In this document: one piece after another, positions 1-64,000 of the stretch
Layout: each line of letters starts with the position of its first letter
Position numbering within the stretch: position 1 is the stretch's first letter
Virus record (IMG/VR): IMGVR_UViG_3300047558_000137
Coordinates: 1 to 64,000 of that record
Length of the DNA: 64,000 nt
Strand: one strand, 5' to 3'
The notes under the pieces: model-generated
The model's database searches: none
Told to the model about the DNA's origin: nothing
The model's input: only the letters and a program-made list of their open reading frames with translations
Made by a program: the position numbers and the translations under genes

Positions 1-854
1 AGGGTTTGCCATTCATTGTTATGGTTATAACGGTTAGCTACCCAACAGCAAGGGAATAATAATCCCTGACTATTGATGTATAAACCTTTGTTACCAATAC
101 CACATAAGGGCACTATGGAGCCATGATTTTTGAATTTTTTATATAAAGTTTGATTAATTAATGGAATGACTGGGTGTCTGTTGGTAAAATTTACTGTTTC
201 TCGTTCAAATCTTAGTGTTGAGCTAATTAATTTTTTACTAGGTTCTAACGTATCGTCTGTGCCATAAGAAGGATATATACTTCCAAATTTTGTGCTTTTG
301 GTAAGCTGAAAGCGATCAACGCCTAAGGTCCTAGCTAGCGTTTGCATACGATCTAGCCGATCCTCGTTAAATTTAAATGCAATTGCAGCCCATACAATAG
401 TGCAACGGCTGGCAGCTCTTAGTGTTTGCAGTCCAGCAATTATACTATCGTAGTCGCTGTTAATGCGATAGATATTATTACTGTAGTTATCAAAACCATC
501 TATACTAAAATGTACGCTGTCAATGTCAGTTAGTACAGATCCTAGTTCTGTCCACCAGGCAATCTTCTTGTGTGAACCGTTGGTAATAATAACGATTTCA
601 ACGGGTTTGATGCTTTTAATGTAAGCAATTACTGCAATTAGATCGTGTGCATACACAGGATCGCCGTCGTCTCCGCAAAATGTAATTTTTTCTACGTTTG
701 TAGTAATAAATTCAGGAGTAAAGTTTTTCTTAAAGAATTCTAAGTCTAGCTCAGTATTAACAAGTCCGTCAGGAACTTCCTGTCTAGCACAACGTGGACA
801 GGCTAATGTACATTTACTACTAATTTCAATGTGCCAGTGCCAAGTTGCTAGCAT
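1..854 (-). CDS. Radical SAM protein (3' end runs off the window; absent from the ORF track)
   Basis: Manual translation from ATG at 854: MLATWHWHIEISSKCTLACPRCARQ (CxxxCxxC), TFCGDDGDP, ITNGS, FSIDG, and SPASM-like LFPCCW. Start overlaps the TAG of the upstream radical SAM gene. Confidence 0.9.
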   Translation of the reverse strand, partial: MLATWHWHIEISSKCTLACPRCARQEVPDGLVNTELDLEFFKKNFTPEFITTNVEKITFCGDDGDPVYAHDLIAVIAYIKSIKPVEIVIITNGSHKKIAWWTELGSVLTDIDSVHFSIDGFDNYSNNIYRINSDYDSIIAGLQTLRAASRCTIVWAAIAFKFNEDRLDRMQTLARTLGVDRFQLTKSTKFGSIYPSYGTDDTLEPSKKLISSTLRFERETVNFTNRHPVIPLINQTLYKKFKNHGSIVPLCGIGNKGLYINSQGLLFPCCWVANRYNHNNEWQT

Positions 855-1717
855 AGTTGTACGTTCCTTTGCCATTGTCCGGTAAAATTTGATATATTAT
901 TAACAGTACTACAGGTTTCTTTACAGACAGGGTTACACGCATCAGTATTCCACGATGCACGTACTTGCTCAAAATCGTCTATTGTTGTTGATCCGTGTCC
1001 TAGCCAACAGCAAGGATGCCATACACCACGGGCACTAAGATATAAACTTTGATCGTTATCTCTAAAACAATCAATTGCGCCTTGTTCTATAACAGGGCGT
1101 GTCCAAGACTTAGGGGGATTAAGCCATTTCACAGTGGGCACACGTTTGCTAACTTTAGCTCGAAACCAATTGAAGCCCATATCTCGTGCTAGCTGTTCGC
1201 AGGCGTCAACTTGATGTTCATTGTGTTCATAAACTAACATATCCCATTGGGCATTGCCACCGGCAGAGATAAATGTTTCTGCGTTACGCATTACCCTATC
1301 CCAACTAACGTTTTTTCGATAGATATGATTTGTGTCCTCTAAGCCGTCGATACTAAACACAACATAGTCTGTAGGTTTGTATAAGATGTTGGCTAGATTA
1401 GCCCACCAATACTGTCCTTGTAGTCCACCGTTAGTATTCATACCTAGCACAATGCTACTGTTTACTTCTCGCACATAAGAGAACATGGAAGTTACTTCGC
1501 TGTTAGCAGCCGGATCTCCGTAGTTTCCGCACATAAACAACTTGTCTAATCTATAGATTAGTTTTTCGTACAGCTTGAGGTCGTTAACAGTTAACCAGTT
1601 CTGATGTTTCTTATTAAAGTTTGCATCTGTTTCTCGAGCACAAGAAGGGCATGCCGCCTGACAAACGTCAGTTGGTTCTACGTGCAATACCCTAACTGTT
1701 TCAAACAATTTCGACAT
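848..1717 (-). CDS. Radical SAM protein with SPASM/twitch-like C-terminus
   Basis: CQAACPSC, MCGNYGDP, NTNGG, FSIDG, WHPCCW. Likely start is MSKLF at 1717; the track start 1753 overlaps the gp46 gene more deeply. Confidence 0.9.
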   Translation of the reverse strand: MSKLFETVRVLHVEPTDVCQAACPSCARETDANFNKKHQNWLTVNDLKLYEKLIYRLDKLFMCGNYGDPAANSEVTSMFSYVREVNSSIVLGMNTNGGLQGQYWWANLANILYKPTDYVVFSIDGLEDTNHIYRKNVSWDRVMRNAETFISAGGNAQWDMLVYEHNEHQVDACEQLARDMGFNWFRAKVSKRVPTVKWLNPPKSWTRPVIEQGAIDCFRDNDQSLYLSARGVWHPCCWLGHGSTTIDDFEQVRASWNTDACNPVCKETCSTVNNISNFTGQWQRNVQLC

Positions 1718-3473
1718 CAGTATTATATGTTGTAAATCCGTTTTCTTTAACAACCCGCAAAGTATTGTTTACACGTCCGGCTAGTTCATCTTTGTGAGAT
1801 ACTAGCCAAATGCTACGATGATTTTCCCTACTCATTTTCTTAAGAATGGCTAGACTGTTTTCAACACCCGAACTGTCCATGCCACTATCGACTAGCTCAT
1901 CGATGAATAGCAAGTTAATAGGTTGATACAAACTTTCCCATACGTCACGGAACGCCCAGCTTAAACTTAAAATAAGTCTATTGCGTTCACCACGTGACAA
2001 GTTGTCAAAGTCCAGGTCCCTGCCTAGTTCTGTAATGCTCACGGACAAGTCGTTATTAAACTTAACTGTATGCGGTAGTCCAATACGGTCTAAGTATTGA
2101 CCTAGTCGTGCATTTAGATAGCTTAGATTCTGATCAATAATACGTTTACGAATAAAACTATCTTTGTTAGTTAACAACTTTAGCAAGAACTCTTGGTGCT
2201 CTTTAAGATTGTTTAGTTCGTTCATTACGTCATAACTAATTTCTTCAACACCTTGTGTTTGCATTTCAGTAATTTGATCTGCGTATGGATCTTGTTCAGC
2301 TTCTTTTGCTGATAGCTGTGCAAGTATACTGGCCATGCTTGAACGATGCTCAAATGCATCTGACTCTTGATCATAGAACACCTGCGGTTGTGGCCCCAGT
2401 TCGCCTAGCTCTTTAAGAGCATCAGTATGTTCCATCCACTGTGTGTTTGTTGCTAGTGCTTGTAATGCGGCTTCCTGTAATGCCTGGCGTTTTTCCTCTA
2501 GCAACGTTATCTGTTTATCATCGTGGAACGCTTGTCCACAACTATGACAAGTGTGATTTTCTAGTGATTCTATGTCAGCCTTAAGTTTAGCAATTTCTTT
2601 GTTTTCACGGGCTTCGTCTAGTTCACAGCGTTTAATCCAGGTGTTTAGATCTTTAATCTGCTTTGCTTTTTCATTGTAGCGAGTTAATGCAAGATGTGCA
2701 TCAAGTTCAGCTTCGATATCTATGTGAGCAAGTTGATCATAAGCCGCTTGCAACGCTGCAACATCGTCAGTCTTTTTTGTGTTCCATAAATTCTGGCGTC
2801 GTAAGAGTGCATCAATTTGATCCTGTATACGTTTGTTAGCATCGCCAACAGCTTTAATTCGAAATTCTTCTCTAGTGATTTCTTCTTTAGTTTTCTTAAT
2901 TAATTCTTTTAGGGCTTCTGCTTTTTCACTAAGCATAGTAATGCCTAGTAACTGCTCGATAATAGTGCGTTGATCGTTTGCTTTTAATGCTAGGAACGGC
3001 TCAGTATAAGTGTTAAGTGCAACAACGTGCTTGAACATGTCGTGGCTCATGCCCAACATACGTTCAATCTCTGCCTGTGTTTCTCTGCTGTCGCCCTGTG
3101 CATCGTCTGTAATTTCTTTTTCGTTGCCTGCCACCCAGAACTTCATAATGCCAGGTTTACGACCACGTTCAATCTTATAATCGATGCCGTCTTTTTCAAA
3201 ATCAATAGTAACCAACATGTTTTTAGCATTGGTCTTATTGATTAAGTTATCTTTCTTAATGTTAGTAAGGGCGTTGCCGTAAAGGGCATAGGATAAGGCA
3301 TTAATAATAGTTGTCTTGCCCGTACCGTTACGTGCTCCGCTGTCGTCGCCCCCAAGATCTAAGTTTTCGCCTAGTACTAGCGTTAAGTCGTTACGATCAA
3401 AGTTAACAGCCTGCGTGGCATTGCCCACGCTCATAAAGTTCTTCACGGTTAAATCTTTGATCTTGAAACTCAT
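1701..3473 (-). CDS. gp46: Recombination endonuclease ATPase subunit (T4 gp46 / SbcC / Rad50-like)
   Basis: Walker A NGTGKT, zinc hook CHSC in a coiled coil, signature LSRGE, Walker B LLFIDE, H-loop VSH. Confidence 0.95.
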   Translation of the reverse strand: MSFKIKDLTVKNFMSVGNATQAVNFDRNDLTLVLGENLDLGGDDSGARNGTGKTTIINALSYALYGNALTNIKKDNLINKTNAKNMLVTIDFEKDGIDYKIERGRKPGIMKFWVAGNEKEITDDAQGDSRETQAEIERMLGMSHDMFKHVVALNTYTEPFLALKANDQRTIIEQLLGITMLSEKAEALKELIKKTKEEITREEFRIKAVGDANKRIQDQIDALLRRQNLWNTKKTDDVAALQAAYDQLAHIDIEAELDAHLALTRYNEKAKQIKDLNTWIKRCELDEARENKEIAKLKADIESLENHTCHSCGQAFHDDKQITLLEEKRQALQEAALQALATNTQWMEHTDALKELGELGPQPQVFYDQESDAFEHRSSMASILAQLSAKEAEQDPYADQITEMQTQGVEEISYDVMNELNNLKEHQEFLLKLLTNKDSFIRKRIIDQNLSYLNARLGQYLDRIGLPHTVKFNNDLSVSITELGRDLDFDNLSRGERNRLILSLSWAFRDVWESLYQPINLLFIDELVDSGMDSSGVENSLAILKKMSRENHRSIWLVSHKDELAGRVNNTLRVVKENGFTTYNTDVEIV

Positions 3474-4063
3474 TTTTTATACTGCCTCATTAAATTTTCT
3501 TTCCATGGTAACATTCTTAAGTTTGTAATTTGTGCAGCTTGCTCAATCGTCCAACCTTGTTCAAAGCATTCTTTGATTGGTACAATATGATCCAACTGCC
3601 ACCCGCCTTCTACACCGCACAAGGTCCTTGGATGCAACTCCGGATTAATGGTATCAATATTTTGGGCATAGATCTTTTGGCTTAGTCCGTGTACTTGTCG
3701 AGAATATCGGCTATATTCCTTAGACAACGGGTTTCTAATTTTCCTAGTTCCTATGCCCTTCTTTGCTACATTAGCGGTACGCTGCTGACATGAATGTGAA
3801 CAGAATTTTTTCTTAGAGGCTTGACCAACAGTAAACTCGTTTTCGCACTCTCTGCCAATACATGCTCGAGTTACTTGCCGCATTTTCTTTGGATTCGCTT
3901 TGCCGGGTTTTGCACCAACTGCTAACTGTACGTTAAGCGACTTTCTAGCTCGATACACCGTTTGCGGATGAATATTGAGAATCTTTCCAATTTCTGCTGC
4001 GGTAAGCAACGGGTTGCATATTAATTTAAGCTCTTCTGTAGTGTACACTCTTGCGGTAGCCAT
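3470..4063 (-). mobile_element. Free-standing HNH homing endonuclease-like gene between gp47 and gp46
   Basis: N-terminal HTH-like segment, C-x4-C...FCSHSC zinc-ribbon-like motif, C-terminal WQLDHIVP...NLRMLPWKEN HNH motif; splits a normally adjacent gene pair. Confidence 0.8.
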
Positions 4064-4087
4064 AGTAAACTCCTTTGGAGTATTTAC
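4061..4087 (-). promoter_or_regulatory. Late-promoter-like GTAAATA inside a hairpin that sequesters the HNH gene's Shine-Dalgarno sequence
   Basis: Minus strand reads GTAAATACTCC-AAA-GGAGTTTAC-T-ATG: 9-bp stem with a 2-nt bulge, and GGAG lies in the 3' arm. Confidence 0.7.
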
Positions 4088-4118
4088 CGATTAACAGTTA
4101 TATCTTTTATTTTAAACA

Positions 4119-5135
4119 TTAGAGGTTTCTATAGATATCTAATAATAGGTTCTTATTGAACTTGTCGCTTTCAATGCTACTTAACTGCCCAGCAACAATT
4201 TGATCTACGCTTTCAAATGCAATATTGCCTTGTATTTCATAGTCGGTTAAGTCAGTTACTTTAGCAGGGATAAGTGTAATTTCACGTAGTTTGTATGTAT
4301 CAATAAATGTTTCTTTAATAAACGTTGCTTCTTCGTAGCTGATATCAATGTCAATGTTTACACGGCAATGCATGCCTGGCTGCAACATAGATTCTGTATG
4401 TGTAACAACATCACTTAGATTAAACACACGGTACTTGGGTTGATCGGGCCATGCATGATATTCAGGTTCCTTGCCCCACTCTAAGATACAGAGTCCGCGA
4501 TCATCGTCGCCGGCATCGGCATAATTGTGTGGGAAGCAATTACCAATGTAAGTTACATTACGTTTTGTTTGTCGCTTGTGAAAATGTCCAGTGAACACAT
4601 GCTCAAAGCCTTGCAGTGCATCTACACTCATCTCGCCATGCTCGGGCATAGCAACCATTGCATTCATTAGGTATCCGGGCAGCTCAAAGTGCCCAAACAT
4701 GTATTTGCCTTTTAGTTTAGCCAGGCGTTTATGGTCGTCGCCCACAAGCCAAGGAGCAATAACCACATTACCCTGATCAAACCAGTCGTTACAGATCTGT
4801 ACGTTGGGGAGATGTTTGGCCCATTCAACACTCTGGATATCTCTTTTATCGCGATAATAGAGATCGTGGTTACCAGGAATAAAGTAGACCCTATCAAAAT
4901 TTCCATTTAAATGCTCCAGAGCCTTAAGGCTATAGTTAAGTGTAACAATATTAATGTTAGCACGATTGTTGTGCCAGTCGCCGAGAAACAGTGCTGTTTC
5001 GCAGCCTTCTTCTCGTGCTTTGGCTGTTGCCCACTTAACAAAGTTTAGGCAATCGTCGTTGTGCAGTGTGCTGTTAGATTTTAGGCCGAAATGTATATCA
5101 GTAAAGATAGCCGCTTTGCGGAATAGGTTAGTCAT
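4119..5135 (-). CDS. gp47: Recombination endonuclease nuclease subunit (T4 gp47 / SbcD / Mre11-like)
   Basis: Phosphoesterase motifs DIH, GD, GNHD, GHF, GHFH. Confidence 0.95.
   Translation of the reverse strand: MTNLFRKAAIFTDIHFGLKSNSTLHNDDCLNFVKWATAKAREEGCETALFLGDWHNNRANINIVTLNYSLKALEHLNGNFDRVYFIPGNHDLYYRDKRDIQSVEWAKHLPNVQICNDWFDQGNVVIAPWLVGDDHKRLAKLKGKYMFGHFELPGYLMNAMVAMPEHGEMSVDALQGFEHVFTGHFHKRQTKRNVTYIGNCFPHNYADAGDDDRGLCILEWGKEPEYHAWPDQPKYRVFNLSDVVTHTESMLQPGMHCRVNIDIDISYEEATFIKETFIDTYKLREITLIPAKVTDLTDYEIQGNIAFESVDQIVAGQLSSIESDKFNKNLLLDIYRNL
4712..4906 (-). CDS. Putative nested +1-frame 64-aa two-TM protein inside gp47
   Basis: GGAG 7 nt before ATG, preceded directly by TAA; two hydrophobic segments. 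Confidence 0.5.
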   Translation of the reverse strand: MEILIGSTLFLVTTISIIAIKEISRVLNGPNISPTYRSVTTGLIRVMWLLLLGLWATTINAWLN

Positions 5136-5190
5136 TGTTATAGTTTACACGAGTTAGTATTCGTTGAGCAAGAGCCTGGCCGCTCAAAGG

Positions 5191-6108
5191 TCATGCAAGG
5201 TGATCAAAGTTTCGTATAACATGGCAGTTCATATTTTGTAAATGAACTAAACAACGGTTAGCTAACTGATCAAATTTTCTAGTAAAGTTAGCGTCAAATA
5301 GTTCTCTAGCCTCGTTGTAGTTTTTAACTAGACGTTTTTTGTCGTATGCAATGGCTTGGTGTGTAGTTAAATGTTGGTGTTTGATTAAGTCCGAAAATTC
5401 AATTATATAAACATTTAGGGTCGGGAAGTGAGTCCTAAAATGGCACATACTATTCCAGGTTGATTTAATTATTTCCACCATTCTTTCCATATCGCTAGCA
5501 GTAATCTCAAACGGAGGTAAACTCTCCCAATCAACATCATCAAAATAGTGATAGTAATCAAATTGGAGACAGATTTGATTACTAACAAACCAATCCCACC
5601 AATTTTTTCTGTATACAAAATAGATATCAGGCATGCTACGAGTTATTAGATCGTAAAAAATTTTATCATCATCGTGTAACCAATAATGATCACATGGAAT
5701 ATCTCTGGGATTCCACCTGCGGTCCTTAAGATAATCAAAGTGACGGTACAATATTGATTCTAAAAATACTGTGCCGCTCCGGGCTACGTGTATAACTTGC
5801 GCTTTAGGCGAACGTGGTTGCGAACCAAATTCAAGATTACGTATTAACAAATGATCTGCATCGCACCACTTGGGACTAACAAAATCTGTGTCTAGCTGGT
5901 AAAGACTTTTGTAAGTTTCTCCAGATACAGAGGTTAAATCTGTAACAGAGTCGGGTGGTATTTCCCACACAGCATCAAAGTTCTGAATAAACGGATTTTT
6001 GGGCCACTTGCCCCCAAACTCTGATTCAAACATGTGATGCCCGGGAAACTGAGATTGGATCCACTCTCTTTCGCCCGGAACATCCTGTGTAAAAATAATT
6101 TTATTCAT
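5191..6108 (-). CDS. Sulfotransferase/P-loop-like hypothetical protein
   Basis: HVARSGTVFLESIL resembles the 5'-PSB loop; YRKNWWDWFVS resembles the 3'-PB motif. ATG at 6108 overlaps the stop of the sigma gene. Confidence 0.5.
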   Translation of the reverse strand: MNKIIFTQDVPGEREWIQSQFPGHHMFESEFGGKWPKNPFIQNFDAVWEIPPDSVTDLTSVSGETYKSLYQLDTDFVSPKWCDADHLLIRNLEFGSQPRSPKAQVIHVARSGTVFLESILYRHFDYLKDRRWNPRDIPCDHYWLHDDDKIFYDLITRSMPDIYFVYRKNWWDWFVSNQICLQFDYYHYFDDVDWESLPPFEITASDMERMVEIIKSTWNSMCHFRTHFPTLNVYIIEFSDLIKHQHLTTHQAIAYDKKRLVKNYNEARELFDANFTRKFDQLANRCLVHLQNMNCHVIRNFDHLA

Positions 6109-6976
6109 CGGAATCGTAGTGTCCGCCACCAAAGCCCATGCCTTGTCTAGTGTACGACGGATTAAGGTTGTTCATTTCAAGTATGTCATCACGAAGGTTT
6201 TGGTTACGTTTTTCAATGTTAAGAACTCGTGTAAAACTATTAGTGATCGCGGCAGTATAATAGGCAAATGGGTTCTGTGACTTTGATTCATCAAACTGCA
6301 AACCAATCTGTGATAACTGCAATAAAGCCTGACTACGCATTTCATCATTGTAAGTATACCCTCGCCAGTTCGATCTTGTTGCATAACGCTCGCACAGCTT
6401 CATAAACATGTGTGCTAGTTTGTTAGTCATTTTACCATGTTCGCGGCTAAAATGCCCTGTATCCAATTCTCCGACCCAGTGACTCTTGCCAACTAATACT
6501 GGTTCACCTGCTTCATTTACACGATAATGTTGGAATGGTGGGAAGTTGCATTTAACGTATTTGGTATTGTTAGAAATATCAATTTCGCTATCGTCATCAT
6601 ACTCGCTAGTGGGCAGGCCTTCTTCTTCCATAGCTTTCAATGCAGCCTTTCGACTTTTAGCATCGTCGACAGGAATATGGTCCCAAGTCATAACTCGAAA
6701 TACTACATCAGTGTCGGGTACGTCTTTAAGTTTGATTTCGAACTCATCTAGTTTACGCTTTGTGCCATCTGCTGTTGCAGCTTCATGCGCTAACTTTGCT
6801 AGGCGTTCTGCACGATTTTGTCGAGCTTCTTTGATGTTCTTTTTGTTTATTTTGCTAACATCAGGAAGAATGATATCATAATCAGCATCTTCTGGGTTAG
6901 AATATTTGCAATAAGTGTTTTTGCTTTTGTGAATTTCTTTAAGAATGTCTTTGTTGTTAAGATAGTTGTAACGCAC
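6101..6976 (-). CDS. gp55: Late-transcription sigma factor (T4 gp55-like)
   Basis: NYLNNKDILKEI N-terminus; NWRGYTYNDEM...FDESKSQNPFAYYTAAITNSF...EKRNQ matches the gp55 pattern. GTG start with AAGGA Shine-Dalgarno. Confidence 0.85.
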   Translation of the reverse strand: MRYNYLNNKDILKEIHKSKNTYCKYSNPEDADYDIILPDVSKINKKNIKEARQNRAERLAKLAHEAATADGTKRKLDEFEIKLKDVPDTDVVFRVMTWDHIPVDDAKSRKAALKAMEEEGLPTSEYDDDSEIDISNNTKYVKCNFPPFQHYRVNEAGEPVLVGKSHWVGELDTGHFSREHGKMTNKLAHMFMKLCERYATRSNWRGYTYNDEMRSQALLQLSQIGLQFDESKSQNPFAYYTAAITNSFTRVLNIEKRNQNLRDDILEMNNLNPSYTRQGMGFGGGHYDSDE

Positions 6977-6998
6977 TATTGTTCCTTGCTCTGTAGGT

Positions 6999-7028
6999 AT
7001 AGTAACATATTTACATTACACTAGTCAA
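6999..7028 (-). promoter_or_regulatory. Sigma70-type promoter for the gp55-like gene
   Basis: TTGACT-N18-TACTAT with extended TGn on the minus strand. Confidence 0.6.
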
Positions 7029-7072
7029 GCCTTTCTAAAACTAAAACATTAAATACCCAGTTTTTGACAGCA

Positions 7073-7079
7073 ATAAATA
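7073..7079 (+). promoter_or_regulatory. Putative late promoter (ATAAATA) heading the baseplate operon
   Basis: T4-late-like motif about 20 nt before ATG 7100; same motif at 12508, 12915, 27305, 34320 and GTAAATA at 61659. Confidence 0.6.
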
Positions 7080-7099
7080 CAGTATAAATTAGGATCTTT

Positions 7100-8101
7100 A
7101 TGCCAGTATTACCAAATTCTCCAATGCCATCGGGCTACGACACATCATCGTCTGTAACCTCACAAATTGGATCTGCATTTAAGTCTAGTTTCCTTGGTGC
7201 AGTGGGGCTAAGTTCTGCTAGTGGTCGTCAAAGTACAGCAGATATGTTTCAGTATAGCAAACGTACATCAGGTCCGGTTACACCAGCGTATAACACAAAC
7301 TTTGCCAGCAATGATTGGCGTGTTAGGATTAGTTTAGCCCCTAACAGTAAGTATTTTTACAATGACCCAAATAATAAACTGTTAAGCCCATTAGTAAAAG
7401 AAATTGGTGGCGGGTCAACAGATCCTATTGCTAGTGGTGCAATTAACCTGTTTGGCCTAGGTGGTTCTGAGTTCAGACGCATTGGTGTTGTGTTTCCATA
7501 CACTCCACAATTAGCAATCACACACGCAGCTAACTATAGCCCACAGAAACTAACACACAACAACTATGCCAACTACTTCTATGATAACTCAGAAGTGCAG
7601 GCTATCACTATTAGTGGTGAGTTTACAGTACAGAACGTTAACGAAGGACAATATCTTCTAGCAAGTGTTTACTTCTTTAGAAGTGTAACAAAAATGTTTT
7701 TTGGAAATGACCCATTGGCTGGCAATCCTCCCCCGATGGTTTATCTAAACGGTTACGGGCAGTACTATTTGCCTAACGTACCATGTGTAGTTACAAACTT
7801 TACTCACACTATGCCGGCAGAAGTTGACTATATGGATATTCCTGAGCCTGCTGCAATTTACGATCCTAGAATAAACAACTATCGACTAAACAACACTCGT
7901 TTACCTACTAGTAGTACAATGAGTGTTACATTGCAACCAGTCTACAGCAGAAAGAGTCAAAGCCAGAGCTTTAGCCTCAATGATTTTGCACGAGGGGCAT
8001 TGGTTAATGCGCCCGGTAGTGCTAAACCTTCAAGTGCATTTGGTGCAACACAACCAATGATTACTAGTAACGGTCCTAAACCTAATGGCGGATTTATCTA
8101 A
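7100..8101 (+). CDS. Baseplate tail-tube initiator/cap protein (gp48/gp54-like)
   Basis: VFPYTP, ITISGEFT and GNPPP..YLNGYG...PCVVTNF tube-fold pattern; first gene of the baseplate operon. Confidence 0.6.
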   Translation: MPVLPNSPMPSGYDTSSSVTSQIGSAFKSSFLGAVGLSSASGRQSTADMFQYSKRTSGPVTPAYNTNFASNDWRVRISLAPNSKYFYNDPNNKLLSPLVKEIGGGSTDPIASGAINLFGLGGSEFRRIGVVFPYTPQLAITHAANYSPQKLTHNNYANYFYDNSEVQAITISGEFTVQNVNEGQYLLASVYFFRSVTKMFFGNDPLAGNPPPMVYLNGYGQYYLPNVPCVVTNFTHTMPAEVDYMDIPEPAAIYDPRINNYRLNNTRLPTSSTMSVTLQPVYSRKSQSQSFSLNDFARGALVNAPGSAKPSSAFGATQPMITSNGPKPNGGFI

Positions 8102-8400
8102 TGTCTACATATTCTAAAACAAGTTTTTATAACGGCACCGGAACATGGGGCCCGTTCTTGGATATATGGGAAGGTAAAACAATACCCGCAGATGTCACTG
8201 ATGCTCTATATCAAATTGATAGTGCATACGATCAACGTCCCGATTTATTGGCGTACGACATGTATCAAGACTCAAATTTGTGGTGGGTATTTGCAATACG
8301 AAATCCAGACATTCTAATAGATCCGCTAATGAGTTTCAGAACTGGCACAATAATATATGTCCCAACAAAAGCTGTAGTAACCGCTGCTCTAGGATTATAA
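8101..8400 (+). CDS. gp53: Baseplate wedge protein (gp53/LysM-like)
   Basis: RPDLLAYDMYQDSNLWWVFAIRN motif. Confidence 0.75.
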   Translation: MSTYSKTSFYNGTGTWGPFLDIWEGKTIPADVTDALYQIDSAYDQRPDLLAYDMYQDSNLWWVFAIRNPDILIDPLMSFRTGTIIYVPTKAVVTAALGL

Positions 8401-8401
8401 T

Positions 8402-10492
8402 ATGGCAACTATAAAGACGCCATCATCGACGGTATATATACCAAACCCTTTAAATGAATTTGCTTCATACACATATTCATGGAGTCTTTGGTATTTGGAT
8501 GTTGTAGACTACAATGGATTAATGAGTCAAACTGATGCTAATTCAGCAATGAATTATAACCTATCCAACAAAAGTTTTGTATTGGCACAGGATGGCGGTA
8601 TATTTCCATCTAGGCGAGTCCCTGGTAATCCGCTTAACTATAATATACAATCTGTAAAATTTAAAACAGCAATTGCTCCTGGAAAAATTAACAGAAGCAG
8701 TAATATGCTAGATGGGTCTATGGTTGTTGTAGAACCCTACGGTGTTACTTTTATTGAAAACTTAATAGAAGCTGGATTTAACAGCGGCGGTAACTATACA
8801 CTGCGCCCATATCTTTTACAATTAGAATTTAAAGGATACGACGACACTGGGGAGCCTATGCCTAGTTCGTTAACTACACATCTACGTAGACGCTTTCCGG
8901 TAATACTAAAGAATATAAAAGTAGGAATGACCAACAAAGGTGCTGAATACAACATAGATTTTACAGCAACAGGCTCGAAGGCATTTTATCCTAGTAATTC
9001 TTCGACCCCTAAAACTTTTACTGTCATAGCAGGAACAGTTGGAGAATTTTTTACACTGTTATCCGGTAGATATTATGAACATTTTGTGCAACAGGTATTA
9101 CAAGGAAATGCACAGTGGGTGGAAACAGTAAAATTTGAAATAGACCCAGAAATAGCAAAAAGTCCTATTGTTAATAAAAATCAAATACCATTGACCCATG
9201 CAAATAGTAGTGCTAAGGATATAGACTTTACTAAATCAACATTTACTATTCCTGCCAATACTCCTGTATTAGATATTATTACTAGAGTAATGTCGCACAG
9301 TGACTTTTTATTAAAAGAACAACTAAAGATAGATAACCTCGAAGGCAATGTAAAAAAATCCGAGTATGATGTATTCACAGCATTTAAAACTACATCTCGA
9401 GTTAAACTAGTTGGATCGGACTTTGAAGGAAATCCAATTGGCGAAGGTGTAATTGATAATGTTACTGGAAAATACCCATTGTCGATTACCTATGGAATTA
9501 GACCATATCCGACCTGGATGAGTAGCCATGCTGCGATGCCTAAGTTTTCTAATAGTAAGCCCTATACTATCAAAGAATACAACTACTATTACACCGGTAA
9601 AAACACAGATATCATTGAGTTAAAATTAGACTTTGATACAACATACTATTCAACAATGTTAGGATATACCAATGCAATTGCTGCACAAGAAACCACCCCG
9701 GTTACCGAGGATGCAGAAAATAGCATGGATATTACAAAACCTAAGGTTGTAACACCTAACCCTGCTGTTCAATTGGCGTCTATTCCTAACATTACACCTA
9801 TACAATATCGTCGTGTGGTTAATAATCCTAACGTTACTGTGGGCATGAACTTGTCTAGTAGACCTGCTGCACAAGTTGCTGCTGATGTATTAAATTCGAT
9901 ATATACATCAGATCCTGCAGCAGCTATTACACTGGACCTAACTATAACTGGCGATCCTATGTTGATTAAACAGGACGATTGGTTGTACTTTCCAAGTCCA
10001 ACTAATTCATCAGACTACAATAACTATGACAGCGTTAGCCAGGCAGACTTTGCTAAGAAGTATGGGCATCTCAGAATGGACACTGGAGAGCTAGTTGCGC
10101 TAGTTGTAATAAACACTCCAATGGATATTGACATAGATACTGTAAACCAAGGATTAGTAGACCCACTGCCTGGTTATAGTCGATCTATGTTTAGCGGAAG
10201 ATATCGTATATTAATGATTGACAGTACATTTGCAAATGGTAAGTTTGAACAAAAGTTAACTATGGCTAGATATCTAAGTGATGACTTAGCAGCAGTATTC
10301 AACCCCACAGGAAGTCAACGCCAGGATACTGATGCAGTAACAACTAGTAGGAACAATCAAACAAGCATTATTAGTGAAAATCAACAAGATTTTAACAGAC
10401 AAGTGTTAAAAGTACAGTCTGACGCCGCAGGCAACCCTGAAGGCGATTGGGGAACTCAAACAGGCGATCAGGGAAATCAAAAAAGAAATTAA
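8402..10492 (+). CDS. Baseplate hub protein (gp27-like)
   Basis: 696 aa between the gp53-like and gp5-like genes; LTITGDP and SGRYRILMIDSTFANGKFEQKL hub-type C-terminus. Confidence 0.6.
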   Translation: MATIKTPSSTVYIPNPLNEFASYTYSWSLWYLDVVDYNGLMSQTDANSAMNYNLSNKSFVLAQDGGIFPSRRVPGNPLNYNIQSVKFKTAIAPGKINRSSNMLDGSMVVVEPYGVTFIENLIEAGFNSGGNYTLRPYLLQLEFKGYDDTGEPMPSSLTTHLRRRFPVILKNIKVGMTNKGAEYNIDFTATGSKAFYPSNSSTPKTFTVIAGTVGEFFTLLSGRYYEHFVQQVLQGNAQWVETVKFEIDPEIAKSPIVNKNQIPLTHANSSAKDIDFTKSTFTIPANTPVLDIITRVMSHSDFLLKEQLKIDNLEGNVKKSEYDVFTAFKTTSRVKLVGSDFEGNPIGEGVIDNVTGKYPLSITYGIRPYPTWMSSHAAMPKFSNSKPYTIKEYNYYYTGKNTDIIELKLDFDTTYYSTMLGYTNAIAAQETTPVTEDAENSMDITKPKVVTPNPAVQLASIPNITPIQYRRVVNNPNVTVGMNLSSRPAAQVAADVLNSIYTSDPAAAITLDLTITGDPMLIKQDDWLYFPSPTNSSDYNNYDSVSQADFAKKYGHLRMDTGELVALVVINTPMDIDIDTVNQGLVDPLPGYSRSMFSGRYRILMIDSTFANGKFEQKLTMARYLSDDLAAVFNPTGSQRQDTDAVTTSRNNQTSIISENQQDFNRQVLKVQSDAAGNPEGDWGTQTGDQGNQKRN

Positions 10493-10502
10493 GGATCAAT
10501 AA

Positions 10503-11888
10503 ATGGGAAGTTCAGATAGTATAAGACGCTCTGGTGCAAATCCGGATGCAAGAGCAGACTCAAAAATTTCGGGTTATATCTCTGATGCTGGTCCCTACGA
10601 AGCTGTGGTTGTGGGAGTTGTTGAAGGCAGTCGCATGGGACAGTTATTAGTAGATATCATTGATTGGCAAGGCGCAATTACTGAACTAGGTTCCGGTGAT
10701 GTACATGCTATCCCTGTGTCCTATGCAAGTCCTTTTTACGGAACAACGTATGGTGCAGATTCACAACAATTGCCTGATGCACCTATTGCGTCAGCACAAA
10801 GTTATGGTATGTGGTTCGTTCCTCCGGACATTGGTAACAAAGTATTAGTTACATTTGTTGCTGGCGATATGAGCAGGGGATATTGGTTTGCCTGTATATA
10901 CGATACACCCAGTCACCATATGGTTCCAGCCATTGGTCGTAACGTTGGTGGTAAGGATAAAGTTCGGAATCCAGGTGACCAATTAAGTCGATATTTAACG
11001 AGTGATAGTATAGTTCCTGTTGCGGAGGCTAGAACGTCAGACCCAGAGCTATGGGGCAACGATGGTCTGGAAAAAGTTTCAAGATACCCCCACGAGGTAC
11101 AAACTTCAAAATTTGTTATGCAAGGACTTGATCGTGATCCTCTACGTGGTGCAATTAGTTCTAGTAGTCTTAGAGAAAGTCCCAGCAATGTTTACGGAAT
11201 CAGTACACCGGGTCGTAAGTTAGGAAATTCAATTGGTCAAATTGCCCAGGTACGAGCCGGGGGACATCAATTTGTAATGGATGACGGTGATAAAGATGGC
11301 AAAGATCAATTAATGCGCTTACGTACAAGTGGTGGGCATCAAATTTTGATGAACGATTCGGAAAACATAATGTACATAGCCAGTTCTACAGGTCAACAAT
11401 GGTTAGAATTTAGTGCAGACGGCAGTATTAACATCTTTGGCGCTGCGGGCATTAATATGAGATCAATGGGGCCAATTAACATGCATAGTGATAGTGCTAT
11501 TAACATGGATGCTATGGCAATTAAAATTAACGGATCGTTGTCTGTTGGTATTACTAGTTTAGGCACATTCAGTGCTAGTGCCATTGGCAGCGCAACAGTA
11601 AAAGCTAATGGCTCTTTATCACTAAGTGGAATGGGCATGGCCAGTTTAAGCGCCGGCGGAAGTTTAACAATGTCAGCAATGGGCGTATGTAGTGTGGCAG
11701 GATCAGCGTTGAAACTAAATTCACCTCCTGGTGGTAAGCCGCCTATGCCGGCGCTACCTTCATTGGGCAAGCCACACAAAGAGTCAAACTTCAATGGAAG
11801 TTATTGGCAAAAGGATGCAAAAATAACAACTTCGATTTGTACAGTAGTTCCAGCACATGAACCATGGGAAAGACCTGAGAAGAAATGA
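10503..11888 (+). CDS. Baseplate central spike (gp5/VgrG-like)
   Basis: OB-fold GMWFVPPDIGNKVLVTF, RTSGGHQILMND, beta-helix repeats, C-terminal CTVVPAHEPW. Confidence 0.75.
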   Translation: MGSSDSIRRSGANPDARADSKISGYISDAGPYEAVVVGVVEGSRMGQLLVDIIDWQGAITELGSGDVHAIPVSYASPFYGTTYGADSQQLPDAPIASAQSYGMWFVPPDIGNKVLVTFVAGDMSRGYWFACIYDTPSHHMVPAIGRNVGGKDKVRNPGDQLSRYLTSDSIVPVAEARTSDPELWGNDGLEKVSRYPHEVQTSKFVMQGLDRDPLRGAISSSSLRESPSNVYGISTPGRKLGNSIGQIAQVRAGGHQFVMDDGDKDGKDQLMRLRTSGGHQILMNDSENIMYIASSTGQQWLEFSADGSINIFGAAGINMRSMGPINMHSDSAINMDAMAIKINGSLSVGITSLGTFSASAIGSATVKANGSLSLSGMGMASLSAGGSLTMSAMGVCSVAGSALKLNSPPGGKPPMPALPSLGKPHKESNFNGSYWQKDAKITTSICTVVPAHEPWERPEKK

Positions 11889-12511
11889 TAGAACAAGGTT
11901 TATTTCACGCAGCAAAATTAGGAGTAAAAACTCCTTTACCTGCCAGCTGGCTAGGTCGTGCCGATGCGCCCAATCTGTTGCCACAATGGGCAACTATTAA
12001 TAATTTAACATCGGCCCAAGTACAAAATCTACAAGCACAGATAGGATACGATTATAGCACGTGGGATTATCGTAAGGTCGGCAACAATAATGAACTAGGT
12101 AGATATCAATTTACCACAACTCAACTTGAGGACTATGGACTACTTACATTTGGATCAAATAAAGCCTATGGTATTGATTGTATTAATCGCCGTGCTTGTT
12201 GGAAATCATCTATTATCCGCAGCAGTAATTCCTATGCAAATTACATATATAACGTAACAAATCTAGACGAATTTTTAAATAGCAAAGCATCGCAAGATCA
12301 CCTATGCTATCAAAGAATATATGATCTTTATAATGAATTAACAGTTAGCGGTGGGATACAACCCAGTGACACTGCTGAAACTATAGCCGGGATGATTTCT
12401 GTAGCATGGTTATTAGGCAACGGTGCATATAATTGGAGATACTATAATATAGGCGATGGGGCAAATGCTTTTAACAGTGGCCGCTATGCAGTCGCAGTAT
12501 TAAGTCAATAA
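11885..12511 (+). CDS. Possible tail-associated lysozyme-like protein
   Basis: LGRYQF motif typical of lysozyme-fold enzymes; follows a spike gene lacking a lysozyme domain. Confidence 0.45.
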   Translation: MIEQGLFHAAKLGVKTPLPASWLGRADAPNLLPQWATINNLTSAQVQNLQAQIGYDYSTWDYRKVGNNNELGRYQFTTTQLEDYGLLTFGSNKAYGIDCINRRACWKSSIIRSSNSYANYIYNVTNLDEFLNSKASQDHLCYQRIYDLYNELTVSGGIQPSDTAETIAGMISVAWLLGNGAYNWRYYNIGDGANAFNSGRYAVAVLSQ

Positions 12512-12519
12512 ATATTACT

Positions 12520-12894
12520 ATGATTACATACTCTGGGTTCAGCACAAAAGTCAATCTTAAACGATATAAGCTCAATGATTTTGAGCTAGTTAAACAAGAC
12601 TTGAAAAATTATTTAAGTATCAGACGTGGCGAAAAGTTAATGCAACCAAAGTTTGGGACCATAATATGGGAAATGCTGTTTGAACCATTGAATCAGGATA
12701 CAGAACAGCTAATCATACAAGATATTAACAAAATCGCTGCGTACGATCCTAGATTAACGATCACACAAGTTGCAATTGCACAGCAGGATACTGGACTTCT
12801 GATAGATTTAACATTAATTTATAATCCCACTAATCAACAAGAAGTCCTAAGTTTAAATTTCAACAGAAATACTCAAAGATTAACAACCAATTAA
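12520..12894 (+). CDS. gp25: Baseplate wedge subunit (gp25-like)
   Basis: RRGEKLMQPKFGTIIWEMLFEP...YDPRL. Confidence 0.9.
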   Translation: MITYSGFSTKVNLKRYKLNDFELVKQDLKNYLSIRRGEKLMQPKFGTIIWEMLFEPLNQDTEQLIIQDINKIAAYDPRLTITQVAIAQQDTGLLIDLTLIYNPTNQQEVLSLNFNRNTQRLTTN

Positions 12895-12939
12895 CTAGCC
12901 ATATTATACGTCTAATAAATACTAGATAAGGTATAGAAT

Positions 12940-15900
12940 ATGGCACAAACCACACGTCAAACAAATCTTTTAGTACAGCAAGACTGGACTAAAATCTACC
13001 AGACATTTACAAACGCGGACTTTACCAGCTACGATTTCGAAACGCTGCGTAATTCCATGATCAATTACTTAAAGACTTACTACCCAGAAACATTCAATGA
13101 TTTCATTGAAAGTAGCGAGTATCTTGCGCTAATTGATATGATTGCGTTCCTGGGACAAAGTTTGGCGTTCCGCACAGATTTAAACGCACGTGAGAACTTT
13201 ATTGATACTGCACAACGCCGTGACAGTATTTTAAAGCTAGCACGTATGTTAAGCTACAATCCTGGGCGTACAACAGCGGCATCTGGATTGTTAAAAATTA
13301 ACAGTATCAGAACCACTGAGTCAGTGTACGATAGCAATGGGGTAAACCTAGCCAACACTACAGTTAACTGGAATGATCTAACTAACGATAACTGGTTAGA
13401 ACAATTTACCTCAGTGTTTAACGCCAGTTTAATTTCAACTGAAATGATTGGTAAGCCTGGTAATAGCCAAAAACTAAATGGCATCCAAACAGAAGAATAC
13501 AGTATTGCGCTAAACCCAAATACTTTACCGGTTGCAAGTTTTAACGTAAACATACAAGGCAATCCTGTTGCATTTGAAGCGGTAAGTGCAACCACAGTGG
13601 GCAAAACATACATATATCAAGAAGATCCAACTATTCAAGGAAAATTTAATGTTCTGTACCGCAACGACAATAATGGCAACGGTAGTAATAACACTGGATT
13701 CTTTTTGTATTTTAAGCAAGGTACATTAAATGTTACACAGTTTAACATCACTAATGCTATCCCTAACAATTACGTAACCGTTGCTACAAATAATATTACC
13801 AATGAAGATCAATGGTTGTATGCATTAGATGTTAACGGAAACCCATCTGTGGCGTGGAATAAAGTACCTGCATTGCCGGGATACAACGTTGTGTTTAATA
13901 ACATGTCAGACAAAGACTTGTACCAAGTTAACACACGAAACAATGACCAAGTTGATTTGATTTTTGGCGATGGTAGTTTTGCCAACGTTCCTCAGGGCAA
14001 ATTCAAATTCTATTACAGAACAAGCAATGGTACAACCTACAGTATCACTCCTGATGACCTAAGTGCTGTAAGTATTGCCTTTAATTATATCAGTAAGAAG
14101 AATACTCCTGAGACGCTGACCGTAACAGCCAGCTTAAATTATACAGTTAATAATGCAAATGCTGCTCCGAGTTTAAGTAGTATCAAGAGTGCTGCCCCTC
14201 AACAATACTATACACAGAACCGCATGATAACCGGGGAAGATTACAATATCTTCCCACAGACAACTTTTAGTAGCATACAAAAGATTAAGGCAATTAATCG
14301 TACAAGCTCTGGAGTTAGTTTATATCTTGATGCCATTGATCCAACAGGTAGCTACAGTACAACTAACATATTTGGCGATGATGGTGTTATCTCGGCTAAC
14401 AGCGACACTAAATCTACTACATTTAGTTTCTTAACTACCAATGATGTTTACTCTGCAATTTATAACAAGGTTATTCCTATTATAGATTCAACAGAAGTTA
14501 AAAATTATTACTATTCAACATATCAACGTTACGATAGCACTCACGCCAATGTTACATTTAGTCAGACAGGAAATACTACAGTATCAAGTTCGGGGTATTT
14601 ACAATATAACAATACAACTCAACAAGTTGGCACAGGAATTGCAGGTAATTTAAGATATGTTAACACTGGCGCAACATTACGATTTTTTGCCCCGAGTGGA
14701 TATCACTTTAATTCACAGCATGAAATTATGCCTGGCGATCCTTTTGACTCTGGCGACACACTAAGTTTTTATGCTGCCGTGTCGGATGTAGTTAGTAACA
14801 GCGATGTCACAACTCCTAGTCTAGTTACATTTGCTACGGTTGTGCCTGATGGTGCAATACTTGGGGATATTACAGAAGCTGGGTTGAATTGTATCATTCC
14901 TGCCTACAAAAACGATCTGAGTACTGCGTTAATTAATACATTAATTACCCAAATTAAGGCTAAGGTTAATTTTGGACTAAAATTTGATCAAGTTAACCAG
15001 ATATGGAAAAACATTTTACCAGCCGACATTGGTAGCAGTACAGACTGGTTATTAAAGTTTACATATACACAAGGTTACTACACTATTAGCTATAAGTCAT
15101 TATCGTACTCTTTCACCACTAATGGAAGTACTAAATTTTATTTTGATCCTGCTACACGAGTTTACAATTCAACCACCGGATTAAATGTAATAGACACTAT
15201 TAAACTATTAAAAATTAATACCAAGCCTAGCTCTGCTGAAAGCCTAGGAGAGGACGTATTGTGGCAAATTTACAATACTATTACCTATCCCGATGGATAT
15301 GTAGATGATTCTACAATATTAGTTAGATCCACTGAATCGCAATTATTAGGTGTTCCTGATAATCCTGATTTGTATACTACGGTTGCTGATTCTGCATCAA
15401 GTCGCGGCGATTTGTATTTCCAATACAAACATAATGTGCCTGCACGTAATCGTGTTGATCCTACACCAGTTAATATTGTTGATTTATATATCTTAACATC
15501 ATCGTACTCAGCTGATTACATTAACTGGTTAAGAGATTTAACAGGAACAGTCACAGAGCCAGAACCAACTACTACAGGCGAACTAGAAATTGAATATGGC
15601 TCACTTGATAGTTATAAAGCTGTGAGCGACACTATTGTTTATAGTCCCGCAAGATTTAAACCATTGTTTGGAGATAAGGCCCCATCTAATTTACAGGCCG
15701 TGTTCCAGGTTGTTAAGAATCCTAATGTTGGTTTAACTGACAACGAAATTAAAACACAAGTTGTAGCAGAAATTAACAAATATTTTGATCCACAAAATTG
15801 GGATTTTGGTGAAACATTTTATTTTAGTGAGCTAGCAGCATATCTACATGCACAACTAGCACCAAACATATCTAGTGTGGTTATTGTTCCTGCGGATCAC

Positions 15901-16047
15901 ACTTTAGTGTTTGGTAATTACTTCCAAATTAACGCAGAGCCGTGGGAAATCATTACTAGTGCGGCAACTGTAAATAACATAAACGTGGTATCTGCGGTAA
16001 CGGCAGCATACTTGAATTTAGGAAATACCCTAGTAGGAACACCATGA
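12940..16047 (+). CDS. gp6: Baseplate wedge subunit (gp6-like)
   Basis: DFTSYDFETLR, NDFIESSE, ARENFIDTAQRRDSILKLARMLSYNP, FGDG, QNRMITGEDY. Confidence 0.88.
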   Translation: MAQTTRQTNLLVQQDWTKIYQTFTNADFTSYDFETLRNSMINYLKTYYPETFNDFIESSEYLALIDMIAFLGQSLAFRTDLNARENFIDTAQRRDSILKLARMLSYNPGRTTAASGLLKINSIRTTESVYDSNGVNLANTTVNWNDLTNDNWLEQFTSVFNASLISTEMIGKPGNSQKLNGIQTEEYSIALNPNTLPVASFNVNIQGNPVAFEAVSATTVGKTYIYQEDPTIQGKFNVLYRNDNNGNGSNNTGFFLYFKQGTLNVTQFNITNAIPNNYVTVATNNITNEDQWLYALDVNGNPSVAWNKVPALPGYNVVFNNMSDKDLYQVNTRNNDQVDLIFGDGSFANVPQGKFKFYYRTSNGTTYSITPDDLSAVSIAFNYISKKNTPETLTVTASLNYTVNNANAAPSLSSIKSAAPQQYYTQNRMITGEDYNIFPQTTFSSIQKIKAINRTSSGVSLYLDAIDPTGSYSTTNIFGDDGVISANSDTKSTTFSFLTTNDVYSAIYNKVIPIIDSTEVKNYYYSTYQRYDSTHANVTFSQTGNTTVSSSGYLQYNNTTQQVGTGIAGNLRYVNTGATLRFFAPSGYHFNSQHEIMPGDPFDSGDTLSFYAAVSDVVSNSDVTTPSLVTFATVVPDGAILGDITEAGLNCIIPAYKNDLSTALINTLITQIKAKVNFGLKFDQVNQIWKNILPADIGSSTDWLLKFTYTQGYYTISYKSLSYSFTTNGSTKFYFDPATRVYNSTTGLNVIDTIKLLKINTKPSSAESLGEDVLWQIYNTITYPDGYVDDSTILVRSTESQLLGVPDNPDLYTTVADSASSRGDLYFQYKHNVPARNRVDPTPVNIVDLYILTSSYSADYINWLRDLTGTVTEPEPTTTGELEIEYGSLDSYKAVSDTIVYSPARFKPLFGDKAPSNLQAVFQVVKNPNVGLTDNEIKTQVVAEINKYFDPQNWDFGETFYFSELAAYLHAQLAPNISSVVIVPADHTLVFGNYFQINAEPWEIITSAATVNNINVVSAVTAAYLNLGNTLVGTP

Positions 16048-19000
16048 GTTTAATTAATACAACAACATTTCTACCATCTACCTTCAGAACCCTAACAAAC
16101 CAAAGGTTCTTGGGTGCAACATTAGATCAATTGTACACTCCATCAGTTGATGTGCAGATCAATGGTTATATTGGTAGAACATTTGCTCCTACATACAAGT
16201 TAAAAGACAACTATGTACCTGAGTTGGATATTCTAAGAAAACATTATCAACTTGAACCTAGTCTAGTTACAAGAGACGAAAATGATAATGTAAGTTTTAG
16301 CACTGGCTACATCGATCTACTAAAAGAAATTGAAAATAATGGCGGCCTAGTTAATAACCATCAACGACTATTTTCTGCAGAGACTTACGAATTTGATGGG
16401 CATTTTGATTATGACAAGTTTGTAAACTATTACAATTATTATTGGTTGCCCAATGGTCCTGCGGCAGTTAATGTCTATGCAAACCGTGTTCCTAATCAAG
16501 CGACATTTACAGTTGAAAGAAACAAGGCTGTAGGCGGATATACCTTTGCTGAAGTTGGTACTCATCCTAATTTACAACTTACCCTAGCTCGCGGTGGTAC
16601 ATATACATTCAATCTAGACCAGGCAGGATACAATTTTTGGATTCAATCAAGCCCTGGGGTATCTGGTGTGGATCCAAATGTGTCAACCGTAACTACACGA
16701 GAAGTATTTGGTGTTAAGAATAATGGTTCTAGTACTGGTAGTATTACGTTCCGTGTGCCATTAAACACTGCACAGGAATTTTATACTAAGATGGATACTA
16801 ATCCTAAAATTCCTGTTACTGCGGCCGTAGACTTTCATTACTCAGATATTCAAGGAAAGCTGTTAAGCGAATTTTTAACTAATTTCCCCGATGGTATTGA
16901 TGGGCTAAATGCTGCCCTGCATAATAAGACATTGATATTTGTTTCCAATGATCAAGACGACTTCTTTTGGACAGCAGATAATACTACAGTAATAAGAGAA
17001 GACAGATGTAACGTCTGGCGTATTACATTAACGCCAGAAGGTGATGATCAGAGAATTGAATTAATTACAGATACCGTAGTAACAACTAAACAAAAAGTTT
17101 TTATTGGATCCGGTAAAACTTATGCATCTAATCAATTTTGGGTCGACAATACCTACAGATTTAAACTAGTACCGCCAATTACTGCGGCACAATCTTATTT
17201 GTATTATCAAGACAGCAGTGATCCTACATTCTACGGTCAAATTAAATTAGTTGACAATACAACCAGTACAATTGATGTAGCAAATGACATTCTAGGTAAA
17301 GTTGGCTACACAAGTCCAAACGGGGTAAAATTTACTAACGGATTAAAAATAGCATTTGATGATTCAGTTATCCCAAGTTACTACGCCAATAAAGAATTTT
17401 ATGTTGAAGGCGTTGGGACTGCAATTGGATTAGTCGCTGTTAGTGAAACAGAAGTACTTGAAGACTTTGGTGCAAACATCGATTCGGTACCAGATTACAT
17501 AACAATTAACAGATCAAGCCAAGACCGTAATCCGTGGTCACGTTATAACCGTTGGTTCCACAGAGATGTAATCAATGCGTCAGCAGCATTTCATAATACA
17601 TCTGCAGACTATGGTCCAAATATACCAGCACGTAGACCTATCATTGAGTTTGAACCAAATTTACAATTATTCAACTTTGGTAAGAAATCAAAACAGATCA
17701 TTGACTATATTACATTTGACGCCACTGACGCCTTTAATGATATTGAAGGAAATACTACAGCAGATATCGATGGAGTTACATTACAAACCGGTGATCGTGT
17801 TGTATTTGGTAATGATTATGACACAACTACTCTTAATAAGATCTACGTAGTAAACATTGAGACGATTAATAGTCTACATTATATTAACTTAGTACCGTCT
17901 GACGACAGTCCTATTTTGCCAGGTGAAAACGTTTTAGTTCGCGGTGGCGCAACAAACGCTACAAAGACTTTTAATTTTGATGGGACAGCGTGGAATCTTT
18001 GCCAGGCTAAGACTTCAGTAAACCAAGCACCATTGTTTGATCTATTAGATAATAATGGCTATAGCTTTGCAGACACTACTGTATATCCTGGTACTAATTT
18101 TGTTGGTACAAAATTCTTTGGATATACCCCAAATACATCAAGTACTACCAATGATTCAATTCTTGGATTTCCATTGAAATATCAAAACTTTACTAACGTT
18201 GGGGATATTAGTTTTAGTAATTTCTACGACACAGATACTTTTACCTACAGTGGCGGCACAGTAAAAACCAACACTGGATTTATTGCTAAAAATTCTAATT
18301 TATCAGTTACTGGGTTATACAATAACTGGGTTAAGTCAGAAGAACAATCAAAGCAGTACCAGCTGTTTACTAAATTCTTTGATGGTTACGTCATTGATGT
18401 AAACGGAACAGAAAAAGCATTTGTGCAAATTGACGTGGATGTTGGTAGCCAGACAAAAATCCCTTACACAAAAATATACTTAAACAACAAACTGTTAACA
18501 TATAAAACAGATTACGATATAATTGACTATGGTGTTTATAAAGTAGTTGTGTTTACAGACATGCCAGCAGTTGGCGATAAAATTGATGTTGCTATATTCA
18601 GCAACACTGCCAGTGAGTTAGCTTATTATGAAATCCCATTGAACTTAGATTTTAACCCGTTAAACGAATCGTTTGACACTATTGCATTGGGACAAATTCG
18701 TACACACTATAATAAGTTAATTGAAAACACTGCAATAACCAATACAAATAATATTCCTACACAGGATAATTATTTAAAAACTCGCGGCGGCACATTATTG
18801 CAACATAATGCTCCATTGGTTTATGCAATGGCGTTTTTAAACAATCCATCTATTAATTTTATGGAAGGATTGCAACTTGCAAGAAGAGAATACACTAAGT
18901 TTAAAAATAAATTTCTACATCTTTGCACTACATTGTCTAATTTAGATTATGCAGATCCGATAAGTGGAGTTGATACGATCTTAAAGAGTATTAACGCTGT

Positions 19001-22000
19001 TAAGAATAGCAGCTTTCCGTGGTATTACAGCGACATGGTTCCGCAGGGCGGCGACTTTACGTCTATCACCTATACTGTAATAAACGCTAGACAAAAGAAT
19101 TACGAAATACGTAGTATTTTTAATCTGTCAGAATTAAGCAATCGTGCAGTATTAATCTGGGTCAATGGCGTTCAGCAAATCCATGGTATAGACTATACAT
19201 TTAGTCCCAATACACCAGCGGTTATATTCTCTCGCACGTTTGCAGTAGATGACATTATTCTAATTAGAGATTACTTTAATACCGATGGTAACTACATTCC
19301 CGAGACGCCAACTAAGTTAGGTTTGTATCCTAGCTTTACTCCTGAGATCTATGAAGATACTACATATCTGGCCCCAACAGATGTTATAAGAGGACACGAT
19401 GGTAGCATTACACCGGCCTTTGGTGATTTTCGGGATCAGTATCTATTAGAACTTGAAAAACGTATCTACAATAATATTAAGATTGATTATAATAATAATT
19501 CAATTAATATCAATGATGTTGTTCCAGGAAGATTTAGAACAACAGAATATTCAACTGAAGAATACAATTACATATTATCCAAGTCGTTCGTTGCATGGGC
19601 CGGCGAGAATAGTGTGGACTATACGTTAAACGATACATTTGATACAAATAATCCATGGACTTGGAATTATAAAGCAAGCCCAGATATATTAGACAGACGT
19701 GCTTTAACTGGATCATGGCGTGCTATTTACAATTATTGGTTTGACACCGACACCCCTAATATAACACCTTGGGTAATGTTAGGTTTTAGTAGTGAGCCGT
19801 CTTGGTGGGAAGATAGGTATGGTGCGGCACCATACACTAGCGGTAATACGTTGTTATGGGAAGATTTGGAAGCAGGATATATCTGGAACAATGGGTCTCC
19901 GTATACAGATAAACGTTTTGCTCGCCTTGGGTTAACGGGATTCGTCCCTGTTGATACTGCAGGTAACTTATTACCCCCACCTGCGGTTCCAGTAACTGCC
20001 CAGGTTAGCACGAAGCACACTGGCGATCAATATTCTGCTTGTGAATATGGTCCTGCAGAAGTAGCATGGCGCAGAAGCAGCGATTATCCGTTTGCTATTC
20101 AAACTGTACTTGCACTAACCAAGCCGGCATTGTATTTTAGTACTCAACTTGATACCTCAAAATTCTATATCAATGAGCAAACCGGGCAGTTTTCAACTAG
20201 CGATAATAAGAAAATATCTCCGGCATATATTTCTGTAAACGGAGATACTAGTTCAGTCCCTGGCAGCACTATCAGAACAAGTGGTTACATTAATTGGGTT
20301 GCAGACTCAATTAAAACATTGGGCAAAGATCCGGTATCTATAATTAATTCTTACTTTAAGAATTTGTCTATCCAGCTGTCTTATAAGATTGGTGGATTCA
20401 CTGATAAGAACATTTTAAGTGTGTTTGCAGAACAAACTACACCTGGGTCAACTAATGCCAGTGTTATTGTGCCAGACACAAATTATGATATCTACTTAAA
20501 CAAATCTGTAGCACAAGAGAAATTAGTTTATAGTGCAGTTATTGTTGAGCGTACTATTAATGGATATGCAGTATCGGGATATGATACAACTAATCCATTC
20601 TTTAAAATTTATCCTAGCATTGTTAATAATAATAAACACCAGGTTACAATTGGCGAAGCAACTACAACAATTTATAACGATGCAGAAAAAACAACAAAGT
20701 TAATCCCTTACGGAACAGAATTCGCTACGGTCCAACAGGTTTCAGACTTTTTAATAAGTTATGAACGCTATTTAAGTTCGCTTGGATTCCAATTTACTAA
20801 ATTTGATGCAGATCTGGAAGTAGAAAGAAATTGGACATTAAGTGTAAGGGAGTTGTTACACTGGAGCCAACAAGCATGGGCACCTGGGACAATTATTATT
20901 TTAAATCCGGTATCATCTGCAATTGATCTTAGTATTAACGGAACTATAGTTGATGAAGTGTCTAATACACCACTAGGTAGTAAAATATTAGACCAAAACT
21001 TTTTACCTATTAGAAACAATGCATTTAGCATTGTAAGAACTGATAATCCAATATACGGAAACACTTTTAGAATTTCTGCTATTGATGGGTCTAACGTGTG
21101 TTTTGCAAGTTTGGATACTATACAATATGAACATGTTCTAATTGTTGATAATATTAGTGAGTTTGGGGATATTTTCTATGTTCCTAAGTTAGGCACACGT
21201 CAATTCCGTTTACGCCTATCTGGATCTAAAACAGGTGGATGGACCGGAGCATTAAGCGCACCCGGATACATCTACAATGACCCGATTATTAATACATGGT
21301 CTGCAGGAAAAGATTATAGACTTGGTGATTTAATTACCTATAAGAATTTATACTATACTGCAAATAAAAATATTCCAGCAGCAACCACATTTGATTCTAC
21401 TGTATGGACTCAAATTAATAAGTCTAGTATTAAAACTGGATTGTTACAAAGTTTCGGTCACAACGCACAGCAATTTGATCGCATATACGATATTGATAAA
21501 CCAATTAATAACGAAAAACTATTACAATACAGCGCAGGTTTAATTGGGTTTAGACAACGCTCATATTTAACAGACCTAGGTATTGATATTCCAACTCAGA
21601 CTAAATTCTATCAAGGATATATTAAAGAGAAGGGCAGTTTAAATTCAATATCAGCACTAACCTCAACTAACTTTAATAACGTTAGTGGTGCAATTAATAT
21701 TAATGAAGAATGGGCATTCCGTGTTGGCACTTACGGCGGAGTTAATGGCAATATTTTTAAAGAGTTTGTCTTAGACCAAAGTATATTTACAACTAATCCA
21801 GTAGCGTTTTTATTAACAGATACATATAACGCAGGTAACATTATCGTAAATCTTTCAACTGCAAATGTGTATAACGCAAGTAATATATCTAGTATTACAA
21901 CAGACATTTACAGTAATAGAACAATCGATCGTTACATGGCAGACATGCCAAGTGTTGGCTATGTAAATATGCAAGATATTGATTATACTTCATTTGATAT

Positions 22001-25000
22001 AGACCATTTTACTGGATCATTATCTGCTTTAGGGGCCGGAGATAAGATTTGGGTAGCAAAAGACACTGACCGAGGTTGGGACGTATTCCGTGTTAACGAA
22101 ACTGGAATCCATGCTACACAAATAAGTTATTCATTGAATGACTACGCACAAGTTAAATTTGATGCAGCACACTCATTTGTTGAAGATGACGCATTTGTAT
22201 TGAAATATTTCAATGATGCATTAGATGGTATATATCGTGTGGTAAACGTTGTAAACTCTACAACAGTAACAATTACAGTAACTGGTGCTGGTCGTAGTAA
22301 AGTTATTGTGGCCCCTGTAACGGGCAATGGTTCAATCTATTCATTAGATTCTGCACGATATCAAACTACACAAGAGTTCATTGATGCTCAAATTCCTCTA
22401 CATGGATGGAATAACAATGATCATATCTGGGTTGATCAAGCAACGTTCGATGGAACAAAGCAAGGGTGGGGTGTTTATACATTTAACAGACCATGGGCCG
22501 CTAACTTAGTAACACAAATAACTGCCAATACTGTTACAGGAAACGATCGTTTTGGTACAGCAGTATGCATTAGTACTGATTCTAAGTATGTTTATGTTGG
22601 TAATCCTGGTAACAAGAGTGTTCAAGTCTTTGCTAATGTAAACGGTACATTTGTTTCTAATGTAACGGTATCAAATGTTAATGCAAACTTTGGTAGCACG
22701 GTAGATAGTCAAGGCAATGTATTGGTAATCGGCAGTGGTAGTGATGCAAACGTTCACATATATCGTCACGCTAGCGGTACAGTGACTAAACTACAAACTA
22801 TTAACTCATCGAACGTATCTGCTGTTAGCAGTGTAACAGTAAGTTCGGATCTGCATTGGTTGTATGTTGGCGATGCAAATACTAATATTGTGGAAGCCTA
22901 TTATTCAAACAATGGCGGAACAACATACACCTGGGCCAATAAAATTACTGGCACTGCAAGTAGCAAATTTGGTAATGTAATTAAAACATCGAGTGATGGT
23001 GCTTTGCTATTTGTTGCTGCACCGAACGCAACCAATGTATATGCAAGAAATGGTAATGTTTATTATTATACAAGAACAGCTAATGCATTTGCATTAACAC
23101 AAACAATATCAAGTCAAAGTCAGAATGATTCTGCGTTGTTTGGGTATAGCATAGACATTGACTCAACAGGCGGCAATCTATTCATTGGTGCACCAGGAAG
23201 CACAGCATCAGGGTATCCTACTGGCGTAGTTGAAAGACATATACTTGGCGGCCTAGGCCAGTTTTATTATGACCAAACGTTTGAGCAACCCACAAACGAC
23301 ATAGGTCGAATGGGAACAAGTGTAAGTGTAAACAACAACTCAACACTACTGGCAGTAGGAAGTCAAGGTAGTGCCACTGATGAGCATACATATTTTGATG
23401 ATTACTTAACTATTATTGATTCTGATACAACAAAGTTTGTTGATGAAATATACAATAGTGGTGTTACATACATATATGAAAATATTATTGACCCATTTAT
23501 TACCAATGATAAAGGTCGATTTGTATTTGTACAAGAATTAGAAACTCAATTATATTCCGGAGATCAATTTGGCCAAGCAGTTGATGTTACAGATGGATTA
23601 ATTACAGTGGGAGCACCGGGGTCAAGTAATAATGCAGGTGCCTCATACATATTCTCAAACCCTACACACAGTACCGCATGGACAATTACTAGAAAACAAG
23701 AACCTAAAGTTGATATTAACAGTATCAGTCGATCATTTATCTATAACAAGAAGAATGATAACATTCTAGCGGCACTTGATTATATTGATCCAGCAAAAGG
23801 AAAGATATTAGATGCAGCCGATCGAGATATCGACTTCCGTACAACCAAAGATCCTGCACTATATAACAATGGTTCCCGCGGAATCCACGCCGATTTGCAC
23901 TGGAATGCTTCGCAAGTTGGTAAGATATGGTGGAATTTGGATACAATTCGCTTCATTGATTATGAACAAGATGCGTTAATCTATAGATTGACTAACTGGG
24001 GCAAACAATTCCCAGGAAGTACAGTTGATGTATACGAATGGGTTGAAAGCACAGTATTACCGAGCCAGTACACTGGTCCAGGTATTGCAGTTTATGCTGA
24101 TGACAGTGCATACAGTACCTACGGTTACGTAGATCAAAGCGGCAATGTTAAAGTAAAATATTATTTCTGGGTTAAAGAAAAAAATACAATCAATACTCGG
24201 GCCGGAAAACGTAACAGTGTATTAAGTATCGCGGCATCAATTGATAATCCACTTAGCCAAGGTATACCTTATGCTACTGTTTTACGCAATGACAGTGTAG
24301 CATTATATAATGTTAACAATGTATTAATGGGTCAAAATTCAGTATTGCATTTAGGTACTAAAGTTAGCGATGCGAATTTGATACATTCTGAATATAGATT
24401 AGTTGATGAGGGCGTGGGAACAAAACTCCCAACAAATATCGTTAATAAATTAATCGATAGTTTATCAGGAATTGACCAGGCTGGTAATCCTGTTCCTGAT
24501 CCAGCACTACCAGTAAGCCAACGGTACGGTATTAATGTTAGACCTCGTCAAACTATGGTAATCGATACTGCCGAAGCTCTATATAGCACAATATCGTTAA
24601 TCAATTTATATTTGTCTCAATACCCAGTAGTTAAACGTAAATCTTTAACTACATTAAACAGCAGTGAAGACATTCCAGCAGAAGATTCTGGCGATTACGA
24701 TTTAGCTGTTGAGACTAAAGATGAATTAGGTTATGTGAATACAGCGGGTCTAACAGCCGGATACCGAGTTTTAGTAACAACAGATAGTTCACAGTCAACT
24801 AAATGGGCAATTTACGAATATAACGGTACAGCGTTTGATACTACACCTGTAAGAGTACAGAGTTATAAAACTAACTTGTATTGGAATTATATTGACTGGT
24901 TTGATAGTTCATATGACCCAACCTCAATTCCAGATATAACAGTTAATACTCTATTAGATTTAGGTAAACTGACCTTAGTTGCAGGGCAATATATTAAAGT

Positions 25001-27305
25001 ATTAGATGACGGTCATGGAAAGTTTGTAGTTTACTACGTAAATAGTGATTTAACGACAACTATTGTTGGCATTGAAAGCGGAACAATTTATGTTCCTGTA
25101 GAAACAGCACCGCCTCCATTAGAAACTCGTCAGATGTTACTAGCGGCATTAAATGAAATATTTGTTGATGATATTGCTGATCAATTTAACAACATATTCT
25201 TTACTATGGTACGTTATGTTCTAAGTGAGCAGAAGAACGTTGACTGGGTGTTTAAGACTAGCTTTATTAGTGCAGTTCAAAACATTCGTAAGCTAGAGGA
25301 ATTCCCGGCATATATTGCTGATAATCAGGATTTCTATTTAGACTATATCAATGAAGTTAAACCATACAGAACAGTAATCCGTGAATTTATTATTGATTAC
25401 GAGCGTAATGATAGCTTTAGTGGTGATATCACCGACTTTGATTTAGTTCCTTATTGGGATGCAAACGTACAAGTTTATCGTAGCCCAAGCGGAGAGCAAG
25501 TATACGATCGAGCATTACAACAATCTGGAGTTAACAGCCAATGGTATAAAAATTATACCTATGGGGTAGTTGATGTATTAATTGAAGATGCTGGCTCAGG
25601 GTATCTTTTTGCACCTCAGATTACAATTGTTGGAAATGGCACAGGGGCAGAAGGCTATGCTGAGATCGTTGACAATAAATTATCTAGAATTGTTATAACA
25701 AAACCTGGTACTGGGTATACAGAAATACCTAGAATTATAATTAATGGTACAGGTTCTGGTGCTCGTGCGCGGGCCGTATTAAGAAATGTGTTTAGTGGAG
25801 ATAATACAGGCCACAATGTTGTACGCAGTATCAAGACCAATATTAAATTTGACCGAGTGTCTTACCATGCAGCCAATACATTTGTAAATTGGGACACAGT
25901 ATCAAACGCACAAGTTATTGCTGCTAATACTGTTATTAATTTAAATGATACACTATTTAGATTAAATGAATTTGATTATACAGTTAACTCTAGCATAGAC
26001 TTCCCAATTGGTAATGTTACTCAAATTAGTGCGGCAGAGTTTAACTTAGCCAACGATCGTATTACCGCGTTTAACGGTAACATTGATTTATCATTGATGG
26101 TTGACGGTATAAGTTATCCTGGTGTTACTGTTGATGGTAATACTGCTATCTTGTGGACTCCAGAATTACTAGCATACCCAGATACATTAATTACATATGA
26201 AGGTAATTTATATATTACCACTGGCAATGTGTTTGATGTTGGCGGAACATTTGCAAATATTTCAGCTAATGTTAAATTAGTTGACGTTAACTCAATGACT
26301 AAAGTAGGGATCGGTACTGATAGCATCATAATGAGTCAATATACAGATACATTTGGCGTAGATCCAAGTGAGATTCTGATAGACGGCGGAAAATACGTTG
26401 ATCGATTTAGTAGTCATGCACCTGAAGAAATGGTCCCAGGTCGTATTTTTGACAGTTTAAATCTAACAGTATTCTCAAATACAAGTACTACATCAAATGA
26501 TTATGCATTTAGATTGTTTGATAATATGAATGAGAATCACAGTTTCTATAGAATTAGTGATGTAAACACAACTACGTTAAGTGCTAATCTAGCAATTACT
26601 GATACCGAAATACAAGTTACAGACGCTAGTGTATTTCCTGCACCAAACCCAACGTTGGCTATACCTGGCGTAGTATTTGTTAATAATGAAAAGATTACCT
26701 ATTATTCAATTGACACAGTGGCCAATACATTAGGCAATATTCGTCGTGCAGTAGACGGTACAGCGCCTGCTGATATGCATACTACAGGCTCGCTAGTAGT
26801 TGATGCAAGTATTCAGCAGATAGTGCCCGACACTTCTATTACTACAGCAAACGTTACATCAACTACAACCTATACTGCTACAGCAAACGTTACACTAGCA
26901 TTGCAGTTAACTGGTAATGTGACAGCTAATATCGGCGAATACATTGTTCAGAAGTTTGCAAATACTACAGTTGCAGCAAATCTTCGTGTACTTGGAAATG
27001 TAACGTCCGCCAATGTTGTTCCTGTAGTTAAGATTAGTGGAGCATTAACTACGCTAACCGGAAATACTATGACAATTCATGGCGCAGCCAGTGCAAGTAC
27101 TATTACCGCAGCAACACCTGTTGGTAGTGTATATGCAAACGGCAATGTCGTAATATCTGCAACAACGGCCAACTATAAATTGTTGAAACAAACACAGGCA
27201 TGGTATACACCAGGCGGGTCTACACCAACAGACGGCACTGGATTAATTAACAGTACTACCGATCAAGCGGTCTTCTTGTTAGCACAACCAGGGTATATGC
27301 CATGA
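16044..27305 (+). CDS. Giant virion structural protein (3753 aa) with an FG-GAP-like beta-propeller
   Basis: Follows gp6; repeated FGxxV...GAPG motifs at about 22540-23660; GSGY/GTGA/KPGTGY wedge-type repeats near 25590-25770. Confidence 0.75.
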   Translation: MSLINTTTFLPSTFRTLTNQRFLGATLDQLYTPSVDVQINGYIGRTFAPTYKLKDNYVPELDILRKHYQLEPSLVTRDENDNVSFSTGYIDLLKEIENNGGLVNNHQRLFSAETYEFDGHFDYDKFVNYYNYYWLPNGPAAVNVYANRVPNQATFTVERNKAVGGYTFAEVGTHPNLQLTLARGGTYTFNLDQAGYNFWIQSSPGVSGVDPNVSTVTTREVFGVKNNGSSTGSITFRVPLNTAQEFYTKMDTNPKIPVTAAVDFHYSDIQGKLLSEFLTNFPDGIDGLNAALHNKTLIFVSNDQDDFFWTADNTTVIREDRCNVWRITLTPEGDDQRIELITDTVVTTKQKVFIGSGKTYASNQFWVDNTYRFKLVPPITAAQSYLYYQDSSDPTFYGQIKLVDNTTSTIDVANDILGKVGYTSPNGVKFTNGLKIAFDDSVIPSYYANKEFYVEGVGTAIGLVAVSETEVLEDFGANIDSVPDYITINRSSQDRNPWSRYNRWFHRDVINASAAFHNTSADYGPNIPARRPIIEFEPNLQLFNFGKKSKQIIDYITFDATDAFNDIEGNTTADIDGVTLQTGDRVVFGNDYDTTTLNKIYVVNIETINSLHYINLVPSDDSPILPGENVLVRGGATNATKTFNFDGTAWNLCQAKTSVNQAPLFDLLDNNGYSFADTTVYPGTNFVGTKFFGYTPNTSSTTNDSILGFPLKYQNFTNVGDISFSNFYDTDTFTYSGGTVKTNTGFIAKNSNLSVTGLYNNWVKSEEQSKQYQLFTKFFDGYVIDVNGTEKAFVQIDVDVGSQTKIPYTKIYLNNKLLTYKTDYDIIDYGVYKVVVFTDMPAVGDKIDVAIFSNTASELAYYEIPLNLDFNPLNESFDTIALGQIRTHYNKLIENTAITNTNNIPTQDNYLKTRGGTLLQHNAPLVYAMAFLNNPSINFMEGLQLARREYTKFKNKFLHLCTTLSNLDYADPISGVDTILKSINAVKNSSFPWYYSDMVPQGGDFTSITYTVINARQKNYEIRSIFNLSELSNRAVLIWVNGVQQIHGIDYTFSPNTPAVIFSRTFAVDDIILIRDYFNTDGNYIPETPTKLGLYPSFTPEIYEDTTYLAPTDVIRGHDGSITPAFGDFRDQYLLELEKRIYNNIKIDYNNNSININDVVPGRFRTTEYSTEEYNYILSKSFVAWAGENSVDYTLNDTFDTNNPWTWNYKASPDILDRRALTGSWRAIYNYWFDTDTPNITPWVMLGFSSEPSWWEDRYGAAPYTSGNTLLWEDLEAGYIWNNGSPYTDKRFARLGLTGFVPVDTAGNLLPPPAVPVTAQVSTKHTGDQYSACEYGPAEVAWRRSSDYPFAIQTVLALTKPALYFSTQLDTSKFYINEQTGQFSTSDNKKISPAYISVNGDTSSVPGSTIRTSGYINWVADSIKTLGKDPVSIINSYFKNLSIQLSYKIGGFTDKNILSVFAEQTTPGSTNASVIVPDTNYDIYLNKSVAQEKLVYSAVIVERTINGYAVSGYDTTNPFFKIYPSIVNNNKHQVTIGEATTTIYNDAEKTTKLIPYGTEFATVQQVSDFLISYERYLSSLGFQFTKFDADLEVERNWTLSVRELLHWSQQAWAPGTIIILNPVSSAIDLSINGTIVDEVSNTPLGSKILDQNFLPIRNNAFSIVRTDNPIYGNTFRISAIDGSNVCFASLDTIQYEHVLIVDNISEFGDIFYVPKLGTRQFRLRLSGSKTGGWTGALSAPGYIYNDPIINTWSAGKDYRLGDLITYKNLYYTANKNIPAATTFDSTVWTQINKSSIKTGLLQSFGHNAQQFDRIYDIDKPINNEKLLQYSAGLIGFRQRSYLTDLGIDIPTQTKFYQGYIKEKGSLNSISALTSTNFNNVSGAININEEWAFRVGTYGGVNGNIFKEFVLDQSIFTTNPVAFLLTDTYNAGNIIVNLSTANVYNASNISSITTDIYSNRTIDRYMADMPSVGYVNMQDIDYTSFDIDHFTGSLSALGAGDKIWVAKDTDRGWDVFRVNETGIHATQISYSLNDYAQVKFDAAHSFVEDDAFVLKYFNDALDGIYRVVNVVNSTTVTITVTGAGRSKVIVAPVTGNGSIYSLDSARYQTTQEFIDAQIPLHGWNNNDHIWVDQATFDGTKQGWGVYTFNRPWAANLVTQITANTVTGNDRFGTAVCISTDSKYVYVGNPGNKSVQVFANVNGTFVSNVTVSNVNANFGSTVDSQGNVLVIGSGSDANVHIYRHASGTVTKLQTINSSNVSAVSSVTVSSDLHWLYVGDANTNIVEAYYSNNGGTTYTWANKITGTASSKFGNVIKTSSDGALLFVAAPNATNVYARNGNVYYYTRTANAFALTQTISSQSQNDSALFGYSIDIDSTGGNLFIGAPGSTASGYPTGVVERHILGGLGQFYYDQTFEQPTNDIGRMGTSVSVNNNSTLLAVGSQGSATDEHTYFDDYLTIIDSDTTKFVDEIYNSGVTYIYENIIDPFITNDKGRFVFVQELETQLYSGDQFGQAVDVTDGLITVGAPGSSNNAGASYIFSNPTHSTAWTITRKQEPKVDINSISRSFIYNKKNDNILAALDYIDPAKGKILDAADRDIDFRTTKDPALYNNGSRGIHADLHWNASQVGKIWWNLDTIRFIDYEQDALIYRLTNWGKQFPGSTVDVYEWVESTVLPSQYTGPGIAVYADDSAYSTYGYVDQSGNVKVKYYFWVKEKNTINTRAGKRNSVLSIAASIDNPLSQGIPYATVLRNDSVALYNVNNVLMGQNSVLHLGTKVSDANLIHSEYRLVDEGVGTKLPTNIVNKLIDSLSGIDQAGNPVPDPALPVSQRYGINVRPRQTMVIDTAEALYSTISLINLYLSQYPVVKRKSLTTLNSSEDIPAEDSGDYDLAVETKDELGYVNTAGLTAGYRVLVTTDSSQSTKWAIYEYNGTAFDTTPVRVQSYKTNLYWNYIDWFDSSYDPTSIPDITVNTLLDLGKLTLVAGQYIKVLDDGHGKFVVYYVNSDLTTTIVGIESGTIYVPVETAPPPLETRQMLLAALNEIFVDDIADQFNNIFFTMVRYVLSEQKNVDWVFKTSFISAVQNIRKLEEFPAYIADNQDFYLDYINEVKPYRTVIREFIIDYERNDSFSGDITDFDLVPYWDANVQVYRSPSGEQVYDRALQQSGVNSQWYKNYTYGVVDVLIEDAGSGYLFAPQITIVGNGTGAEGYAEIVDNKLSRIVITKPGTGYTEIPRIIINGTGSGARARAVLRNVFSGDNTGHNVVRSIKTNIKFDRVSYHAANTFVNWDTVSNAQVIAANTVINLNDTLFRLNEFDYTVNSSIDFPIGNVTQISAAEFNLANDRITAFNGNIDLSLMVDGISYPGVTVDGNTAILWTPELLAYPDTLITYEGNLYITTGNVFDVGGTFANISANVKLVDVNSMTKVGIGTDSIIMSQYTDTFGVDPSEILIDGGKYVDRFSSHAPEEMVPGRIFDSLNLTVFSNTSTTSNDYAFRLFDNMNENHSFYRISDVNTTTLSANLAITDTEIQVTDASVFPAPNPTLAIPGVVFVNNEKITYYSIDTVANTLGNIRRAVDGTAPADMHTTGSLVVDASIQQIVPDTSITTANVTSTTTYTATANVTLALQLTGNVTANIGEYIVQKFANTTVAANLRVLGNVTSANVVPVVKISGALTTLTGNTMTIHGAASASTITAATPVGSVYANGNVVISATTANYKLLKQTQAWYTPGGSTPTDGTGLINSTTDQAVFLLAQPGYMP

Positions 27306-27364
27306 TAAATACTGATAAATCGCAATTATCAAATAATAATTCGGAACAAACTGAGGAAAATACA

Positions 27365-28009
27365 GTGGAAAATACACAACAGCGCCCAAATGAAAACGGT
27401 GGAATCTATGTTAGAGGTCATATTAAGATTTTTGATCCAGAAACTAAAGAAGTTTTCATTGATAAAAGCAACGCAATTCACTATGAGAACTTCTCTGTAG
27501 CGTTGGCCAACAGTATTGCTAACAAAAGTCAAAATTTTATCTATGAAATGACCTTTGGTAACGGTGGTACTAGCGTCGACCCAACAGGTATTATCACTTA
27601 TTTGCCCACAAACACAGTTGGACAAAACACAAACTTGTACAACCCAACTTATAGCAAGATTATTGATGACACAAGTATTGCTAACGTTGATCCGTTAAAC
27701 AATAAAATGACCGTAAGTCATATTCCGGGTACCATTTATACAGACATTTTAGTTACTTGTCTATTAGACTATGGTGAACCAAATGGACAAAGTGCGTTTG
27801 ATAACAGTCAAAACTTAAATGGCGAATATGTTTTTGATGAATTAGGTTTGCGTGGCCGTAGCACTGACGGTACAGTTGGTCTGACTAGTACCGGGTTACT
27901 ATTAACACACGTTGTTTTTCATCCTGTACAAAAAGCCCTAAACAGATTAATTCAAATCGATTATACCGTGCGTGTTCAAACATTAACTAATCTAAGCACA
28001 ACAGGATAA
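27365..28009 (+). CDS. Virion structural protein (probable baseplate/fibre adaptor)
   Basis: GHIKIFDP...NAIHYEN...FDELGL...LLTHVVFHPVQK. GTG 27365 has GAGGA 7 nt upstream and lies downstream of the late-promoter motif, so preferred over track start 27302. Confidence 0.65.
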   Translation: MENTQQRPNENGGIYVRGHIKIFDPETKEVFIDKSNAIHYENFSVALANSIANKSQNFIYEMTFGNGGTSVDPTGIITYLPTNTVGQNTNLYNPTYSKIIDDTSIANVDPLNNKMTVSHIPGTIYTDILVTCLLDYGEPNGQSAFDNSQNLNGEYVFDELGLRGRSTDGTVGLTSTGLLLTHVVFHPVQKALNRLIQIDYTVRVQTLTNLSTTG

Positions 28010-28013
28010 TACA

Positions 28014-29624
28014 ATGAGCTATAAAATTAATAAGACCAACGGCGATGAGTTAGTAGAGCTGTTTGACGGAACAACGAACACAGATACAGGGCTAACATTA
28101 ATTGGTCGTAATTATATTAGTTACGGTGAAATTCAAAACGAAAACTTTATACGTTTACTAGAGAATTTTGCTGATACTATACCGCCAGGGCAAAGTGTGG
28201 GCTTCACTCCTATTGCTGGACAGTTATGGTGGGACACCGGAGCACTACGTTTAAAAGTATATGATGATAATACTGGTGAATTTATTCCTGTTAGCGAACA
28301 AACCTCTTCAAGTACAGAGCCAACAATAAAACAAACTGGTGACCAGTGGTGGGATATTAGCACACAGCAATTAAAAATATACACCGGAACCGGATGGCAA
28401 TTAATTGGTCCGATATATACACAGGCACAAGGCGTTAGTGGCGAAGTAGTAAGTACAATTACCGATACACATTCTGTTAGCCATTTAGTTGTAAATCAGT
28501 ATGTAGGCGGAAACCTAGTTGCTATTGTTAGTGCAGATACAGAATTTGCACCAGACCCGATTATTTCTGGGTTTGGTAATATTAGTCCTGGTATTAACTT
28601 AAAGTCCACAGAAATACTTAACTCTACTGCTAATAATGCAGTAAGAGTTGGTGGATTATATGCTAACGTTCTAGCCAGAACTGATGTTAACACAACATTT
28701 ACTAACGATGTATTTGTTGAAGGAACATTAGTATTAACTGATGCAAACGTTTATTTTGATAACAAATCTTTAGTACTACAAAATAAAAACTCCAATGGCA
28801 ACGTTGAAGTTTACATTAATAGCACAGTCAATGGTAACGTTAAGGCGTTAATGGTAGACGGTGATACAGGGTTGACTTATGTTTATGATGATCCAATAAA
28901 CAATACTGGTGTTGCAACCAAACGTTATGTTGATGTTGTTAATAGTGCATTAACAGGAATTGTTGGAACACAAATTGCTGAAATCAATGGTAACGTTGAA
29001 CAATTAAGTCAAGACGTTTACGCTAACATTGGATATAATATTAATTGGCTAAATGCTAATTTAGACTCAGTGCATTCTTATATTGATGCAAACGTAACTG
29101 CATTATCAAATTCTACTGATTTTAGATTTGCAGATGCAACAGCAAATGCCGCTGCACAGAGCGTACAGATAGATAACTTAGTAGCCGATGTTGCACTAAA
29201 GGCATACATTCACAATCCAAGTTTTACAGGAACCGTTACAGCGCCTAATGTGGCAGCAAATAATAACAGCAACGTTGTTGCAACTACTGCATACGTTGAT
29301 GGTTCTGCTGCAACAATGAGATCGGATTATATTAGCCGTGTTACTGCCGCTGAGACTATGGCTAACGTACAGTTGGCAGCAGGACTAGCATTAAAAGCAA
29401 ACATTGCTGGACCTATATTTACTGGTGAGCCTAAAGCAGATACTCCTGCTACAGGTGACAACAGCACAAGACTTGCTACTACTGCATTTGTTAATACTGC
29501 AATAACTAACAAACAATTTAATTACACGGTTGCATCAACTGCTGCTGGTGATTTAAATGGATTAATTTCTAGTACCAACAGCGGCGCAGGAAATGACGGA
29601 GACTTTTGGTTCCAGATTGGATAA
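28014..29624 (+). CDS. Tail fibre protein
   Basis: N-terminal module (GRNYISYGE.QNENF..LLENFA, GQLWWD) shared with the 32369 and 34350 genes; ATKRYVD, ATTAYVD and ATTAFV fibre motifs. Confidence 0.75.
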   Translation: MSYKINKTNGDELVELFDGTTNTDTGLTLIGRNYISYGEIQNENFIRLLENFADTIPPGQSVGFTPIAGQLWWDTGALRLKVYDDNTGEFIPVSEQTSSSTEPTIKQTGDQWWDISTQQLKIYTGTGWQLIGPIYTQAQGVSGEVVSTITDTHSVSHLVVNQYVGGNLVAIVSADTEFAPDPIISGFGNISPGINLKSTEILNSTANNAVRVGGLYANVLARTDVNTTFTNDVFVEGTLVLTDANVYFDNKSLVLQNKNSNGNVEVYINSTVNGNVKALMVDGDTGLTYVYDDPINNTGVATKRYVDVVNSALTGIVGTQIAEINGNVEQLSQDVYANIGYNINWLNANLDSVHSYIDANVTALSNSTDFRFADATANAAAQSVQIDNLVADVALKAYIHNPSFTGTVTAPNVAANNNSNVVATTAYVDGSAATMRSDYISRVTAAETMANVQLAAGLALKANIAGPIFTGEPKADTPATGDNSTRLATTAFVNTAITNKQFNYTVASTAAGDLNGLISSTNSGAGNDGDFWFQIG

Positions 29625-29627
29625 TAC

Positions 29628-31322
29628 ATGCAATTAAATCGCGGAATTTATGTTAGACATCCTGGTACACGCGAGGAAGCATGGACTGCAATTACTGTTA
29701 CAGCAGTTGGCGGAGCCGGGGGCACCGGCGGAAATGATTCCCGAGCTGGGCACATAGGATACTCGGGTCGTATTGTATCTGGAACAATTGAGGTTCCGTT
29801 AACTACTTCATATGAAATTTTTATTGGCGGCGGCGGCGAACCTGGTGTTAGTGGCCGAGGTAGAGCCGCTGGCGGCCAAGGTGGAACTAGTTCAGCTGGA
29901 ATGCCTGGCGGCGCAGGGGGCAGCGCAGGACCATATGGATCATCAGGTGGTGGTGGCGGTGGCGGTGGTGCAACTGTTATTAAGCTAAATGGTCAGTATT
30001 GGATTGTAGCCGGCGGCGGCGCAGGTGGCGGCGGCGGCGGACAATATGGCACCGGTAAAGATACTGTAGGATTCAGGGCAAGTAATACGTTATATGGCGG
30101 CAACGGCGATTCACACGCCGGAGATGGCGGTGGCGGCGGCGGCGGTGGCGGTGGCTACGTTAGTGGCGGCCTCGGCGGATCTGTGTATGAAGATGATGGC
30201 ACCGCCTTGGGAGATGTCGGTGGATATTCAGGGTCGTGGGGCGATTCATTATACCCATATGGATTCTATGACAATGCTGATGGTACAAATGCCCCAAGCT
30301 CACGCGGATTTGTTACTGTCAATTATTCGTCGAACACCGGTGCTCCTTATTTTTCTGGCGGCATTATATCTTATGGGCCCACGCAAAATGGACAAACTCC
30401 TATAACCCATACATTTAATTCTGATGGTAAACTCATTGGTTTAGGTTCAACTAACAAAACTTCTGTGGCATGGCAACAATTGTTAAACCCATACTATAAA
30501 CAAGGGGACGATTGGAAACCTATCAGGGCAGTACATACAAAAAGAAATGGCGAATGGAAGAAAGTTTGGCCATCAAACGGCAAAGTAGAATACACTATAC
30601 CTGGCGCACACGAATTTACTGTACCGCCAGGAATATACAGTCTTACTATCGTAGCTGCCGGCGGTGGTGGCGGAGGTGGCGGTGGTGTTAGTTCGACTGC
30701 CGGCGGTGGTGGTGGGGCAGGAGAATACACTACTCAAACAGTAAGTGTTACTCCTGGTCAAAAGTTGGCAGTATTTGTTGGCGCAGGTGGCGATGGTGGC
30801 CAGGGGCTTGATGAACAGTATGGATCAGCATCTACTGGTGCCAATGGACGAGGAACTACAGTAACAGGCACTGGTGTGTCTATTAGTGTGGCAGGTGGAA
30901 CTGGTGGCACCGGCGGCGTTGCAACAGCACCACCTTCAGGCGGTGGTGGCGGATGTTGTGTTATATCTACTGCACTCGCTGATCGAGGAGTATGGTCTCA
31001 GAGAGATAAATTTGATCTTATTGCTTGGTGTGAAAAATATCTACACGGCACTTGGTGGGGCGAAACATTCAGAAGAGGATATCAAGTACTTGGATCTAAA
31101 GTTGTTATTCCTACATTATTAAAGAAGGATGGATCTTTACTGGCCAACTACGCAAACTGGGCATTTACTAATGGATGTAATCTAGTTCGCGGTAAGAAAT
31201 TTAGCCTATGGTCGCTACCAAGCAGTGTATTATGGATTGCTGCATTTATGGCGGTGGGCACAGTAGTATCTACTAAGTATGCAACTAAGTGCTGGAAAGC
31301 ATTGTATAAGGATCGAGAATAA
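29628..31322 (+). CDS. Glycine-rich tail fibre/tip protein with a C-terminal CFI-box-CTERM-like domain
   Basis: Two glycine-rich modules (FTVPPGIYSLTIVAAGGGGGG), then CCVISTA...GETFRRGY and a hydrophobic tail. Confidence 0.65.
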   Translation: MQLNRGIYVRHPGTREEAWTAITVTAVGGAGGTGGNDSRAGHIGYSGRIVSGTIEVPLTTSYEIFIGGGGEPGVSGRGRAAGGQGGTSSAGMPGGAGGSAGPYGSSGGGGGGGGATVIKLNGQYWIVAGGGAGGGGGGQYGTGKDTVGFRASNTLYGGNGDSHAGDGGGGGGGGGGYVSGGLGGSVYEDDGTALGDVGGYSGSWGDSLYPYGFYDNADGTNAPSSRGFVTVNYSSNTGAPYFSGGIISYGPTQNGQTPITHTFNSDGKLIGLGSTNKTSVAWQQLLNPYYKQGDDWKPIRAVHTKRNGEWKKVWPSNGKVEYTIPGAHEFTVPPGIYSLTIVAAGGGGGGGGGVSSTAGGGGGAGEYTTQTVSVTPGQKLAVFVGAGGDGGQGLDEQYGSASTGANGRGTTVTGTGVSISVAGGTGGTGGVATAPPSGGGGGCCVISTALADRGVWSQRDKFDLIAWCEKYLHGTWWGETFRRGYQVLGSKVVIPTLLKKDGSLLANYANWAFTNGCNLVRGKKFSLWSLPSSVLWIAAFMAVGTVVSTKYATKCWKALYKDRE

Positions 31323-31735
31323 TGGGAATTACTGTTGAAGAATATTTAAAAGATAGGCAAGCCTGTTCAGTATGTGAAGATGAAGGCAATGTAGAACACT
31401 GTGTGACTCATATGTTGAGTCGCCCAGATAACTGCATGATGTACAATTCTATTAATTACAATGGCAATCCTAAAGATGATGCAGATGTATTACTATTACA
31501 AAATTTACGTGCAACACCCGGCGGCGAGCGCAAAGTATTAGAATACTATCTAAGAGCAGAACCAATTGTTAAAAAAATTAAAGGCGTACATGGCGAGGAT
31601 CCTGTAATTTGGGCTATGTATTATCGTAAGTATGTATCAGGAATTATAGAATCATTGCGCGGCGGTAACAGCCAATTGGCAATGGATCAAGTATTTCTCA
31701 TGTTAGATGATCTAGAAACTAAGGAAACAGTATGA
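31322..31735 (+). CDS. Stand-alone CFI-box-CTERM-like protein
   Basis: LLLQNLRATPGGERKVLEYYLRAEPIVKKI resembles the LRxFRD...GxxxVxEYYxxAPxIV pattern. Confidence 0.5.
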   Translation: MGITVEEYLKDRQACSVCEDEGNVEHCVTHMLSRPDNCMMYNSINYNGNPKDDADVLLLQNLRATPGGERKVLEYYLRAEPIVKKIKGVHGEDPVIWAMYYRKYVSGIIESLRGGNSQLAMDQVFLMLDDLETKETV

Positions 31736-32316
31736 GTGACGGAGCAGGGACAGCACTTGGCGCAGGAGGCGGGCCGGGATTTGATTCTCCTAGCCCGGCC
31801 GGTGGGGGCGGGGGTGGCGCAGCACCCGCCGCGTTAAACCCTAGTACATATATTTTTGACGCAAAAACATACGGCGACCCAGTAAATATTCAGTGGATGG
31901 ATACTGGGGCAAGTGTGGTCCCAGGAATGACTGATCCTACTTTTTCTAGTTGGCTAAATGACCGCGGAATATGGATACGACGACCTGATGGAATTCCGTT
32001 AGATAGTGTTATGTTGCAATATACCGTTAATGTCCCACATAGCGGATGGTATTCTTTTATATTCGGTGCTTATGGGTGGGGTACCGTTTATATAAATGGA
32101 CGAGATTTTTACCGTGTATATAACGGTGAAGCATGGATCAGAGATGCGTACCTACAATACGGGCCTAACACAATATATTTGCAAGCTGGAAATCAAGGCT
32201 ATGTAAGTGCCCAAACTCCCTGGACCGGTGGTGCAGTGGCATGCCAAATTGGTTATCAAGCTGGCGAAGATGGTGGCCGCGGGGGCAACGGTTATGTTAG
32301 TATCCAGTGGGACTGA
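31732..32316 (+). CDS. Glycine-rich/beta-sandwich tail-associated protein
   Basis: Starts glycine-rich and ends GGRGGNGYVSIQWD, the usual terminus of phage glycine-rich fibre modules. Confidence 0.6.
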   Translation: MSDGAGTALGAGGGPGFDSPSPAGGGGGGAAPAALNPSTYIFDAKTYGDPVNIQWMDTGASVVPGMTDPTFSSWLNDRGIWIRRPDGIPLDSVMLQYTVNVPHSGWYSFIFGAYGWGTVYINGRDFYRVYNGEAWIRDAYLQYGPNTIYLQAGNQGYVSAQTPWTGGAVACQIGYQAGEDGGRGGNGYVSIQWD

Positions 32317-32368
32317 TAAATTAATTAGATTTTTGATAAGTATACTATAAAGAAAAGAATAACGTATT

Positions 32369-34312
32369 ATGCCATATACTATCACAAAAAGTGACGGAAC
32401 TCAACTAGCTGTTATTGCAGACGGTGCAGTTGACACCACCACCAGTTTAGAATTGCCAGGTCCTAATTATGTAGGATATGGGCAAAAACTCAATGAAAAT
32501 TTAGTATACCTCTTAGAAAATTTCTGTGCAAACACAGCACCAGCTGGTGTAAACTTGCAAGGTCAACTATGGTTTGATCAATTCAATCAAAAGTTAAACG
32601 TGTTTACGCAGCAGGGGTATGCTCCAGTTTCGGGCATTGTTAACTCTAGTACCCAGCCTTTAGTGGCACATGATGGTGATATATGGTATAATCAGGTTAC
32701 TGAACAGGCCTACATTTATGATGTGGGTGCATGGAAATTAATAGGCCCATTATATACAAAAGCAATGGGACTAAGTGGTGCTATCCCCGATACTGTTACA
32801 GCTTCGGGTACCGGACAGCCACATAATATTATTAAATTACAAAACGGTAATAGAATAGTTGCTATAGTTAGTTTTGACGCATCTTTTGTTCCAGCTACTA
32901 CAATAGATGGATTTCCAAGAATATATCCGGGCATAACATTTAACAGTGAAATTAATGCAACAATTAACTCTAACTTAACTGGTGCAGTTACTGGTAGTTT
33001 AGTTGGTACAATGACTGGGTCAATGTACGGAACATTAAGCGGAACTGTAACTGGCAATGTAACTGGTAATGTAACTGGTGATGTTACTGGAGACCTAACT
33101 GGTGATGTAACAGGAAACATCGTAGGAAGCGTTGGTACTTTAAGTACACTTCATTCAACTAATATAAATGTAACAGGTGGTTATGCAACAGGGCTGTCAG
33201 ACATTACATCTTCAACTGCATTAATCACTTCAGGTAATGTCTTAACACTAACATCTAATCTAATTATTGCAGCAAATGCCCAGATATCATTGGGTAATGT
33301 AACAGGACTAACAAATTTAACTAGTACAAACGGTAATATTACAAATTTAAGCACCGGCAACCTGACAGTTACTAGTGGCACCATTACCGGATTAACTAAC
33401 TTTTCTGCGACTACCGGGCAATTAACAAATTTTAGTACAGCCAATGCACAGATTAGTGGCGGCAACGTTACCGGCATTGGATCCTTAAGCGTAACTACAG
33501 GTGTAATTAATAATTTTAGCACTGCTAATGCACAAATTACTAATGGATCAATCACTGGTATAACCACTCTAACTGCCACAACTGGTAACGTAATAAACTT
33601 AACAACAGGTAATGCATTAATCACCGGCGGCGGAATTTACAACGTTGTTGGGGCAAATGCAACAATCACTGGGGCAAACTTAATAAACTCTGTTGCAACA
33701 ACTGCCAACGCATCTACTAGTAATACAGCCATTGCTACTACAGCATTTGTACATGCAGTAGTGCCACGTGGTGTTATTTGGATGTGGAACAGTTCTGCTG
33801 CAACTATCCCTTACGGGTTTCAACTTTGCGATGGTACCAACGGAACGCCAGATCTACGTGATAGATTTATTGTAGGTGCAGGAACAACATATACTGTAGG
33901 AAATACAGGCGGTGTAAACAGCGTAACATTAACATTAGATACTATGCCAACGCATAGTCATTATGGCAATACTTTAACAGCCTCTACTGCATCAGGTGGT
34001 GATCATACACACACTGCATCTAGCACTGTAGTTGACCCCGGTCACCGTCATAGTTACACTCCTCCGCCATCTGCACCAACGGGAGGATACACGGTCCCTG
34101 GATACCCTATAGAAGGGTATGCTGGCGCAGGCGCTGGTACAACAACAGGTGTGGCAGTAACAGGTGTAACAGTTTCGACAACTATTACAGCAAACGCAGG
34201 GCATACGCACACAACAACAATATCAGGTAACACAGCGGTACACGGCAGCGGCCAACCGCACGAAAACCGTCCGCCTTACTATGCATTGTGCTACATACAA
34301 AAAGTCATTTAA
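32369..34312 (+). CDS. Tail fibre with tail-collar domain
   Basis: PRGVIWMW...GFQLCDGTNGTPDLRDRFIVGAG collar; HENRPPYYALCYIQK terminus. Confidence 0.85.
   Translation: MPYTITKSDGTQLAVIADGAVDTTTSLELPGPNYVGYGQKLNENLVYLLENFCANTAPAGVNLQGQLWFDQFNQKLNVFTQQGYAPVSGIVNSSTQPLVAHDGDIWYNQVTEQAYIYDVGAWKLIGPLYTKAMGLSGAIPDTVTASGTGQPHNIIKLQNGNRIVAIVSFDASFVPATTIDGFPRIYPGITFNSEINATINSNLTGAVTGSLVGTMTGSMYGTLSGTVTGNVTGNVTGDVTGDLTGDVTGNIVGSVGTLSTLHSTNINVTGGYATGLSDITSSTALITSGNVLTLTSNLIIAANAQISLGNVTGLTNLTSTNGNITNLSTGNLTVTSGTITGLTNFSATTGQLTNFSTANAQISGGNVTGIGSLSVTTGVINNFSTANAQITNGSITGITTLTATTGNVINLTTGNALITGGGIYNVVGANATITGANLINSVATTANASTSNTAIATTAFVHAVVPRGVIWMWNSSAATIPYGFQLCDGTNGTPDLRDRFIVGAGTTYTVGNTGGVNSVTLTLDTMPTHSHYGNTLTASTASGGDHTHTASSTVVDPGHRHSYTPPPSAPTGGYTVPGYPIEGYAGAGAGTTTGVAVTGVTVSTTITANAGHTHTTTISGNTAVHGSGQPHENRPPYYALCYIQKVI
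32975..33640 (+). repeat. Coding tandem repeats: 12-bp TG(N/D/A/S)V units, then about 20-aa T/N/G beta-helix repeats
   Basis: gtaactggcaat gtaactggtaat gtaactggtgat...; repeated NFSTANAQI(S/T)GG-type units. Confidence 0.8.
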
Positions 34313-34349
34313 TAAGCCCATAAATATACTAAAGATCAAAGGATAAAAC

Positions 34350-35861
34350 GTGTCGTATACAATTAATTTAACTAACGGAACTAACTTAATCCCGGGGGGA
34401 TTGTCCGAAGGTACCTACGACAATTCGCACACTAGCTTAGTATTAATTGGTAAGAATTATGCAGGATACGGCGAATTTCTAAACACAAACTTTGTTCACT
34501 TATTAGAAAATTTCGCTAGCACAAGTAGCCCTGCTAACCCATTAAAAGGACAACTTTGGTGGGATACTAGAAACAATATTCTTAAAGTTTACTCGGGACA
34601 AAGTTGGAAGATTAGTACAGGTGCTACAAGTAGCCCTGCTAACAGCCCACCGGGTGACCTAAGTACACTAGGTGGTGACTTATGGTTTGATACAACTAAC
34701 GCACAGTTAAAAGTTTATTCTGGTACACAGTGGGTTGTTGTTGGACCAGCTGCTACCGCAGCAACTGGTGATACTGGTGCATTTCCATTGTTAATGCCGG
34801 ACACACTAGGCGGTAGTCACTTGGTAATTCAATTGCGTTTTAGTGGTGTAGTGTATGCATTATTCTCAAAAGATACATTTACACAGAACGTTATTGATGG
34901 ATTTGCTACAGTTAAAGCAGGTCTAAACTTTAGTACCATTGCAAGCCCGACATGGGGTATTAGTACACAAGACGTACTTGCGACACGTGATACTCTGGTA
35001 ATAAGAGATGGCGCAGGTGGCGCCGCGGTAACAACTTTGACTGCCGGTGCAGTTAATTCAGGATCAGTTACTGCAACTACAATAACAGGTAACTTAGTTA
35101 TTCCTAGTACAGCCACATTTACTGCCAACGGTTATTCCACATATAACGGGTATGAAATTGCTACAATTGGCGGTGGCGCAACGTTCTCTAGTATTAACAA
35201 TACTGTAATTGGTAACGCCAGCCCAGCAGCCGGCCAATTTACTTCACTTGTTGTAACAGGTACAGCAGGAGTATCGCTAAGTTCTGGTGGGGTAAAACCT
35301 AGCGCAAACATCACAGGTAATGTTGGTTCATCAACTAACTATTTTAATAATACCTACTCTAATAATGTTGTTGTACTAAATGGTATTGTTCCAACTGCTA
35401 ACATGGCAGCAAATATTGGTAGCAGTACAACTTGGTTTAACACATTTTTTGGTAAATCTGTGCAGGCACAGTATGCTGACTTGGCAGAACGATTTGAAGC
35501 AGATGCTAGTTATGAGCCCGGGACTGTCGTAGAAATTGGTGGCCCAGCAGAAGTTACAGCAGTTGGACAGGATTTAAGTGAAAATGTATTTGGAGTCATA
35601 AGTACAAATGCAGCTTATCTAATGAACTCTGGCGCTGGATCAGATGAAACGCATCCCCCGATTGCAGTACAAGGCCGAGTTCCTGTTAAAGTAACAGGAA
35701 AAATCCGTAAAGGTGATCGTTTGGTAAGTGCAGGAAATGGTATTGCTAGAGCAGGTACCAAAGCAGAAATTAATACGTGGAACGTCATTGGACGGGCACT
35801 AGAAAATAAAACAACCGACGGTGTAGGTACAATTGAAGCCGTGGTTAAATTGAATTCGTAA
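34350..35861 (+). CDS. Tail fibre with C-terminal intramolecular chaperone/autoproteolytic (peptidase G2-like) domain
   Basis: YADLAERF..D..YEPGTVV, GVISTNAAYLMN, GRVPVKVTG.IRKGDRLVS. Confidence 0.8.
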   Translation: MSYTINLTNGTNLIPGGLSEGTYDNSHTSLVLIGKNYAGYGEFLNTNFVHLLENFASTSSPANPLKGQLWWDTRNNILKVYSGQSWKISTGATSSPANSPPGDLSTLGGDLWFDTTNAQLKVYSGTQWVVVGPAATAATGDTGAFPLLMPDTLGGSHLVIQLRFSGVVYALFSKDTFTQNVIDGFATVKAGLNFSTIASPTWGISTQDVLATRDTLVIRDGAGGAAVTTLTAGAVNSGSVTATTITGNLVIPSTATFTANGYSTYNGYEIATIGGGATFSSINNTVIGNASPAAGQFTSLVVTGTAGVSLSSGGVKPSANITGNVGSSTNYFNNTYSNNVVVLNGIVPTANMAANIGSSTTWFNTFFGKSVQAQYADLAERFEADASYEPGTVVEIGGPAEVTAVGQDLSENVFGVISTNAAYLMNSGAGSDETHPPIAVQGRVPVKVTGKIRKGDRLVSAGNGIARAGTKAEINTWNVIGRALENKTTDGVGTIEAVVKLNS

Positions 35862-35873
35862 GGATAAAGTAGA

Positions 35874-36869
35874 ATGGCATATTCACAAGGTGGATTAATT
35901 ACAGCAGGCGACTACAACACATTAGTTGGTACTAGTCCCAGCAGCACAGTCAACACAATTAATACCGTTTGGGCAGTAGGTAGCGGTAGTGCTGGATATG
36001 GCCAAACAGCTATTTCCCAAGTTTCGACAGCTGGCACTATTACAGCCACACAATGGGCAACATTAATTAACAATTTAAACAGCATATTAACACACCAAAG
36101 TGGCTCAGGTTCTGGTATCAGTGCAGTTACCGCAGGTTCTACAATTAACTACTTGTCTACACTAACAACAAACATTACTACAGCCTATACTAACCGTTTG
36201 AACTTTGCATCAAACTCGGCAGTCACAGTTGGAACGAACCAAGCTACTGCATGGTCGGCTACTATTAGTAATGCAGGTAGTAACCCACCTGTTGGTGCAA
36301 CAAGCCCAACATCATTGTCTAGAGCGTTTGGTATTCGTGCTGCATTTTCTAGTGCTGATCAAGCACGTTATTTCTTTAACGCAGGCGGCCGATTGAAACT
36401 AAATTGCTCAGGTTCACAGAACGCCAGTACAACTGCACGTACAAATGAAATTATTGCCATGTTAGGCTTCTTAGGCGGAGTAGCAACCTTCGGCGCCAAC
36501 ACAAACGGTGGCCGTACAGGTACATTAGGTACACTAGGTACAAACGATACTACAAAAGGTTATTATACAAGTACATACAATGCCAACGTAACATTGGTTA
36601 GTGTAACAAGTACAACAACAAACTATACTGCTGATACTTGTAACATTACTGTAAACACAAATGGTACACAAGGCTCAAACAACGATCGTGGTCTAAACGT
36701 TGACTTCTGGATTAACTTAACAACTAATTCGGGCACAGACGGCACAGGTGGTGCATTTGGTTTTGATGACTCATTCGGTGTAAACGTTAACCTCTCGATC
36801 GACATTAGCTATCCAGAAACTACTAACCTTAGCAACAGCTGGGGCTCAGTAACTATTACAGCTCTGTAA
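35874..36869 (+). CDS. Virion structural protein
   Basis: S/T/G/N-rich, GYGQT and RYFFNAGG motifs; last gene of the tail module. Confidence 0.6.
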   Translation: MAYSQGGLITAGDYNTLVGTSPSSTVNTINTVWAVGSGSAGYGQTAISQVSTAGTITATQWATLINNLNSILTHQSGSGSGISAVTAGSTINYLSTLTTNITTAYTNRLNFASNSAVTVGTNQATAWSATISNAGSNPPVGATSPTSLSRAFGIRAAFSSADQARYFFNAGGRLKLNCSGSQNASTTARTNEIIAMLGFLGGVATFGANTNGGRTGTLGTLGTNDTTKGYYTSTYNANVTLVSVTSTTTNYTADTCNITVNTNGTQGSNNDRGLNVDFWINLTTNSGTDGTGGAFGFDDSFGVNVNLSIDISYPETTNLSNSWGSVTITAL

Positions 36870-36880
36870 TCCCAATCCAA

Positions 36881-36917
36881 TTGACTTCTACTGTAGCCTG
36901 TTTTATAATAGGCTACA
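36881..36917 (+). promoter_or_regulatory. Sigma70 promoter with an inverted repeat around the -10 box
   Basis: TTGACT(36881)-N17-TATAAT(36904); TGTAGCCT (36892-36899) and AGGCTACA (36910-36917) are perfect inverted arms. Confidence 0.75.
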
Positions 36918-36932
36918 TTTCTCTATATATCA

Positions 36933-37250
36933 ATGAGCGAAGAAATAACAGACCTAATTAAGCAGGTTCGTTTGTCTACAGATTTTCAAGTTAACAAACG
37001 AATACTAAAAGAAAAAATTCAAACAGACCTACACTTTGCACACAGTGGTGGCATGTTTAAGATTACGCCCGAACTATTGGCGTTTGTTCAATCGTGGCCG
37101 ATAGATGAACTGTATCTTGAAGATGTATACGAAAATCCTGTTGCTGTAGACAAGCAGGTATTTCTAATTATGGCACAACAGCACTATCATAGAGTAATGA
37201 ACGATTGGCATACACAATATGAAGAGCTTAGAAAAATCCGTAAAGTCTAA
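36933..37250 (+). CDS. Hypothetical protein
   Basis: 105-aa ORF directly downstream of the promoter. Confidence 0.7.
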   Translation: MSEEITDLIKQVRLSTDFQVNKRILKEKIQTDLHFAHSGGMFKITPELLAFVQSWPIDELYLEDVYENPVAVDKQVFLIMAQQHYHRVMNDWHTQYEELRKIRKV

Positions 37251-37998
37251 AGGTATTGTCGCGTTTGCCTATAATACAGAGCAGACTGATTATCAAGCTA
37301 TTGCAGAACAAACATTGGCGCAGGCTAGCCGAGTGTTAGGAATACCTTATACAGTTATATCAGACGACTATCTGGCAGAGTTCCGTAACACTCGTTACAG
37401 TATAGATACTGACGAATTTGTTGAGTGGCGTAACGTGGGTCGCAATGCAGCCTATGAACTTAGCCCGTATGACGAAACATTAGTAATTGATGTTGACTAT
37501 GTTGTGCTAGAGCCCAGTCTACTAGAAATCTTCAAACAAGATTGGGATTATATTCTGTTGCGTAACAGTCACGCACTTACGCAAGAGTATCCTCGATCGA
37601 TGGGCAACAACAGTTTGCCGTTTGTCTGGGCCACAGTATTTGCCTTTCGCAAAACAGCACGAGCAAAACAATTCTTTGATCTAGTATCACGTATACAACA
37701 CAATTATGAATACTACAAGGCCTTGTTTAATGTACACGGTGGTTCTTATAGAAATGATTATGCCTTTGCCATGGCAGACATTATCTTAAACGGATACACT
37801 GTTTCTAATACAGGTATTCCTGGCAGCATGTTAACTGTGGACCAACCCGTTAACACAATTGAGGTGCAGGAAAATAGATTAGTAATCAAAGATGACACAA
37901 GAGCATACGTTGTACCACGTACAAATTTGCATATTATGAGCAAACGTTATTTACAAAGTGACAATTTTCGAGAGTTTATAAAAAATGTCTCAGCATAA
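37219..37998 (+). CDS. Glycosyltransferase-like protein (GT-A fold)
   Basis: YELSPYDETLVIDVDY (DxD motif). Confidence 0.6.
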   Translation: MKSLEKSVKSKGIVAFAYNTEQTDYQAIAEQTLAQASRVLGIPYTVISDDYLAEFRNTRYSIDTDEFVEWRNVGRNAAYELSPYDETLVIDVDYVVLEPSLLEIFKQDWDYILLRNSHALTQEYPRSMGNNSLPFVWATVFAFRKTARAKQFFDLVSRIQHNYEYYKALFNVHGGSYRNDYAFAMADIILNGYTVSNTGIPGSMLTVDQPVNTIEVQENRLVIKDDTRAYVVPRTNLHIMSKRYLQSDNFREFIKNVSA

Positions 37999-38812
37999 AG
38001 AACAACAAGGATATCTAACGTTTGCCAAGAATACAGATGTAGATTATCTACACCTTGCCTATGTACAGGCATTAAATGTCAAAGCCACGCAAAAGATAAA
38101 TCGTTATGCTGTTGTGGTTGACACAGCGACTAACGAATTGATCACAGATGAACATCGTAAGGCGTTTGACTATGTTATTGTTTATGATAGTCTAGGTCCA
38201 TATGATGCAGAAGCAATGGCCTTTTGGTTAACACCTTTCAAAGAAACTGTTAAGTTAGAAAGCGACTTACTGTTTACACGTAGTATTGACCATTGGTGGG
38301 ATACATTCAGACTACGTGATATAGTATTAAGCACTGGCTGCAGAAACTACGAGCAGCAATTAAGTACGGTTAAAAAGTATAGACAGGTTATACAAGATAA
38401 TAACTTACCTGATGTCTACAATGGTCTAATGTATTTTAGATTTAGTATGCCAGCTAGAAATTTCTTTTTAACAGCAAGACAAATATTTGAACAATGGGCA
38501 AATGTAAAAAGAGAATTAGTCTTATGCAACGAAGAACCTAGCACTGATTTGGTATATGCCATTGCCGCAGATGTAGTAGGCAGAGAAACCTGTACATTGC
38601 CCAGCGCAGACTTTGTTAATTTTGTACACATGAAACCTGCAATAAATGGCTTCCCTGACGGTGTAGATTTTACAGATGTTTATACTACAGTGTTTGATCA
38701 AGGCATGATACGCATTAACAACGTAAATCAATATCATCCCATACACTATTATGTTAAAGACTTTGTCACAGATGAAATGATTGAATACTATGCTAGATCC
38801 AGAAATACTTAA
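37985..38812 (+). CDS. Glycosyltransferase-like protein (GT8-like)
   Basis: TPFKETVKLESD, YNGLMYF, FVHMKP, HYYVK. Confidence 0.55.
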   Translation: MSQHKEQQGYLTFAKNTDVDYLHLAYVQALNVKATQKINRYAVVVDTATNELITDEHRKAFDYVIVYDSLGPYDAEAMAFWLTPFKETVKLESDLLFTRSIDHWWDTFRLRDIVLSTGCRNYEQQLSTVKKYRQVIQDNNLPDVYNGLMYFRFSMPARNFFLTARQIFEQWANVKRELVLCNEEPSTDLVYAIAADVVGRETCTLPSADFVNFVHMKPAINGFPDGVDFTDVYTTVFDQGMIRINNVNQYHPIHYYVKDFVTDEMIEYYARSRNT

Positions 38813-39155
38813 AGCACTCGAAATGGTTGCCGAATATGATAGGCAACGCCCTGTAATTGTTAAAGAGTACCGGTTGTACTATAGAGCAGATGGTAGTATA
38901 ATAGGCCTGTGGGAATCTGATTTCCCAGATGGTGAGTACGTGGTGCTGGAAGATTTAGAATTCTTTAACACTCATAACACACAGCTAATGCGTGTAGTTA
39001 AAGGTCAGTTAACTTTGCTAGACCCAAATGCACCGTTTCGTGCCAGACTAAGACGATCTACAACAGGGCAACCAGTTGTAAAAGGGCATCCTGCTGTTGC
39101 ATTACGTGCAGGAGAAGAATATCCGGAAATAGAATACTATGACAGAAATAGTTGA
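38790..39155 (+). CDS. Hypothetical protein
   Basis: ORF coupled to both neighbours; ATG at 38790 preferred. Confidence 0.65.
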   Translation: MLDPEILKALEMVAEYDRQRPVIVKEYRLYYRADGSIIGLWESDFPDGEYVVLEDLEFFNTHNTQLMRVVKGQLTLLDPNAPFRARLRRSTTGQPVVKGHPAVALRAGEEYPEIEYYDRNS

Positions 39156-40032
39156 TGTAGCAGATTTAGATTGTATATACTTAACCTATGACGAGCCAAA
39201 GAAAGAAGAGTTTTGGGCAACTATTCAAAATATTGTTCCCTGGGCCAAGCGAGTGGACGGAGTTAAGGGCTCGGATGCGGCACATAAAGCGGCCGCTGAT
39301 GCAAGTGATACAGACCGGTTCATCCTCATTGACGGGGATAACCTCCCCGATCCTGCTTTCTTTAATCAACAGATGGTGTTGGATGACACTAACCGTGATT
39401 GCGTTTTCAGATGGCGGGCACGTAACAATATAAATGGATTAATGTATGGTAATGGCGGACTTAGCTCGTGGACTAAGGATTTTGTTTACAATATGCGGAC
39501 CCACGAGGCCACCGATGGGACTGCGGAGACGCTTGTGGAATTTTGCTTTCACCCAAAGTACTGGGCCATGGCCGACTGTTTTTCCACAACGTATCCTAAT
39601 GGAAGCCCCTTCCAAGCCTGGCGTGCGGGGTTTCGTGAAGGTGTTAAAATGTGCTTGGATCGTGGATCCCGCCCGAATCTCTTTGACTTTAAGAAGAGAG
39701 TGGTATCACGGAACTACGATAACTTATGCATCTGGCAGACAGTTGGGAAAGACGTGGGCAACGGGGCAATGGCTATATACGGTGCCAGACTGGGCACTTA
39801 TCTCACAATGCTTACAGAATGGGACTACACAGAAGTCCAAGACTTCTCCCGACTTGCAGAACTCTGGAAAGAACACCAAGATCAACAAAAGTTGAATATG
39901 TTTGAAATTACAGAAGCACTAACTACACGCCTAGGATTACCCATTGTAGAAATGTCAGCTGAGCAAAGCATATTTTTCAAACATCATTATCAAAGTCAGT
40001 TTAAAAATCGAGGCATAATGGTTCGCGAATGA
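39139..40032 (+). CDS. Glycosyltransferase-like protein
   Basis: LTYDEP, RVDGVKG, AHKAAA, FILIDGDN (DxD motif). Confidence 0.6.
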   Translation: MTEIVDVADLDCIYLTYDEPKKEEFWATIQNIVPWAKRVDGVKGSDAAHKAAADASDTDRFILIDGDNLPDPAFFNQQMVLDDTNRDCVFRWRARNNINGLMYGNGGLSSWTKDFVYNMRTHEATDGTAETLVEFCFHPKYWAMADCFSTTYPNGSPFQAWRAGFREGVKMCLDRGSRPNLFDFKKRVVSRNYDNLCIWQTVGKDVGNGAMAIYGARLGTYLTMLTEWDYTEVQDFSRLAELWKEHQDQQKLNMFEITEALTTRLGLPIVEMSAEQSIFFKHHYQSQFKNRGIMVRE

Positions 40033-40583
40033 ATACAGTAATTTGTTATTATCCTGGGTCGGGCGGACATAGATATAAAAACTTTTTAACTGACCAAGAA
40101 TATACAACCCCATCTAAAATTTACGATAATAATCAAAAAGATATTTACAATATTAGATATATAACCAACGACACTAAAGTAGTCAATTGTGACAAGACAA
40201 TATTGTTAACACATTGCATGAATAGTTCATTGATTAATGAAAAAATACCAAATAGTCGTATTATTAAAATAGTTGCAAATTTACAACTTAGTTTAGCCCG
40301 CGGGTGGGGCAATTTTTTTAAAGATCTAAAACAATTTGATAGCGATTTGGATAACGCATTTACTACAATTAAATGGCATCTTGAATATTACAATCAATAT
40401 CCAGCTGACATAACAGCAGATGAATTGGTACTAGTGGATATAGATTCAACAACATTTTGCCAAACAATGCGTAGTGAATTAACCAATTACAGCAATCAAA
40501 CATTTAATCGAGCATGGGAAATTTATTCTAAATTTGGCCCGCAAGCACCAGTACTGGATATAGAGCGTAATGAACAAAAGTGA
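40029..40583 (+). CDS. Hypothetical protein (weak sulfotransferase/P-loop-like start)
   Basis: YYPGSGG near the N-terminus; very AT-rich. Confidence 0.55.
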   Translation: MNTVICYYPGSGGHRYKNFLTDQEYTTPSKIYDNNQKDIYNIRYITNDTKVVNCDKTILLTHCMNSSLINEKIPNSRIIKIVANLQLSLARGWGNFFKDLKQFDSDLDNAFTTIKWHLEYYNQYPADITADELVLVDIDSTTFCQTMRSELTNYSNQTFNRAWEIYSKFGPQAPVLDIERNEQK

Positions 40584-41952
40584 TTTTATGGCTAATGCCG
40601 AATGGATGAAAGAGAATTTAGGCAAAGGTCTTTGTCTTGCCAAATGGCAGCAGGTAAGCCTACACTTGCCCACGGGATTAACTAACAGTTGTTATCACCC
40701 GCCACTACATCAGATTCCAGTGGAGCCACTAACAACTAATCCCAGCGCATTACATAACACTGAATATAAAAAAACACAGCGTGTTATAATGCTTAAAGAC
40801 GAGCGCCCGCAGGAATGTAGTTACTGCTGGACACAAGAAGATTTAGGTAATCTAAGCGACAGACATTATAGATCAGGAGAGCCCTGGGCAGCAGAACACT
40901 ATGAAGAAATCCGAAATTCTACAGGATCCGAGGATCCAACGCCTAGTTATGTGGAAGTCAATTTTAATCACGTCTGTAACCTTAAGTGTAGTTATTGCAG
41001 CCCTCAGTTTAGTAGTACTTGGTCTGACGAAGTTACCCGGTATGGTGGCTATCCAACTAGCACTACCCATAATGATCCTGGGCATTTTAAAGACGCTAGA
41101 CGACCTATCCCTGCTCGTGAAGCTAATCCATACGTGGACGCTTTTTGGGAGTGGTGGCCCGAGCTTTACCCTCGACTTAAACACTTCAGGATGACCGGCG
41201 GCGAGCCAATACTAGATCGGAACACATACAAGGTTTTTGATTATGTACTAGCCTTTCCTAAACCAGACCTGCATCTAAACGTTACCAGTAATTTCAGCGT
41301 AGAGCCTGCGATGTTTGACAAGTATCTTGACTATGTTAAACAGTTATGTGATACACAAATTGAACACTTCATGCAGTATGTTAGTCTTGATACTGGCATA
41401 GCAGAACATGCAGAGTATATTAGACACGGAATGTTCTTCAGGCGTGTCGCAACAAATGTTTTACGATATCTACAAGAAGCACCATATCGCAACAGTTTGA
41501 CGTTTATTATTACTATGAACAATCTAAGTGTTCTAGGAATTCAAAGGCAGCTAGAATGGATCTTAGAATTGAGAAAAGTATATAGTGAAACATACCAACG
41601 TGTTTGGTTTGATACGCCCTTACTACGCAGTCCAAGTTGGCAGAGTCTGCAGATCCTACCACCTGTGTATGCTGACCGTTTAGAGCAAGTTGCCAATTGG
41701 ATGGAGTTGCATAGGGAAACGCCAGATGAGCCATTTCAAGGGTTTAAGGACTATGAGATACAGCGTATGCGCCGTGATGTAGATTGGATGCGAGAAGGTA
41801 GCAAACTGGACCCTGAATATGTTAAACTACAACGTGCTGACTTTTATCGTTTCTTCAATGAACACGACAAGCGCAGACGCACAGATTTTTTAAAGACGTT
41901 CCCACAAATGAAAGAGTTCTGGGACGAATGTAGATACCATGCCCAAAATTAA
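40570..41952 (+). CDS. Twitch-domain radical SAM protein
   Basis: CLAKW...SCYH N-terminal module, CSYCW, CNLKCSYC, TGGEP. Confidence 0.88.
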   Translation: MNKSDFMANAEWMKENLGKGLCLAKWQQVSLHLPTGLTNSCYHPPLHQIPVEPLTTNPSALHNTEYKKTQRVIMLKDERPQECSYCWTQEDLGNLSDRHYRSGEPWAAEHYEEIRNSTGSEDPTPSYVEVNFNHVCNLKCSYCSPQFSSTWSDEVTRYGGYPTSTTHNDPGHFKDARRPIPAREANPYVDAFWEWWPELYPRLKHFRMTGGEPILDRNTYKVFDYVLAFPKPDLHLNVTSNFSVEPAMFDKYLDYVKQLCDTQIEHFMQYVSLDTGIAEHAEYIRHGMFFRRVATNVLRYLQEAPYRNSLTFIITMNNLSVLGIQRQLEWILELRKVYSETYQRVWFDTPLLRSPSWQSLQILPPVYADRLEQVANWMELHRETPDEPFQGFKDYEIQRMRRDVDWMREGSKLDPEYVKLQRADFYRFFNEHDKRRRTDFLKTFPQMKEFWDECRYHAQN

Positions 41953-43318
41953 TAACGAAACCGATTCACAATATAAACGCAGAGTCATTGACATCAAGTC
42001 AAATAGTTTCTGCGGCGCCAAATGGTATAACGCCACTATCTGGTTAGGATCGGGGCAAACAACTAGTTGTCATCATCCTTTGCCACATCAAGTTAGTGTA
42101 GAAGATGTAATAGCAAATCCCAAAGCATTGCACAATACACAAAAGAAAAAAATGGAACGTGAGCAGATGCAACGTGGCGAACGCCCAAGTGGATGCGAGT
42201 ACTGTTGGAAAATTGAGGATATGTACAAGGATCCAAAATTTGCTGGCCGCGATGTTGCAGAGCCCATAAGTGATCGCGTATACAAAACAGTTATATATTC
42301 AGATGAGGATTTAAATGCAGCATTTCGTACTCCAGCAAGCGAGGACACAGACCTCCAAACCCTTGAAATTGCGTTCGATCGCACTTGTCAGTTTGCTTGT
42401 TCTTACTGTAACCCAGCTTTTAGTAGTACTTGGGTTAAGGACATTAAACAACATGGACCCTATACCAACTTGGTTAGTGACGGTAGGAACCACTTTACTC
42501 ACACTCACGATAGTAGCCAATTGTATAAGTTCGGTGATCGTAATCCGTACGTGGATGCGTTCCATGCGTGGTGGGAAAGCGACCTCCACAGAACACTAAA
42601 GGAACTACGCATTACTGGCGGCGAACCTTTGATGTCAGGTGAGACATGGAAGTTGATTGACTGGTTTAAAACTAACAAAGGCAAGAGTACGACACGCCTT
42701 GCTATTAACAGTAATCTTGGTACAGACGTTGATATCGATCGTCTATTAGATAGCATTGATGGTGTAGAAGTGGATCTATACACTAGTAATGAAGCTGTTG
42801 GTTTACAGGCTGAATATATTCGTGACGGGTTGGTATTTGATGACTGGGCTAACAATGTAGAACGTTTACTAGACTCAGGTAAGTTCCGTGGTTTGCATAC
42901 AATGTGTACTATCAACGCACTATGCTTGAGTAGCCTAGACAGTTTCCTCGAAATGGTATACAATTGGAAATTAGAGTACGGCAAGGATTCAATTAACTTT
43001 TCACTAAATATATTACGATTCCCAAGTTTTCAAAGTCCTCTAGTACTGCCCGACGATATCCGAACAGAATACCAGGCTAGACTAGCAACGTTTCTAGTAG
43101 ACCACAAAGGCGACAGCACATTCCACGAATATGAAATTAATCAATTGATTAGATTGATTGATTATCTTGATGTAGTTAAGACTCCACACGAAGGTGCAGT
43201 GGCACAGAGTATACTTCAACGCGACTTTAAGAACTTCTATCAACAGTATGACCAACGTAGAGGTAAAAACTTTGATAACACATTCCCAGAGTTAGCAGAA
43301 TGGTACAAAACACTGTAA
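41939..43318 (+). CDS. Twitch-domain radical SAM protein
   Basis: CGAKW...SCHH, CEYCW, CQFACSYC, TGGEP. Confidence 0.88.
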   Translation: MPKINNETDSQYKRRVIDIKSNSFCGAKWYNATIWLGSGQTTSCHHPLPHQVSVEDVIANPKALHNTQKKKMEREQMQRGERPSGCEYCWKIEDMYKDPKFAGRDVAEPISDRVYKTVIYSDEDLNAAFRTPASEDTDLQTLEIAFDRTCQFACSYCNPAFSSTWVKDIKQHGPYTNLVSDGRNHFTHTHDSSQLYKFGDRNPYVDAFHAWWESDLHRTLKELRITGGEPLMSGETWKLIDWFKTNKGKSTTRLAINSNLGTDVDIDRLLDSIDGVEVDLYTSNEAVGLQAEYIRDGLVFDDWANNVERLLDSGKFRGLHTMCTINALCLSSLDSFLEMVYNWKLEYGKDSINFSLNILRFPSFQSPLVLPDDIRTEYQARLATFLVDHKGDSTFHEYEINQLIRLIDYLDVVKTPHEGAVAQSILQRDFKNFYQQYDQRRGKNFDNTFPELAEWYKTL

Positions 43319-44079
43319 AATCTCGATTTAAGAATTTAGTTGTATCTGGGTGCAGCTTTACCCACGAACCAATTAATGAATGGAATCCTTTTAGTTGGGC
43401 AAATACGTTTGGCCATTTAACTGATATGGTGGTACATAATCTTGCTATGCCCGGTGCCGGGAACGATCATATTTCAAAAAGTATAATTTTGTATATGGAA
43501 AGAAATTCATTTGATCCTGCTGATACGTTAGTATTAGTCATGTGGTCCGGAGTGGGAAGAATCGACTGGATTGCAGATAGATCTAAATCAAATTTTGGTG
43601 ACGAGTATCCGTTTACATATAACTATGATGATAACAATGAATTAGTTTTAGGTGGTAACTGGTGGAATAAAAAGAATCCAAGTCCATTAATAAAAACATT
43701 AATAAACTATTCTAAATATCAATCCGACAGCACGTTTGCATTGCACACTTGGTTGGCCATGCAAAATTTATCTAATTATCTAAAAGTAAACAATTTCGAA
43801 TATTACTACACATCATTCTTAAATTACAACAACACAAAAATCAAAGGTGATGCACTAACTGTCAACTTCTTTAAAGAGTTAGAAAATTTAAATCTATCAA
43901 TTGATTATAATCATTGGCTAGATTTTCAAGATGAAGAATACTATGGCGATTGGTCAAGAATACACAATTTTTTAGATGATGACGGCTTTCATCCTAGGTA
44001 TCCAAAAGCAACTGAAGGTTGGACTAAAGAAATTTTAATACCAAAATTAATTAAACTGGGAATTTTATATAACGTATGA
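43300..44079 (+). CDS. SGNH/GDSL-like hydrolase or acyltransferase
   Basis: VSGCSFT, NLAMPGAGND, DGFHP. Confidence 0.65.
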   Translation: MVQNTVKSRFKNLVVSGCSFTHEPINEWNPFSWANTFGHLTDMVVHNLAMPGAGNDHISKSIILYMERNSFDPADTLVLVMWSGVGRIDWIADRSKSNFGDEYPFTYNYDDNNELVLGGNWWNKKNPSPLIKTLINYSKYQSDSTFALHTWLAMQNLSNYLKVNNFEYYYTSFLNYNNTKIKGDALTVNFFKELENLNLSIDYNHWLDFQDEEYYGDWSRIHNFLDDDGFHPRYPKATEGWTKEILIPKLIKLGILYNV

Positions 44080-45410
44080 CAGATAAAACAGTAGCAGGAT
44101 TTTACGATAATGGGTACGATTACAATGCTCGTGCTCCTTATTTCATTGAGCGTGATCAACTAACTGATGACCAATGGAAAAAATTAACAGAAAGCAAAAC
44201 ATTTTGTATGATGCCATGGGTTCATATGCACGCCTTCCCAGATGGTCGTGCGTATCCTTGCTGTTTAGCAGACTACTGGCATCCCGTCGGCGACCTTCGT
44301 AAGAATACTATGAAGGAAATTTGGAACCAGGACAAGTATCGGCAGATCCGAGTAAACATGTTGGAGGATAAAGAGTGTATAGAATGCACTAAGTGTTATG
44401 AAAGAGAACAACACGGTGCGTTTAGTATGCGTAATGATGCCAATCGTAATTATGGGCAGTACATTAAAGAAGTAGAGTCAACGCTCGAAGATGGTACACA
44501 CCCAGAATTTAAGATTAGATACTGGGATGTTCGTTTTAGTAACCTTTGTAATTTTAGTTGCCGTAGTTGCGGTCCTATTTTTAGTAGCAATTGGTATAAT
44601 GATCACGTAAAGTTATACAACCGTAAACCTGATGTACTGGGCAGAGACATGTTGCGTGTAGAATATACCACAGGCGACGAAGATGACATGATTGCTCAAA
44701 TGATGCCGCATCTACCTTACTTGGAACAAGTTTACTTTGCTGGCGGTGAACCATTAATCATGAAGGAACACTACTTCATGTTAGAAAAGTTAATTGAGCT
44801 AGGTAAAACAGATATACGTTTACAGTACAATACAAATTTTAGTGAACTACGTTTCAAAGACAAACATGTGTTTGACTACTGGAAACATTTTAAAAATGTA
44901 AGTGTGGGCGCAAGCCTAGACGCATCGGGCGCCAGAGCAGAACTGATGCGTAAAGGAACTGATTGGCAGCAAACAGTAGACAATCGTAAACGCATGATGC
45001 AAGAAGTACCGCACGTAGACTTCTATATCAGTGCAACAGTAAGTTCAATGAATGTATTACACGTATTAGATTTCCATAAAGAATGGTGCGACTTGGGATT
45101 AATACAACCTAAAGATTTTAATATTAATATATGCCAGGATAGTAAGTGGTATCGTACTGACATATTTCCCTCATGGTTTAAAGAAGAAATTATAACTCCT
45201 GCTTACCAAGAGCACATTAAATGGCTAGAGCCACAAGACTCATTGTCTCGAGCAACCAACGGATTTAAGAGTGTATTGAGCTTTACTAACGCAACAGATA
45301 ACACCAGTGAATGGTCACGTTTTATTGAAGAAACAAGTAAGTTGGACAAAATTAGAAATGAAAACTTTTGGGATGTATTTCCTGAAATTAAAAAGGCCTT
45401 ATCAAAATGA
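44076..45410 (+). CDS. Twitch-domain radical SAM protein
   Basis: CMMPWVH...PCC, CNFSCRSC, AGGEP, YNTN. Confidence 0.9.
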   Translation: MTDKTVAGFYDNGYDYNARAPYFIERDQLTDDQWKKLTESKTFCMMPWVHMHAFPDGRAYPCCLADYWHPVGDLRKNTMKEIWNQDKYRQIRVNMLEDKECIECTKCYEREQHGAFSMRNDANRNYGQYIKEVESTLEDGTHPEFKIRYWDVRFSNLCNFSCRSCGPIFSSNWYNDHVKLYNRKPDVLGRDMLRVEYTTGDEDDMIAQMMPHLPYLEQVYFAGGEPLIMKEHYFMLEKLIELGKTDIRLQYNTNFSELRFKDKHVFDYWKHFKNVSVGASLDASGARAELMRKGTDWQQTVDNRKRMMQEVPHVDFYISATVSSMNVLHVLDFHKEWCDLGLIQPKDFNINICQDSKWYRTDIFPSWFKEEIITPAYQEHIKWLEPQDSLSRATNGFKSVLSFTNATDNTSEWSRFIEETSKLDKIRNENFWDVFPEIKKALSK

Positions 45411-46627
45411 CATTGCCATCAACTATTTGCATGTTGCCCTGGATGAGTATTGAAGCTAGCCCAATGGGCACAGCTCGTCCCTGCTGTTTGGCTAGAGAGG
45501 AAATCACAGATGAAAATGGAAGTAAGTTTAGTCTCAAGGATACGCCCCTCGAAACCATTTATAAAAGTGAATATATGCAGACTCTTAGACGACAGTTTCG
45601 TGCTGGCGATAAACCAGAAACCTGTCGTCTTTGTTGGGAAGAAGAAGCCGCAGGCCGCGATAGCAAGAGGATTCATAGCCGAGTTCGTCTCAAAGAATTA
45701 TATCAGCAGGTCGATTGGTATAATGACTGTCCTGACCAACTCTGGTTTATTGACCTTAAACTTGGTAACATTTGCAACTTAAAGTGCCGTATATGTGGCA
45801 GTTGGTCTAGCAGTAAGTGGGCCGCAGAAGAAATGGATTACTTACCTAAAGGTGCTAATAAGAAAGAACACATTGCTTATCAATGGTTAAAGCAGGGCAA
45901 GTGGCCCGAAGAAAGCCCCGACTTCTGGGAAAATCTAAAATCACTGTTGCCCAACATCAAGTACTTTGAGTTCACTGGTGGAGAGCCCTGGCTCATTGAA
46001 GAACACTGGGACTTGTTAAAGTATGCAGTAGAAACTGGCGACAGCAAGCATATTGATATTCACTACAATACTAATGCTACTGTGGACCCAATGGGTAAAG
46101 ATAAGTCTTGGGTGTGGGGCGAGTTTGGCCGTGTTGACATTGCATTTAGTATCGACAACGTAGAAGAAAGATTTGAGTACGAACGTTACGGCGCAAATTG
46201 GATTGAAGCAAACAACATCATCAACGACATTCACATGTCTAGATATATTGATAATCCAAACATCACTACTCAGCTTTGCTTTACCATCAACATTCAAAAC
46301 GTTTACTACTTAGATGAGCTGTTGGCCTGGGCAGAAACAAAAGAATTTGGCAGCATCTATTTTAATATGTTACATAGTCCCGATCATATGAGCATACAGC
46401 GCATGACACCAGCGGCCAAGGATTTAGTACTAAACAAACTAAAAACAACATTTTGGTCTACAGACAAGTATCAACAAGAAATAGATAATGTTATACAGTT
46501 TATCGAAAATGGTCCAGGTAGTGATGGTACTGAATTCTTAGAAAAAATGCAGCGCACAGATGCGTATCGTAAACAAAACTTTATGGATACACATCCTGAA
46601 ATAGCTCGCGCAATGGGATACCAATGA
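45407..46627 (+). CDS. Twitch-domain radical SAM protein
   Basis: CMLPW...PCC, CNLKCRIC, TGGEP, YNTN. Confidence 0.9.
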   Translation: MTLPSTICMLPWMSIEASPMGTARPCCLAREEITDENGSKFSLKDTPLETIYKSEYMQTLRRQFRAGDKPETCRLCWEEEAAGRDSKRIHSRVRLKELYQQVDWYNDCPDQLWFIDLKLGNICNLKCRICGSWSSSKWAAEEMDYLPKGANKKEHIAYQWLKQGKWPEESPDFWENLKSLLPNIKYFEFTGGEPWLIEEHWDLLKYAVETGDSKHIDIHYNTNATVDPMGKDKSWVWGEFGRVDIAFSIDNVEERFEYERYGANWIEANNIINDIHMSRYIDNPNITTQLCFTINIQNVYYLDELLAWAETKEFGSIYFNMLHSPDHMSIQRMTPAAKDLVLNKLKTTFWSTDKYQQEIDNVIQFIENGPGSDGTEFLEKMQRTDAYRKQNFMDTHPEIARAMGYQ

Positions 46628-47307
46628 CATCGGCTATAATTGGTTACACTGGATTTATTGGCAAGTATCTGTGTCGTAATACAAAGTTTGATTATTTCTT
46701 TAATTCTGAGAATATCGATGAAATAACAAAAAACAGTTATGACGTAGTCTATTGTGCCGCACCTCATGGTAATAGAATTTTATCAAGTGCTGACCCTGCG
46801 GCCGATTGTGCCAATGTGGAAAAATTAATATCCAGTTTAACTAAACTAGACACCAATAGATTTATATTAATTGGTACTGTTGATGCATTGGTATCTAATA
46901 GAGATTACGGAAAGAATAGAAAACTATTAGAAGATTTTGTTAAACAGAATTTTCATTCATATAACATTGTAAGATTAAGTTCATTGATATTTGATACTAT
47001 ACAAAAAAATCTATTGTATGATTTAAAACATCAACAATGGTTAGAATCAATTAATCCGGAGTCAACACTACAGTGGTATCCGTTAGAAAAAATAATTGAT
47101 GATATTGCCTGGGCAGTTGATAACCGCGTCAACGAACTAAATCTAGTATCTGAACCTGTTAACAATTTAGAAATTATTCAGCAATTTGCACCCAACTGTC
47201 TTGCCAGTATCTCAGAGAAGAAGGATGCAACGCATTACAATATCACACCATATCGTTTTAGTAAAAAAGAAATATTTTCTTACATTGAAAGATATATGCA
47301 GCAATGA
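46624..47307 (+). CDS. NAD-dependent epimerase/dehydratase-like protein
   Basis: IIGYTGFIG Rossmann motif, YGKNR, IVRL. Confidence 0.7.
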   Translation: MTSAIIGYTGFIGKYLCRNTKFDYFFNSENIDEITKNSYDVVYCAAPHGNRILSSADPAADCANVEKLISSLTKLDTNRFILIGTVDALVSNRDYGKNRKLLEDFVKQNFHSYNIVRLSSLIFDTIQKNLLYDLKHQQWLESINPESTLQWYPLEKIIDDIAWAVDNRVNELNLVSEPVNNLEIIQQFAPNCLASISEKKDATHYNITPYRFSKKEIFSYIERYMQQ

Positions 47308-48203
47308 TAGACCTGGTACTACGTCCCAATGAATTTACTAGTTTTACTTCTTTTTATCTAGAGCAGTTCTGGAGAAAGTTTTTTAACATATCATACTATG
47401 ATCCAACTAAAACATATGATAAGAATAGAACACTATTTGCAGTATGGTGGCAAACCGTAGATTCGGATCCCTGGCCAGCTCATATGAGAGATTTGGGCTA
47501 TAAGGTTGTGGTTGATAATATATGGGAAAGGCAACAGTTTCGTACAGATTACCATTGGATAGAACACAAATATTCAATGTGTTGGAATGAAAGTCTGTGG
47601 TGGGAAAGTCTAGGCTATGCTGATTATGTTCCACAAAGAAATTTAGAGTATCTTGCATTTATGCAGATGCGCTTGGCAAAGCCCGAGAGAGATAAGATAC
47701 ACAAAGAGCTTGATCCATTCTTAGATAGAATGTTATGGAGTTACTTAGCAAAGAATCAAACACTTGATGACGACACAGACGATAAGCTGTCGGGCCAACG
47801 ATATATGCATCCAAATTGGTACAACAAAACCTATTGCAGTATAGTAGTAGAAACCTATGTAAATGGCGGGCTACATGCGTCGGAGAAGACATATAAACCT
47901 ATAGCATACTATCACCCTTTTATGACTATAAGTGTTCCTGGTACACTGGCATTTTTAAAAGAGGCTGGGTTTGAAACATTTGATAATTTATTTGATGAAA
48001 GCTACGATAACATACATAATTTAGATTTACGATTAGATATTATAAAATCAAATTTGGAATCTATTAGATTAGATAAATCATATGATAAACTAACATTAGA
48101 TAAAATAGAATATAATCATAATAAATTTTTTAATAAACAAGAAACCTTAACATCAATGGAACAAGAAATAGTTAATCCATTATTAGAATATGCAGAAGCC
48201 TGA
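47304..48203 (+). CDS. Hypothetical protein, possibly GT-B-like glycan-related
   Basis: SIVVET...SEKTYKPI...GFETFDNLFDESYD C-terminal pattern. Confidence 0.55.
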   Translation: MIDLVLRPNEFTSFTSFYLEQFWRKFFNISYYDPTKTYDKNRTLFAVWWQTVDSDPWPAHMRDLGYKVVVDNIWERQQFRTDYHWIEHKYSMCWNESLWWESLGYADYVPQRNLEYLAFMQMRLAKPERDKIHKELDPFLDRMLWSYLAKNQTLDDDTDDKLSGQRYMHPNWYNKTYCSIVVETYVNGGLHASEKTYKPIAYYHPFMTISVPGTLAFLKEAGFETFDNLFDESYDNIHNLDLRLDIIKSNLESIRLDKSYDKLTLDKIEYNHNKFFNKQETLTSMEQEIVNPLLEYAEA

Positions 48204-49497
48204 TACACTATGCATGGCGCCGTGGACGCACACATACCTAAGCCCACAAACAGAACGTAGGATGTGTTGTGCCAGCCGAGAACCTGCACAAAACTTTCAG
48301 CAGTATATCGACACTAGCGCCGGCACCGGGCGATATATACCTATCACTTTGGATGAACACTGGAATGGAGAGCACATGAGGTCCGTGCGCCTACGTATGA
48401 TGCGTGGGGAAATCCTCCCAGAGTGCGAAGTATGTAATGATCGACTGTTGAATACTTCCGTTTACCGCAGTTATTTTAATCAACTGTTTGGTCATAAGTA
48501 CAATGAAGCAATGGCAAATACAGCCGAAGATGGTACGACTACATTGCAGCCAGTTAGTTGGGATTACCGTTTTAGTAATCTCTGTAACTTCAAATGTCGC
48601 ATGTGTGGGGACATGTTAAGCAGTGCTTGGGAGTCCGAGCAACGCCAACACAACATGATCAATTGGCACGATCCAAAGAACAATTGGATGAAGCCTGAGA
48701 TCAAAAAACAAATTGAAAGTTTTCAAGAAGGTCAAATAGAAGCCGAGTTCTCAAAGGCAGTTGAAGAACACAGAGTTGAAGAAGTATACTGGGTAGGTGG
48801 CGAGCCACTAATGTATGAACAACACTGGCGTTACATGGCTCGCATAGTTGAACTAGGAGATGGACCAAATGTTTACGCTCGTTATAACACCAACTTATCT
48901 CGCGTTAATTACAAGGGTATCAATTTGTATAGTGATATTCTTAGCCGGGTTCGTGACTGGCAAATATGCGCTTCAATTGATGGCACTGGGAAAATCGGGG
49001 AGTATATCAGAACCGGACTCGATTATGATCAATGGCTTAGAAACTTCCGTGCAGGAGTTGAGATCGCAACTCACAGACGTCAGATGCGAATTGACTTTAC
49101 ACTCACACTGCCAGGAATGTTCGAAGTTGAACGAATACAACAGCTCGCAGACAAGTTAAATGTAGACGTACTTGCTAAAGTAATTTTTAGTTTTAGCCCG
49201 GACATAGTTATGTCACCTTTAGCACTACCCAGAGAACTTCTAGATCCCTGGATAGACGAAACACTAAGAGAATTCGATTCAATTGGCACGAGCCCGTTAA
49301 AGGATATCCTTGTCCAGCTAAAAACTAGACCTACATTTGAAGAACAATGGCCCGACGAATACCGTACGGCTATTGCAAAAGGCAAAGCTCGTGTGTTAAA
49401 ATTAGAGCAAATACGTACACAGTCAATTACTATGACCGATATATTAAGTCAACGTCCGGACGTATTAGAATGGTGGATGAGCATTGAAACAATTTAA
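48190..49497 (+). CDS. Twitch-domain radical SAM protein
   Basis: CMAPWTH...MCC, CNFKCRMC, VGGEP, YNTN, ASIDG. Confidence 0.9.
   Translation: MQKPDTLCMAPWTHTYLSPQTERRMCCASREPAQNFQQYIDTSAGTGRYIPITLDEHWNGEHMRSVRLRMMRGEILPECEVCNDRLLNTSVYRSYFNQLFGHKYNEAMANTAEDGTTTLQPVSWDYRFSNLCNFKCRMCGDMLSSAWESEQRQHNMINWHDPKNNWMKPEIKKQIESFQEGQIEAEFSKAVEEHRVEEVYWVGGEPLMYEQHWRYMARIVELGDGPNVYARYNTNLSRVNYKGINLYSDILSRVRDWQICASIDGTGKIGEYIRTGLDYDQWLRNFRAGVEIATHRRQMRIDFTLTLPGMFEVERIQQLADKLNVDVLAKVIFSFSPDIVMSPLALPRELLDPWIDETLREFDSIGTSPLKDILVQLKTRPTFEEQWPDEYRTAIAKGKARVLKLEQIRTQSITMTDILSQRPDVLEWWMSIETI
48869..49159 (+). CDS. Putative nested +1-frame protein with N-terminal TM and coiled coil
   Basis: AGGAG 9 nt before ATG 48869; +1 stops are dense on both flanks and absent inside. 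Confidence 0.5.
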   Translation: MFTLVITPTYLALITRVSICIVIFLAGFVTGKYALQLMALGKSGSISEPDSIMINGLETSVQELRSQLTDVRCELTLHSHCQECSKLNEYNSSQTS

Positions 49498-49705
49498 AAT
49501 CAAAAACAGCATGATACCAGAAGTTACCCGATGGTGTCTGGAGAATTTAGGTAAAGAAAATATTCGTTGGTGGGTGTCACCTATTGGTACAGGTAACTGG
49601 AATGGTACCACATCAAAGTTTGAAAATGATATACAGTTGTTTATTGATGTTACTGAAGAAGAAGAAACCAACTTAACATATTTTGTTTTACGATATGATC
49701 AATAA
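49484..49705 (+). CDS. Hypothetical protein
   Basis: 73-aa ORF coupled to neighbours. Confidence 0.6.
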   Translation: MKQFKIKNSMIPEVTRWCLENLGKENIRWWVSPIGTGNWNGTTSKFENDIQLFIDVTEEEETNLTYFVLRYDQ

Positions 49706-50771
49706 AGTTATTGTTACACTACGTAACCCGCTGGCAAAAAATGAAACGTTAGACTACATAATTGAAGTAAACGATAGTCCAATGGGTTCTCGTTGGTACA
49801 TGGCCCTATATGATCTATTAAAGCAAAACCGGTATCTTGAAAAGAACTTTTGCTTTTTAGGTTTTCCTGACAGTGCCCGCGACCTAGAATATATTTGTCA
49901 AGAACTAGAATGGGCCGTTAAGCAGATTAATAGTTTCTTTGATCCCAGTGACTACTACATAGGACAGGCCTTTACGCCAGACAATCTGCGAGAAGGACTC
50001 GATCCTAATCAAGCGATGTTCAACGTATTGCACAATCACTTTGAGCACTTACAAGGTACAGTTTGGGGTCTAAGTGAATGGTACAAACGTGCCGACTATG
50101 AAACTAAGTTTGCCATTAGACAACTAAACAATCTATGTCACGAAGCAGAAAGCCTACTACTAAGTCAACGCAAACAGGTAGAAGCACCAGACTGGGTTAG
50201 ACCCAGTCAAATAACTACATTCTTAAATGCACAGCGATTGGAATTCCCCGATGAACTTAAAACGACTTTTGAAGAAACGAGATATGATCGTAAATTCGGT
50301 CAGGTATACTTACATTGGACCCAAATTGGGAAGACGCTATACGAGGTATTTAGAGATGAAGGGGGCGTGGCGGTGGATCAAGCCACTTGCGATGCTATTA
50401 CTCACTTACGATACTATTCGGGTGAATTTGATATTGAGTGGGCGCAGGACGTTGTCTATGGTGGACCGCATCCTTGGCACACCCGAGAAATTGATTTATT
50501 CAGATCTTGGCTTGAACAAAACAGATTCAACTTGGTGGACAGAAATTACAATTTTGGATATCACGCCGTCGGCCAAGTTAATCTTGCAGAGTCTTTTGGA
50601 ACAACCAACCACCGTGAAGTTTGGCCCATACTCTCTAGACACCTCGATATCTATAGCATACAAGCCGGCAGTGCCAAGTCAGTATACGACTATAACTGGA
50701 CAGACGTAGATTACTACCAACAACAAATAGAAAGATTGAAACCCGGATATGATTATAGTAGCAGGCGGTGA
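49695..50771 (+). CDS. Hypothetical protein
   Basis: About 358 aa; ATG 49695 preferred over TTG 49683. Confidence 0.75.
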   Translation: MINKVIVTLRNPLAKNETLDYIIEVNDSPMGSRWYMALYDLLKQNRYLEKNFCFLGFPDSARDLEYICQELEWAVKQINSFFDPSDYYIGQAFTPDNLREGLDPNQAMFNVLHNHFEHLQGTVWGLSEWYKRADYETKFAIRQLNNLCHEAESLLLSQRKQVEAPDWVRPSQITTFLNAQRLEFPDELKTTFEETRYDRKFGQVYLHWTQIGKTLYEVFRDEGGVAVDQATCDAITHLRYYSGEFDIEWAQDVVYGGPHPWHTREIDLFRSWLEQNRFNLVDRNYNFGYHAVGQVNLAESFGTTNHREVWPILSRHLDIYSIQAGSAKSVYDYNWTDVDYYQQQIERLKPGYDYSSRR

Positions 50772-51570
50772 TAGTTTTATATTTGGATCTGAATTAGCAG
50801 ATCAAACTGGTGCCCGCGCAAGCATGAATACTATTCCTGCCTTGCTTAGTAAAAGCATTGGGGCCGAATATACGTGTCTAGCAGTTCCCGGTAATGCCAA
50901 CAATGCTATTGCTAGACAGGTAATGGACTATTGCGAAACATACAAAGAAAATAAAATGTTTGTTTTTGTTATGTGGACATTTGTACACAGATACGATTTC
51001 AGATTCAATTACTCCACTGGGCGTAAAACAAGTCCCTGGCATAGCATAAACTTATGGGATATAGTAGACGATGTTGCAACACTTAAAAAAGAATTTGCAA
51101 ATCAAAATCAAAATGTTTTTGATGAATTAGTAAACGATAGATACCGAGCTGATTCAACTGGATTATCTGAGTTTTCTAAAATGTTTTACAAGCATGTTGG
51201 TAATAGTGAATACTATGAATTTTATACTAGTCTTAAAGAAATTGTGTTTTTGCAGAATTATCTAGACATAAACAATATACCATTTATGTTTACCTTTGCT
51301 GACATACATTTTAAAGACAGCGATCAAATTAAGCGTCATTTAACTGACCCCAGTATGCGTACACTTTACAATCAAATCAAGTGGGACCACTGGTATGAAT
51401 TTCCTGCAGGAACTAAAAAAGGCGAAACATTGGATCCAAGAGGTTTTTATCAGTGGGCTGTGGAGAATAAATATCAAGTAGGCACTACACATCCGCTAGA
51501 ACAAGCACACGCAGATGCTGCCCAATTAATGCAGGAAAAATTCAATGAAATGGTTAAAAAATCTCTATAA
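50749..51570 (+). CDS. SGNH/GDSL-like hydrolase or acyltransferase
   Basis: GGDSFIFG, AVPGNAN, THP. Confidence 0.65.
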   Translation: MIIVAGGDSFIFGSELADQTGARASMNTIPALLSKSIGAEYTCLAVPGNANNAIARQVMDYCETYKENKMFVFVMWTFVHRYDFRFNYSTGRKTSPWHSINLWDIVDDVATLKKEFANQNQNVFDELVNDRYRADSTGLSEFSKMFYKHVGNSEYYEFYTSLKEIVFLQNYLDINNIPFMFTFADIHFKDSDQIKRHLTDPSMRTLYNQIKWDHWYEFPAGTKKGETLDPRGFYQWAVENKYQVGTTHPLEQAHADAAQLMQEKFNEMVKKSL

Positions 51571-51646
51571 CCGAATTGTGCTCGAAATTCGTTATCGTAA
51601 AAAACTCAAAGAGCTACGTAAACGCGATCCATTTATCTATAAATGA
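51545..51646 (+). CDS. Small basic protein (33 aa, ends DPFIYK; below the track cut-off)
   Basis: MKWLKNLYNRIVLEIRYRKKLKELRKRDPFIYK fills the gap and its TGA overlaps the next ATG. Confidence 0.6.
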   Translation: MKWLKNLYNRIVLEIRYRKKLKELRKRDPFIYK

Positions 51647-52305
51647 TTAAACACATACTAACTGTCGGCGACAGTTTTACCTACGGGGAAGAACTTGAAA
51701 ACAGAGACAATGCATATCCCTATTATCTTGCTAAAGGGTTAAAAGCTGAAGTAGTTAATCTTGGACAGCCTAGTGGTGGTAATCGTCAAATGGTACGCAA
51801 AGTAATAGATTATGTTCTAAGTGGTGAACCGTTAGATCTAGTAATCATTGGGTGGACAAGTCCCGGGCGTATAGAGTTTGCAGATGCCAATGGTGTGTTT
51901 GATATATGGCCCGGCTACGGGGGAGACCTGTTTAGACGTGACGGGCAAGAGTGGCGACTAGAATTACTAGACTACATTAACAAGCATCACGATCCAGAAT
52001 ATCTATATAGACAACATCTTAACGATATTATTCTGTTACAGAGTTTTTTACAACAGCGTAACATACGTTATCTAATGTTAAAGGTAGTTGGTAATGAGTA
52101 TTATCACAATACCTACTACAATGAAGATGCAGTATTGCCTAAACAAATTGATGCAACACACTTTGTGGGATGGCCCAATCAAGGGATGGCAGAATGGACA
52201 AACGGATGTCGACGTGGACCACGTGGGCATTTTCTCGAAGAAGGTCACAGAAAGGTGACAGCAAAACTTTATGAACATATTAGGAATCTCGGCTGGCTTT
52301 CATGA
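51643..52305 (+). CDS. SGNH/GDSL-like hydrolase or acyltransferase
   Basis: VGDSFTYG, NLGQPSGGN, GHF. Confidence 0.7.
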   Translation: MIKHILTVGDSFTYGEELENRDNAYPYYLAKGLKAEVVNLGQPSGGNRQMVRKVIDYVLSGEPLDLVIIGWTSPGRIEFADANGVFDIWPGYGGDLFRRDGQEWRLELLDYINKHHDPEYLYRQHLNDIILLQSFLQQRNIRYLMLKVVGNEYYHNTYYNEDAVLPKQIDATHFVGWPNQGMAEWTNGCRRGPRGHFLEEGHRKVTAKLYEHIRNLGWLS

Positions 52306-53761
52306 TGCAGCCGCAACAGTATTAGACGATGATGGGAACATCTTATTTGCCTCACACAGCGAGCGTTACAGTAAGCAGAAGTCTGATGCTAATTTTTGCA
52401 GCCCTCTTATTCGTGAGCTTGAGCAGTACAATCCAATTGGAACCGCAGCCTACTATGAGCGCCCATTGGTTAAACAGCTACGACAGCTTTATGCAGGACA
52501 GGGATTTGAATGGAACAAACTATCTACAAAGAAGTTGGTACATGATCAAATTGGTTATGCCAAGTGGTGGGACCTTAGCAAGTACAGAAGTTTCAACCAC
52601 CATCTTAGTCATGCAGCCGCTGGATTCCAGACTAGCAGTTTTGATAGGGCAACGGTCGTTGTAATCGATGCAATAGGTGAATTTGAAACAGTAACCATAT
52701 GGGGTGCAGAATATGATAGCACAGGTCGAGCAGTTTATAAAAAGTTGTGGCAACGCAATTACCCGCATAGCATTGGACTCTTTTACACTGGAGCTACTAA
52801 GCGGGTTGGCCTTAAGCCACTAGACGAAGAATACATTCTAATGGGCATGGCCGCCTATGGCAACCGCGGATTCAGCGATTTACTAAAGATGGACTTAATT
52901 GACAATGAATGGGAAATTAAATTCAAACAGAATATGCACACAGGGCTAACATTAAAGTATCTAAATGATGCAACAGCAGATTTTGATGTAGCAGCCGCGG
53001 CCCAAGATCTAGTAGAAGATTTAATACTTAACGTTATGCTTAGAGCCAAACAGTTTAAGTGGAGTGACAATTTAGTTTACATGGGCGGGTGCGCCCTTAA
53101 TTGTAGTGCCAATGCACGTATAGGAGCTTACTTTGATAATATATGGATTATGCCTAATCCTGGTGACGCTGGTAGCAGCCTTGGTGCTGCCGCTTTGGCT
53201 TATGGGCGTAGAATTAACTGGACCAGTGCTTATCTCGGGCATAATATTCCTGGCAATTATCCCGTTATGGAGCTTTTGGATAGGCTACTTGCTGAACAGA
53301 TTGTGGGAGTGGCAAGTGGACGTGCCGAATTCGGCCCCCGCGCACTCGGAAACCGTAGCCTCCTTGCGGACCCTCGAGGCAGCGAGATTAAGGAGAGAGT
53401 AAATGACATTAAACGTAGGCAACAGTTCAGACCCTTTGCGCCAGTTATTTTGGAAGAGTTGGCTGACACTTACTTTGATATGCCTCGCGGTTGGGGTAAC
53501 AGTAGGTATATGCAAACAGTCGCTCGTTGTAGGTTTCCTGACCTATTTCCTGCTATCGTTCATCATGACGGCACTAGTCGTGTACAAACTGTGCCGCGTG
53601 ATGGATCGGGAATACGAGAGCTGTTAGAACGATGGTTTGTAATGACTGACTGCCCTATGCTGCTCAATACAAGCCTGAACATACGTGGCGAACCAATGGT
53701 TAATGATCGTGCAGATGCAGATCGATTTGAAAAATTATATGGTATAAAGGTCTGCTCATGA
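52271..53761 (+). CDS. Carbamoyltransferase (NodU/CmcH family)
   Basis: GFHDAAA, HSERY, HHLSHAAAG, GDAGSSLGAA, GRAEFGPRALGNRSLLADP, RPFAP, LLNTSLN. Confidence 0.93.
   Translation: MNILGISAGFHDAAATVLDDDGNILFASHSERYSKQKSDANFCSPLIRELEQYNPIGTAAYYERPLVKQLRQLYAGQGFEWNKLSTKKLVHDQIGYAKWWDLSKYRSFNHHLSHAAAGFQTSSFDRATVVVIDAIGEFETVTIWGAEYDSTGRAVYKKLWQRNYPHSIGLFYTGATKRVGLKPLDEEYILMGMAAYGNRGFSDLLKMDLIDNEWEIKFKQNMHTGLTLKYLNDATADFDVAAAAQDLVEDLILNVMLRAKQFKWSDNLVYMGGCALNCSANARIGAYFDNIWIMPNPGDAGSSLGAAALAYGRRINWTSAYLGHNIPGNYPVMELLDRLLAEQIVGVASGRAEFGPRALGNRSLLADPRGSEIKERVNDIKRRQQFRPFAPVILEELADTYFDMPRGWGNSRYMQTVARCRFPDLFPAIVHHDGTSRVQTVPRDGSGIRELLERWFVMTDCPMLLNTSLNIRGEPMVNDRADADRFEKLYGIKVCS
53133..53402 (+). CDS. 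Putative nested +1-frame 89-aa two-TM protein in the carbamoyltransferase gene
   Basis: AGGAG 6 nt before TTG; two hydrophobic helices. Confidence 0.55.
   Translation: MIIYGLCLILVTLVAALVLPLWLMGVELTGPVLISGIIFLAIIPLWSFWIGYLLNRLWEWQVDVPNSAPAHSETVASLRTLEAARLRRE
53403..53627 (+). CDS. Putative nested +1-frame 74-aa two-TM protein in the carbamoyltransferase gene
   Basis: TAAGGAG 7 nt before ATG; TAA-ATG junction with the preceding nested ORF. Confidence 0.6.
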   Translation: MTLNVGNSSDPLRQLFWKSWLTLTLICLAVGVTVGICKQSLVVGFLTYFLLSFIMTALVVYKLCRVMDREYESC

Positions 53762-54486
53762 CGCAAACTAGATGGGATTACACTACGTCCCAAAGTAAAT
53801 GGCATTTTAATACACACGCATCATCTGCGCCCGGTGTTGATAATTTTATACATGTTTGCAGATTTAATGCAGATTTTCCAGAGGCATGTACCTTAGCCGA
53901 AGGTGGATTAAAACCAAATAACTGGAGCACAGGGGTGCTTCGTCCTTGGCTTAAAAATCAAGAAGTCGGGCCGGATCAAGCAGACTTAGTACGTGCAGGA
54001 GCCGACCCTAATGGCGAAATATACGACAGGGCACCAGCAGATCATGTACCATTGTTTTGTGCTATATCGGACTATCTTGGAATGGAAAAGCCTATCATTA
54101 AATATCATGTTCAACGTACAGGACAATATGTAGTTACACATATAGATGATTTTTTTCAAACTGGATTCAATCGTTGGAATTGGTTAGAACGCAATAGAGG
54201 TGAGCCGTTAACAGAACCAAGAGATGTAAAAATAAGAAGATTTGCAATTATGTTAGATGATTGGAAATTAGGACAAATATTTCAAGTTGGTACAGCAAAC
54301 TGGCACCAATGGCGTGCGGGAGATTGCATTACATGGGATTGGTATAATACACCGCACTCTACAGCAAATCTAGGATGGGCGCCTCGCCATATGTTACAAA
54401 TCACAGGTGCAGAAACACTGCGTACACAAGAAGTATTAGCACAAGCTAATATCAACAAAATTATAGATATAAAGGAACTGTTATGA
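53758..54486 (+). CDS. Cupin / 2OG-Fe(II) oxygenase-like protein
   Basis: HIDD (HxD) and PHSTANLG...RHMLQITG. Confidence 0.55.
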   Translation: MTQTRWDYTTSQSKWHFNTHASSAPGVDNFIHVCRFNADFPEACTLAEGGLKPNNWSTGVLRPWLKNQEVGPDQADLVRAGADPNGEIYDRAPADHVPLFCAISDYLGMEKPIIKYHVQRTGQYVVTHIDDFFQTGFNRWNWLERNRGEPLTEPRDVKIRRFAIMLDDWKLGQIFQVGTANWHQWRAGDCITWDWYNTPHSTANLGWAPRHMLQITGAETLRTQEVLAQANINKIIDIKELL

Positions 54487-55283
54487 AAACGCCACAACGT
54501 ATTCTTATTATGGGCTTACCCGGTGCAGGTAAGACTTACTTAGCACAGCACATACTAGATCATTTACAGGCTGAGAAAAAACGTGTAGGTTGGTTAAACG
54601 CTGACGATGTACGTAAGAAGTATAACGATTGGGACTTTAGTGTTGATGGTCGCATACGTCAAAGTCATCGTATGCGTGAACTAGCAGACTCAATGGCGGA
54701 TATGGATTATGTGATCTGTGACTTTGTTGCACCACTAGTGGAAATGCGTAACAACTTTAAAGCAGATTGGACTGTTTGGGTAGACACGATTGATAAGGGA
54801 CGGTTTGAAGATACAAACAAGGCCTTTATTGCTCCTGATATCTACGACTTTAGAGTAACAGAACAGAGATCAGAGTGGTGGGGCGAATTTATTGCCGCAC
54901 ACATACTAGACAATCGCAGACGTCCTGTGTTCGATTGGCAAAAGGAAACAGTACAGATGTTAGGACGTTGGCAACCTTGGCATGCCGGTCATCGTGCATT
55001 GTTTGAACGTGCTATTGCCAAGACTGGACAGGTAGTAATTCAAATACGTGACTGCCAAGGTTGGCAAGGATCAAACCCATTTGCTATCGAACAGGTTAAG
55101 AGCTTTATTCGTAGAGACTTGGATCCCATCTATCAAGGACAGTATGAAATCCAAGTGGTGCCCAACATTGTAAACATTACCTATGGTCGAGATGTGGGCT
55201 ACAAGATAGAGCAAGAAATGTTTGATGAATCAATTACAGATATCTCTGCAACAAAGATTCGTCGGAGCATGGGTCTTGAGTGA
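54483..55283 (+). CDS. Adenylylsulfate-kinase-like domain fused to a nucleotidyltransferase domain
   Basis: GLPGAGKT, LNADDVR, then GRWQPWHAGH (HxGH). Confidence 0.8.
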   Translation: MKTPQRILIMGLPGAGKTYLAQHILDHLQAEKKRVGWLNADDVRKKYNDWDFSVDGRIRQSHRMRELADSMADMDYVICDFVAPLVEMRNNFKADWTVWVDTIDKGRFEDTNKAFIAPDIYDFRVTEQRSEWWGEFIAAHILDNRRRPVFDWQKETVQMLGRWQPWHAGHRALFERAIAKTGQVVIQIRDCQGWQGSNPFAIEQVKSFIRRDLDPIYQGQYEIQVVPNIVNITYGRDVGYKIEQEMFDESITDISATKIRRSMGLE

Positions 55284-55479
55284 TACCCCAAAACGTAGTC
55301 TAGCAAAGACTATCAGCTGGCGCATAACTGGTAGTGGCGCAACGTTTGCTATCAGTTATGCCATCCTGGGTGATGTAACGGTATCCAGCACAATAGCAGT
55401 TATCCAGCTAACTTTTAATACAATCTTGTATTTTGCCCACGAGCGTTTGTGGGACAAAATCCGCTGGGGGCGGAATTAA
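55276..55479 (+). CDS. DUF2061-like small membrane protein
   Basis: RSLAKTISWR...YFAHERLW; TTG start overlapping the upstream stop. Confidence 0.75.
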   Translation: MSDTPKRSLAKTISWRITGSGATFAISYAILGDVTVSSTIAVIQLTFNTILYFAHERLWDKIRWGRN

Positions 55480-55486
55480 ACCCTAA

Positions 55487-55573
55487 AAAGTAATACTTTA
55501 GTACTACTTTGTTGTAAAAATACAACAAAAATTCCTGATTTTTGGCGTCTTTTGCCCAAAATGGTGTTATACT
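55487..55573 (+). promoter_or_regulatory. Palindromic operator cluster and early-type promoter
   Basis: AAAGTA-A-TACTTT, AGTA-C-TACT, TTTGTTGTA-AAAA-TACAACAAA, then CAAAA-N6-TATACT. Confidence 0.6.
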
Positions 55574-55608
55574 AATGACATAGCAACACACAACCAGGAG
55601 TTGAAAAA

Positions 55609-55830
55609 ATGGAACTTACAGTAGGAACAAAAATTCGTTATACTAGCGCCGCTGGTACACGCAACGCAGAAATCGTCAGCATCAAAGTTGGTCCAACTGC
55701 TAAGAAGGGTTTTTTGAATACTTGGCTTACATTGTTTGTTCCAGCACAAAATGGTGCCAAATTTGACACACATGTTCAAATCCCCGCAGACGACGCCAGT
55801 GTTAAAATGTTCAAAATCCAAACTATCTAA
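55609..55830 (+). CDS. Hypothetical early protein
   Basis: AGGAG Shine-Dalgarno. Confidence 0.7.
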   Translation: MELTVGTKIRYTSAAGTRNAEIVSIKVGPTAKKGFLNTWLTLFVPAQNGAKFDTHVQIPADDASVKMFKIQTI

Positions 55831-55840
55831 GGAGCCGAAA

Positions 55841-56098
55841 ATGAAAGCACTCAACGCATACGTGGCACAAACAAACAAGTGGAATGCTATGTTTAAAGGT
55901 CGTCAATTTGATTTGACAGTGGCCGCAGATCGCCAAGCACTTGCTGATCGTATTGACGCCGCACTTAGCCCAGAGAATCTTACATGCGATGGCGAACTGA
56001 GCCGCGCAGAAGTTAACCGTCGCTACAAAGAACTTACAACTGTTGCAAAAGAGCTACAGAAGTTGGATCCAAGTGTAACATTTTACGAATTTGGTTAA
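55841..56098 (+). CDS. Hypothetical early protein
   Basis: TAAGGAG Shine-Dalgarno before ATG 55841; LSPENLTCDGE motif. Confidence 0.7.
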   Translation: MKALNAYVAQTNKWNAMFKGRQFDLTVAADRQALADRIDAALSPENLTCDGELSRAEVNRRYKELTTVAKELQKLDPSVTFYEFG

Positions 56099-56158
56099 AA
56101 TGGGCCAAAAAGCCTGTATAATCAATACATGTTCAACAAACTGCTAAAGGATAGCAAA

Positions 56159-56470
56159 ATGAAAGTTCAAACTAAAACCGGTTACATCCACAAAGGCAAC
56201 TACGGTGCTGAATACACTGCCGATGGCGAAGTAATTGCCAAAGCCCGTGTCAAGTCCGGCAAGCGTGGTCGTCCTGCTAAAGTAGAAGCACCTGCTTTCT
56301 GCACTAACATTACTAACGATCTGTTTGGTCGTGTCCCACTTACTGCCCCATCGGGCATCAAAGGTCGTGTTGTTATTGGTAAGGCCAGCGCCAACGCTGT
56401 CTACGCTGATGACACCGAAGAATTGGTTGTAGACGAAGTCTTCAGCCCGTTCAAAACCGTTAACAGCTGA
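56159..56470 (+). CDS. Hypothetical early protein (KRGRP AT-hook-like motif)
   Basis: TAAGGA Shine-Dalgarno before ATG 56159. Confidence 0.65.
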   Translation: MKVQTKTGYIHKGNYGAEYTADGEVIAKARVKSGKRGRPAKVEAPAFCTNITNDLFGRVPLTAPSGIKGRVVIGKASANAVYADDTEELVVDEVFSPFKTVNS

Positions 56471-56564
56471 AAATAATTTTGTTCACGCAAAAATTAAATT
56501 CAAATCTGTTATACAATAGAGACTCACTAGTTTTAACAACAGCAATTTTTTTAAGGAGTTCCAA

Positions 56565-57665
56565 ATGGCTGTGACTGAGCATCGTTCCGTAACCCCCCAC
56601 GAGGCACGTAGCCGTGTCCTTCGTGCATTTAAAAACAAGCGTCCCGTGTTCCTGTGGGGCCCTCCAGGTATTGGTAAATCCGAGCTTATCCAAGGTTTGA
56701 CCAATGATCTTGGTGGTGCATGTATTGACGTGCGCTTGGGCCAATGTGAGCCAACTGACTTGCGTGGTATTCCTTATTTTGATCGCGACAAAGGCGTGAT
56801 GAATTGGGCACCTCCAATTGACTTGCCAAGCGAAGAATTTGCTAGCAAGTATCCGATCGTTGTTTTGTTCTTGGATGAAATGAACTCGGCTGCTCCTGCT
56901 GTGCAAGGCGCCGCATATCAACTTATCTTGAACCGACAAGTTGGTACTTATAAGTTGCCTGACAACGTTGTTATGGTTGCCGCTGGTAACCGTGAAAGCG
57001 ACAAAGGTGTTTCTTATCGTATGCCTAGCCCACTGGCTAACCGTTTCGTTCACTTGGAAGTGCGTCAAGACTTTGACTCATGGTTCAATTGGGCTGTTAA
57101 CAACAACATCCACAAGGACGTTGTAGGTTACATTGGTTTTGCCAAGCAAGATTTGTTTGACTTTGATCCAAAGTCTGCAAGCCGTGCGTTTGCTACACCA
57201 CGTACTTGGACATTCGTGTCTGACTTCTTGTACGACGACGATGCTACTGATGCAGAGTTGACTGACTTGATCGCTGGTACTGTTGGCGAAGGTTTGGCAG
57301 TTAAGTTTATGGCTCACCGCAAGGTTGCAGGCCAAATGCCTAACCCTACTGACGTGTTGAGTGGCAAAGTAACTGAGTTGAAAGTTAAAGAAGTGTCTGC
57401 CATGTACTCTTTGACTATTAGCTTGTGCTACGAATTGCAAGAGCAATACAAGAAGTTGGGCAAGGACAAGATTGCAGATTGGCACAAACAAGCTGACAAT
57501 TTCCTGAGCTTTATGATGAACAACTTCAGCACTGAGTTGGTTGTGATGGGTGCTCGTGTTGCACTTACCACATACAACTTGCCAATGGTGCCTGGCAAAA
57601 TGCCGAACTTTGACGAGTTCCACAAGCGTTTTGGCAAGTACATCATTGCCGCAAGTGGCAAGTAA
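56565..57665 (+). CDS. MoxR-like AAA+ ATPase
   Basis: GPPGIGKS, LFLDEMN, AAGN, PLANRF, TPRTW. Confidence 0.9.
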   Translation: MAVTEHRSVTPHEARSRVLRAFKNKRPVFLWGPPGIGKSELIQGLTNDLGGACIDVRLGQCEPTDLRGIPYFDRDKGVMNWAPPIDLPSEEFASKYPIVVLFLDEMNSAAPAVQGAAYQLILNRQVGTYKLPDNVVMVAAGNRESDKGVSYRMPSPLANRFVHLEVRQDFDSWFNWAVNNNIHKDVVGYIGFAKQDLFDFDPKSASRAFATPRTWTFVSDFLYDDDATDAELTDLIAGTVGEGLAVKFMAHRKVAGQMPNPTDVLSGKVTELKVKEVSAMYSLTISLCYELQEQYKKLGKDKIADWHKQADNFLSFMMNNFSTELVVMGARVALTTYNLPMVPGKMPNFDEFHKRFGKYIIAASGK

Positions 57666-57670
57666 GGTTT

Positions 57671-57722
57671 CCTGCTAGTCACAGGCCGGAGGCAGGTAGC
57701 AATACCGTAAGTCCTCCTTTTT
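57671..57722 (+). terminator. Structured intergenic element, terminator-like
   Basis: GGAGG...CCTCC stem enclosing a GGTA-GCAA-TACC tetraloop hairpin, followed by TTTTT. Confidence 0.45.
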
Positions 57723-57725
57723 GTT

Positions 57726-58049
57726 ATGAAAAAATTCATACTTCAAAAGCTAGACTCTAGACATCATGGTAGTGCTTGGTTCACTCACAGAGTTGAGGTA
57801 CTAGGCAGCATGGAAACCAAAGCACAGATGTTACATACGGTTCGTATTTGGTGTTGGGAGACATTTGGTCCAAGTTGCGAACTAGATTATCTCAATGATT
57901 GCTACAAGGAACCCGTTGATCCAACAGTAAAAAAGTATCCATGGGATCTTGGTATAACTGTAGACTGGGCTTGGCGTGTTGATGATCGACGTATGTTTGT
58001 ATATCTTAGAAATTCTGCACTAACACATTTTCAATTGAAATGGATGTAA
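57726..58049 (+). CDS. Hypothetical protein
   Basis: 107-aa ORF. Confidence 0.65.
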   Translation: MKKFILQKLDSRHHGSAWFTHRVEVLGSMETKAQMLHTVRIWCWETFGPSCELDYLNDCYKEPVDPTVKKYPWDLGITVDWAWRVDDRRMFVYLRNSALTHFQLKWM

Positions 58050-58050
58050 T

Positions 58051-58509
58051 ATGGAACAAGAACAAAGTATTGAAGAAGAAGTTCTACTAGAATTTCGACG
58101 CTTTCCAGCTGAAAAGCAAGAGCAAGTTCGTGCCCTAGTTAACTATGCAACTCTAATGGGACTCAACGGTAAGGACCTGGTTAGCATTGGTGGCAAACTT
58201 GATCGGATCAAGACCAAGCAAGAAACTGAGCGTAACCGCACAATCGTGCGTTCTATGAAACTACGTACTATCGGCAACGATCGTAACTGCTACACTCGTT
58301 GGGCGTATACCACAGCAGATGGCACAATCTATCACTTTAGTAACGCTCAGTGGAGCGATGTTAAAGTCACTAACACTAAAACTAAAGTGGTTGCCCGTGT
58401 ATCTTATTCTAACGACAAATATCCCGTTGGCCGTTGGAGTTGGATGGGAAACCGTGCTATAGCAAATGTAATGCTTAATGTTTACCATGGCGATACTAAA
58501 TTGCCCTGA
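58051..58509 (+). CDS. Hypothetical protein
   Basis: 152-aa ORF. Confidence 0.7.
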   Translation: MEQEQSIEEEVLLEFRRFPAEKQEQVRALVNYATLMGLNGKDLVSIGGKLDRIKTKQETERNRTIVRSMKLRTIGNDRNCYTRWAYTTADGTIYHFSNAQWSDVKVTNTKTKVVARVSYSNDKYPVGRWSWMGNRAIANVMLNVYHGDTKLP

Positions 58510-58562
58510 GAATTTAATTCAAAAATCGTGTATAATATACATATCACAACAAGGAGTATTCT

Positions 58563-59834
58563 ATGTCTGACAGCACCCTAGCAGAAAAAGCTAAAAAAGT
58601 AACAGAAACTGATCCTAAGATCGACGCATCAGCTAAAGAAAAGCTGATTACTGCTCGTATCGGTTTGCTGTTGAAAGCACCGTTCTTTGGTAACTTGGCC
58701 ACCCGCATGAAGTTGGTTAATGCTGACGCATGGTGCCCTACTGCCGCAACAGACGGACGCACCTTCTATTACAACAGCGTGTTTGTTAATAACATGCCGT
58801 TGAAGCAGGTTGAGTTCTTGGTTGGTCACGAAGTGCTACACGCAGTTTATGACCACATGGGACGCCGCGGTGACCGTGATCCAAAAATTTGGAACATTGC
58901 AGACGACTTCTGCGTTAACAGTGACTTGATTGACCAACGTGTTGGCGAAAAGATTACTGTTGTGCCTATGTTGTATGATCCAAAGTACAAAGGTATGTCA
59001 GCTGAAGAAGTGTATCAAGACTTGATGGATAATGCTAACAAGGTTGACATCAACAAGTTGGCTCAACAAGTTTTGGACCAGCACTTGGATGGCAATGGCG
59101 ACAGCGATGGTGAAGGCGGCGATGGCCAAGATGGCAACGGTCCTCCTAAACTGAGCAAAGAAGAACGTGACGCTATCCGCGACGAGATCAAAGAAGCTAC
59201 CCTGCAGGCCGCACAGGCTGTGGGTGCAGGTAACTTGCCTGGTAACGTGCGCCGCATGATCAAGGACTTGACTGAGCCACAGATTAGTTGGAAAGAACTG
59301 TTGGAGCAACAAATCCAAAGTACTATTAAGAACGACTACACCTTTGCTCGTCCAGGTCGTAAGAGCTGGCACATGGATGCAATTTTGCCCGGTCTCAAGC
59401 CAGGCGAAACAATTGATATCTTTATTGGTATTGATACATCTGGTTCTATTTCTAGCAATGACTTGAAGATCTTCTTTAGCGAGATCCAAGGTATCATGGA
59501 TTCTTACACAGAATACAAGATCAAGGTTGTTGGTTGGGACACTGAAATCGGCGGCATTGGCGAGTTCACAAGCGAGAACATGGAAGATATCTGCAACTTC
59601 GACCCTAAGGGTGGTGGTGGCACTGATCCAATGTGCGTTTGGGAATATCTCAAAGAGCAAGGCGAAGAGCCTAAGAAGCTGATCATGTTTACTGACTACT
59701 GCTTCTTTGGTTGGGATCCAGACAGCGTTGCAGACTACTGCGATACAGTTTGGATTATCAAAGGTAACCCTAGTGCCGAACCCGAGTTTGGTATTTGGGC
59801 ACACTACGAAGAAGAAAAGCAAAAGGGCAAGTAA
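58563..59834 (+). CDS. VWA-domain / putative metallopeptidase (DUF2201-like), MoxR partner
   Basis: TAATDGR, HEVLH (HExxH), DTSGS MIDAS, GGGGTD, FTD. Confidence 0.88.
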   Translation: MSDSTLAEKAKKVTETDPKIDASAKEKLITARIGLLLKAPFFGNLATRMKLVNADAWCPTAATDGRTFYYNSVFVNNMPLKQVEFLVGHEVLHAVYDHMGRRGDRDPKIWNIADDFCVNSDLIDQRVGEKITVVPMLYDPKYKGMSAEEVYQDLMDNANKVDINKLAQQVLDQHLDGNGDSDGEGGDGQDGNGPPKLSKEERDAIRDEIKEATLQAAQAVGAGNLPGNVRRMIKDLTEPQISWKELLEQQIQSTIKNDYTFARPGRKSWHMDAILPGLKPGETIDIFIGIDTSGSISSNDLKIFFSEIQGIMDSYTEYKIKVVGWDTEIGGIGEFTSENMEDICNFDPKGGGGTDPMCVWEYLKEQGEEPKKLIMFTDYCFFGWDPDSVADYCDTVWIIKGNPSAEPEFGIWAHYEEEKQKGK

Positions 59835-60025
59835 TGCGAAGCATTGCTATTGTAGTGTTAGGCTTAACCTTAGGGTTTTGCCTATCACATTTTCTTCTAC
59901 CACAAAAAGGTCGGTACTATGATTGCAGTATTTCAGAAATTAGTCCCGACTATACGACAGAAGTTCGACAAGAATGTCGGAAAGTCCAATCAGAAAAGAT
60001 AATTAATAGTACAATACAAAAGTAA
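59834..60025 (+). CDS. Small membrane-anchored hypothetical protein
   Basis: N-terminal TM, YYDCSISEISPD...ECRK. Confidence 0.6.
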   Translation: MRSIAIVVLGLTLGFCLSHFLLPQKGRYYDCSISEISPDYTTEVRQECRKVQSEKIINSTIQK

Positions 60026-60035
60026 AGGAACTATT

Positions 60036-60278
60036 ATGGAAATCGAAACAGCGGCAGAATTTTTGGTAGGCAGTATATTGTTTGGCATAGGCTTTTGCAT
60101 CATTGCAGTCGGCCTAGTTGTTGTAAACAATATATTCCACAAATATTGGAAACCTGTTACAATATGGTTACCAAAGTATATGGATCAAACTCAGTCAACT
60201 CGTTTTGCAACAGACGAAGAAATGGCTAAGATTGCTCCAACTATGGACCCAGACCCTTCTTCATCAACTAAACGTTAA
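60036..60278 (+). CDS. Small membrane protein
   Basis: One TM, AAGGA Shine-Dalgarno. Confidence 0.65.
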   Translation: MEIETAAEFLVGSILFGIGFCIIAVGLVVVNNIFHKYWKPVTIWLPKYMDQTQSTRFATDEEMAKIAPTMDPDPSSSTKR

Positions 60279-60289
60279 AGGACGTAAAA

Positions 60290-60634
60290 ATGTCAAATGA
60301 ACTGCTCGACGATATGCGTATGACTCCCGAACAGGAGATGGAACATATCAAAGAACATTGCGAGAACGCACCAGCTGATTACTTTACTGCGGTAAAACGC
60401 ATTATGGAAATCGAAATGCGTCTTGAAGATCTTGCCCGTGCTGCCGAGCTGGCAGAAATTACAGGTCAGATTAATATGATCGAGAGCTTTCGTAAGCAGG
60501 CAGAAGAAAGCCTGCAAAACAAAATGACTATCAAGCGTGAAGCCAATGGTGACATGAAGCTCACTGTTGTTACAGGTCAACTTGACCCCGCGTTGGCCGG
60601 CCAACTTGGCAACCAACAACCACAACCTATCTAA
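60290..60634 (+). CDS. Hypothetical protein
   Basis: AAGGA Shine-Dalgarno, acidic helical protein. Confidence 0.65.
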   Translation: MSNELLDDMRMTPEQEMEHIKEHCENAPADYFTAVKRIMEIEMRLEDLARAAELAEITGQINMIESFRKQAEESLQNKMTIKREANGDMKLTVVTGQLDPALAGQLGNQQPQPI

Positions 60635-60643
60635 GGAGACAAT

Positions 60644-61336
60644 ATGTTTGCAACAAGCGTTTATCGCGATGCCCCGGCAATCAACGCCGCTATGGGCCGT
60701 GTTTATTTTCATATGATGTGTGCTGTACTGACTAGTATGATTGTTAGTTATGTTATTGGCACTACACCTGCACTTGCACAGTTCTTCCTAACTGGTGCAA
60801 TGCACTGGGTGGTAGTTTTTGCTCCACTTGTGTTTATTTTTATTGTGCCAATTATCCTAAACAGTAATCCGCCTGCACCGATTGCAGTAGGAACGCTTCA
60901 TGCCTTTGCTGGGTTAATGGGGTTAAGCCTTAGTGCTATTTTTATTGTCTATGCAATGACTAGCATCTTTACTGCGTTTATGGGTGCGGCTGTGTTGTTT
61001 GGTGTAATGAGCTTTTATGGTTACTTCACTAAGCGTAGTTTAGAAGGCATGGGCAGTTTCTTGTTTGTTGGATTAATTGCGATTATCATTGCCAGCGTTA
61101 TCAACATCTTTGTTGGTAGCACAGTAATGCAAATGGTCATCAGTGCTATTGCAATTCTAATCTTCTTGGGATTTACTGCATACGATACACAACAAATTCG
61201 CGAAGCTGTGAGTGTGCAAGGTGACGACTGGATGGCAGTTGAAATTATGGGTGCGTTGCAACTGTATCTTGACTTCATCAACTTGTTTGTTAACTTGCTA
61301 CAACTTATTGGAGTCGCTCCAGGCAACGACGACTAA
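60644..61336 (+). CDS. Bax inhibitor-1 / YccA family membrane protein
   Basis: About seven TM segments, FTAYDTQQI, ALQLYLDFINLF. Confidence 0.9.
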   Translation: MFATSVYRDAPAINAAMGRVYFHMMCAVLTSMIVSYVIGTTPALAQFFLTGAMHWVVVFAPLVFIFIVPIILNSNPPAPIAVGTLHAFAGLMGLSLSAIFIVYAMTSIFTAFMGAAVLFGVMSFYGYFTKRSLEGMGSFLFVGLIAIIIASVINIFVGSTVMQMVISAIAILIFLGFTAYDTQQIREAVSVQGDDWMAVEIMGALQLYLDFINLFVNLLQLIGVAPGNDD

Positions 61337-61337
61337 T

Positions 61338-61631
61338 ATGCTAAAGCACAACGAAGCAAATCCGTTGAGCGTACATCAAATGCGGGAGGTAAGTCATTTA
61401 CCCCCGCATTTTACTCGAGTGTTCTTTACTCTGAGTACGCAACCTAAAAACATTTCCGATTGGATTTGGGAAAATCTAGAAGGGCGTTTTTACTACGGTG
61501 ACTTTTATTCTGAAAAAGAAGGTGGCGCAATCGATGTACAAAAAGTAGTGGCTTTTGAGTACCCCGGCGAAGCCAGCTTATTTGCGCTTATATTAGATAC
61601 CATTAATACCTACTCCGAAGAAGTATTCTAA
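61338..61631 (+). CDS. Hypothetical protein
   Basis: ATG 61338 directly after the YccA stop; the track start is an upstream extension. Confidence 0.65.
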   Translation: MLKHNEANPLSVHQMREVSHLPPHFTRVFFTLSTQPKNISDWIWENLEGRFYYGDFYSEKEGGAIDVQKVVAFEYPGEASLFALILDTINTYSEEVF

Positions 61632-61688
61632 AAAATTTTTCCTTGATTCAATCTGGTCGTAAATATATACATAGTTTACGGAGATACT

Positions 61689-61919
61689 ATGTCAGACCAG
61701 ACAACAGAACAAGCAACAGCACAACAGCCACAGCTACAATTAGCTGACTTATTGGCTTGCATCCAAATTATTCAGGTTGCAAGCCAACGTGGTGCTTTTA
61801 AAGCAGAAGAATTCACTCAAATTGGTGGCGTACATGATCGCATCATGGGCTTCTTAAAAGCCAGTGGCGCACTCAAAACAGAAGCCCCAGCTGATGAATC
61901 GGCAACACCAGCTGAATAA
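61689..61919 (+). CDS. Hypothetical protein
   Basis: GGAG Shine-Dalgarno; GTAAATA motif upstream; ASQRGAFKAEE. Confidence 0.7.
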   Translation: MSDQTTEQATAQQPQLQLADLLACIQIIQVASQRGAFKAEEFTQIGGVHDRIMGFLKASGALKTEAPADESATPAE

Positions 61920-61931
61920 AAGGAAAAATAA

Positions 61932-62630
61932 ATGATTAAACATGTAGGTAAACACAATAACAAACGTATCGTTTTGTTATGGCGCCGTGTTCCAAATGAA
62001 GGCCATATGGCACTAGTTGTCTATAGTGACACATTGCCACGTATGATCCACGACGAAGTTATGCGTCAATTAGAAAGTCCGGTTGGCCAAAACGCCAAAG
62101 AACTCAGTGACGTATTATTCCGTACAGTAATGGCCGATGGTCGTAATGCTTTAGAAGTATTGCACCGTGAAGGCTTTATTAAGAAAGTTCCTACTAGCCA
62201 AGTGTTAATTACACCAACTAGTAAGAGCACAGTTCGTTTAGATGAACTCAACGACATCTTAGACGAAATGGAAAAGGGTGAAGAAGCCGTTAAACGTTTA
62301 CAAGACATTGATAAAAACTCTGGTATGCAAACCAAGAAGCGTGTTCGTGAAGGCCGCGAAGTTGGTATGCCACCAAACAATCAAAGTCTAAGTAGAACCA
62401 ATGTTGATGTTAACGCTACTGATAGTGCGGCAGCATATCTAAAGGGCGCTTTAAGCGACAGTGATCTTGCAGAACAGCGCAAGAGCCAAGCTGAACAAAT
62501 GAAGCGTCAGGCCGAGCAGTTACTTGCTGAAGCCAAGAGATTAGAAACTGAAGCAAATGAACTATCACCTGCAAATGTCAAAACAACAAGAGCCAAAAAA
62601 GCCCCGAAGACAAAAAAGCAAGAGGCTTAA
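61932..62630 (+). CDS. Hypothetical protein with C-terminal coiled coil
   Basis: 232 aa, AAGGA Shine-Dalgarno. Confidence 0.75.
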   Translation: MIKHVGKHNNKRIVLLWRRVPNEGHMALVVYSDTLPRMIHDEVMRQLESPVGQNAKELSDVLFRTVMADGRNALEVLHREGFIKKVPTSQVLITPTSKSTVRLDELNDILDEMEKGEEAVKRLQDIDKNSGMQTKKRVREGREVGMPPNNQSLSRTNVDVNATDSAAAYLKGALSDSDLAEQRKSQAEQMKRQAEQLLAEAKRLETEANELSPANVKTTRAKKAPKTKKQEA

Positions 62631-62922
62631 TTTAAATAAAAGAGAACAATGGGAGCGATTACTCAAGGAAGTTAATACTGAGTACGCACCCATTGGTGTT
62701 ATTTTATTCTTAACAGTTAACTTAAAAGACGGAACTAAGGTCGAAGTTAACATAGCCGAAATGCTCGAAGACGGTGCCGATCCTGAAGTGATCGAAAACA
62801 TCGTCACCAAGAAACTAAATGAACTAGATCACATTATTAGTGACGTTGACTTTCATATCAGCGTTGATAGTGTTGCAAAGACAGTTCAACCCTTTACCGA
62901 TCAACTTTTAAGAGACTTATGA
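62575..62922 (+). CDS. Hypothetical protein
   Basis: Overlaps the upstream gene end; stop overlaps the DHFR start. Confidence 0.65.
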   Translation: MSKQQEPKKPRRQKSKRLNLNKREQWERLLKEVNTEYAPIGVILFLTVNLKDGTKVEVNIAEMLEDGADPEVIENIVTKKLNELDHIISDVDFHISVDSVAKTVQPFTDQLLRDL

Positions 62923-63428
62923 TTAACGCCTTATTCGCCGTAGACAGTTACGGCGGAATGGGGTTTAATGGTACAATGCCATGGCCTCACAATTCCGCTG
63001 ACTTACAAAATTTTAAATCTTTAACAATGGGACATGTTGTTGTCATGGGTCGTAAGACTTGGTCTGACAAAAACTTACCAAAGCCCTTATTAGGAAGAAC
63101 AACTTACGTTGCTACGAACAAACCGTTCTTACCATACACATCAACTATTTCTGGAGATTTAAAAACAGAAATTCTTAAACTAGAAGACCTACACCGAGAC
63201 AAAATTATTTGGGTCATTGGCGGTCCTGAAGTATTAGAACAATGTGATGGAATTTTTGATCGTTTATATTTGACTCACTACAAAGGATCGTATAAAATAG
63301 ATACTAAGTTAAATCTAAAAAACTTTTTATCTGGGTGGAGTCAAAAGACAGCCACAGCAGATCCTAAAACAAATTTTACAACAGTGGTATATGAAAGTTT
63401 ATTTAAACGCACTTCAAGAAGTTCTTAA
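62919..63428 (+). CDS. folA: Dihydrofolate reductase
   Basis: GMGFNGTMPW, DL..FK, VVMGRKTW, PLLGR, WVIGG. Confidence 0.93.
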   Translation: MINALFAVDSYGGMGFNGTMPWPHNSADLQNFKSLTMGHVVVMGRKTWSDKNLPKPLLGRTTYVATNKPFLPYTSTISGDLKTEILKLEDLHRDKIIWVIGGPEVLEQCDGIFDRLYLTHYKGSYKIDTKLNLKNFLSGWSQKTATADPKTNFTTVVYESLFKRTSRSS

Positions 63429-64000
63429 TAATGGAACCGTTAAGCAAGATCGAACTGGCACTGGAACTATTAGTCAATTTGGTATGCAACAGAGATATAA
63501 TCTTGCAGAATCCTTTCCAGCGGTTACAACTAAAAAACTAGCCTGGAAATCTGTTGTATCAGAGTTGCTGTGGTTCATTGAAGGTTCAGGAGATGAAAAG
63601 CGGTTGCGAGAGATATTACATGGTAGCACCGAGTCTAGCAAGACGACTATCTGGACTGCAAATGCCACAGCACCTTATTGGCAACCTAAGGCCAAATACG
63701 AAGGAGACTTAGGTCGTGTATATGGAGTACAATGGCGCAAGTGGCGCACTCCAGTAGAACACAAACAAGAAACATTTAAAGATGATTTTGGTAGCACATA
63801 CAGTAGAGATGGATATGTGCATTTTAAAGAAGTCGATCAACTAAAGTCGTTGATTGAGGGTATTAAAGCAGACCCACACGGACGAAGACACATATTGACA
63901 GCGTGGAACCCCGGAGAATTAGAACTCATGGCTCTGCCCCCGTGTCATTGCTTTTCACAGTTTTATGTTAGTGCAGATGGCCGACTAAGTTGCCAAATGT
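63391..64000 (+). CDS. thyA: Thymidylate synthase (3' end runs off the window; absent from the ORF track)
   Basis: Manual translation: DRTGTGT, FPAVTTKK, ELLWFI, LGRVYGVQWR, RRHILTAWNP, ALPPCH. Confidence 0.95.
   Translation, partial: MKVYLNALQEVLNNGTVKQDRTGTGTISQFGMQQRYNLAESFPAVTTKKLAWKSVVSELLWFIEGSGDEKRLREILHGSTESSKTTIWTANATAPYWQPKAKYEGDLGRVYGVQWRKWRTPVEHKQETFKDDFGSTYSRDGYVHFKEVDQLKSLIEGIKADPHGRRHILTAWNPGELELMALPPCHCFSQFYVSADGRLSCQM

Follow-up and report, generated by a model that had tools for sequence, protein, structure and literature searches.

Here we report that, inside several conserved enzyme genes of an uncultured 374-kb phage (IMG/VR record IMGVR_UViG_3300047558_000137), a second reading frame has been kept open across dozens of diverged relatives, in the best-supported cases with its own ribosome-binding site and start codon. 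At least five, and probably eight, small and mostly membrane-type proteins appear to be encoded within other genes of the analysed window, which consists of 64,000 nucleotides (positions 1 to 64,000 of the record), while the remaining nested ORFs are best read as what codon composition gives by chance. Five ORFs are strongly conserved (4712, 42315, 48860, 53133 and 53403, named here by their lowest coordinate) and three are conserved only in closer relatives or in one clade (39188, 40901 and 50227). Translation of these ORFs is inferred from sequence comparison alone, any function of their products is conjectural, and constraint on the nested amino-acid sequences is weak.

Nested ORFs in the window

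The window contains 18 same-strand nested ORFs of 60-160 codons, all in the +1 frame and none in the +2 frame. These include all 13 that a preliminary description, made from the sequence alone, had attributed to gp47, gp55, the spike gene, the 39139 gene, four radical SAM genes, the 49683 gene and the carbamoyltransferase gene. The TAAATG junctions reported there at 4906, 42315, 50227 and 53403 are present, as are the Shine-Dalgarno cores GGAG, GAGGA, AGGAG and AAGGAG; the observation itself is confirmed. Within-gene synonymous shuffling gave 8.8±2.7 ORFs of at least 60 aa against the 18 observed (P=0.002), 2.0 against 12 at 80 aa or more and 0.5 against 5 at 100 aa or more, so about half of the list is expected by chance. 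Taken by host gene, the shuffle P was at most 0.001 for the 48190, 49683 and 52271 hosts, 0.03-0.05 for 40570 and 41939, and 0.27 for gp47 taken alone.

Two elements of the preliminary description carry no weight. That the ORFs are always in +1 is the default, since the +2 frame has 1.7 times more stops and the null gives only 0.5 such ORFs there. That the remaining NTA codons are followed by C/T is true of any open +1 frame by definition, and becomes evidence only in orthologues, where it does hold. The reported codon shift is real: NTA makes up 18% of Leu/Ile/Val codons in the patches against 41% overall, and CGG, CGA, TCG and GGG make up 17% of Arg/Ser/Gly codons against 9.7%.

Table 1. Nested +1 ORFs supported by comparison with orthologues, their associated start signals, and +1 stops summed over orthologues.
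Coordinates	Strand	Host gene	Predicted product	Start signals	+1 stops, observed / expected	Conservation
4712-4906	-	gp47/SbcD-like nuclease, 4119-5135	64 aa, 2 TM helices	ATG at 4904-4906; GGAG at 4914-4917 (-), 7 bases from the ATG; TAAATG junction	41 / 190 (core 4749-4868: 6 / 133)	strong
39188-39433	+	39139-40032	81 aa, basic, weak TM character		15 / 38	closer relatives only
40901-41194	+	radical SAM, 40570-41952	97 aa, 1-2 TM		37 / 66 (40915-41031: 5 / 30)	closer relatives
42315-42599	+	radical SAM, 41939-43318	94 aa, 2 TM	GAGGA at 42305-42309; TAAATG junction	17 / 67	strong
48860-49159	+	radical SAM, 48190-49497	99 aa, N-terminal TM followed by helical segments	likely start the second ATG, at 48869; AGGAG at 48855-48859	10 / 140	strong
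50227-50709	+	49683-50771	160 aa, polar and basic, no TM excess	TAAATG junction	(50433-50651: 36 / 89)	one clade
53133-53402	+	carbamoyltransferase, 52271-53761	89 aa from TTG, about 2 TM	AGGAG at 53122-53126; ends in the TAA of the TAAATG junction	53 / 121 (53147-53344: 25 / 99)	strong
53403-53627	+	carbamoyltransferase, 52271-53761	74 aa, two-helix hairpin, directly after the previous ORF	AAGGAG at 53390-53395; TAAATG at 53400-53405	9 / 52	strong

Conservation of the open frames in orthologues

We compared the nested ORFs with 20-70 diverged orthologues per host gene, counting +1 stops against a null that conditions on each dipeptide of the host protein. The comparison covered 14 of the 18 ORFs; it left out 17575, 30094 and 30874, as no relatives were found for the 8402, 29628 and giant-gene hosts, and 56941, which lies outside the finding and has a shuffle P of 0.45. 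The null fits the flanks of every gene, yet the patches are depleted 2- to 14-fold, and the strong set carries 7-44% of the expected stops. An unbiased scan of 19 genes and 5 alternative frames, leaving out the window's own sequence, returned these intervals as its top hits, and nothing comparable appeared in +2 or in two of the antisense frames. The codon-aligned antisense frame is also depleted in the patches, but an antisense reading was rejected, as this is a by-product of losing TTA and CTA codons: stops remain there at about 1.6 per sequence, and the depletion of NTG before A cannot be explained by it. The orthologues are near synonymous saturation, with codon identity of about 0.5 both inside and outside the patches, although they are metagenomic contigs and not fully independent. 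Six ORFs (6172, 11020, 36205, 39446, 45450 and 52329) show no conservation, and they match the number that the shuffle null predicts by chance.

For 4712, the 73 orthologues (76-88% host identity) carry the ATG at host codon 76 in 68 cases and an ORF of at least 53 aa in 63. The frame is not open in the four isolate relatives PA5oct, fEgEco12, XaC1 and Phosso; the nearest isolates are only 46-48% identical in gp47, and a megablast of 27 kb of the window against annotated phages found nothing. No stops were found in 17 of 23 orthologues for 42315, in 21 of 25 for 48860, in 17 of 23 for 53403 and in the four closest relatives for 53133. Among the less widely conserved ORFs, 6 of 13 orthologues of 39188 have no stops, all among the 7 with the highest host identity, and the start after a stop is conserved in those, whereas 40901 usually ends a few codons earlier in closer relatives. 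For 50227, seven orthologues have no stops where 4-6 are expected and the others have 3-7, as expected; the window and all open or nearly open rows fall in one 14-row clade of the host-gene tree.

The avoidance of stops is frame-specific. At 42315, NTA before A/G is 9% against 39% outside, NTA before C/T is 41% against 50%, and NTG before A is 0 of 65. At 48860, NTA before A/G is 2% against 40%, but NTA is also somewhat reduced before C/T (22% against 45%). In 42315, 53403 and 50227, NTA before C/T is at normal frequency while NTA before A/G is cut 2- to 6-fold. NTG is lost only before A in four of the five strong patches (no data for 4712) and in 40901, but not in 50227.

For the three starts that align across relatives (4906, 48869 and 53403), the start codon and Shine-Dalgarno sequence are held by non-preferred synonymous host codons, with P from 1e-5 to 1e-19. 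The GGAG before 4906 is built from host Leu72 and Glu73, with NTG used in 60 of 73 orthologues and GAG in 53 of 73 (background 0.23, P=7e-19), and Asn76 is AAT in 69 of 73 (P=1.5e-12). At 48869, Gly222 is GGR in 25 of 25 and Asn226 is AAT in 20 of 20. At 53403, Lys373 is AAG in 21 of 23 (background 0.29), Val376 is GTA in 18 of 23 and Asn377 is AAT in 22 of 23. At 42315 the start position varies among relatives and only the GAG of the GAGGA core stands out (Glu122 is GAG in 11 of 15, background 0.23). Relatives of 53133 start with ATG one to ten codons away, behind ATAGGA(G/A) or CCTGGNG. A Shine-Dalgarno core of at least 4 nt lies upstream of 5 of 5 strong ORFs, against 35 of 740 for all +1 internal ATGs, and the mRNA around the starts is less folded than the rest of the gene in 94-100% of orthologues. 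Part of the Shine-Dalgarno and ATG signals, and the low folding, are imposed by host amino acids (Lys, Glu, Asn, Gly).

The predicted products, although +1 frames are hydrophobic by default, exceed a synonymous no-stop null in TM content for six ORFs. At least one TM is predicted in 99% of products against 51% under the null for 4712, in 91% against 60% for 40901, in all against 61% for 42315 and in 96% against 38% for 53403, while for 53133 the mean number of TM helices is 2.04 against 0.43; the excess is marginal for 39188. Position-specific synonymous conservation is raised only for 48860 (0.124 against 0.046-0.096 for control windows of the same gene) and 53403 (0.140 against 0.037-0.057). 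A crude OLGenie-type count, which was too saturated to decide on amino-acid-level selection, showed only slightly lower host-synonymous divergence in the patches and a lower NN/NS ratio only for 48869.

Searches of Pfam and PHROGs gave no recognised family for the nested products; a borderline EMC6 hit (23.7 bits) was taken as TM low complexity. A word-based protein search with the 48860 product found nothing, whereas a profile search found 36 clusters, at least some of them the same ORF called on contig fragments. Gene callers report the same ORFs when the host gene is cut by a contig end, and the profile hits that were looked up lie on contig fragments or frameshifted contigs rather than as stand-alone genes. 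The 48860 ORF was confirmed independently by ORF listing in the sequences L012 and L030. In a further sequence, L134, the carbamoyltransferase is split over three frames, but this looks like indel error and not a natural loss of the host gene. The nested products of the paralogues 40570 and 41939 are not significantly alike (E=5.8). AlphaFold2 added only that the products are helical, with modest confidence: the 53403 model is a hairpin with helices 11-35 and 39-73 (pLDDT 70.5), and the 48860 model has a pLDDT of 61.

Interpretation and alternative explanations

The best explanation, which we hold with good confidence, is that the five strong ORFs are genuine overprinted genes and that 39188, 40901 and 50227 are genuine within sub-clades, having arisen inside older enzyme genes in this lineage of uncultured jumbo phages; the other ten ORFs are best read as chance products, six from the comparison with orthologues. 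In this view, ribosomes would start at an internal Shine-Dalgarno plus ATG (or TTG) on the host gene's mRNA, in a locally unfolded stretch, and read the +1 frame to give products of 60-160 residues, six of the eight being 1-2-helix membrane proteins. The abutting of the two ORFs in the carbamoyltransferase gene suggests that the second is translated by termination-reinitiation coupling. The analysis itself demonstrates that selection keeps these frames open, keeps their start signals and keeps the products hydrophobic, whereas translation and action of the products in the host's inner membrane are inferences, and superinfection exclusion, lysis timing or a role tied to the radical-SAM/carbamoyltransferase cluster are guesses. 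The interpretation given in the preliminary description, of overprinted +1 genes for small membrane proteins whose Shine-Dalgarno and ATG are built from atypical host codons, is thus partly supported: it holds for 5 of the 14 ORFs compared and, within sub-clades, for 3 more, while its proposed exclusion, lysis-control, anti-defence or toxin functions and its genetic entanglement remain conjecture.

Of the alternatives, some of which had been named beforehand as tests, chance origin of all the nested ORFs from the stop-poor, hydrophobic +1 frame of an AT-rich genome with T-ending codons is very unlikely; it is refuted for the five strong ORFs by the depletion of stops against fitting flanks, the selection on start codons and the absence of such intervals in the control frames, but it stands for the six non-conserved ORFs. 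Import of the patches by recombination from a lineage with NTA-poor codon usage would account for the codon shift in the window, but it is refuted, as the same patches are stop-free in relatives that are 12-45% diverged in protein and near saturation at synonymous sites, NTA is near normal where it is harmless in three of the four strongest patches, and host amino-acid identity runs smoothly through the patches.

A non-coding constraint, such as locally pyrimidine-rich third positions, RNA structure or another nucleotide-level signal, could deplete NTA and NTG and leave open hydrophobic frames as a by-product; the reduction of NTA before C/T in patch 48860, the lower third-position A in the patches and the weak constraint on the nested amino-acid sequence are in its favour. 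We consider it unlikely, given the context dependence of NTA and NTG loss, and since a composition effect would not place an ATG, a Shine-Dalgarno and an upstream stop at fixed host codons. It is similarly unlikely, though consistent with conserved start signals and open frames over weakly conserved amino-acid sequence, that the act of translation matters and not the product, for instance by modulating the host gene's translation or mRNA stability: TM content is well above a no-stop null and conserved in position, ORF lengths and ends are largely conserved, and a regulatory ORF would not need 60-100 codons.

Relation to known overprinted genes and significance

Full-text literature searches found no description of nested genes in this phage group. 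In φX174 gene E inside gene D, and in MS2 gene L across the coat and replicase genes, a same-strand +1 ORF with its own start is overprinted on an older gene and gives a small orphan membrane protein restricted to one lineage; overprinting is reviewed in PMC8227390 and PMC3494269. Those are tiny genomes under size constraint with proven lysis proteins, whereas here the genome is 374 kb, there are several such ORFs per 64 kb, the hosts are enzyme genes and any function of the products is conjectural. In λ, and among embedded spanin genes of dsDNA phages, Rz1 lies wholly in the +1 frame inside Rz and both products act at the envelope, but Rz1 is a lipoprotein that works with its host-gene product inside a lysis cassette, while the host genes here are a nuclease, radical SAM enzymes and a carbamoyltransferase, and no lipobox or lysis context was seen. 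Out-of-frame internal initiation in bacterial genes (retapamulin Ribo-seq, bioRxiv 10.1101/520783) and bacterial overlapping genes (PMC4683798, PMC8850804) likewise give a second product, hidden by annotation pipelines, from an internal Shine-Dalgarno and ATG; those cases rest on expression data and often have little conservation, and here the evidence is the reverse, with strong comparative signal and no expression data. De novo membrane proteins from thymine-rich sequence (PMC7005711) concern yeast intergenic ORFs and not frames nested in phage genes, but new ORFs with T-rich middle codon positions yield transmembrane peptides, which offers a reason why +1 overprints become small membrane proteins.

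A class II holin was considered for 53403 and 4712. The two-helix hairpin and a mixed-charge C-terminus are seen for 53403, a topology shared by many unrelated small membrane proteins, but there is no holin family hit in Pfam or PHROGs, the host genes are a carbamoyltransferase and a nuclease, and no endolysin was identified among the neighbours that were scanned. For 48860 an i-spanin was considered, that is, an N-terminal TM helix followed by a helical periplasmic domain and paired with an o-spanin lipoprotein gene; an N-terminal TM and later helices are predicted at low confidence, without a family hit, and no partner lipoprotein was seen in the absence of a search for one.

The kind of gene inferred here is known, and what is unusual is the number of such genes in a jumbo phage. 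The eight supported cases lie in 7 of the 19 host genes that could be compared, and six of those seven are among the ten such genes of one radical-SAM/carbamoyltransferase cluster. It is about as likely as not that this lineage keeps creating and losing small, mostly membrane, proteins by overprinting the +1 frame of conserved genes, although its genome is under no obvious size pressure. That rate would mean dozens of unannotated genes per genome, and would give a natural series of overprints of different ages: clade-specific (50227), family-wide (48860, 53403) and one possibly older than a gene duplication (40901 and 42315).

The comparative test used here, stops expected from each dipeptide against stops observed in orthologues, is cheap and could be run across whole viral collections. 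The set offers dated examples of de novo birth of membrane proteins, and it flags synonymous sites in enzyme genes that are not neutral, which matters for codon-based selection tests and for recoding. Overlapping genes are usually explained by genome compression in small viruses, and annotation pipelines forbid nested genes. Several conserved nested genes in a 374-kb phage would support the 'gene novelty' view of overprinting, and would also show that the coding content of large phages is under-counted.

Nested reading frames and their expectation by chance

By its gp47/SbcD-like nuclease, the 374,314-bp viral contig IMGVR_UViG_3300047558_000137 is a distant relative (46-48% identity) of the jumbo phages PA5oct, the E. 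coli 350-380-kb phages, XaC1 and Phosso, and no close annotated relative was found. With 53 long ORFs taken as host genes, the window (1-64000) contains 18 same-strand nested ORFs of at least 60 codons, all in the +1 frame and none in the +2 frame, which include every ORF listed in the preliminary description. The observation made there is thus confirmed, and the TAAATG junctions and Shine-Dalgarno cores that it described are also present. The host genes are real and comprise a gp47-like metallophosphoesterase, five twitch-domain radical SAM paralogues, a NodU-like carbamoyltransferase and a spike OB-domain protein, whereas the nested products match no family. The window contains no tRNA genes.

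Shuffling of synonymous codons within each gene gave 8.8±2.7 +1 ORFs of at least 60 aa against the 18 observed, 2.0 against 12 at 80 aa or more and 0.5 against 5 at 100 aa or more, and sampling from window-wide codon usage gave the same picture. The +2 frame gave about 0.5 ORFs under the null, with stops 1.7 times denser than in +1, so that the "always +1" pattern stressed in the preliminary description is the default. About half of the list is therefore expected by chance, and the window alone cannot say which half. The positions of the nested ORFs and of the other features discussed here are summarized in the table below.

Nested ORFs and other features, with +1 stops in orthologues and the share of products with at least one predicted TM helix
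Position	Feature	+1 stops observed / expected	Orthologues with no +1 stop	At least one TM, observed	At least one TM, null
48860-49159	nested ORF	10 / 140	21 of 25	96%	53%
53403-53627	nested ORF in the carbamoyltransferase gene	9 / 52	17 of 23	96%	38%
4712-4906	nested ORF in the gp47-like gene	41 / 190 (6 / 133 in its core)	43 of 73	99%	51%
42315-42599	nested ORF in a radical SAM gene	17 / 67	17 of 23	100%	61%
53133-53402	nested ORF in the carbamoyltransferase gene	53 / 121 (25 / 99 in 53147-53344)	6 of 23	83%	37%
40901-41194	nested ORF in a radical SAM gene			91%	60%
50227	nested ORF, 160 codons
39188	nested ORF
11020-11223	nested ORF, not supported	ratio 1.04
39446-39895	nested ORF, not supported	ratio 0.94
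36205-36396	nested ORF, not supported	17 / 19
45450-45782	nested ORF, not supported	ratio 0.84
52329-52664	nested ORF, not supported	ratio 0.84
6172-6384	nested ORF, not supported	ratio 0.74
17575	nested ORF without relatives
30094	nested ORF without relatives
30874	nested ORF without relatives
56941	nested ORF without relatives
40570-49497, 52271-55283	radical SAM/carbamoyltransferase cluster
40029-40583, 43300-44079, 46624-47307, 53758-54486	small genes between the conserved cluster genes
5191-6132	313-codon ORF (TTG start) between the gp47-like and gp55-like genes
16044-27305	single 3753-residue ORF
42505-42984 (-)	antisense ORF
L134:2880-4400	carbamoyltransferase gene of the related locus L134

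Conservation of the open frame in orthologues

Three scans of IMG/VR gave 30 loci around the 49683 gene (55-73% identity), 79 around gp47 (76-88%) and 8 around 35874, and for 19 host genes we built codon alignments of 12-73 de-duplicated orthologues. Synonymous codon identity between orthologues is about 0.5 both inside and outside the patches, so that synonymous sites are near saturation and the sequences are close to independent at those sites. Expected +1 stops were computed for each sequence from the frequency of a +1 stop given each dipeptide, as measured on all long ORFs of the related loci. This null fits the flanks of every gene, with observed about equal to expected, while the patches of the first five ORFs of the table stand out. 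The six unsupported ORFs correspond in number to the chance expectation from shuffling, and four further ORFs fall outside this comparison for lack of relatives.

A scan of all 19 genes in five alternative frames, from which the window's own sequence was left out, returned these same intervals as its top hits, and ordinary end-overlaps between neighbouring genes were picked up as small positive controls. The codon-aligned antisense frame co-varies only because TTA and CTA codons are lost, and +2 and the other two antisense frames gave nothing comparable. Long antisense ORFs are nevertheless common in the window, where the one at 42505-42984 is accompanied by 55 others of at least 60 aa in two of the three antisense frames (34 in one antisense frame and 21 in another), but the scan showed no conserved depletion of stops in the two antisense frames that are independent of the +1 signal. 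A separate listing of ORFs showed the same nested ORFs in two of the related loci, L012 and the most divergent relative, L030.

The depletion is specific to one frame, as shown by the codon counts from orthologues tabulated below, and NTG before other bases is largely unchanged. This is stop avoidance in one frame rather than a general codon-usage shift, which excludes segments imported from a source with NTA-poor codon usage.

Codon context in orthologues for three patches
Patch	NTA before A/G, patch vs outside	NTA before C/T, patch vs outside	NTG before A in the patch
48860	2% vs 40%	22% vs 45%	1 of 89
42315	9% vs 39%	41% vs 50%	0 of 65
53403	6% vs 35%	40% vs 46%	0 of 30

Start signals and predicted products

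In the gp47 ORF the ATG lies at host codon 76 in 68 of 73 orthologues and Asn76 is AAT in 69 of 73 (background 0.58), while the GGAG, with 7 bases between it and the ATG, is made by Leu72 NTG (60 of 73) and Glu73 GAG (53 of 73, background 0.23, P=7e-19). At 48869, Gly222 is GGA or GGG in 25 of 25 and Asn226 is AAT in 20 of 20, and the conserved start is therefore the second ATG, 9 nt after AGGAG. Several relatives, among them loci L008 and L020, have a run of five or six A directly before the homologous ATG (GGAAAAAATG), and such a run is prone to slippage or to sequencing error. At 53403, Lys373 is AAG in 21 of 23 (background 0.29), Val376 is GTA in 18 of 23 and Asn377 is AAT in 22 of 23, which together hold AAGGA-N6-TAAATG in place. 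At 42315 the start position varies among relatives, and only Glu122 GAG of the GAGGA core is enriched (11 of 15, background 0.23). In the window, 5 of 5 strong ORFs have a Shine-Dalgarno core of at least 4 nt, against 35 of 740 for all +1 internal ATGs. The 60 nt around these starts fold more weakly than the rest of the host gene in 94-100% of orthologues, although part of this is imposed by host residues.

To allow for the default hydrophobicity of +1 frames, we used a null that resamples synonymous codons without creating +1 stops, and predicted TM content is still much higher than expected for the six ORFs for which it is tabulated. Alignments show conserved TM positions and partly conserved polar parts. 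AlphaFold2 gave a predicted two-helix hairpin for the 53403 family (pLDDT 70.5) and an all-helical, low-confidence model for the 48869 family. A profile of the 48869 family found 36 clusters among 1.84 billion representatives and a profile of the 53403 family found 8 proteins; those looked up lie at the end of a contig that cuts the host gene or on frameshifted contigs, and none has a meaningful name. In some public assemblies the host gene and the nested frame are fused or split by frameshifts (proteins P0003, P0021 and P0044), and in L134 the carbamoyltransferase is spread over three frames. This is probably indel error, but if it were real, it would be a natural test of whether the nested ORFs outlive their host.

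Constraint on the nested amino-acid sequences is modest. Position-specific synonymous conservation is raised only for 48860 (0.124) and 53403 (0.140), against 0.03-0.07 in most controls, and a crude OLGenie-type count, which is saturated, shows slightly lower host-synonymous divergence in all five patches and a lower NN/NS ratio only for 48869.

Age, genomic setting and interpretation

The gp47 ORF is closed in PA5oct, fEgEco12, XaC1 and Phosso and is therefore specific to the uncultured clade. The 50227 ORF has no stops where 4-6 are expected in seven relatives, which have normal counts outside the patch; together with the window these lie in one 14-member clade of the host-gene tree, whereas all other clades carry 3-7 stops, as expected. 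The 39188 and 40901 ORFs are open mainly in the closer relatives. The 40901 and 42315 ORFs occupy homologous positions in two radical SAM paralogues that are 31% identical, so that either the nested ORF predates the duplication or this host segment is prone to overprinting; their products are not significantly similar.

The cluster contains five tandem paralogues of the "N-terminal twitch-domain radical SAM" subfamily (NF033640), the NodU-like carbamoyltransferase and a kinase/adenylyltransferase-like gene, and is syntenic in about 30 IMG/VR contigs. The small genes between the conserved cluster genes occur only, or almost only, in the window's own or near-identical contigs, and the junctions between cluster genes therefore look like insertion hot spots. 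The 313-codon ORF has no orthologue in 80 related loci, although both of its neighbours are conserved in 70-79 of them, and the first 800 residues of the 3753-residue ORF have relatives only in the window's own contig and one near-identical contig.

Literature searches found reviews of overprinting, bacterial examples and a model for the birth of membrane proteins from T-rich sequence, but no description of this case. The interpretation in the preliminary description, that these ORFs are overprinted genes, is partly supported, its central inference being right for part of the list. What the comparisons show is that selection maintains the open frame, the start signals and the hydrophobic character, whereas translation of the ORFs is inferred from this comparative evidence alone. 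In this view the nested genes would work like φX174 E, MS2 L or λ Rz1, in that internal initiation on the host gene's mRNA would yield a small envelope-type protein, but one with no assigned function, the tests for membership of the holins and spanins having either failed or not established such an identity. The two abutting ORFs in the carbamoyltransferase gene, joined by a selected TAAATG, suggest coupled translation. Six of the ten testable genes of the radical-SAM/carbamoyltransferase cluster carry such an ORF, against one of nine elsewhere, and a link to that pathway is possible, although only as a hypothesis. Overprinted genes of this sort are already known, and those inferred here differ chiefly in their number in a jumbo phage, a lineage which on the present evidence carries overprinted +1 genes that current annotation does not show.

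What the first reader, a model, noticed from the sequence alone, without database searches (positions are those of the whole stretch)
4712..4917. Nested two-TM ORF within the gp47 (Mre11-like) nuclease gene
Minus strand reads GGAG-CATTTAA-ATG, then 64 aa MEILIGSTLFLVTTISIIAI...GLIRVMWLLLLGLWATTINAWLN overlapping the GNHD catalytic motif. The +1 frame is also open for about 43 codons upstream of the TAA, hinting at a tandem arrangement. It shows overprinting extends to a core recombination gene on the opposite strand.
Basis: partly seen in the sequence, partly recalled or inferred. Interest (0 to 1): 0.6.

Follow-up and report, generated by a model that had tools for sequence, protein, structure and literature searches.

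The report
Conserved membrane-peptide gene hidden inside gp47
A 64-codon reading frame nested inside a giant phage's Mre11-like nuclease gene is kept open, with its own start signal and two water-repelling helices, in most of about 175 related uncultivated phages, so it is very probably a real, unannotated overlapping gene for a small membrane protein of unknown role.

Summary
The ORF is at window 4712..4906 (minus strand), in the +1 frame of the gp47/SbcD-like gene (4119..5135, same strand). GGAG, a 7-nt spacer and ATG are as described.

In this genome alone it is unremarkable. 46 ATG ORFs of 64 codons or more lie in the +1 frame of 264 long genes.

Comparison with IMG/VR relatives (61-88% gp47 identity) changes the verdict:
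- In the closest 80 relatives, +1-frame stops over codons 77-129 are 6 observed against 150 expected. The lowest ratio in any control window is 0.62.
- All six stop-prone columns are depleted.
- Synonymous choices keep the ATG (76/81) and the GGAG (Glu GAG 72% against 26% expected).
- The two strongest excesses of hydrophobicity in three genes and two frames coincide with the two predicted helices.
- AlphaFold2 gives a helical hairpin (pLDDT 81).

No homologue exists outside this locus. Cultured relatives at 46-48% identity have stops in the frame. The gene is therefore young, specific to this clade, and was born by overprinting. It is broken in about a fifth of relatives, so it is an accessory gene.

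The conserved core is about 53 codons. The upstream "tandem" ORF is not generally conserved. Translation and function are untested.

The parts
4119..5135 (-). Host gene: gp47 / SbcD-Mre11-like recombination nuclease, 338 aa
   Evidence: Pfam Metallophos (E 1.3e-5). PHROG 100, SbcD-like subunit (E 6.7e-59). 46-48% aa identity to the SbcD-like proteins of PA5oct, RaK2 and 121Q. Flanked by a gp46/SbcC-like gene and a gp55-like late sigma factor gene.
4914..4917 (-). Shine-Dalgarno GGAG of the nested gene, 7 nt before the ATG; built from Leu73 (NTG) and Glu74 (GAG) of gp47
   Evidence: Glu74 is GAG in 58/81 relatives (26% expected). Leu73 is NTG in 67/81 (34% expected). GGAG is present in 48/81 and GGA in a further 21. 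The local RNA is no more structured than shuffles (z +0.78).
4904..4906 (-). ATG start of the nested gene, formed by Asn77 AAT plus the G of codon 78
   Evidence: Asn77 is AAT in 76/81 relatives (54% expected). ATG is kept in 122/141 and 144/176.
4748..4906 (-). Conserved core of the nested ORF (nested codons 1-53): helix 1, basic loop, helix 2 up to the invariant Gly53
   Evidence: +1-frame stops: 6 observed against 150.5 expected in 81 sequences. All 6 stop-prone columns have obs/exp of 0.14 or less, against 5.9% of 186 control columns (Mann-Whitney p 4.7e-5). This is the lowest of about 2,200 control windows and it starts exactly at codon 77.
4847..4900 (-). Predicted transmembrane helix 1 (nested residues about 3-20), laid over the FIPGNHDLYY catalytic motif of gp47
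   Evidence: Hydropathy exceeds the synonymous null (position z up to 8.6; Ile18 invariant in 81/81). These are among the top windows of 2,418 controls. AF2 places helix H2-27 here.
4787..4846 (-). Loop (nested residues 21-40), net basic
   Evidence: 1.95 K+R against 0.48 D+E per sequence. Hydropathy and wobble composition sit at the null, yet stops are still avoided.
4742..4786 (-). Predicted transmembrane helix 2 (nested residues about 41-55)
   Evidence: Hydropathy excess (z up to 10 at residues 49-52). Second peak among the control windows. AF2 places helix H34-63 here.
4712..4741 (-). Variable C-terminal tail and TAA stop of the window's version (nested residues 56-64)
   Evidence: Relatives end after 53/54, 61, 64 or 79/80 codons. 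Hydropathy is at the null and stop depletion is only partial (obs/exp 0.4-0.7).
4907..5041 (-).
   Evidence: Open across codons 31-75 in 17/110 relatives of the split form. No hydrophobic excess and only mild stop depletion (obs/exp 0.57; column test p 0.005). No SD before the TTG. Fused to the nested ORF in a subclade.

Best explanation
This is a real, unannotated protein-coding gene overprinted in the +1 frame of the gp47 (SbcD/Mre11-like) nuclease gene, in one clade of uncultivated jumbo phages. Ribosomes most likely start internally on the gp47 mRNA at a GGAG-7nt-ATG site that is written entirely with synonymous choices of gp47 codons 73-77. They would make a peptide of 53-64 residues (up to 80 in some relatives). 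The peptide would fold as a two-helix hairpin and insert into the host inner membrane. The basic loop would face the cytoplasm and both ends the periplasm.

In this frame the second position of each nested codon is the wobble base of the gp47 codon. Choosing T at gp47 wobble positions therefore writes hydrophobic residues without changing gp47. This is how a membrane hairpin could be laid over the invariant FIPGNHD active-site motif.

What is shown: the frame, the start site and the hydrophobic character are under selection, and the gene has no relatives elsewhere. What is inferred: translation, membrane insertion, topology and timing (with gp47, so early or middle if the T4 pattern holds).

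The function is not determined. My best guess (about 0.3) is an accessory early membrane protein of the kind phages use for superinfection exclusion or to tamper with a host membrane protein. A holin or spanin role is less likely. The gene is broken in roughly a fifth of relatives, so it is dispensable.
For: - Stop depletion. Across 81 orthologues (76-88% gp47 aa identity; 60 remain after removing pairs above 85% nt identity; third-position identity 47%), +1 stops in codons 77-129 are 6 observed against 150.5 expected, while the rest of the gene runs at 0.76-0.86.
- Context specificity. NTA codons make up 1% of Leu/Ile/Val codons where they would create a stop, against 23% where harmless. Outside the region the figures are 27% and 38%.
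- Controls. In gp46, the gp55-like gene and gp47, both frames, the lowest 53-codon window elsewhere is 0.62. The gp47 +1 window starting exactly at codon 77 is 0.043.
- Column test. 6 of 6 stop-prone columns have obs/exp of 0.14 or less, against 5.9% of 186 control columns; p 4.7e-5.
- Many independent events. These columns show at least 26-46 codon changes on the tree.
- Start site. AAT 76/81, GAG 58/81 and NTG 67/81, against 54%, 26% and 34% expected.
- Hydrophobicity. It exceeds the synonymous null only in two segments of about 18 residues. The top 20 of 2,418 control windows all fall there.
- The loop is net basic.
- AF2 predicts a hairpin with pLDDT 81.
- Wider sampling. In 176 unique sequences (61-88% identity), 146 are open for 53 codons or more and 128 also keep the ATG.
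- Disruptions are scattered tip events (at least 15), with no old clade of broken copies.
- Clade limits. Relatives at 46-48% identity have several stops in the frame, except GC-rich Phosso, which is open but has ACG for the ATG. A sister group at 60-64% lacks the ATG and helix 2.
Against: - There is no expression evidence.
- Classical synonymous-site diversity is only 11-15% lower in the helices and is not reduced in the loop. Residue identity is barely constrained (mean column identity 46%).
- Only six columns carry the stop-depletion signal.
- The margin of the hydrophobic excess over the best control window is moderate (0.90 against 0.67).
- About 27% of the 176 sequences lack the ATG, have an early stop, or both.
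- The nulls assume codon usage pooled over sites and genomes.
- The AF2 alignment rows are tied to the gp47 frame, so their covariation is not independent evidence.
Confidence: 0.78

Rival explanations
1. Chance open frame with no function. The +1 frame of AT-rich genes is poor in stops and rich in hydrophobic codons, and the openness in relatives is inherited rather than selected.
For: The same genome holds 46 ATG ORFs of 64 aa or more in +1 frames. Only about 1.7-2.7 stops per sequence are expected in this stretch. The null hydropathy of the helix-1 stretch is already positive (about 1.1-1.25). The outgroups show a similar semi-hydrophobic pattern over FIPGNHD.
Against: Third positions are near saturation, and the six stop-prone columns changed codon at least 26-46 times on the tree, yet they almost never reach the stop-forming codon. 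The control genes and frames never fall below 0.62. The ATG and GGAG are kept by synonymous choices. The outgroups do carry stops.
Confidence: 0.08
2. The constraint acts on nucleic acid, not on a protein: an RNA structure, a regulatory site or a DNA signal inside gp47 biases wobble bases.
For: Wobble T is enriched in two blocks. The window carries a 26-nt near-palindrome at 4839..4864.
Against: The palindrome is specific to the window (24/26 matches here, typically 14-16 in relatives). RNA around the start folds no better than shuffles. A structure would not specifically avoid TAA, TAG and TGA in one frame, including in the loop where composition is at baseline. Nor would it keep an ATG with a GGAG 7 nt upstream. 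Synonymous diversity is hardly reduced, which argues against a sequence-specific element.
Confidence: 0.04
3. The frame is translated, but only the act of translation matters, for example to tune gp47 or gp46 expression or mRNA stability. The peptide itself is inert.
For: Residue identity is weakly constrained. The ORF end is variable.
Against: Selection for hydrophobic residues in two helix-length blocks, an invariant Ile18 and Gly29/42/53, and a basic loop all point to a constrained product. A purely regulatory ORF would not need 53 codons.
Confidence: 0.07
4. The frame is reached by programmed frameshifting from gp47, giving a nuclease N-terminal fragment fused to a membrane hairpin. There is no separate start.
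For: The two frames are on the same strand. An A_AAT_TTT heptamer sits at gp47 codons 78-80.
Against: That heptamer would shift by -1 into the other frame, which is full of stops. A +1-frame stop sits immediately before the ATG in 110/141 relatives. The conserved ATG and GGAG indicate independent initiation.
Confidence: 0.03

Closest known systems
Lambda Rz1 embedded in Rz (two-component spanin, embedded architecture)
   Same: A small gene lies wholly inside another gene, on the same strand and in the +1 frame. It has its own ribosome-binding site and its product is targeted to the envelope (own knowledge; embedded spanins are reviewed in PMC6139136, listed but not read).
   Different: Rz1 is an outer-membrane lipoprotein with a lipobox signal peptide, and it works together with the protein of its host gene. 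Here there is no lipobox, the product is a two-helix hairpin, and the host gene is a cytoplasmic nuclease with no evident functional link. There is no sequence or family match.
phiX174 gene E inside gene D; lysis gene L of MS2-like RNA phages
   Same: A short membrane protein was born by overprinting in an alternative frame of an unrelated essential gene, and its hydrophobic helix carries most of the constraint (own knowledge; overprinting in viruses is reviewed in PMC8227390 and PMC3494269, listed but not read).
   Different: Those are tiny genomes under strong size pressure, and their products have one TM helix and cause lysis. This is a 374-kb genome with no obvious need for compaction, the product has two helices, and there is no evidence for a lysis role.
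Small early membrane proteins of T4-like phages (for example Imm, 83 aa with two TM segments, superinfection immunity) and class II holins or pinholins (S21-68, two TM segments)
   Same: Size class, two TM helices, and likely co-expression with early or middle genes (own knowledge).
   Different: No sequence or profile similarity. No charged C-terminal tail. Not in a lysis cassette. Encoded inside another gene rather than standing alone.
De novo membrane proteins from thymine-rich sequence (yeast proto-genes; own knowledge, not checked in the library)
   Same: T at the second codon position gives hydrophobic residues, so T-rich frames readily yield TM helices.
   Different: Here the T-rich positions are the wobble bases of an existing, highly conserved gene rather than intergenic DNA.

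Membership tests
Functional overlapping (overprinted) protein-coding gene | Alternative frame kept open across diverged relatives beyond the synonymous-codon expectation | tested here: met
   6 observed against 150.5 expected stops in 81 sequences, and 43 against 332 in 176 sequences. The control minimum is 0.62. Column test p 4.7e-5.
Functional overlapping (overprinted) protein-coding gene | Conserved translation start signals | tested here: met
   ATG in 76/81 and 144/176. GGAG is favoured by the synonymous choices GAG (72% against 26%) and NTG (83% against 34%).
Functional overlapping (overprinted) protein-coding gene | Reduced synonymous variability of the host gene over the overlap | tested here: inconclusive
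   Obs/exp is 0.85-0.89 in the two helices and 1.05 in the loop. Dips of the same size occur elsewhere in the gene (0.78 at codon 265).
Functional overlapping (overprinted) protein-coding gene | Evidence of translation (Ribo-seq, proteomics) | not testable with these tools
Two-pass inner-membrane hairpin protein | Two hydrophobic stretches of TM length separated by a short polar loop | tested here: met
   The 17-residue Kyte-Doolittle score is 1.6 or more in both halves in 90% of 102 peptides. AF2 gives helices 2-27 and 34-63, pLDDT 81. The loop has 1.95 K+R. Actual membrane insertion was not tested.
Class II holin / pinholin | Match to a holin family profile | tested here: not met
   No Pfam, PHROGs or NCBIfam hit. 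No BFVD structure match at E of 0.001 or better.
Class II holin / pinholin | Charged, basic C-terminal cytoplasmic tail | tested here: not met
   The tail has 0.39 K+R against 0.89 D+E per sequence, and it is absent in the 53/54-residue forms.
Class II holin / pinholin | Location in a lysis cassette next to an endolysin | tested here: not met
   It lies inside gp47. The neighbours are the gp46-like gene, an HNH/HTH endonuclease-like ORF, an unknown 313-aa ORF and the gp55-like sigma factor gene.
Embedded o-spanin (Rz1-like) | Lipoprotein signal peptide with a lipobox Cys, embedded in an i-spanin gene | tested here: not met
   No conserved lipobox or Cys: position 16 is Cys in only 48/81 and Ser in the window. 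The host gene is a Metallophos nuclease, not an i-spanin.
gp47 / SbcD-Mre11 nuclease (the host gene) | Calcineurin-like phosphoesterase domain with the GNHD motif, next to an SbcC/gp46 ATPase gene | tested here: met
   Pfam PF00149 and PHROG 100. GNHD at residues 88-91. The gp46-like gene (AAA_23/SMC_N) lies downstream.

The most novel reading that the evidence does not exclude
A core DNA-recombination gene of a jumbo phage doubles as the template for a recently born membrane protein. The new protein's two helices are written purely in the wobble bases of the nuclease's invariant active-site motif. The clade would then preserve several stages of gene birth: a sister group with only the first hydrophobic stretch and no start, a split form with its own SD-ATG, and a fused three-helix form with an upstream GTG start. 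It would be a natural, densely sampled time series of de novo membrane-gene origin by overprinting, in a genome that is under no size pressure.
Probability: 0.3. Interest if true: 0.75.

Novelty: new member of a known kind. Interest (0 to 1): 0.62.

Why it matters
Gene callers forbid nested genes, and this one is absent from every annotation examined. In a library of 1.84 billion protein representatives it appears once, and only because an assembly gap had broken gp47.

If the gene is real, it shows that overprinting is not confined to tiny, space-limited viruses. It also creates new membrane proteins inside the most conserved core genes of 370-kb phages.

It gives a clean worked example of the mechanism. 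In the +1 frame the host gene's wobble base is the second codon position of the new gene, so T at wobble positions writes a TM helix at no cost to the host protein.

It also carries a practical lesson. Single-genome ORF length and classical synonymous-rate scans both miss it. Frame-specific stop avoidance and start-site conservation across many relatives find it.

Tried and rejected
- Megablast of gp47 against GenBank phages found no near relative.
- Seven cultured or named relatives at 46-48% identity were fetched. None annotates a nested ORF. All but GC-rich Phosso have stops in the frame, and Phosso has ACG in place of the ATG.
- Pfam, PHROGs and NCBIfam on the peptide gave no hit.
- The ESM Atlas feature search gave only unnamed clusters below 0.9, which is not informative.
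- The word-indexed protein search with the 102-sequence profile gave no hit.
- The exhaustive HMM search gave one hit, and it is the same locus.
- Foldseek against BFVD gave generic helical hairpins, none at E of 0.001 or better.
- The sigma-70 promoter and terminator scan found nothing above the shuffle expectation and no internal promoter for the nested gene.
- The 26-nt palindrome was tested as an alternative constraint and is not conserved.
- The association between ATG loss and an open upstream frame is strong in raw counts (10/19 against 3/122). It rests on only 3-4 independent contrasts and is not significant (p 0.125-0.25).
- The raw wobble composition of the helix blocks is confounded by the amino-acid make-up of gp47, and some outgroups look similar. 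I rely on the tests that condition on the amino acid.
- No complex-prediction job was sent, because no binding claim is made.

Full report
**What is in the window**

The window is the first 64 kb of a 374,314-bp IMG/VR virus record with 41% G+C. On the minus strand lie five genes in a row:
- a gp46/SbcC-like gene (1701..3473; AAA_23 and SMC_N);
- an ORF with an HTH and an HNH or endonuclease VII-like domain (3470..4063);
- the gp47/SbcD-like nuclease gene (4119..5135; 338 aa; Metallophos; PHROG 100);
- an ORF of 313 aa with no family match (5191..6132);
- a gp55-like late sigma factor gene (6101..6976).

It runs from the ATG at 4906 to the TAA at 4714..4712 and codes for 64 aa. GGAG lies at 4917..4914, followed by a 7-nt spacer. 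The ORF is on the same strand as gp47, in the +1 frame, and starts at position 2 of gp47 codon 77. It runs over the FIPGNHD motif. The +1 frame upstream is open for 45 codons and ends at the TAA that touches the ATG.

**Is it more than chance in this one genome? No.**

Given the gp47 protein and the local codon usage, only about 2.7 +1-frame stops are expected in these 64 codons. The genome has 46 ATG ORFs of 64 aa or more in the +1 frame of 264 long genes, against 2 in the +2 frame. By length alone the finding is ordinary.

**Relatives**

GenBank phages hold no near relative. The best are PA5oct, RaK2, 121Q, XaC1, Atu_ph07 and similar jumbo phages at 46-48% gp47 identity. I collected 175 unique gp47 orthologues at 61-88% aa identity. 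Third codon positions among non-redundant members are 47% identical, which is close to saturation.

**The frame is kept open**

In the closest 80 relatives plus the window, +1-frame stops in gp47 codons 77-129 number 6, against 150.5 expected from synonymous codon usage (ratio 0.04). The rest of the gene runs at 0.76-0.86.

The avoidance depends on context. Inside the region, NTA codons are 23% of Leu/Ile/Val codons when the next codon begins with C or T, where they are harmless. They are 1% when it begins with A or G, where they would make a stop. Outside the region the figures are 38% and 27%.

As a control I ran the same scan on gp46 (45 sequences), the gp55-like gene (70 sequences) and gp47, in both alternative frames. 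The lowest 53-codon window anywhere else is 0.62. The minimum of 0.043 lies in gp47 +1 and begins exactly at codon 77.

Taking alignment columns rather than sequences as the units removes the problem of shared ancestry. All six stop-prone columns inside 77-129 have obs/exp of 0.14 or less. Only 5.9% of 186 control columns do (Mann-Whitney p 4.7e-5). On a tree built without the overlap region, these columns changed codon at least 26-46 times. The rarity of the stop-forming codon is therefore not inherited from a few ancestors.

With all 176 sequences the ratio is 0.13 (43 against 332). 146 sequences are open for at least 53 codons.

**The start site is kept**

- Asn77 is AAT rather than AAC in 76/81 sequences (54% expected). 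With the G of codon 78 this gives the ATG.
- Glu74 is GAG in 58/81 (26% expected).
- Leu73 is CTG or TTG in 67/81 (34% expected). Together these give GGAG.
- RNA around the site is no more structured than shuffled sequence.

**The product looks like a membrane hairpin**

All the following tests condition on the gp47 amino acids. The nested peptides are more hydrophobic than synonymous randomisation predicts, but only in two blocks, nested residues about 3-20 and 41-55. The loop and the tail sit at the null. In a control set of 2,418 windows of 18 codons from three genes and two frames, the top 20 all fall on these two blocks. Their best value is 0.90, against 0.67 for the best window elsewhere.

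Ile18 is invariant in the first 81 sequences. Gly29, Gly42 and Gly53 are invariant in 102 distinct peptides. The loop carries about two basic residues and few acidic ones. By the positive-inside rule this puts the loop in the cytoplasm.

AlphaFold2 on the 102-sequence alignment gives two helices (2-27 and 34-63) at mean pLDDT 81. I treat this as consistent rather than independent evidence, because the rows are tied to the gp47 frame.

**How a helix can be laid over an active site**

In this frame, nested codon positions 1 and 3 are gp47 positions 2 and 1, which are fixed wherever gp47 is conserved. Nested position 2 is the gp47 wobble base. T at a second codon position specifies Phe, Leu, Ile, Met or Val. 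Choosing T-ending synonymous codons in FIPGNHDLYY therefore writes LFLxxxIxII at no cost to the nuclease. The null hydropathy of that stretch is already positive (about 1.1-1.25), so the site was predisposed.

**Limits of the evidence**

Comparable dips occur elsewhere in the gene. Selection is on openness and hydrophobic character, not on residue identity; mean column identity of the peptides is 46%.
- Only six columns carry the stop signal.
- Raw wobble composition is confounded by amino-acid content, and some outgroups resemble it.

**Extent, variants and losses**

The conserved core is 53 codons. Relatives end after 53/54, 61, 64 or 79/80 codons.

In the 141-sequence set, 18 copies are cut before codon 53. 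These arose in at least 15 separate tip events, often through Val103 GTA giving TAG, with the frame still open beyond. That is the pattern expected of short-lived disruptions of an accessory gene, or of assembly errors.

Nineteen of the 141 have ACG instead of ATG. In ten of these the +1 stop before the start is also gone. The frame then runs 37-58 codons further upstream through a third hydrophobic stretch, to a GTG preceded by AAGGAGG in several of them. The association is striking in raw counts, but it rests on 3-4 independent contrasts (p 0.125-0.25).

In the ordinary split form, the upstream ORF is open in only 17/110 relatives. It shows no hydrophobic excess and only mild stop depletion (0.57), and in the window it has no SD. 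I do not count it as a gene here.

A sister group at 60-64% gp47 identity lacks the ATG and helix 2. The cultured jumbo phages at 46-48% have several stops in the frame, apart from GC-rich Phosso, which is open but has ACG at the start position. The gene is therefore specific to this clade and young.

**No relatives elsewhere**

Pfam, PHROGs, NCBIfam, the ESM Atlas, the word-indexed search and BFVD fold search all gave nothing. The exhaustive profile search of 1.84 billion representatives found one protein, P0001 (54 aa, E 2.7e-20). It is this same nested ORF, on an ENA contig where a run of N interrupts gp47 and so let the gene caller see it. None of the seven GenBank records inspected annotates anything inside gp47.

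**Comparison with known systems**

In architecture this is the Rz1-in-Rz and E-in-D type of embedded +1-frame gene. It fails the tests for o-spanins (no lipobox; the host gene is not an i-spanin). It also fails the tests for holins (no family match, no basic C-terminal tail, not in a lysis cassette). In size and shape it resembles small early membrane proteins such as T4 Imm, but no similarity supports membership. These comparisons rest on my own knowledge of those systems.

**Verdict**

- Real overlapping gene for a small two-helix membrane protein: about 0.78.
- Function is open. I lean towards an accessory early membrane protein for superinfection exclusion or host-membrane modulation (about 0.3) over a lysis role (about 0.15).
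- It is a new member of a known kind.
- Interest is moderate to high. The comparative support is unusually dense, the host gene is a core recombination nuclease in a genome with no size pressure, and the clade appears to preserve several stages of the gene's birth.

Noticed in passing
window 3470..4063 (-): A 197-aa ORF sits between gp47 and gp46, overlapping the gp46 start by 4 nt. It has an N-terminal HTH (HTH_23) and C-terminal matches to HNH / endonuclease VII-type PHROGs, so it looks like a free-standing homing endonuclease inserted between the two nuclease subunit genes. A relative (L170) has a different 297-aa ORF at that position.
   Followed up: partly
window 5191..6132 (-): A 313-aa ORF between gp47 and the gp55-like sigma gene has no Pfam or PHROGs match. 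Full-length orthologues (at least 90% coverage) were found in only 2 of the 80 related loci, so this is a variable slot in an otherwise syntenic gp55-gp47-gp46 block. Its listed TTG start overlaps the end of the sigma gene by 32 nt.
   Followed up: no
window 4839..4864: A 26-nt near-perfect palindrome (24/26 self-complementary) encodes LYYRDKRD inside gp47, itself a palindrome-nuclease homologue. It is specific to this genome: relatives score 14-16 of 26.
   Followed up: yes
whole genome G000 (window is 1..64000): 46 ATG ORFs of 64 aa or more (10 of them 100 aa or more, maximum 160) lie in the +1 frame of 264 long genes, against 2 in the +2 frame. Most are expected by chance given the low +1 stop density (0.063 per codon). 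Other 'overprinting' calls in this genome need the comparative test before they are believed. gp46 and the gp55-like gene showed no such signal.
   Followed up: partly
gp47 codons about 223-243 (window about 4407..4469, -): There is a smaller excess of +1-frame hydrophobicity (+0.6 over the null) in a stretch where no stops are expected anyway. There is no start signal, and it was not examined further.
   Followed up: no
L069, L080, L132, L139, L141, L161, L163, L166, L167, L094 (gp47 codons about 45-129): In these relatives the nested ATG is ACG and the +1 frame runs on upstream through an extra hydrophobic stretch to a GTG, which is preceded by AAGGAGG in L069, L141 and L094. The result is a possible three-helix protein of about 85 residues.
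   Followed up: partly
L170 2270..2370 (ENA contig ERZ4231649 NODE_3552): A run of N inside gp47 on this contig stopped the gene caller from calling gp47. That is the only reason the nested ORF exists as a protein record (P0001) in the public catalogue.
   Followed up: yes

What the first reader, a model, noticed from the sequence alone, without database searches (positions are those of the whole stretch)
29628..32316. Glycine-rich tail module interrupted by two CFI-box-CTERM-like domains
The second glycine-rich module of 29628-31322 lacks its usual GGxGGxGxVxIxW ending. At ...PPSGGGGG it switches (30954) to CCVISTA...LIAWCEKYLHGTWWGETFRRGY plus a hydrophobic, basic tail. A stand-alone gene with the same fold pattern follows (31322-31735). 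Then 31732-32316 starts ...PSPAGGGGGG and ends GGRGGNGYVSIQWD, i.e. the missing end. CFI-box-CTERM-like domains are known as C-terminal domains of unknown function, mostly on exported bacterial proteins. Inference: a split fibre tip with an inserted membrane-anchoring, processing or chaperone cassette, or a swappable receptor-binding cassette. The domain calls are by eye.
Basis: partly seen in the sequence, partly recalled or inferred. Interest (0 to 1): 0.6.

Follow-up and report, generated by a model that had tools for sequence, protein, structure and literature searches.

The report
Split phage adhesin with unknown cassette
In a freshwater jumbo phage, a glycine-rich tail-fibre tip domain is encoded in two pieces, separated by a conserved but uncharacterised two-part cassette: a cysteine-headed helical end domain plus a small partner gene, both widespread in aquatic phages and absent from the domain libraries searched.

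Summary
Gene g1 (29628-31322) holds one complete glycine-rich module and the first half of a second. At GGGGG|CC (30954) it switches to a 122-residue all-helical domain with a hydrophobic helix and a basic tail. g2 (31322-31735) and g3 (31732-32316) follow with overlapping stop and start codons. g3 starts glycine-rich and ends with the module's usual closing strand.

The CFI-box-CTERM call has no profile support. The end domain belongs to a large unnamed family (216 representative clusters). It is always C-terminal, it opens with an invariant Cys after a flexible linker, and it has no Pfam, NCBIfam or PDB match. g2 is a separate orphan family. In every g2 locus examined, the gene just upstream ends in this domain or a sister type.

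The order half-module + domain, g2, other half recurs in at least five further loci, broken at the same profile position. Other relatives carry domain + g2 after complete modules or on unrelated virion proteins. The cassette is therefore a portable accessory unit, and the split is an old, maintained arrangement.

Function is inferred only. My best guess is a transient, removable assembly or anchoring handle with a dedicated partner, while g3 completes the receptor-binding module in trans.

The parts
28014..29624 (+). Tail-fibre gene directly upstream (context). Its homologue also precedes the g1 homologue in relatives.
   Evidence: PHROG tail-fibre families. Same gene order in L008/L012 and L032.
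29628..31322 (+). g1, 564 aa: glycine-rich adhesin-like protein made of module 1, a linker, the first half of module 2, a Gly5 linker and the helical end domain.
   Evidence: ORF. Pfam Gly_rich_2 and PHROG minor-tail or tail-fibre families.
29679..30326 (+). Complete glycine-rich module 1 (residues 18-233), ending GFVTVNY.
   Evidence: Aligns to Gly_rich_2 profile 12-225/226, but weakly (E 0.074, 13.5 bits, below the cut-off).
30600..30938 (+). First half of glycine-rich module 2 (residues 325-437).
   Evidence: Gly_rich_2 profile 3-111/112 of 226, E 1e-11, 44-46 bits. Same break point in L014, L018, P0003 and L032.
30939..30959 (+). Junction: Gly438-Gly442, then Cys443-Cys444. Cys444 is the invariant first residue of the domain family.
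   Evidence: DNA. The junction Cys motif was found in 134 of 150 representatives; the residue before it is G/C/S/A in 119 of them, and the 12 preceding residues hold 5.1 Gly on average. The junction is the only stretch shared by the a and b domain types (hhalign probability 83%).
30954..31319 (+). Helical C-terminal end domain (type a1), 122 aa.
   Evidence: HMMER finds 216 representative clusters at E<=1e-3, always at the C-terminus. AlphaFold2 pLDDT 90.8, six helices. No PDB match. No Pfam or NCBIfam match.
31206..31265 (+). Hydrophobic, tail-anchor-like helix of the end domain, followed by a basic tail.
   Evidence: Model helix 93-112. Maximum 19-residue Kyte-Doolittle score 1.74 in the window's protein, and the same median for type a1.
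31322..31735 (+). g2, 137 aa: small helical partner protein with conserved C15, C18, C27, C38 and a YYxRxE motif. Its start overlaps the g1 stop by 1 nt.
   Evidence: 37 homologues. In all about 20 loci read it lies directly after a protein ending in an a1 or b domain. AlphaFold2 pLDDT 78, all-helical. No family or fold match.
31732..32316 (+). g3, 194 aa: probable second half of module 2, with an inserted beta-rich variable domain. ATGA overlap with g2.
   Evidence: ORF. Kept intact at 59% identity in L032/L033, with conserved ends and a variable middle.
31732..31824 (+). Glycine-rich N-terminal stretch of g3 (residues 1-31).
   Evidence: Sequence. The counterparts in L014, L018, L034 and L035 also start M-A/S-x-G-G....
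31825..32262 (+). Variable insert of g3 (PA14-like by eye only).
   Evidence: No Pfam hit. It is collinear with the insert in the complete module of L008, but not significantly so (23% identity, E 1.5). Relatives P0012 and P0013 give weak PA14 hits for their inserts (E 0.03).
32263..32313 (+). Closing motif GEDGGRGGNGYVSIQWD, the usual last strand of a glycine-rich module.
   Evidence: Compare the end of module 1 (GFVTVNY at profile position 225) and the ends of the g3 counterparts: GKVSVSW, GAVEIAW, GGIAFAW, GFVTVKI.

Best explanation
SHOWN
- g1, g2 and g3 form one translationally coupled unit inside the tail-fibre cluster of a 374-kb freshwater phage.
- g1 is a glycine-rich, gp38-like or Pam3 gp24-like adhesin protein. 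Its second module stops half-way.
- Through a Gly5 linker and an invariant Cys it continues into a compact six-helix end domain of a large, unnamed, phage-borne family. That domain has a tail-anchor-like hydrophobic helix.
- g2 belongs to a family found only directly behind proteins that end in this domain (type a1) or a sister type (b).
- g3 carries a glycine-rich start, a variable insert and the closing strand of a module.
- The pair 'end domain + g2' is a portable accessory unit. It also follows complete modules and DUF4815 virion proteins.
- The split version is conserved in at least five further loci besides the window.

INFERRED
(a) The half-module of g1 and g3 fold together into one receptor-binding module. 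g3 would then be the exchangeable, fast-evolving half.
(b) The end domain is a transient handle that self-associates and/or anchors to the membrane. It would hold or nucleate the nascent virion protein, with g2 as its dedicated partner or chaperone.
(c) The handle is removed from the mature protein at the linker|Cys junction. In some family members, intein-like Hint domains placed directly in front of the domain would do this job.

The logic resembles C-terminal intramolecular chaperones of tailspikes and the C-terminal processing of T2 gp37 before gp38 binds. The fold and sequence are unrelated to those systems.
For: Anatomy.

Family of the end domain:
- 216 representative clusters, always C-terminal, on proteins of 122-1796 aa.
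- Confident helical model with no known fold.

Portability: the domain sits on DUF4815 proteins (L003, P0017), on complete Gly-rich modules (L004, L008, L012) and on PA14/GLEYA proteins (P0063).

g2 linkage:
- Every g2 locus read has an a1 or b domain just upstream.
- Stop and start codons overlap.
- In L022-L029, g2 is fused to a second b-like domain, a natural fusion of the two parts.

Self-association hint: in L018 and L034 both halves of the split module carry their own end domain.

Removal hint:
- Hint domains lie immediately upstream (...VHNK-GGGGGG-C...) in P0061/L005, P0102 and others.
- The -1 residue is small in 89% of cases.

Split conserved: the break falls at profile position 111-112 in the window, L014 and L018/P0003, and at about 124 in L032. 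g3 is intact at 59% identity while g2 is 92%. An independent sample's contig bridges both gene junctions.

Precedents: glycine-rich receptor-binding domains in Pam3 gp24 and S16 gp38 (PMC9608196). T2/T6 gp37 is cleaved at its C-terminus and then capped by glycine-rich gp38 (PMC3157838).
Against: - No experiment and no structural prediction shows that g1 and g3, or the end domain and g2, touch.
- Homology of g3 to a module's second half rests on motifs only. Pfam, BLASTP and hhalign give nothing significant on these low-complexity sequences.
- Cleavage at Gly|Cys is untested, and an all-helical self-cleaving domain has no precedent that I know of.
- 18 of 134 members have almost no Gly in front of the Cys.
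- The hydrophobic helix is not membrane-like in subfamily a2 (median 0.90), so anchoring may not be general.
- Some a1 proteins lack g2 (L040, L041).
- The domain also sits on head-module proteins (L036-L038). A role limited to fibre folding would not explain that.
Confidence: 0.4

Rival explanations
1. g3 is not the missing half. The end domain is simply the normal C-terminus of g1, whose second module is a naturally short variant. g3 and its counterparts are independent small glycine-rich fibre proteins that happen to lie downstream.
For: No significant alignment of g3 or its counterparts to the second half of a module. Glycine-rich proteins are common in these fibre clusters. In SynMITS9220M01 and L031 the upstream module looks nearly complete, yet the next gene also starts with a Gly run.
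Against: Module 2 stops at profile position 111-112 of 226, right at the linker, in several lineages. The downstream ORFs have no first half of their own before the closing strand (A7). The order and the overlapping stop/start codons are conserved in at least five further loci besides the window.
Confidence: 0.2
2. An effector-immunity logic, as in polymorphic toxins. The helical, partly hydrophobic end domain is a membrane-active effector carried on virion proteins and released by cleavage. g2 neutralises it in the producing cell.
For: A C-terminal add-on sits on many unrelated carrier proteins. A small gene follows it with overlapping codons. Hint domains lie in front of the domain in some members, as pre-toxin Hint domains do in polymorphic toxins (PMC3482391 appeared in the hits but was not read). 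Subfamily a2 sits on head-module proteins with long disordered regions. One a1 protein lies next to an endolysin.
Against: No toxin or immunity family hit. The best structural neighbours of g2 are generic helical bundles (an 'immunity protein' at Z 5.1, within noise). The domain is conserved rather than polymorphic. g2 is missing for a2 and some a1 members. A fibre-tip adhesin is an odd carrier for an injected effector.
Confidence: 0.15
3. The end domain is a new autoprocessing and ligation module. The invariant Cys makes a thioester with the preceding Gly. That thioester is either hydrolysed or passed to an amine, such as the freed N-terminus of g3 or a Lys of another virion protein. This would rejoin the split module or cross-link the fibre.
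For: The invariant Cys is the first residue after a Gly-rich linker with a small -1 residue. The domain stands in series with Hint domains that start the same way (S|CF..., G|CV...) in P0061/L005. All g3-type proteins start M-(A/S/G), so Met removal would expose a small N-terminus next to Gly runs.
Against: The fold is all-helical, not Hint-like. No conserved His, Asn or Thr set was found beyond the Cys. The Cys-His pair of type a1 is replaced in sub-branches (WA...LD). Most family members have no g3-like partner.
Confidence: 0.08
4. Both the end domain and g2 are divergent members of the CFI-box-CTERM family. This is the first reader's call: a C-terminal sorting or anchoring domain of exported bacterial proteins.
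For: Motif-level likeness recalled from memory, not tested: Cys-hydrophobic-Ile-x-Thr-Ala at the start, then LR and YY motifs. One bacterial protein (Roseobacter, L039) has an N-terminal signal peptide and an a2 domain at its C-terminus.
Against: No NCBIfam hit for the domain, g2 or nine diverse family members, even at E 10. g2 is a stand-alone protein, not a C-terminal domain. The phage carrier proteins have no signal peptides. I could not confirm which accession that model has in the library.
Confidence: 0.05

Closest known systems
T2/T6-type long tail fibre tip: gp37 with a cleaved C-terminus, plus the glycine-rich adhesin gp38 (also S16 gp38, Pam3 gp24 with chaperone gp25)
   Same: A glycine-rich module sits at a fibre tip. 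Conserved Gly motifs alternate with variable segments. A C-terminal piece of a fibre protein is removed during assembly, and a small accessory gene lies next to the fibre gene (PMC3157838, PMC9608196).
   Different: Here the glycine-rich module itself is divided between two genes. The C-terminal piece is an unrelated helical domain with an invariant Cys and a hydrophobic helix. g2 matches none of the tail-fibre assembly or chaperone families in the Pfam, NCBIfam or PHROG scans. Cleavage is not shown.
C-terminal intramolecular chaperone domains of tailspikes and fibres (Peptidase_S74, e.g. endosialidases, T5 pb1)
   Same: A C-terminal add-on found on many different fibre proteins. It is thought to nucleate assembly and is then cut off.
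   Different: No S74 profile hit in g1. The family's conserved junction residue is a Cys. The S74 domains use a Ser-Lys catalytic pair (from memory), and no such pair was looked for here. The fold is all-helical with no PDB neighbour. It comes with a separate partner gene, and it also occurs on non-fibre virion proteins.
Hint / bacterial intein-like (BIL) autoprocessing domains
   Same: Starts with a Cys directly after a linker. It occurs in tandem with real Hint domains in the same proteins, so it occupies the same kind of position.
   Different: The predicted fold is helical, not the beta-rich Hint fold. There is no C-terminal His-Asn. No Hint or intein profile hit for g1.
C-terminal sorting signals (PEP-CTERM, GlyGly-CTERM, MYXO-CTERM, CFI-box-CTERM)
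   Same: The order is signature motif (Gly...Cys), hydrophobic helix, basic tail, at the extreme C-terminus.
   Different: About 80 residues of folded helical domain lie between motif and helix. The phage proteins lack signal peptides. There is no profile hit. No cognate sortase-like gene was looked for or seen nearby.

Membership tests
NCBIfam CFI-box-CTERM | Match to the family's profile HMM | tested here: not met
   hmmscan against NCBIfam 20.0 gave no family for g1, its last 123 or 240 residues, g2, g3 or nine diverse homologues at E up to 0.1-10. I could not verify the model's accession in the library.
NCBIfam CFI-box-CTERM | Domain at the extreme C-terminus of a larger (exported) protein | tested here: inconclusive
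   The end domain is always C-terminal, but the phage carriers have no signal peptide. g2 is a free-standing protein. One bacterial carrier has a signal peptide.
Pfam Gly_rich_2 (PF21722) | Profile match above the gathering score | tested here: met
   g1 scores 44.3 bits (cut-off 24.3). Module 2 alone scores 45.6 bits but covers only profile positions 3-111 of 226.
Pfam Gly_rich_2 (PF21722) | g3 matches the second half of the profile | tested here: not met
   No hit for g3 or for the short counterparts in L014 and L018 at E up to 10. The model is a weak detector here: complete module 1 scores only 13.5 bits, and L022's complete module is not detected at all.
Hint / intein superfamily | Hint profile match and beta-rich Hint fold with a C-terminal His-Asn | tested here: not met
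   No Hint, intein or Vint hit in g1. The AlphaFold2 model is six helices. Real Hint hits occur only upstream of the domain in P0061.
Peptidase_S74 intramolecular chaperone | Profile match | tested here: not met
   No PF13884 hit in g1. S74 is found on neighbouring fibre genes of relatives, so the library can detect it.
Tail-anchored membrane protein | A single strongly hydrophobic helix within about 40 residues of the C-terminus, with no N-terminal signal | tested here: inconclusive
   Type a1 median Kyte-Doolittle score is 1.74 over 19 residues (window 1.74), near the usual threshold. Type a2 is 0.90. The AlphaFold2 model gives a confident helix but says nothing about membranes.
Polymorphic toxin / immunity pair | C-terminal domain with toxic activity, neutralised by the product of the next gene | not testable with these tools
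   Only the architecture is similar. No toxin or immunity profile hit.

The most novel reading that the evidence does not exclude
The Cys-headed helical end domain is a new kind of self-processing module, unrelated in fold to Hint domains. It converts the Gly-Cys bond into a thioester. It thereby either releases the virion protein or ligates it, for instance to the N-terminus of g3, rejoining a receptor-binding domain that is encoded in two pieces. g2 would assist.
Probability: 0.08. Interest if true: 0.85.

Novelty: new variant of a known kind. Interest (0 to 1): 0.5.

Why it matters
If the inference holds, three things follow.

First, phages can build a receptor-binding glycine-rich tip from two polypeptides: a conserved half and a rapidly changing half. 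That would be a simple route to host-range change, and a possible design principle for engineered fibres.

Second, the end domain is a large phage-borne family: 216 representative clusters at 50% identity. It sits on fibres, DUF4815 structural proteins and head-module proteins, mainly in aquatic samples. It has no name, no profile and no solved relative. Its invariant linker-Cys junction points to chemistry or recognition that has not been described.

Third, defining this family and the g2 family would improve annotation of many 'hypothetical' ends of virion proteins.

Tried and rejected
- Complex prediction of the end domain with g2 (result): no answer (score 0.00, below the mark). This counts neither for nor against binding.
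- Profile-profile comparisons. g2 against the end domain and against type b gave probability below 1%. The g3-type halves against whole modules gave no alignment. Type a against type b matched only over the 25-column junction.
- BLASTP of g3 against a complete module with an insert (L008), the L018 counterpart and module 1: nothing significant.
- Cultured-phage searches. blastn of the region and tblastn of the end domain, g3 and an a2 domain found nothing. g2 and the b domain hit only Synechococcus phage SynMITS9220M01.
- Fold searches of both models (PDB Foldseek, VIA wide, ESM Atlas, BFVD) gave only unnamed viral proteins and noise-level helical bundles. The IpaH/NEL E3-ligase rows at Z 3.2-3.9 are within noise.
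- Search for an uninterrupted version. g3 has only one homologue cluster and none in viral contigs. Contigs of four freshwater runs showed no clean joint that skips the cassette. The listed joints lie in Gly-codon repeats with short sides, or come from a diverged relative.
- Flanking direct repeats: only generic GGN repeats. Promoter and terminator scans were at chance level.
- Papers: no paper holds 'CFI-box' or the motif string.
- No alternative genetic code was needed or used.
Full report
WHERE WE ARE. The window is the first 64 kb of a 374,314-bp virus record rated complete. Its DNA is held by freshwater metagenome runs from several studies. The finding lies in a run of same-strand structural genes:
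- a 3753-aa protein (16044-27305);
- fibre genes at 28014, 32369 and 34350 that share an N-terminal domain;
- g1, g2 and g3 between the first and second of those fibre genes.

CHECK OF THE OBSERVATION.
- g1 (29628-31322, 564 aa) has a complete glycine-rich module. Residues 18-233 align to Pfam Gly_rich_2 positions 12-225 of 226, though weakly.
- A linker follows, and then a second module. That module scores well (45.6 bits) but covers only positions 3-111.
- After P435-P436-S437 and five Gly codons come Cys443 and Cys444 at nt 30954, followed by a 122-residue domain.
- g2 starts on the last base of the g1 stop codon. g3 starts with an ATGA overlap on g2.
- g3 begins with a 31-residue glycine-rich stretch, has a roughly 145-residue insert, and ends GEDGGRGGNGYVSIQWD. 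That is the motif that closes module 1 and the modules of relatives.

THE END DOMAIN IS A REAL, LARGE, UNNAMED FAMILY.
- An exhaustive HMMER search with the last 123 residues found 216 representative clusters at E<=1e-3, 47 of them at E<=1e-10.
- Among the 150 best representatives, almost every match lies at the extreme C-terminus. The 134 that show the junction motif are 122-1796 aa long.
- Carrier proteins include Gly-rich proteins, DUF4815 structural proteins, PA14/GLEYA proteins and long low-complexity proteins.
- Subfamily a1 (CC-V-I/V-A/S-T-A-L..., including the window) has a strongly hydrophobic penultimate helix (median Kyte-Doolittle 1.74). Subfamily a2 (C-V-I-A-T-H-A-V...) does not (0.90).
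- The junction Cys motif was found in 134 of 150 representatives. The residue before it is G, C, S or A in 119 of these. The 12 preceding residues hold 5.1 Gly on average, although 18 members use other low-complexity linkers.
- In several a2 proteins one or two intein-like Hint domains end directly in front of it (...VHNK-GGGGGG-C...).
- No Pfam or NCBIfam model matches the domain, in the window or in nine diverse members.
- AlphaFold2 on a 46-sequence alignment gives a confident six-helix model (pLDDT 90.8, pTM 0.83).
- Foldseek on the PDB finds nothing (best E 0.7). The exhaustive aligner tops out at Z 3.9.
- The only good structural neighbours are unnamed viral proteins (ESM Atlas TM 0.63; BFVD TM 0.67 and 0.63, plus a DUF4815 protein at 0.50).
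- Language-model look-alikes are likewise unnamed, mostly viral clusters.
- Only 4 of 185,579 species genomes hold an a2 domain. Three of those loci look like phage head modules. The fourth is a Roseobacter protein with a signal peptide.

g2 IS A SECOND ORPHAN FAMILY TIED TO THE DOMAIN.
- g2 has 37 homologues of about 136 aa, with conserved C15, C18, C27, C38, Y41 and Y75-Y76-x-R-x-E.
- In every g2 locus I read (about 20 distinct ones), the gene immediately upstream ends in an a1 domain or in a sister domain, type b: Gly run, C-K/S-I-I-C-T/Q-K-L-x-E-L-G-Y..., then a hydrophobic tail.
- Types a and b share significantly only the 25-column junction (hhalign probability 83%).
- In L022-L029, g2 is fused to an extra b-like domain. 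This natural fusion argues that g2 and such domains work together.
- The converse does not hold. a2 proteins, and some a1 proteins (L040, L041), lack g2.
- g2 folds as a helical protein (pLDDT 78) with no meaningful structural neighbour (best Z 5.5).
MAFFT does line up the conserved Cys and the LR...YY motifs by eye.

THE SPLIT IS CONSERVED; THE CASSETTE IS PORTABLE.
- Split arrangement (half-module + end domain, then g2, then a gene that starts glycine-rich and soon reaches a closing strand):
  - the window;
  - L032/L033;
  - L035, where g3 continues into further domains;
  - L014, where g3 is only 93 aa and ends GKVSVSW;
  - L018 and L034, where g3 is the second half plus a second end domain of its own.
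- The break is at Gly_rich_2 position 111-112 in the window, L014 and L018/P0003, and at about 124 in L032.
- The g3-type halves align well with each other (A7).
- Unsplit arrangement: L008-L013 and L004 have a complete module, then a linker, the end domain and g2, with no g3. L003 has the domain and g2 on a 1677-aa DUF4815 protein.
- Between the window and L032, g2 is 92% identical, g1 is 69% and g3 is 59%. In g3 the ends are conserved and the middle diverges. So g3 is a maintained, fast-evolving gene, and the cassette is the conserved part.
- In SynMITS9220M01 and L031 (type b) the next gene also starts with a Gly run. There the upstream module looks nearly complete, so I do not count these as clear splits.

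WHAT I COULD NOT SHOW.
- That g3 is homologous to the second half of a module rests on motifs and gene order. Pfam, BLASTP and hhalign are powerless on these sequences.
- No cassette-free form was found in databases or in reads, and there are no flanking repeats.

MOST LIKELY MECHANISM (inferred).
- Glycine-rich modules are receptor-binding tips in Pam3 gp24 and S16/T2-type gp38 (PMC9608196, PMC3157838). g1 follows a fibre gene, as gp38 follows gp37.
- I propose that the g1 half-module and g3 co-fold into one module, so that specificity can change by changing g3 alone.
- The end domain is common to fibres, DUF4815 proteins and head-module proteins. It is joined by a floppy linker through an invariant Cys. 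It is sometimes preceded by self-cleaving Hint domains. It is sometimes present on both partners (L018, L034; g2 fusions).
- These features fit best with a transient, self-associating and possibly membrane-anchored handle that is removed from the mature protein, with g2 as its partner.
- Rivals are: an independent g3 (0.2), an effector-immunity pair (0.15), a new thioester-based processing or ligation domain (0.08), and true CFI-box-CTERM membership (0.05).

COMPARISON AND NOVELTY.
- In logic this is closest to C-terminal intramolecular chaperones and to T2 gp37 processing plus the gp38 adhesin. By sequence and predicted fold it belongs to neither, nor to Hint domains or the known C-terminal sorting signals (see the membership table).
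- I rate it a new variant of a known kind: a fibre accessory module, here combined with a split adhesin.
- Interest is moderate (0.5). The anatomy is solid and unusual, and both families are uncharacterised, but function is inferred only.

- No other genetic code was used.

Noticed in passing
window 16044-27305 (+): A single 3753-aa ORF directly upstream of the fibre cluster, presumably a giant structural or fibre protein. It was not analysed.
   Followed up: no
window 28014-29624, 32369-34312, 34350-35861 (+): Three fibre genes share a similar N-terminal stretch of about 75-130 residues (MSY.I..TNG...GYGE..NEN...LLENFA...GQLWWD; phrog_14394 hits for the first two, the third by eye from the translation). 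They have different C-terminal parts. This looks like one attachment domain carrying several alternative tips.
   Followed up: partly
L005 3912-7466 (protein P0061): A DUF4815 structural protein carries a poly-Pro linker, two tandem mini Hint (intein-like) domains and then an a2 end domain. The next gene is the usual DPLAQ(S/T)F structural partner.
   Followed up: partly
L001 4103-5995 (Synechococcus phage SynMITS9220M01 gp028) and L031 2112-3995: A run of about 35 prolines, directly followed by a run of arginines, links the glycine-rich part to the b-type end domain.
   Followed up: no
L022-L029, about 4001-4840: g2 is fused in frame to a second b-like end domain (TNGR-VIC-TWL...). This is a natural fusion of the two cassette parts.
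   Followed up: partly
L039 1297-3309 (Roseobacter sp. HKCCA0434 contig): A bacterial 670-aa protein has an N-terminal signal-peptide-like start and a C-terminal a2 domain after a long Gly run. It lies near a lipoprotein-like ORF and a secretion-ATPase-like ORF. It is the only cellular-looking context found.
   Followed up: partly
L008/L009/L012/L013, downstream of g2 on the opposite strand: Large phage contigs carry a conserved convergent block with an Fe-S biosynthesis protein (PF01521), Fe superoxide dismutase, an eIF-1a-like protein, a radical SAM protein and WYL_2. L040 also has NifU_N and PF01521 genes.
   Followed up: no
window 29938-30161 and 30650-30720: Logan contigs of four freshwater runs break at the Gly-codon (GGN) repeats. 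Depth there is inflated by unrelated organisms, so assemblies of such genes are fragile. The GC bump at 30001-32000 (0.47 against roughly 0.35-0.45 across the rest of the window) reflects the Gly codons.
   Followed up: partly
L040 2501-7253: A 1250-aa protein ending in an a1-type domain is followed not by g2 but by a secreted SH3_3 + Hydrolase_2 cell-wall hydrolase. The domain thus lies next to a lysis gene.
   Followed up: no
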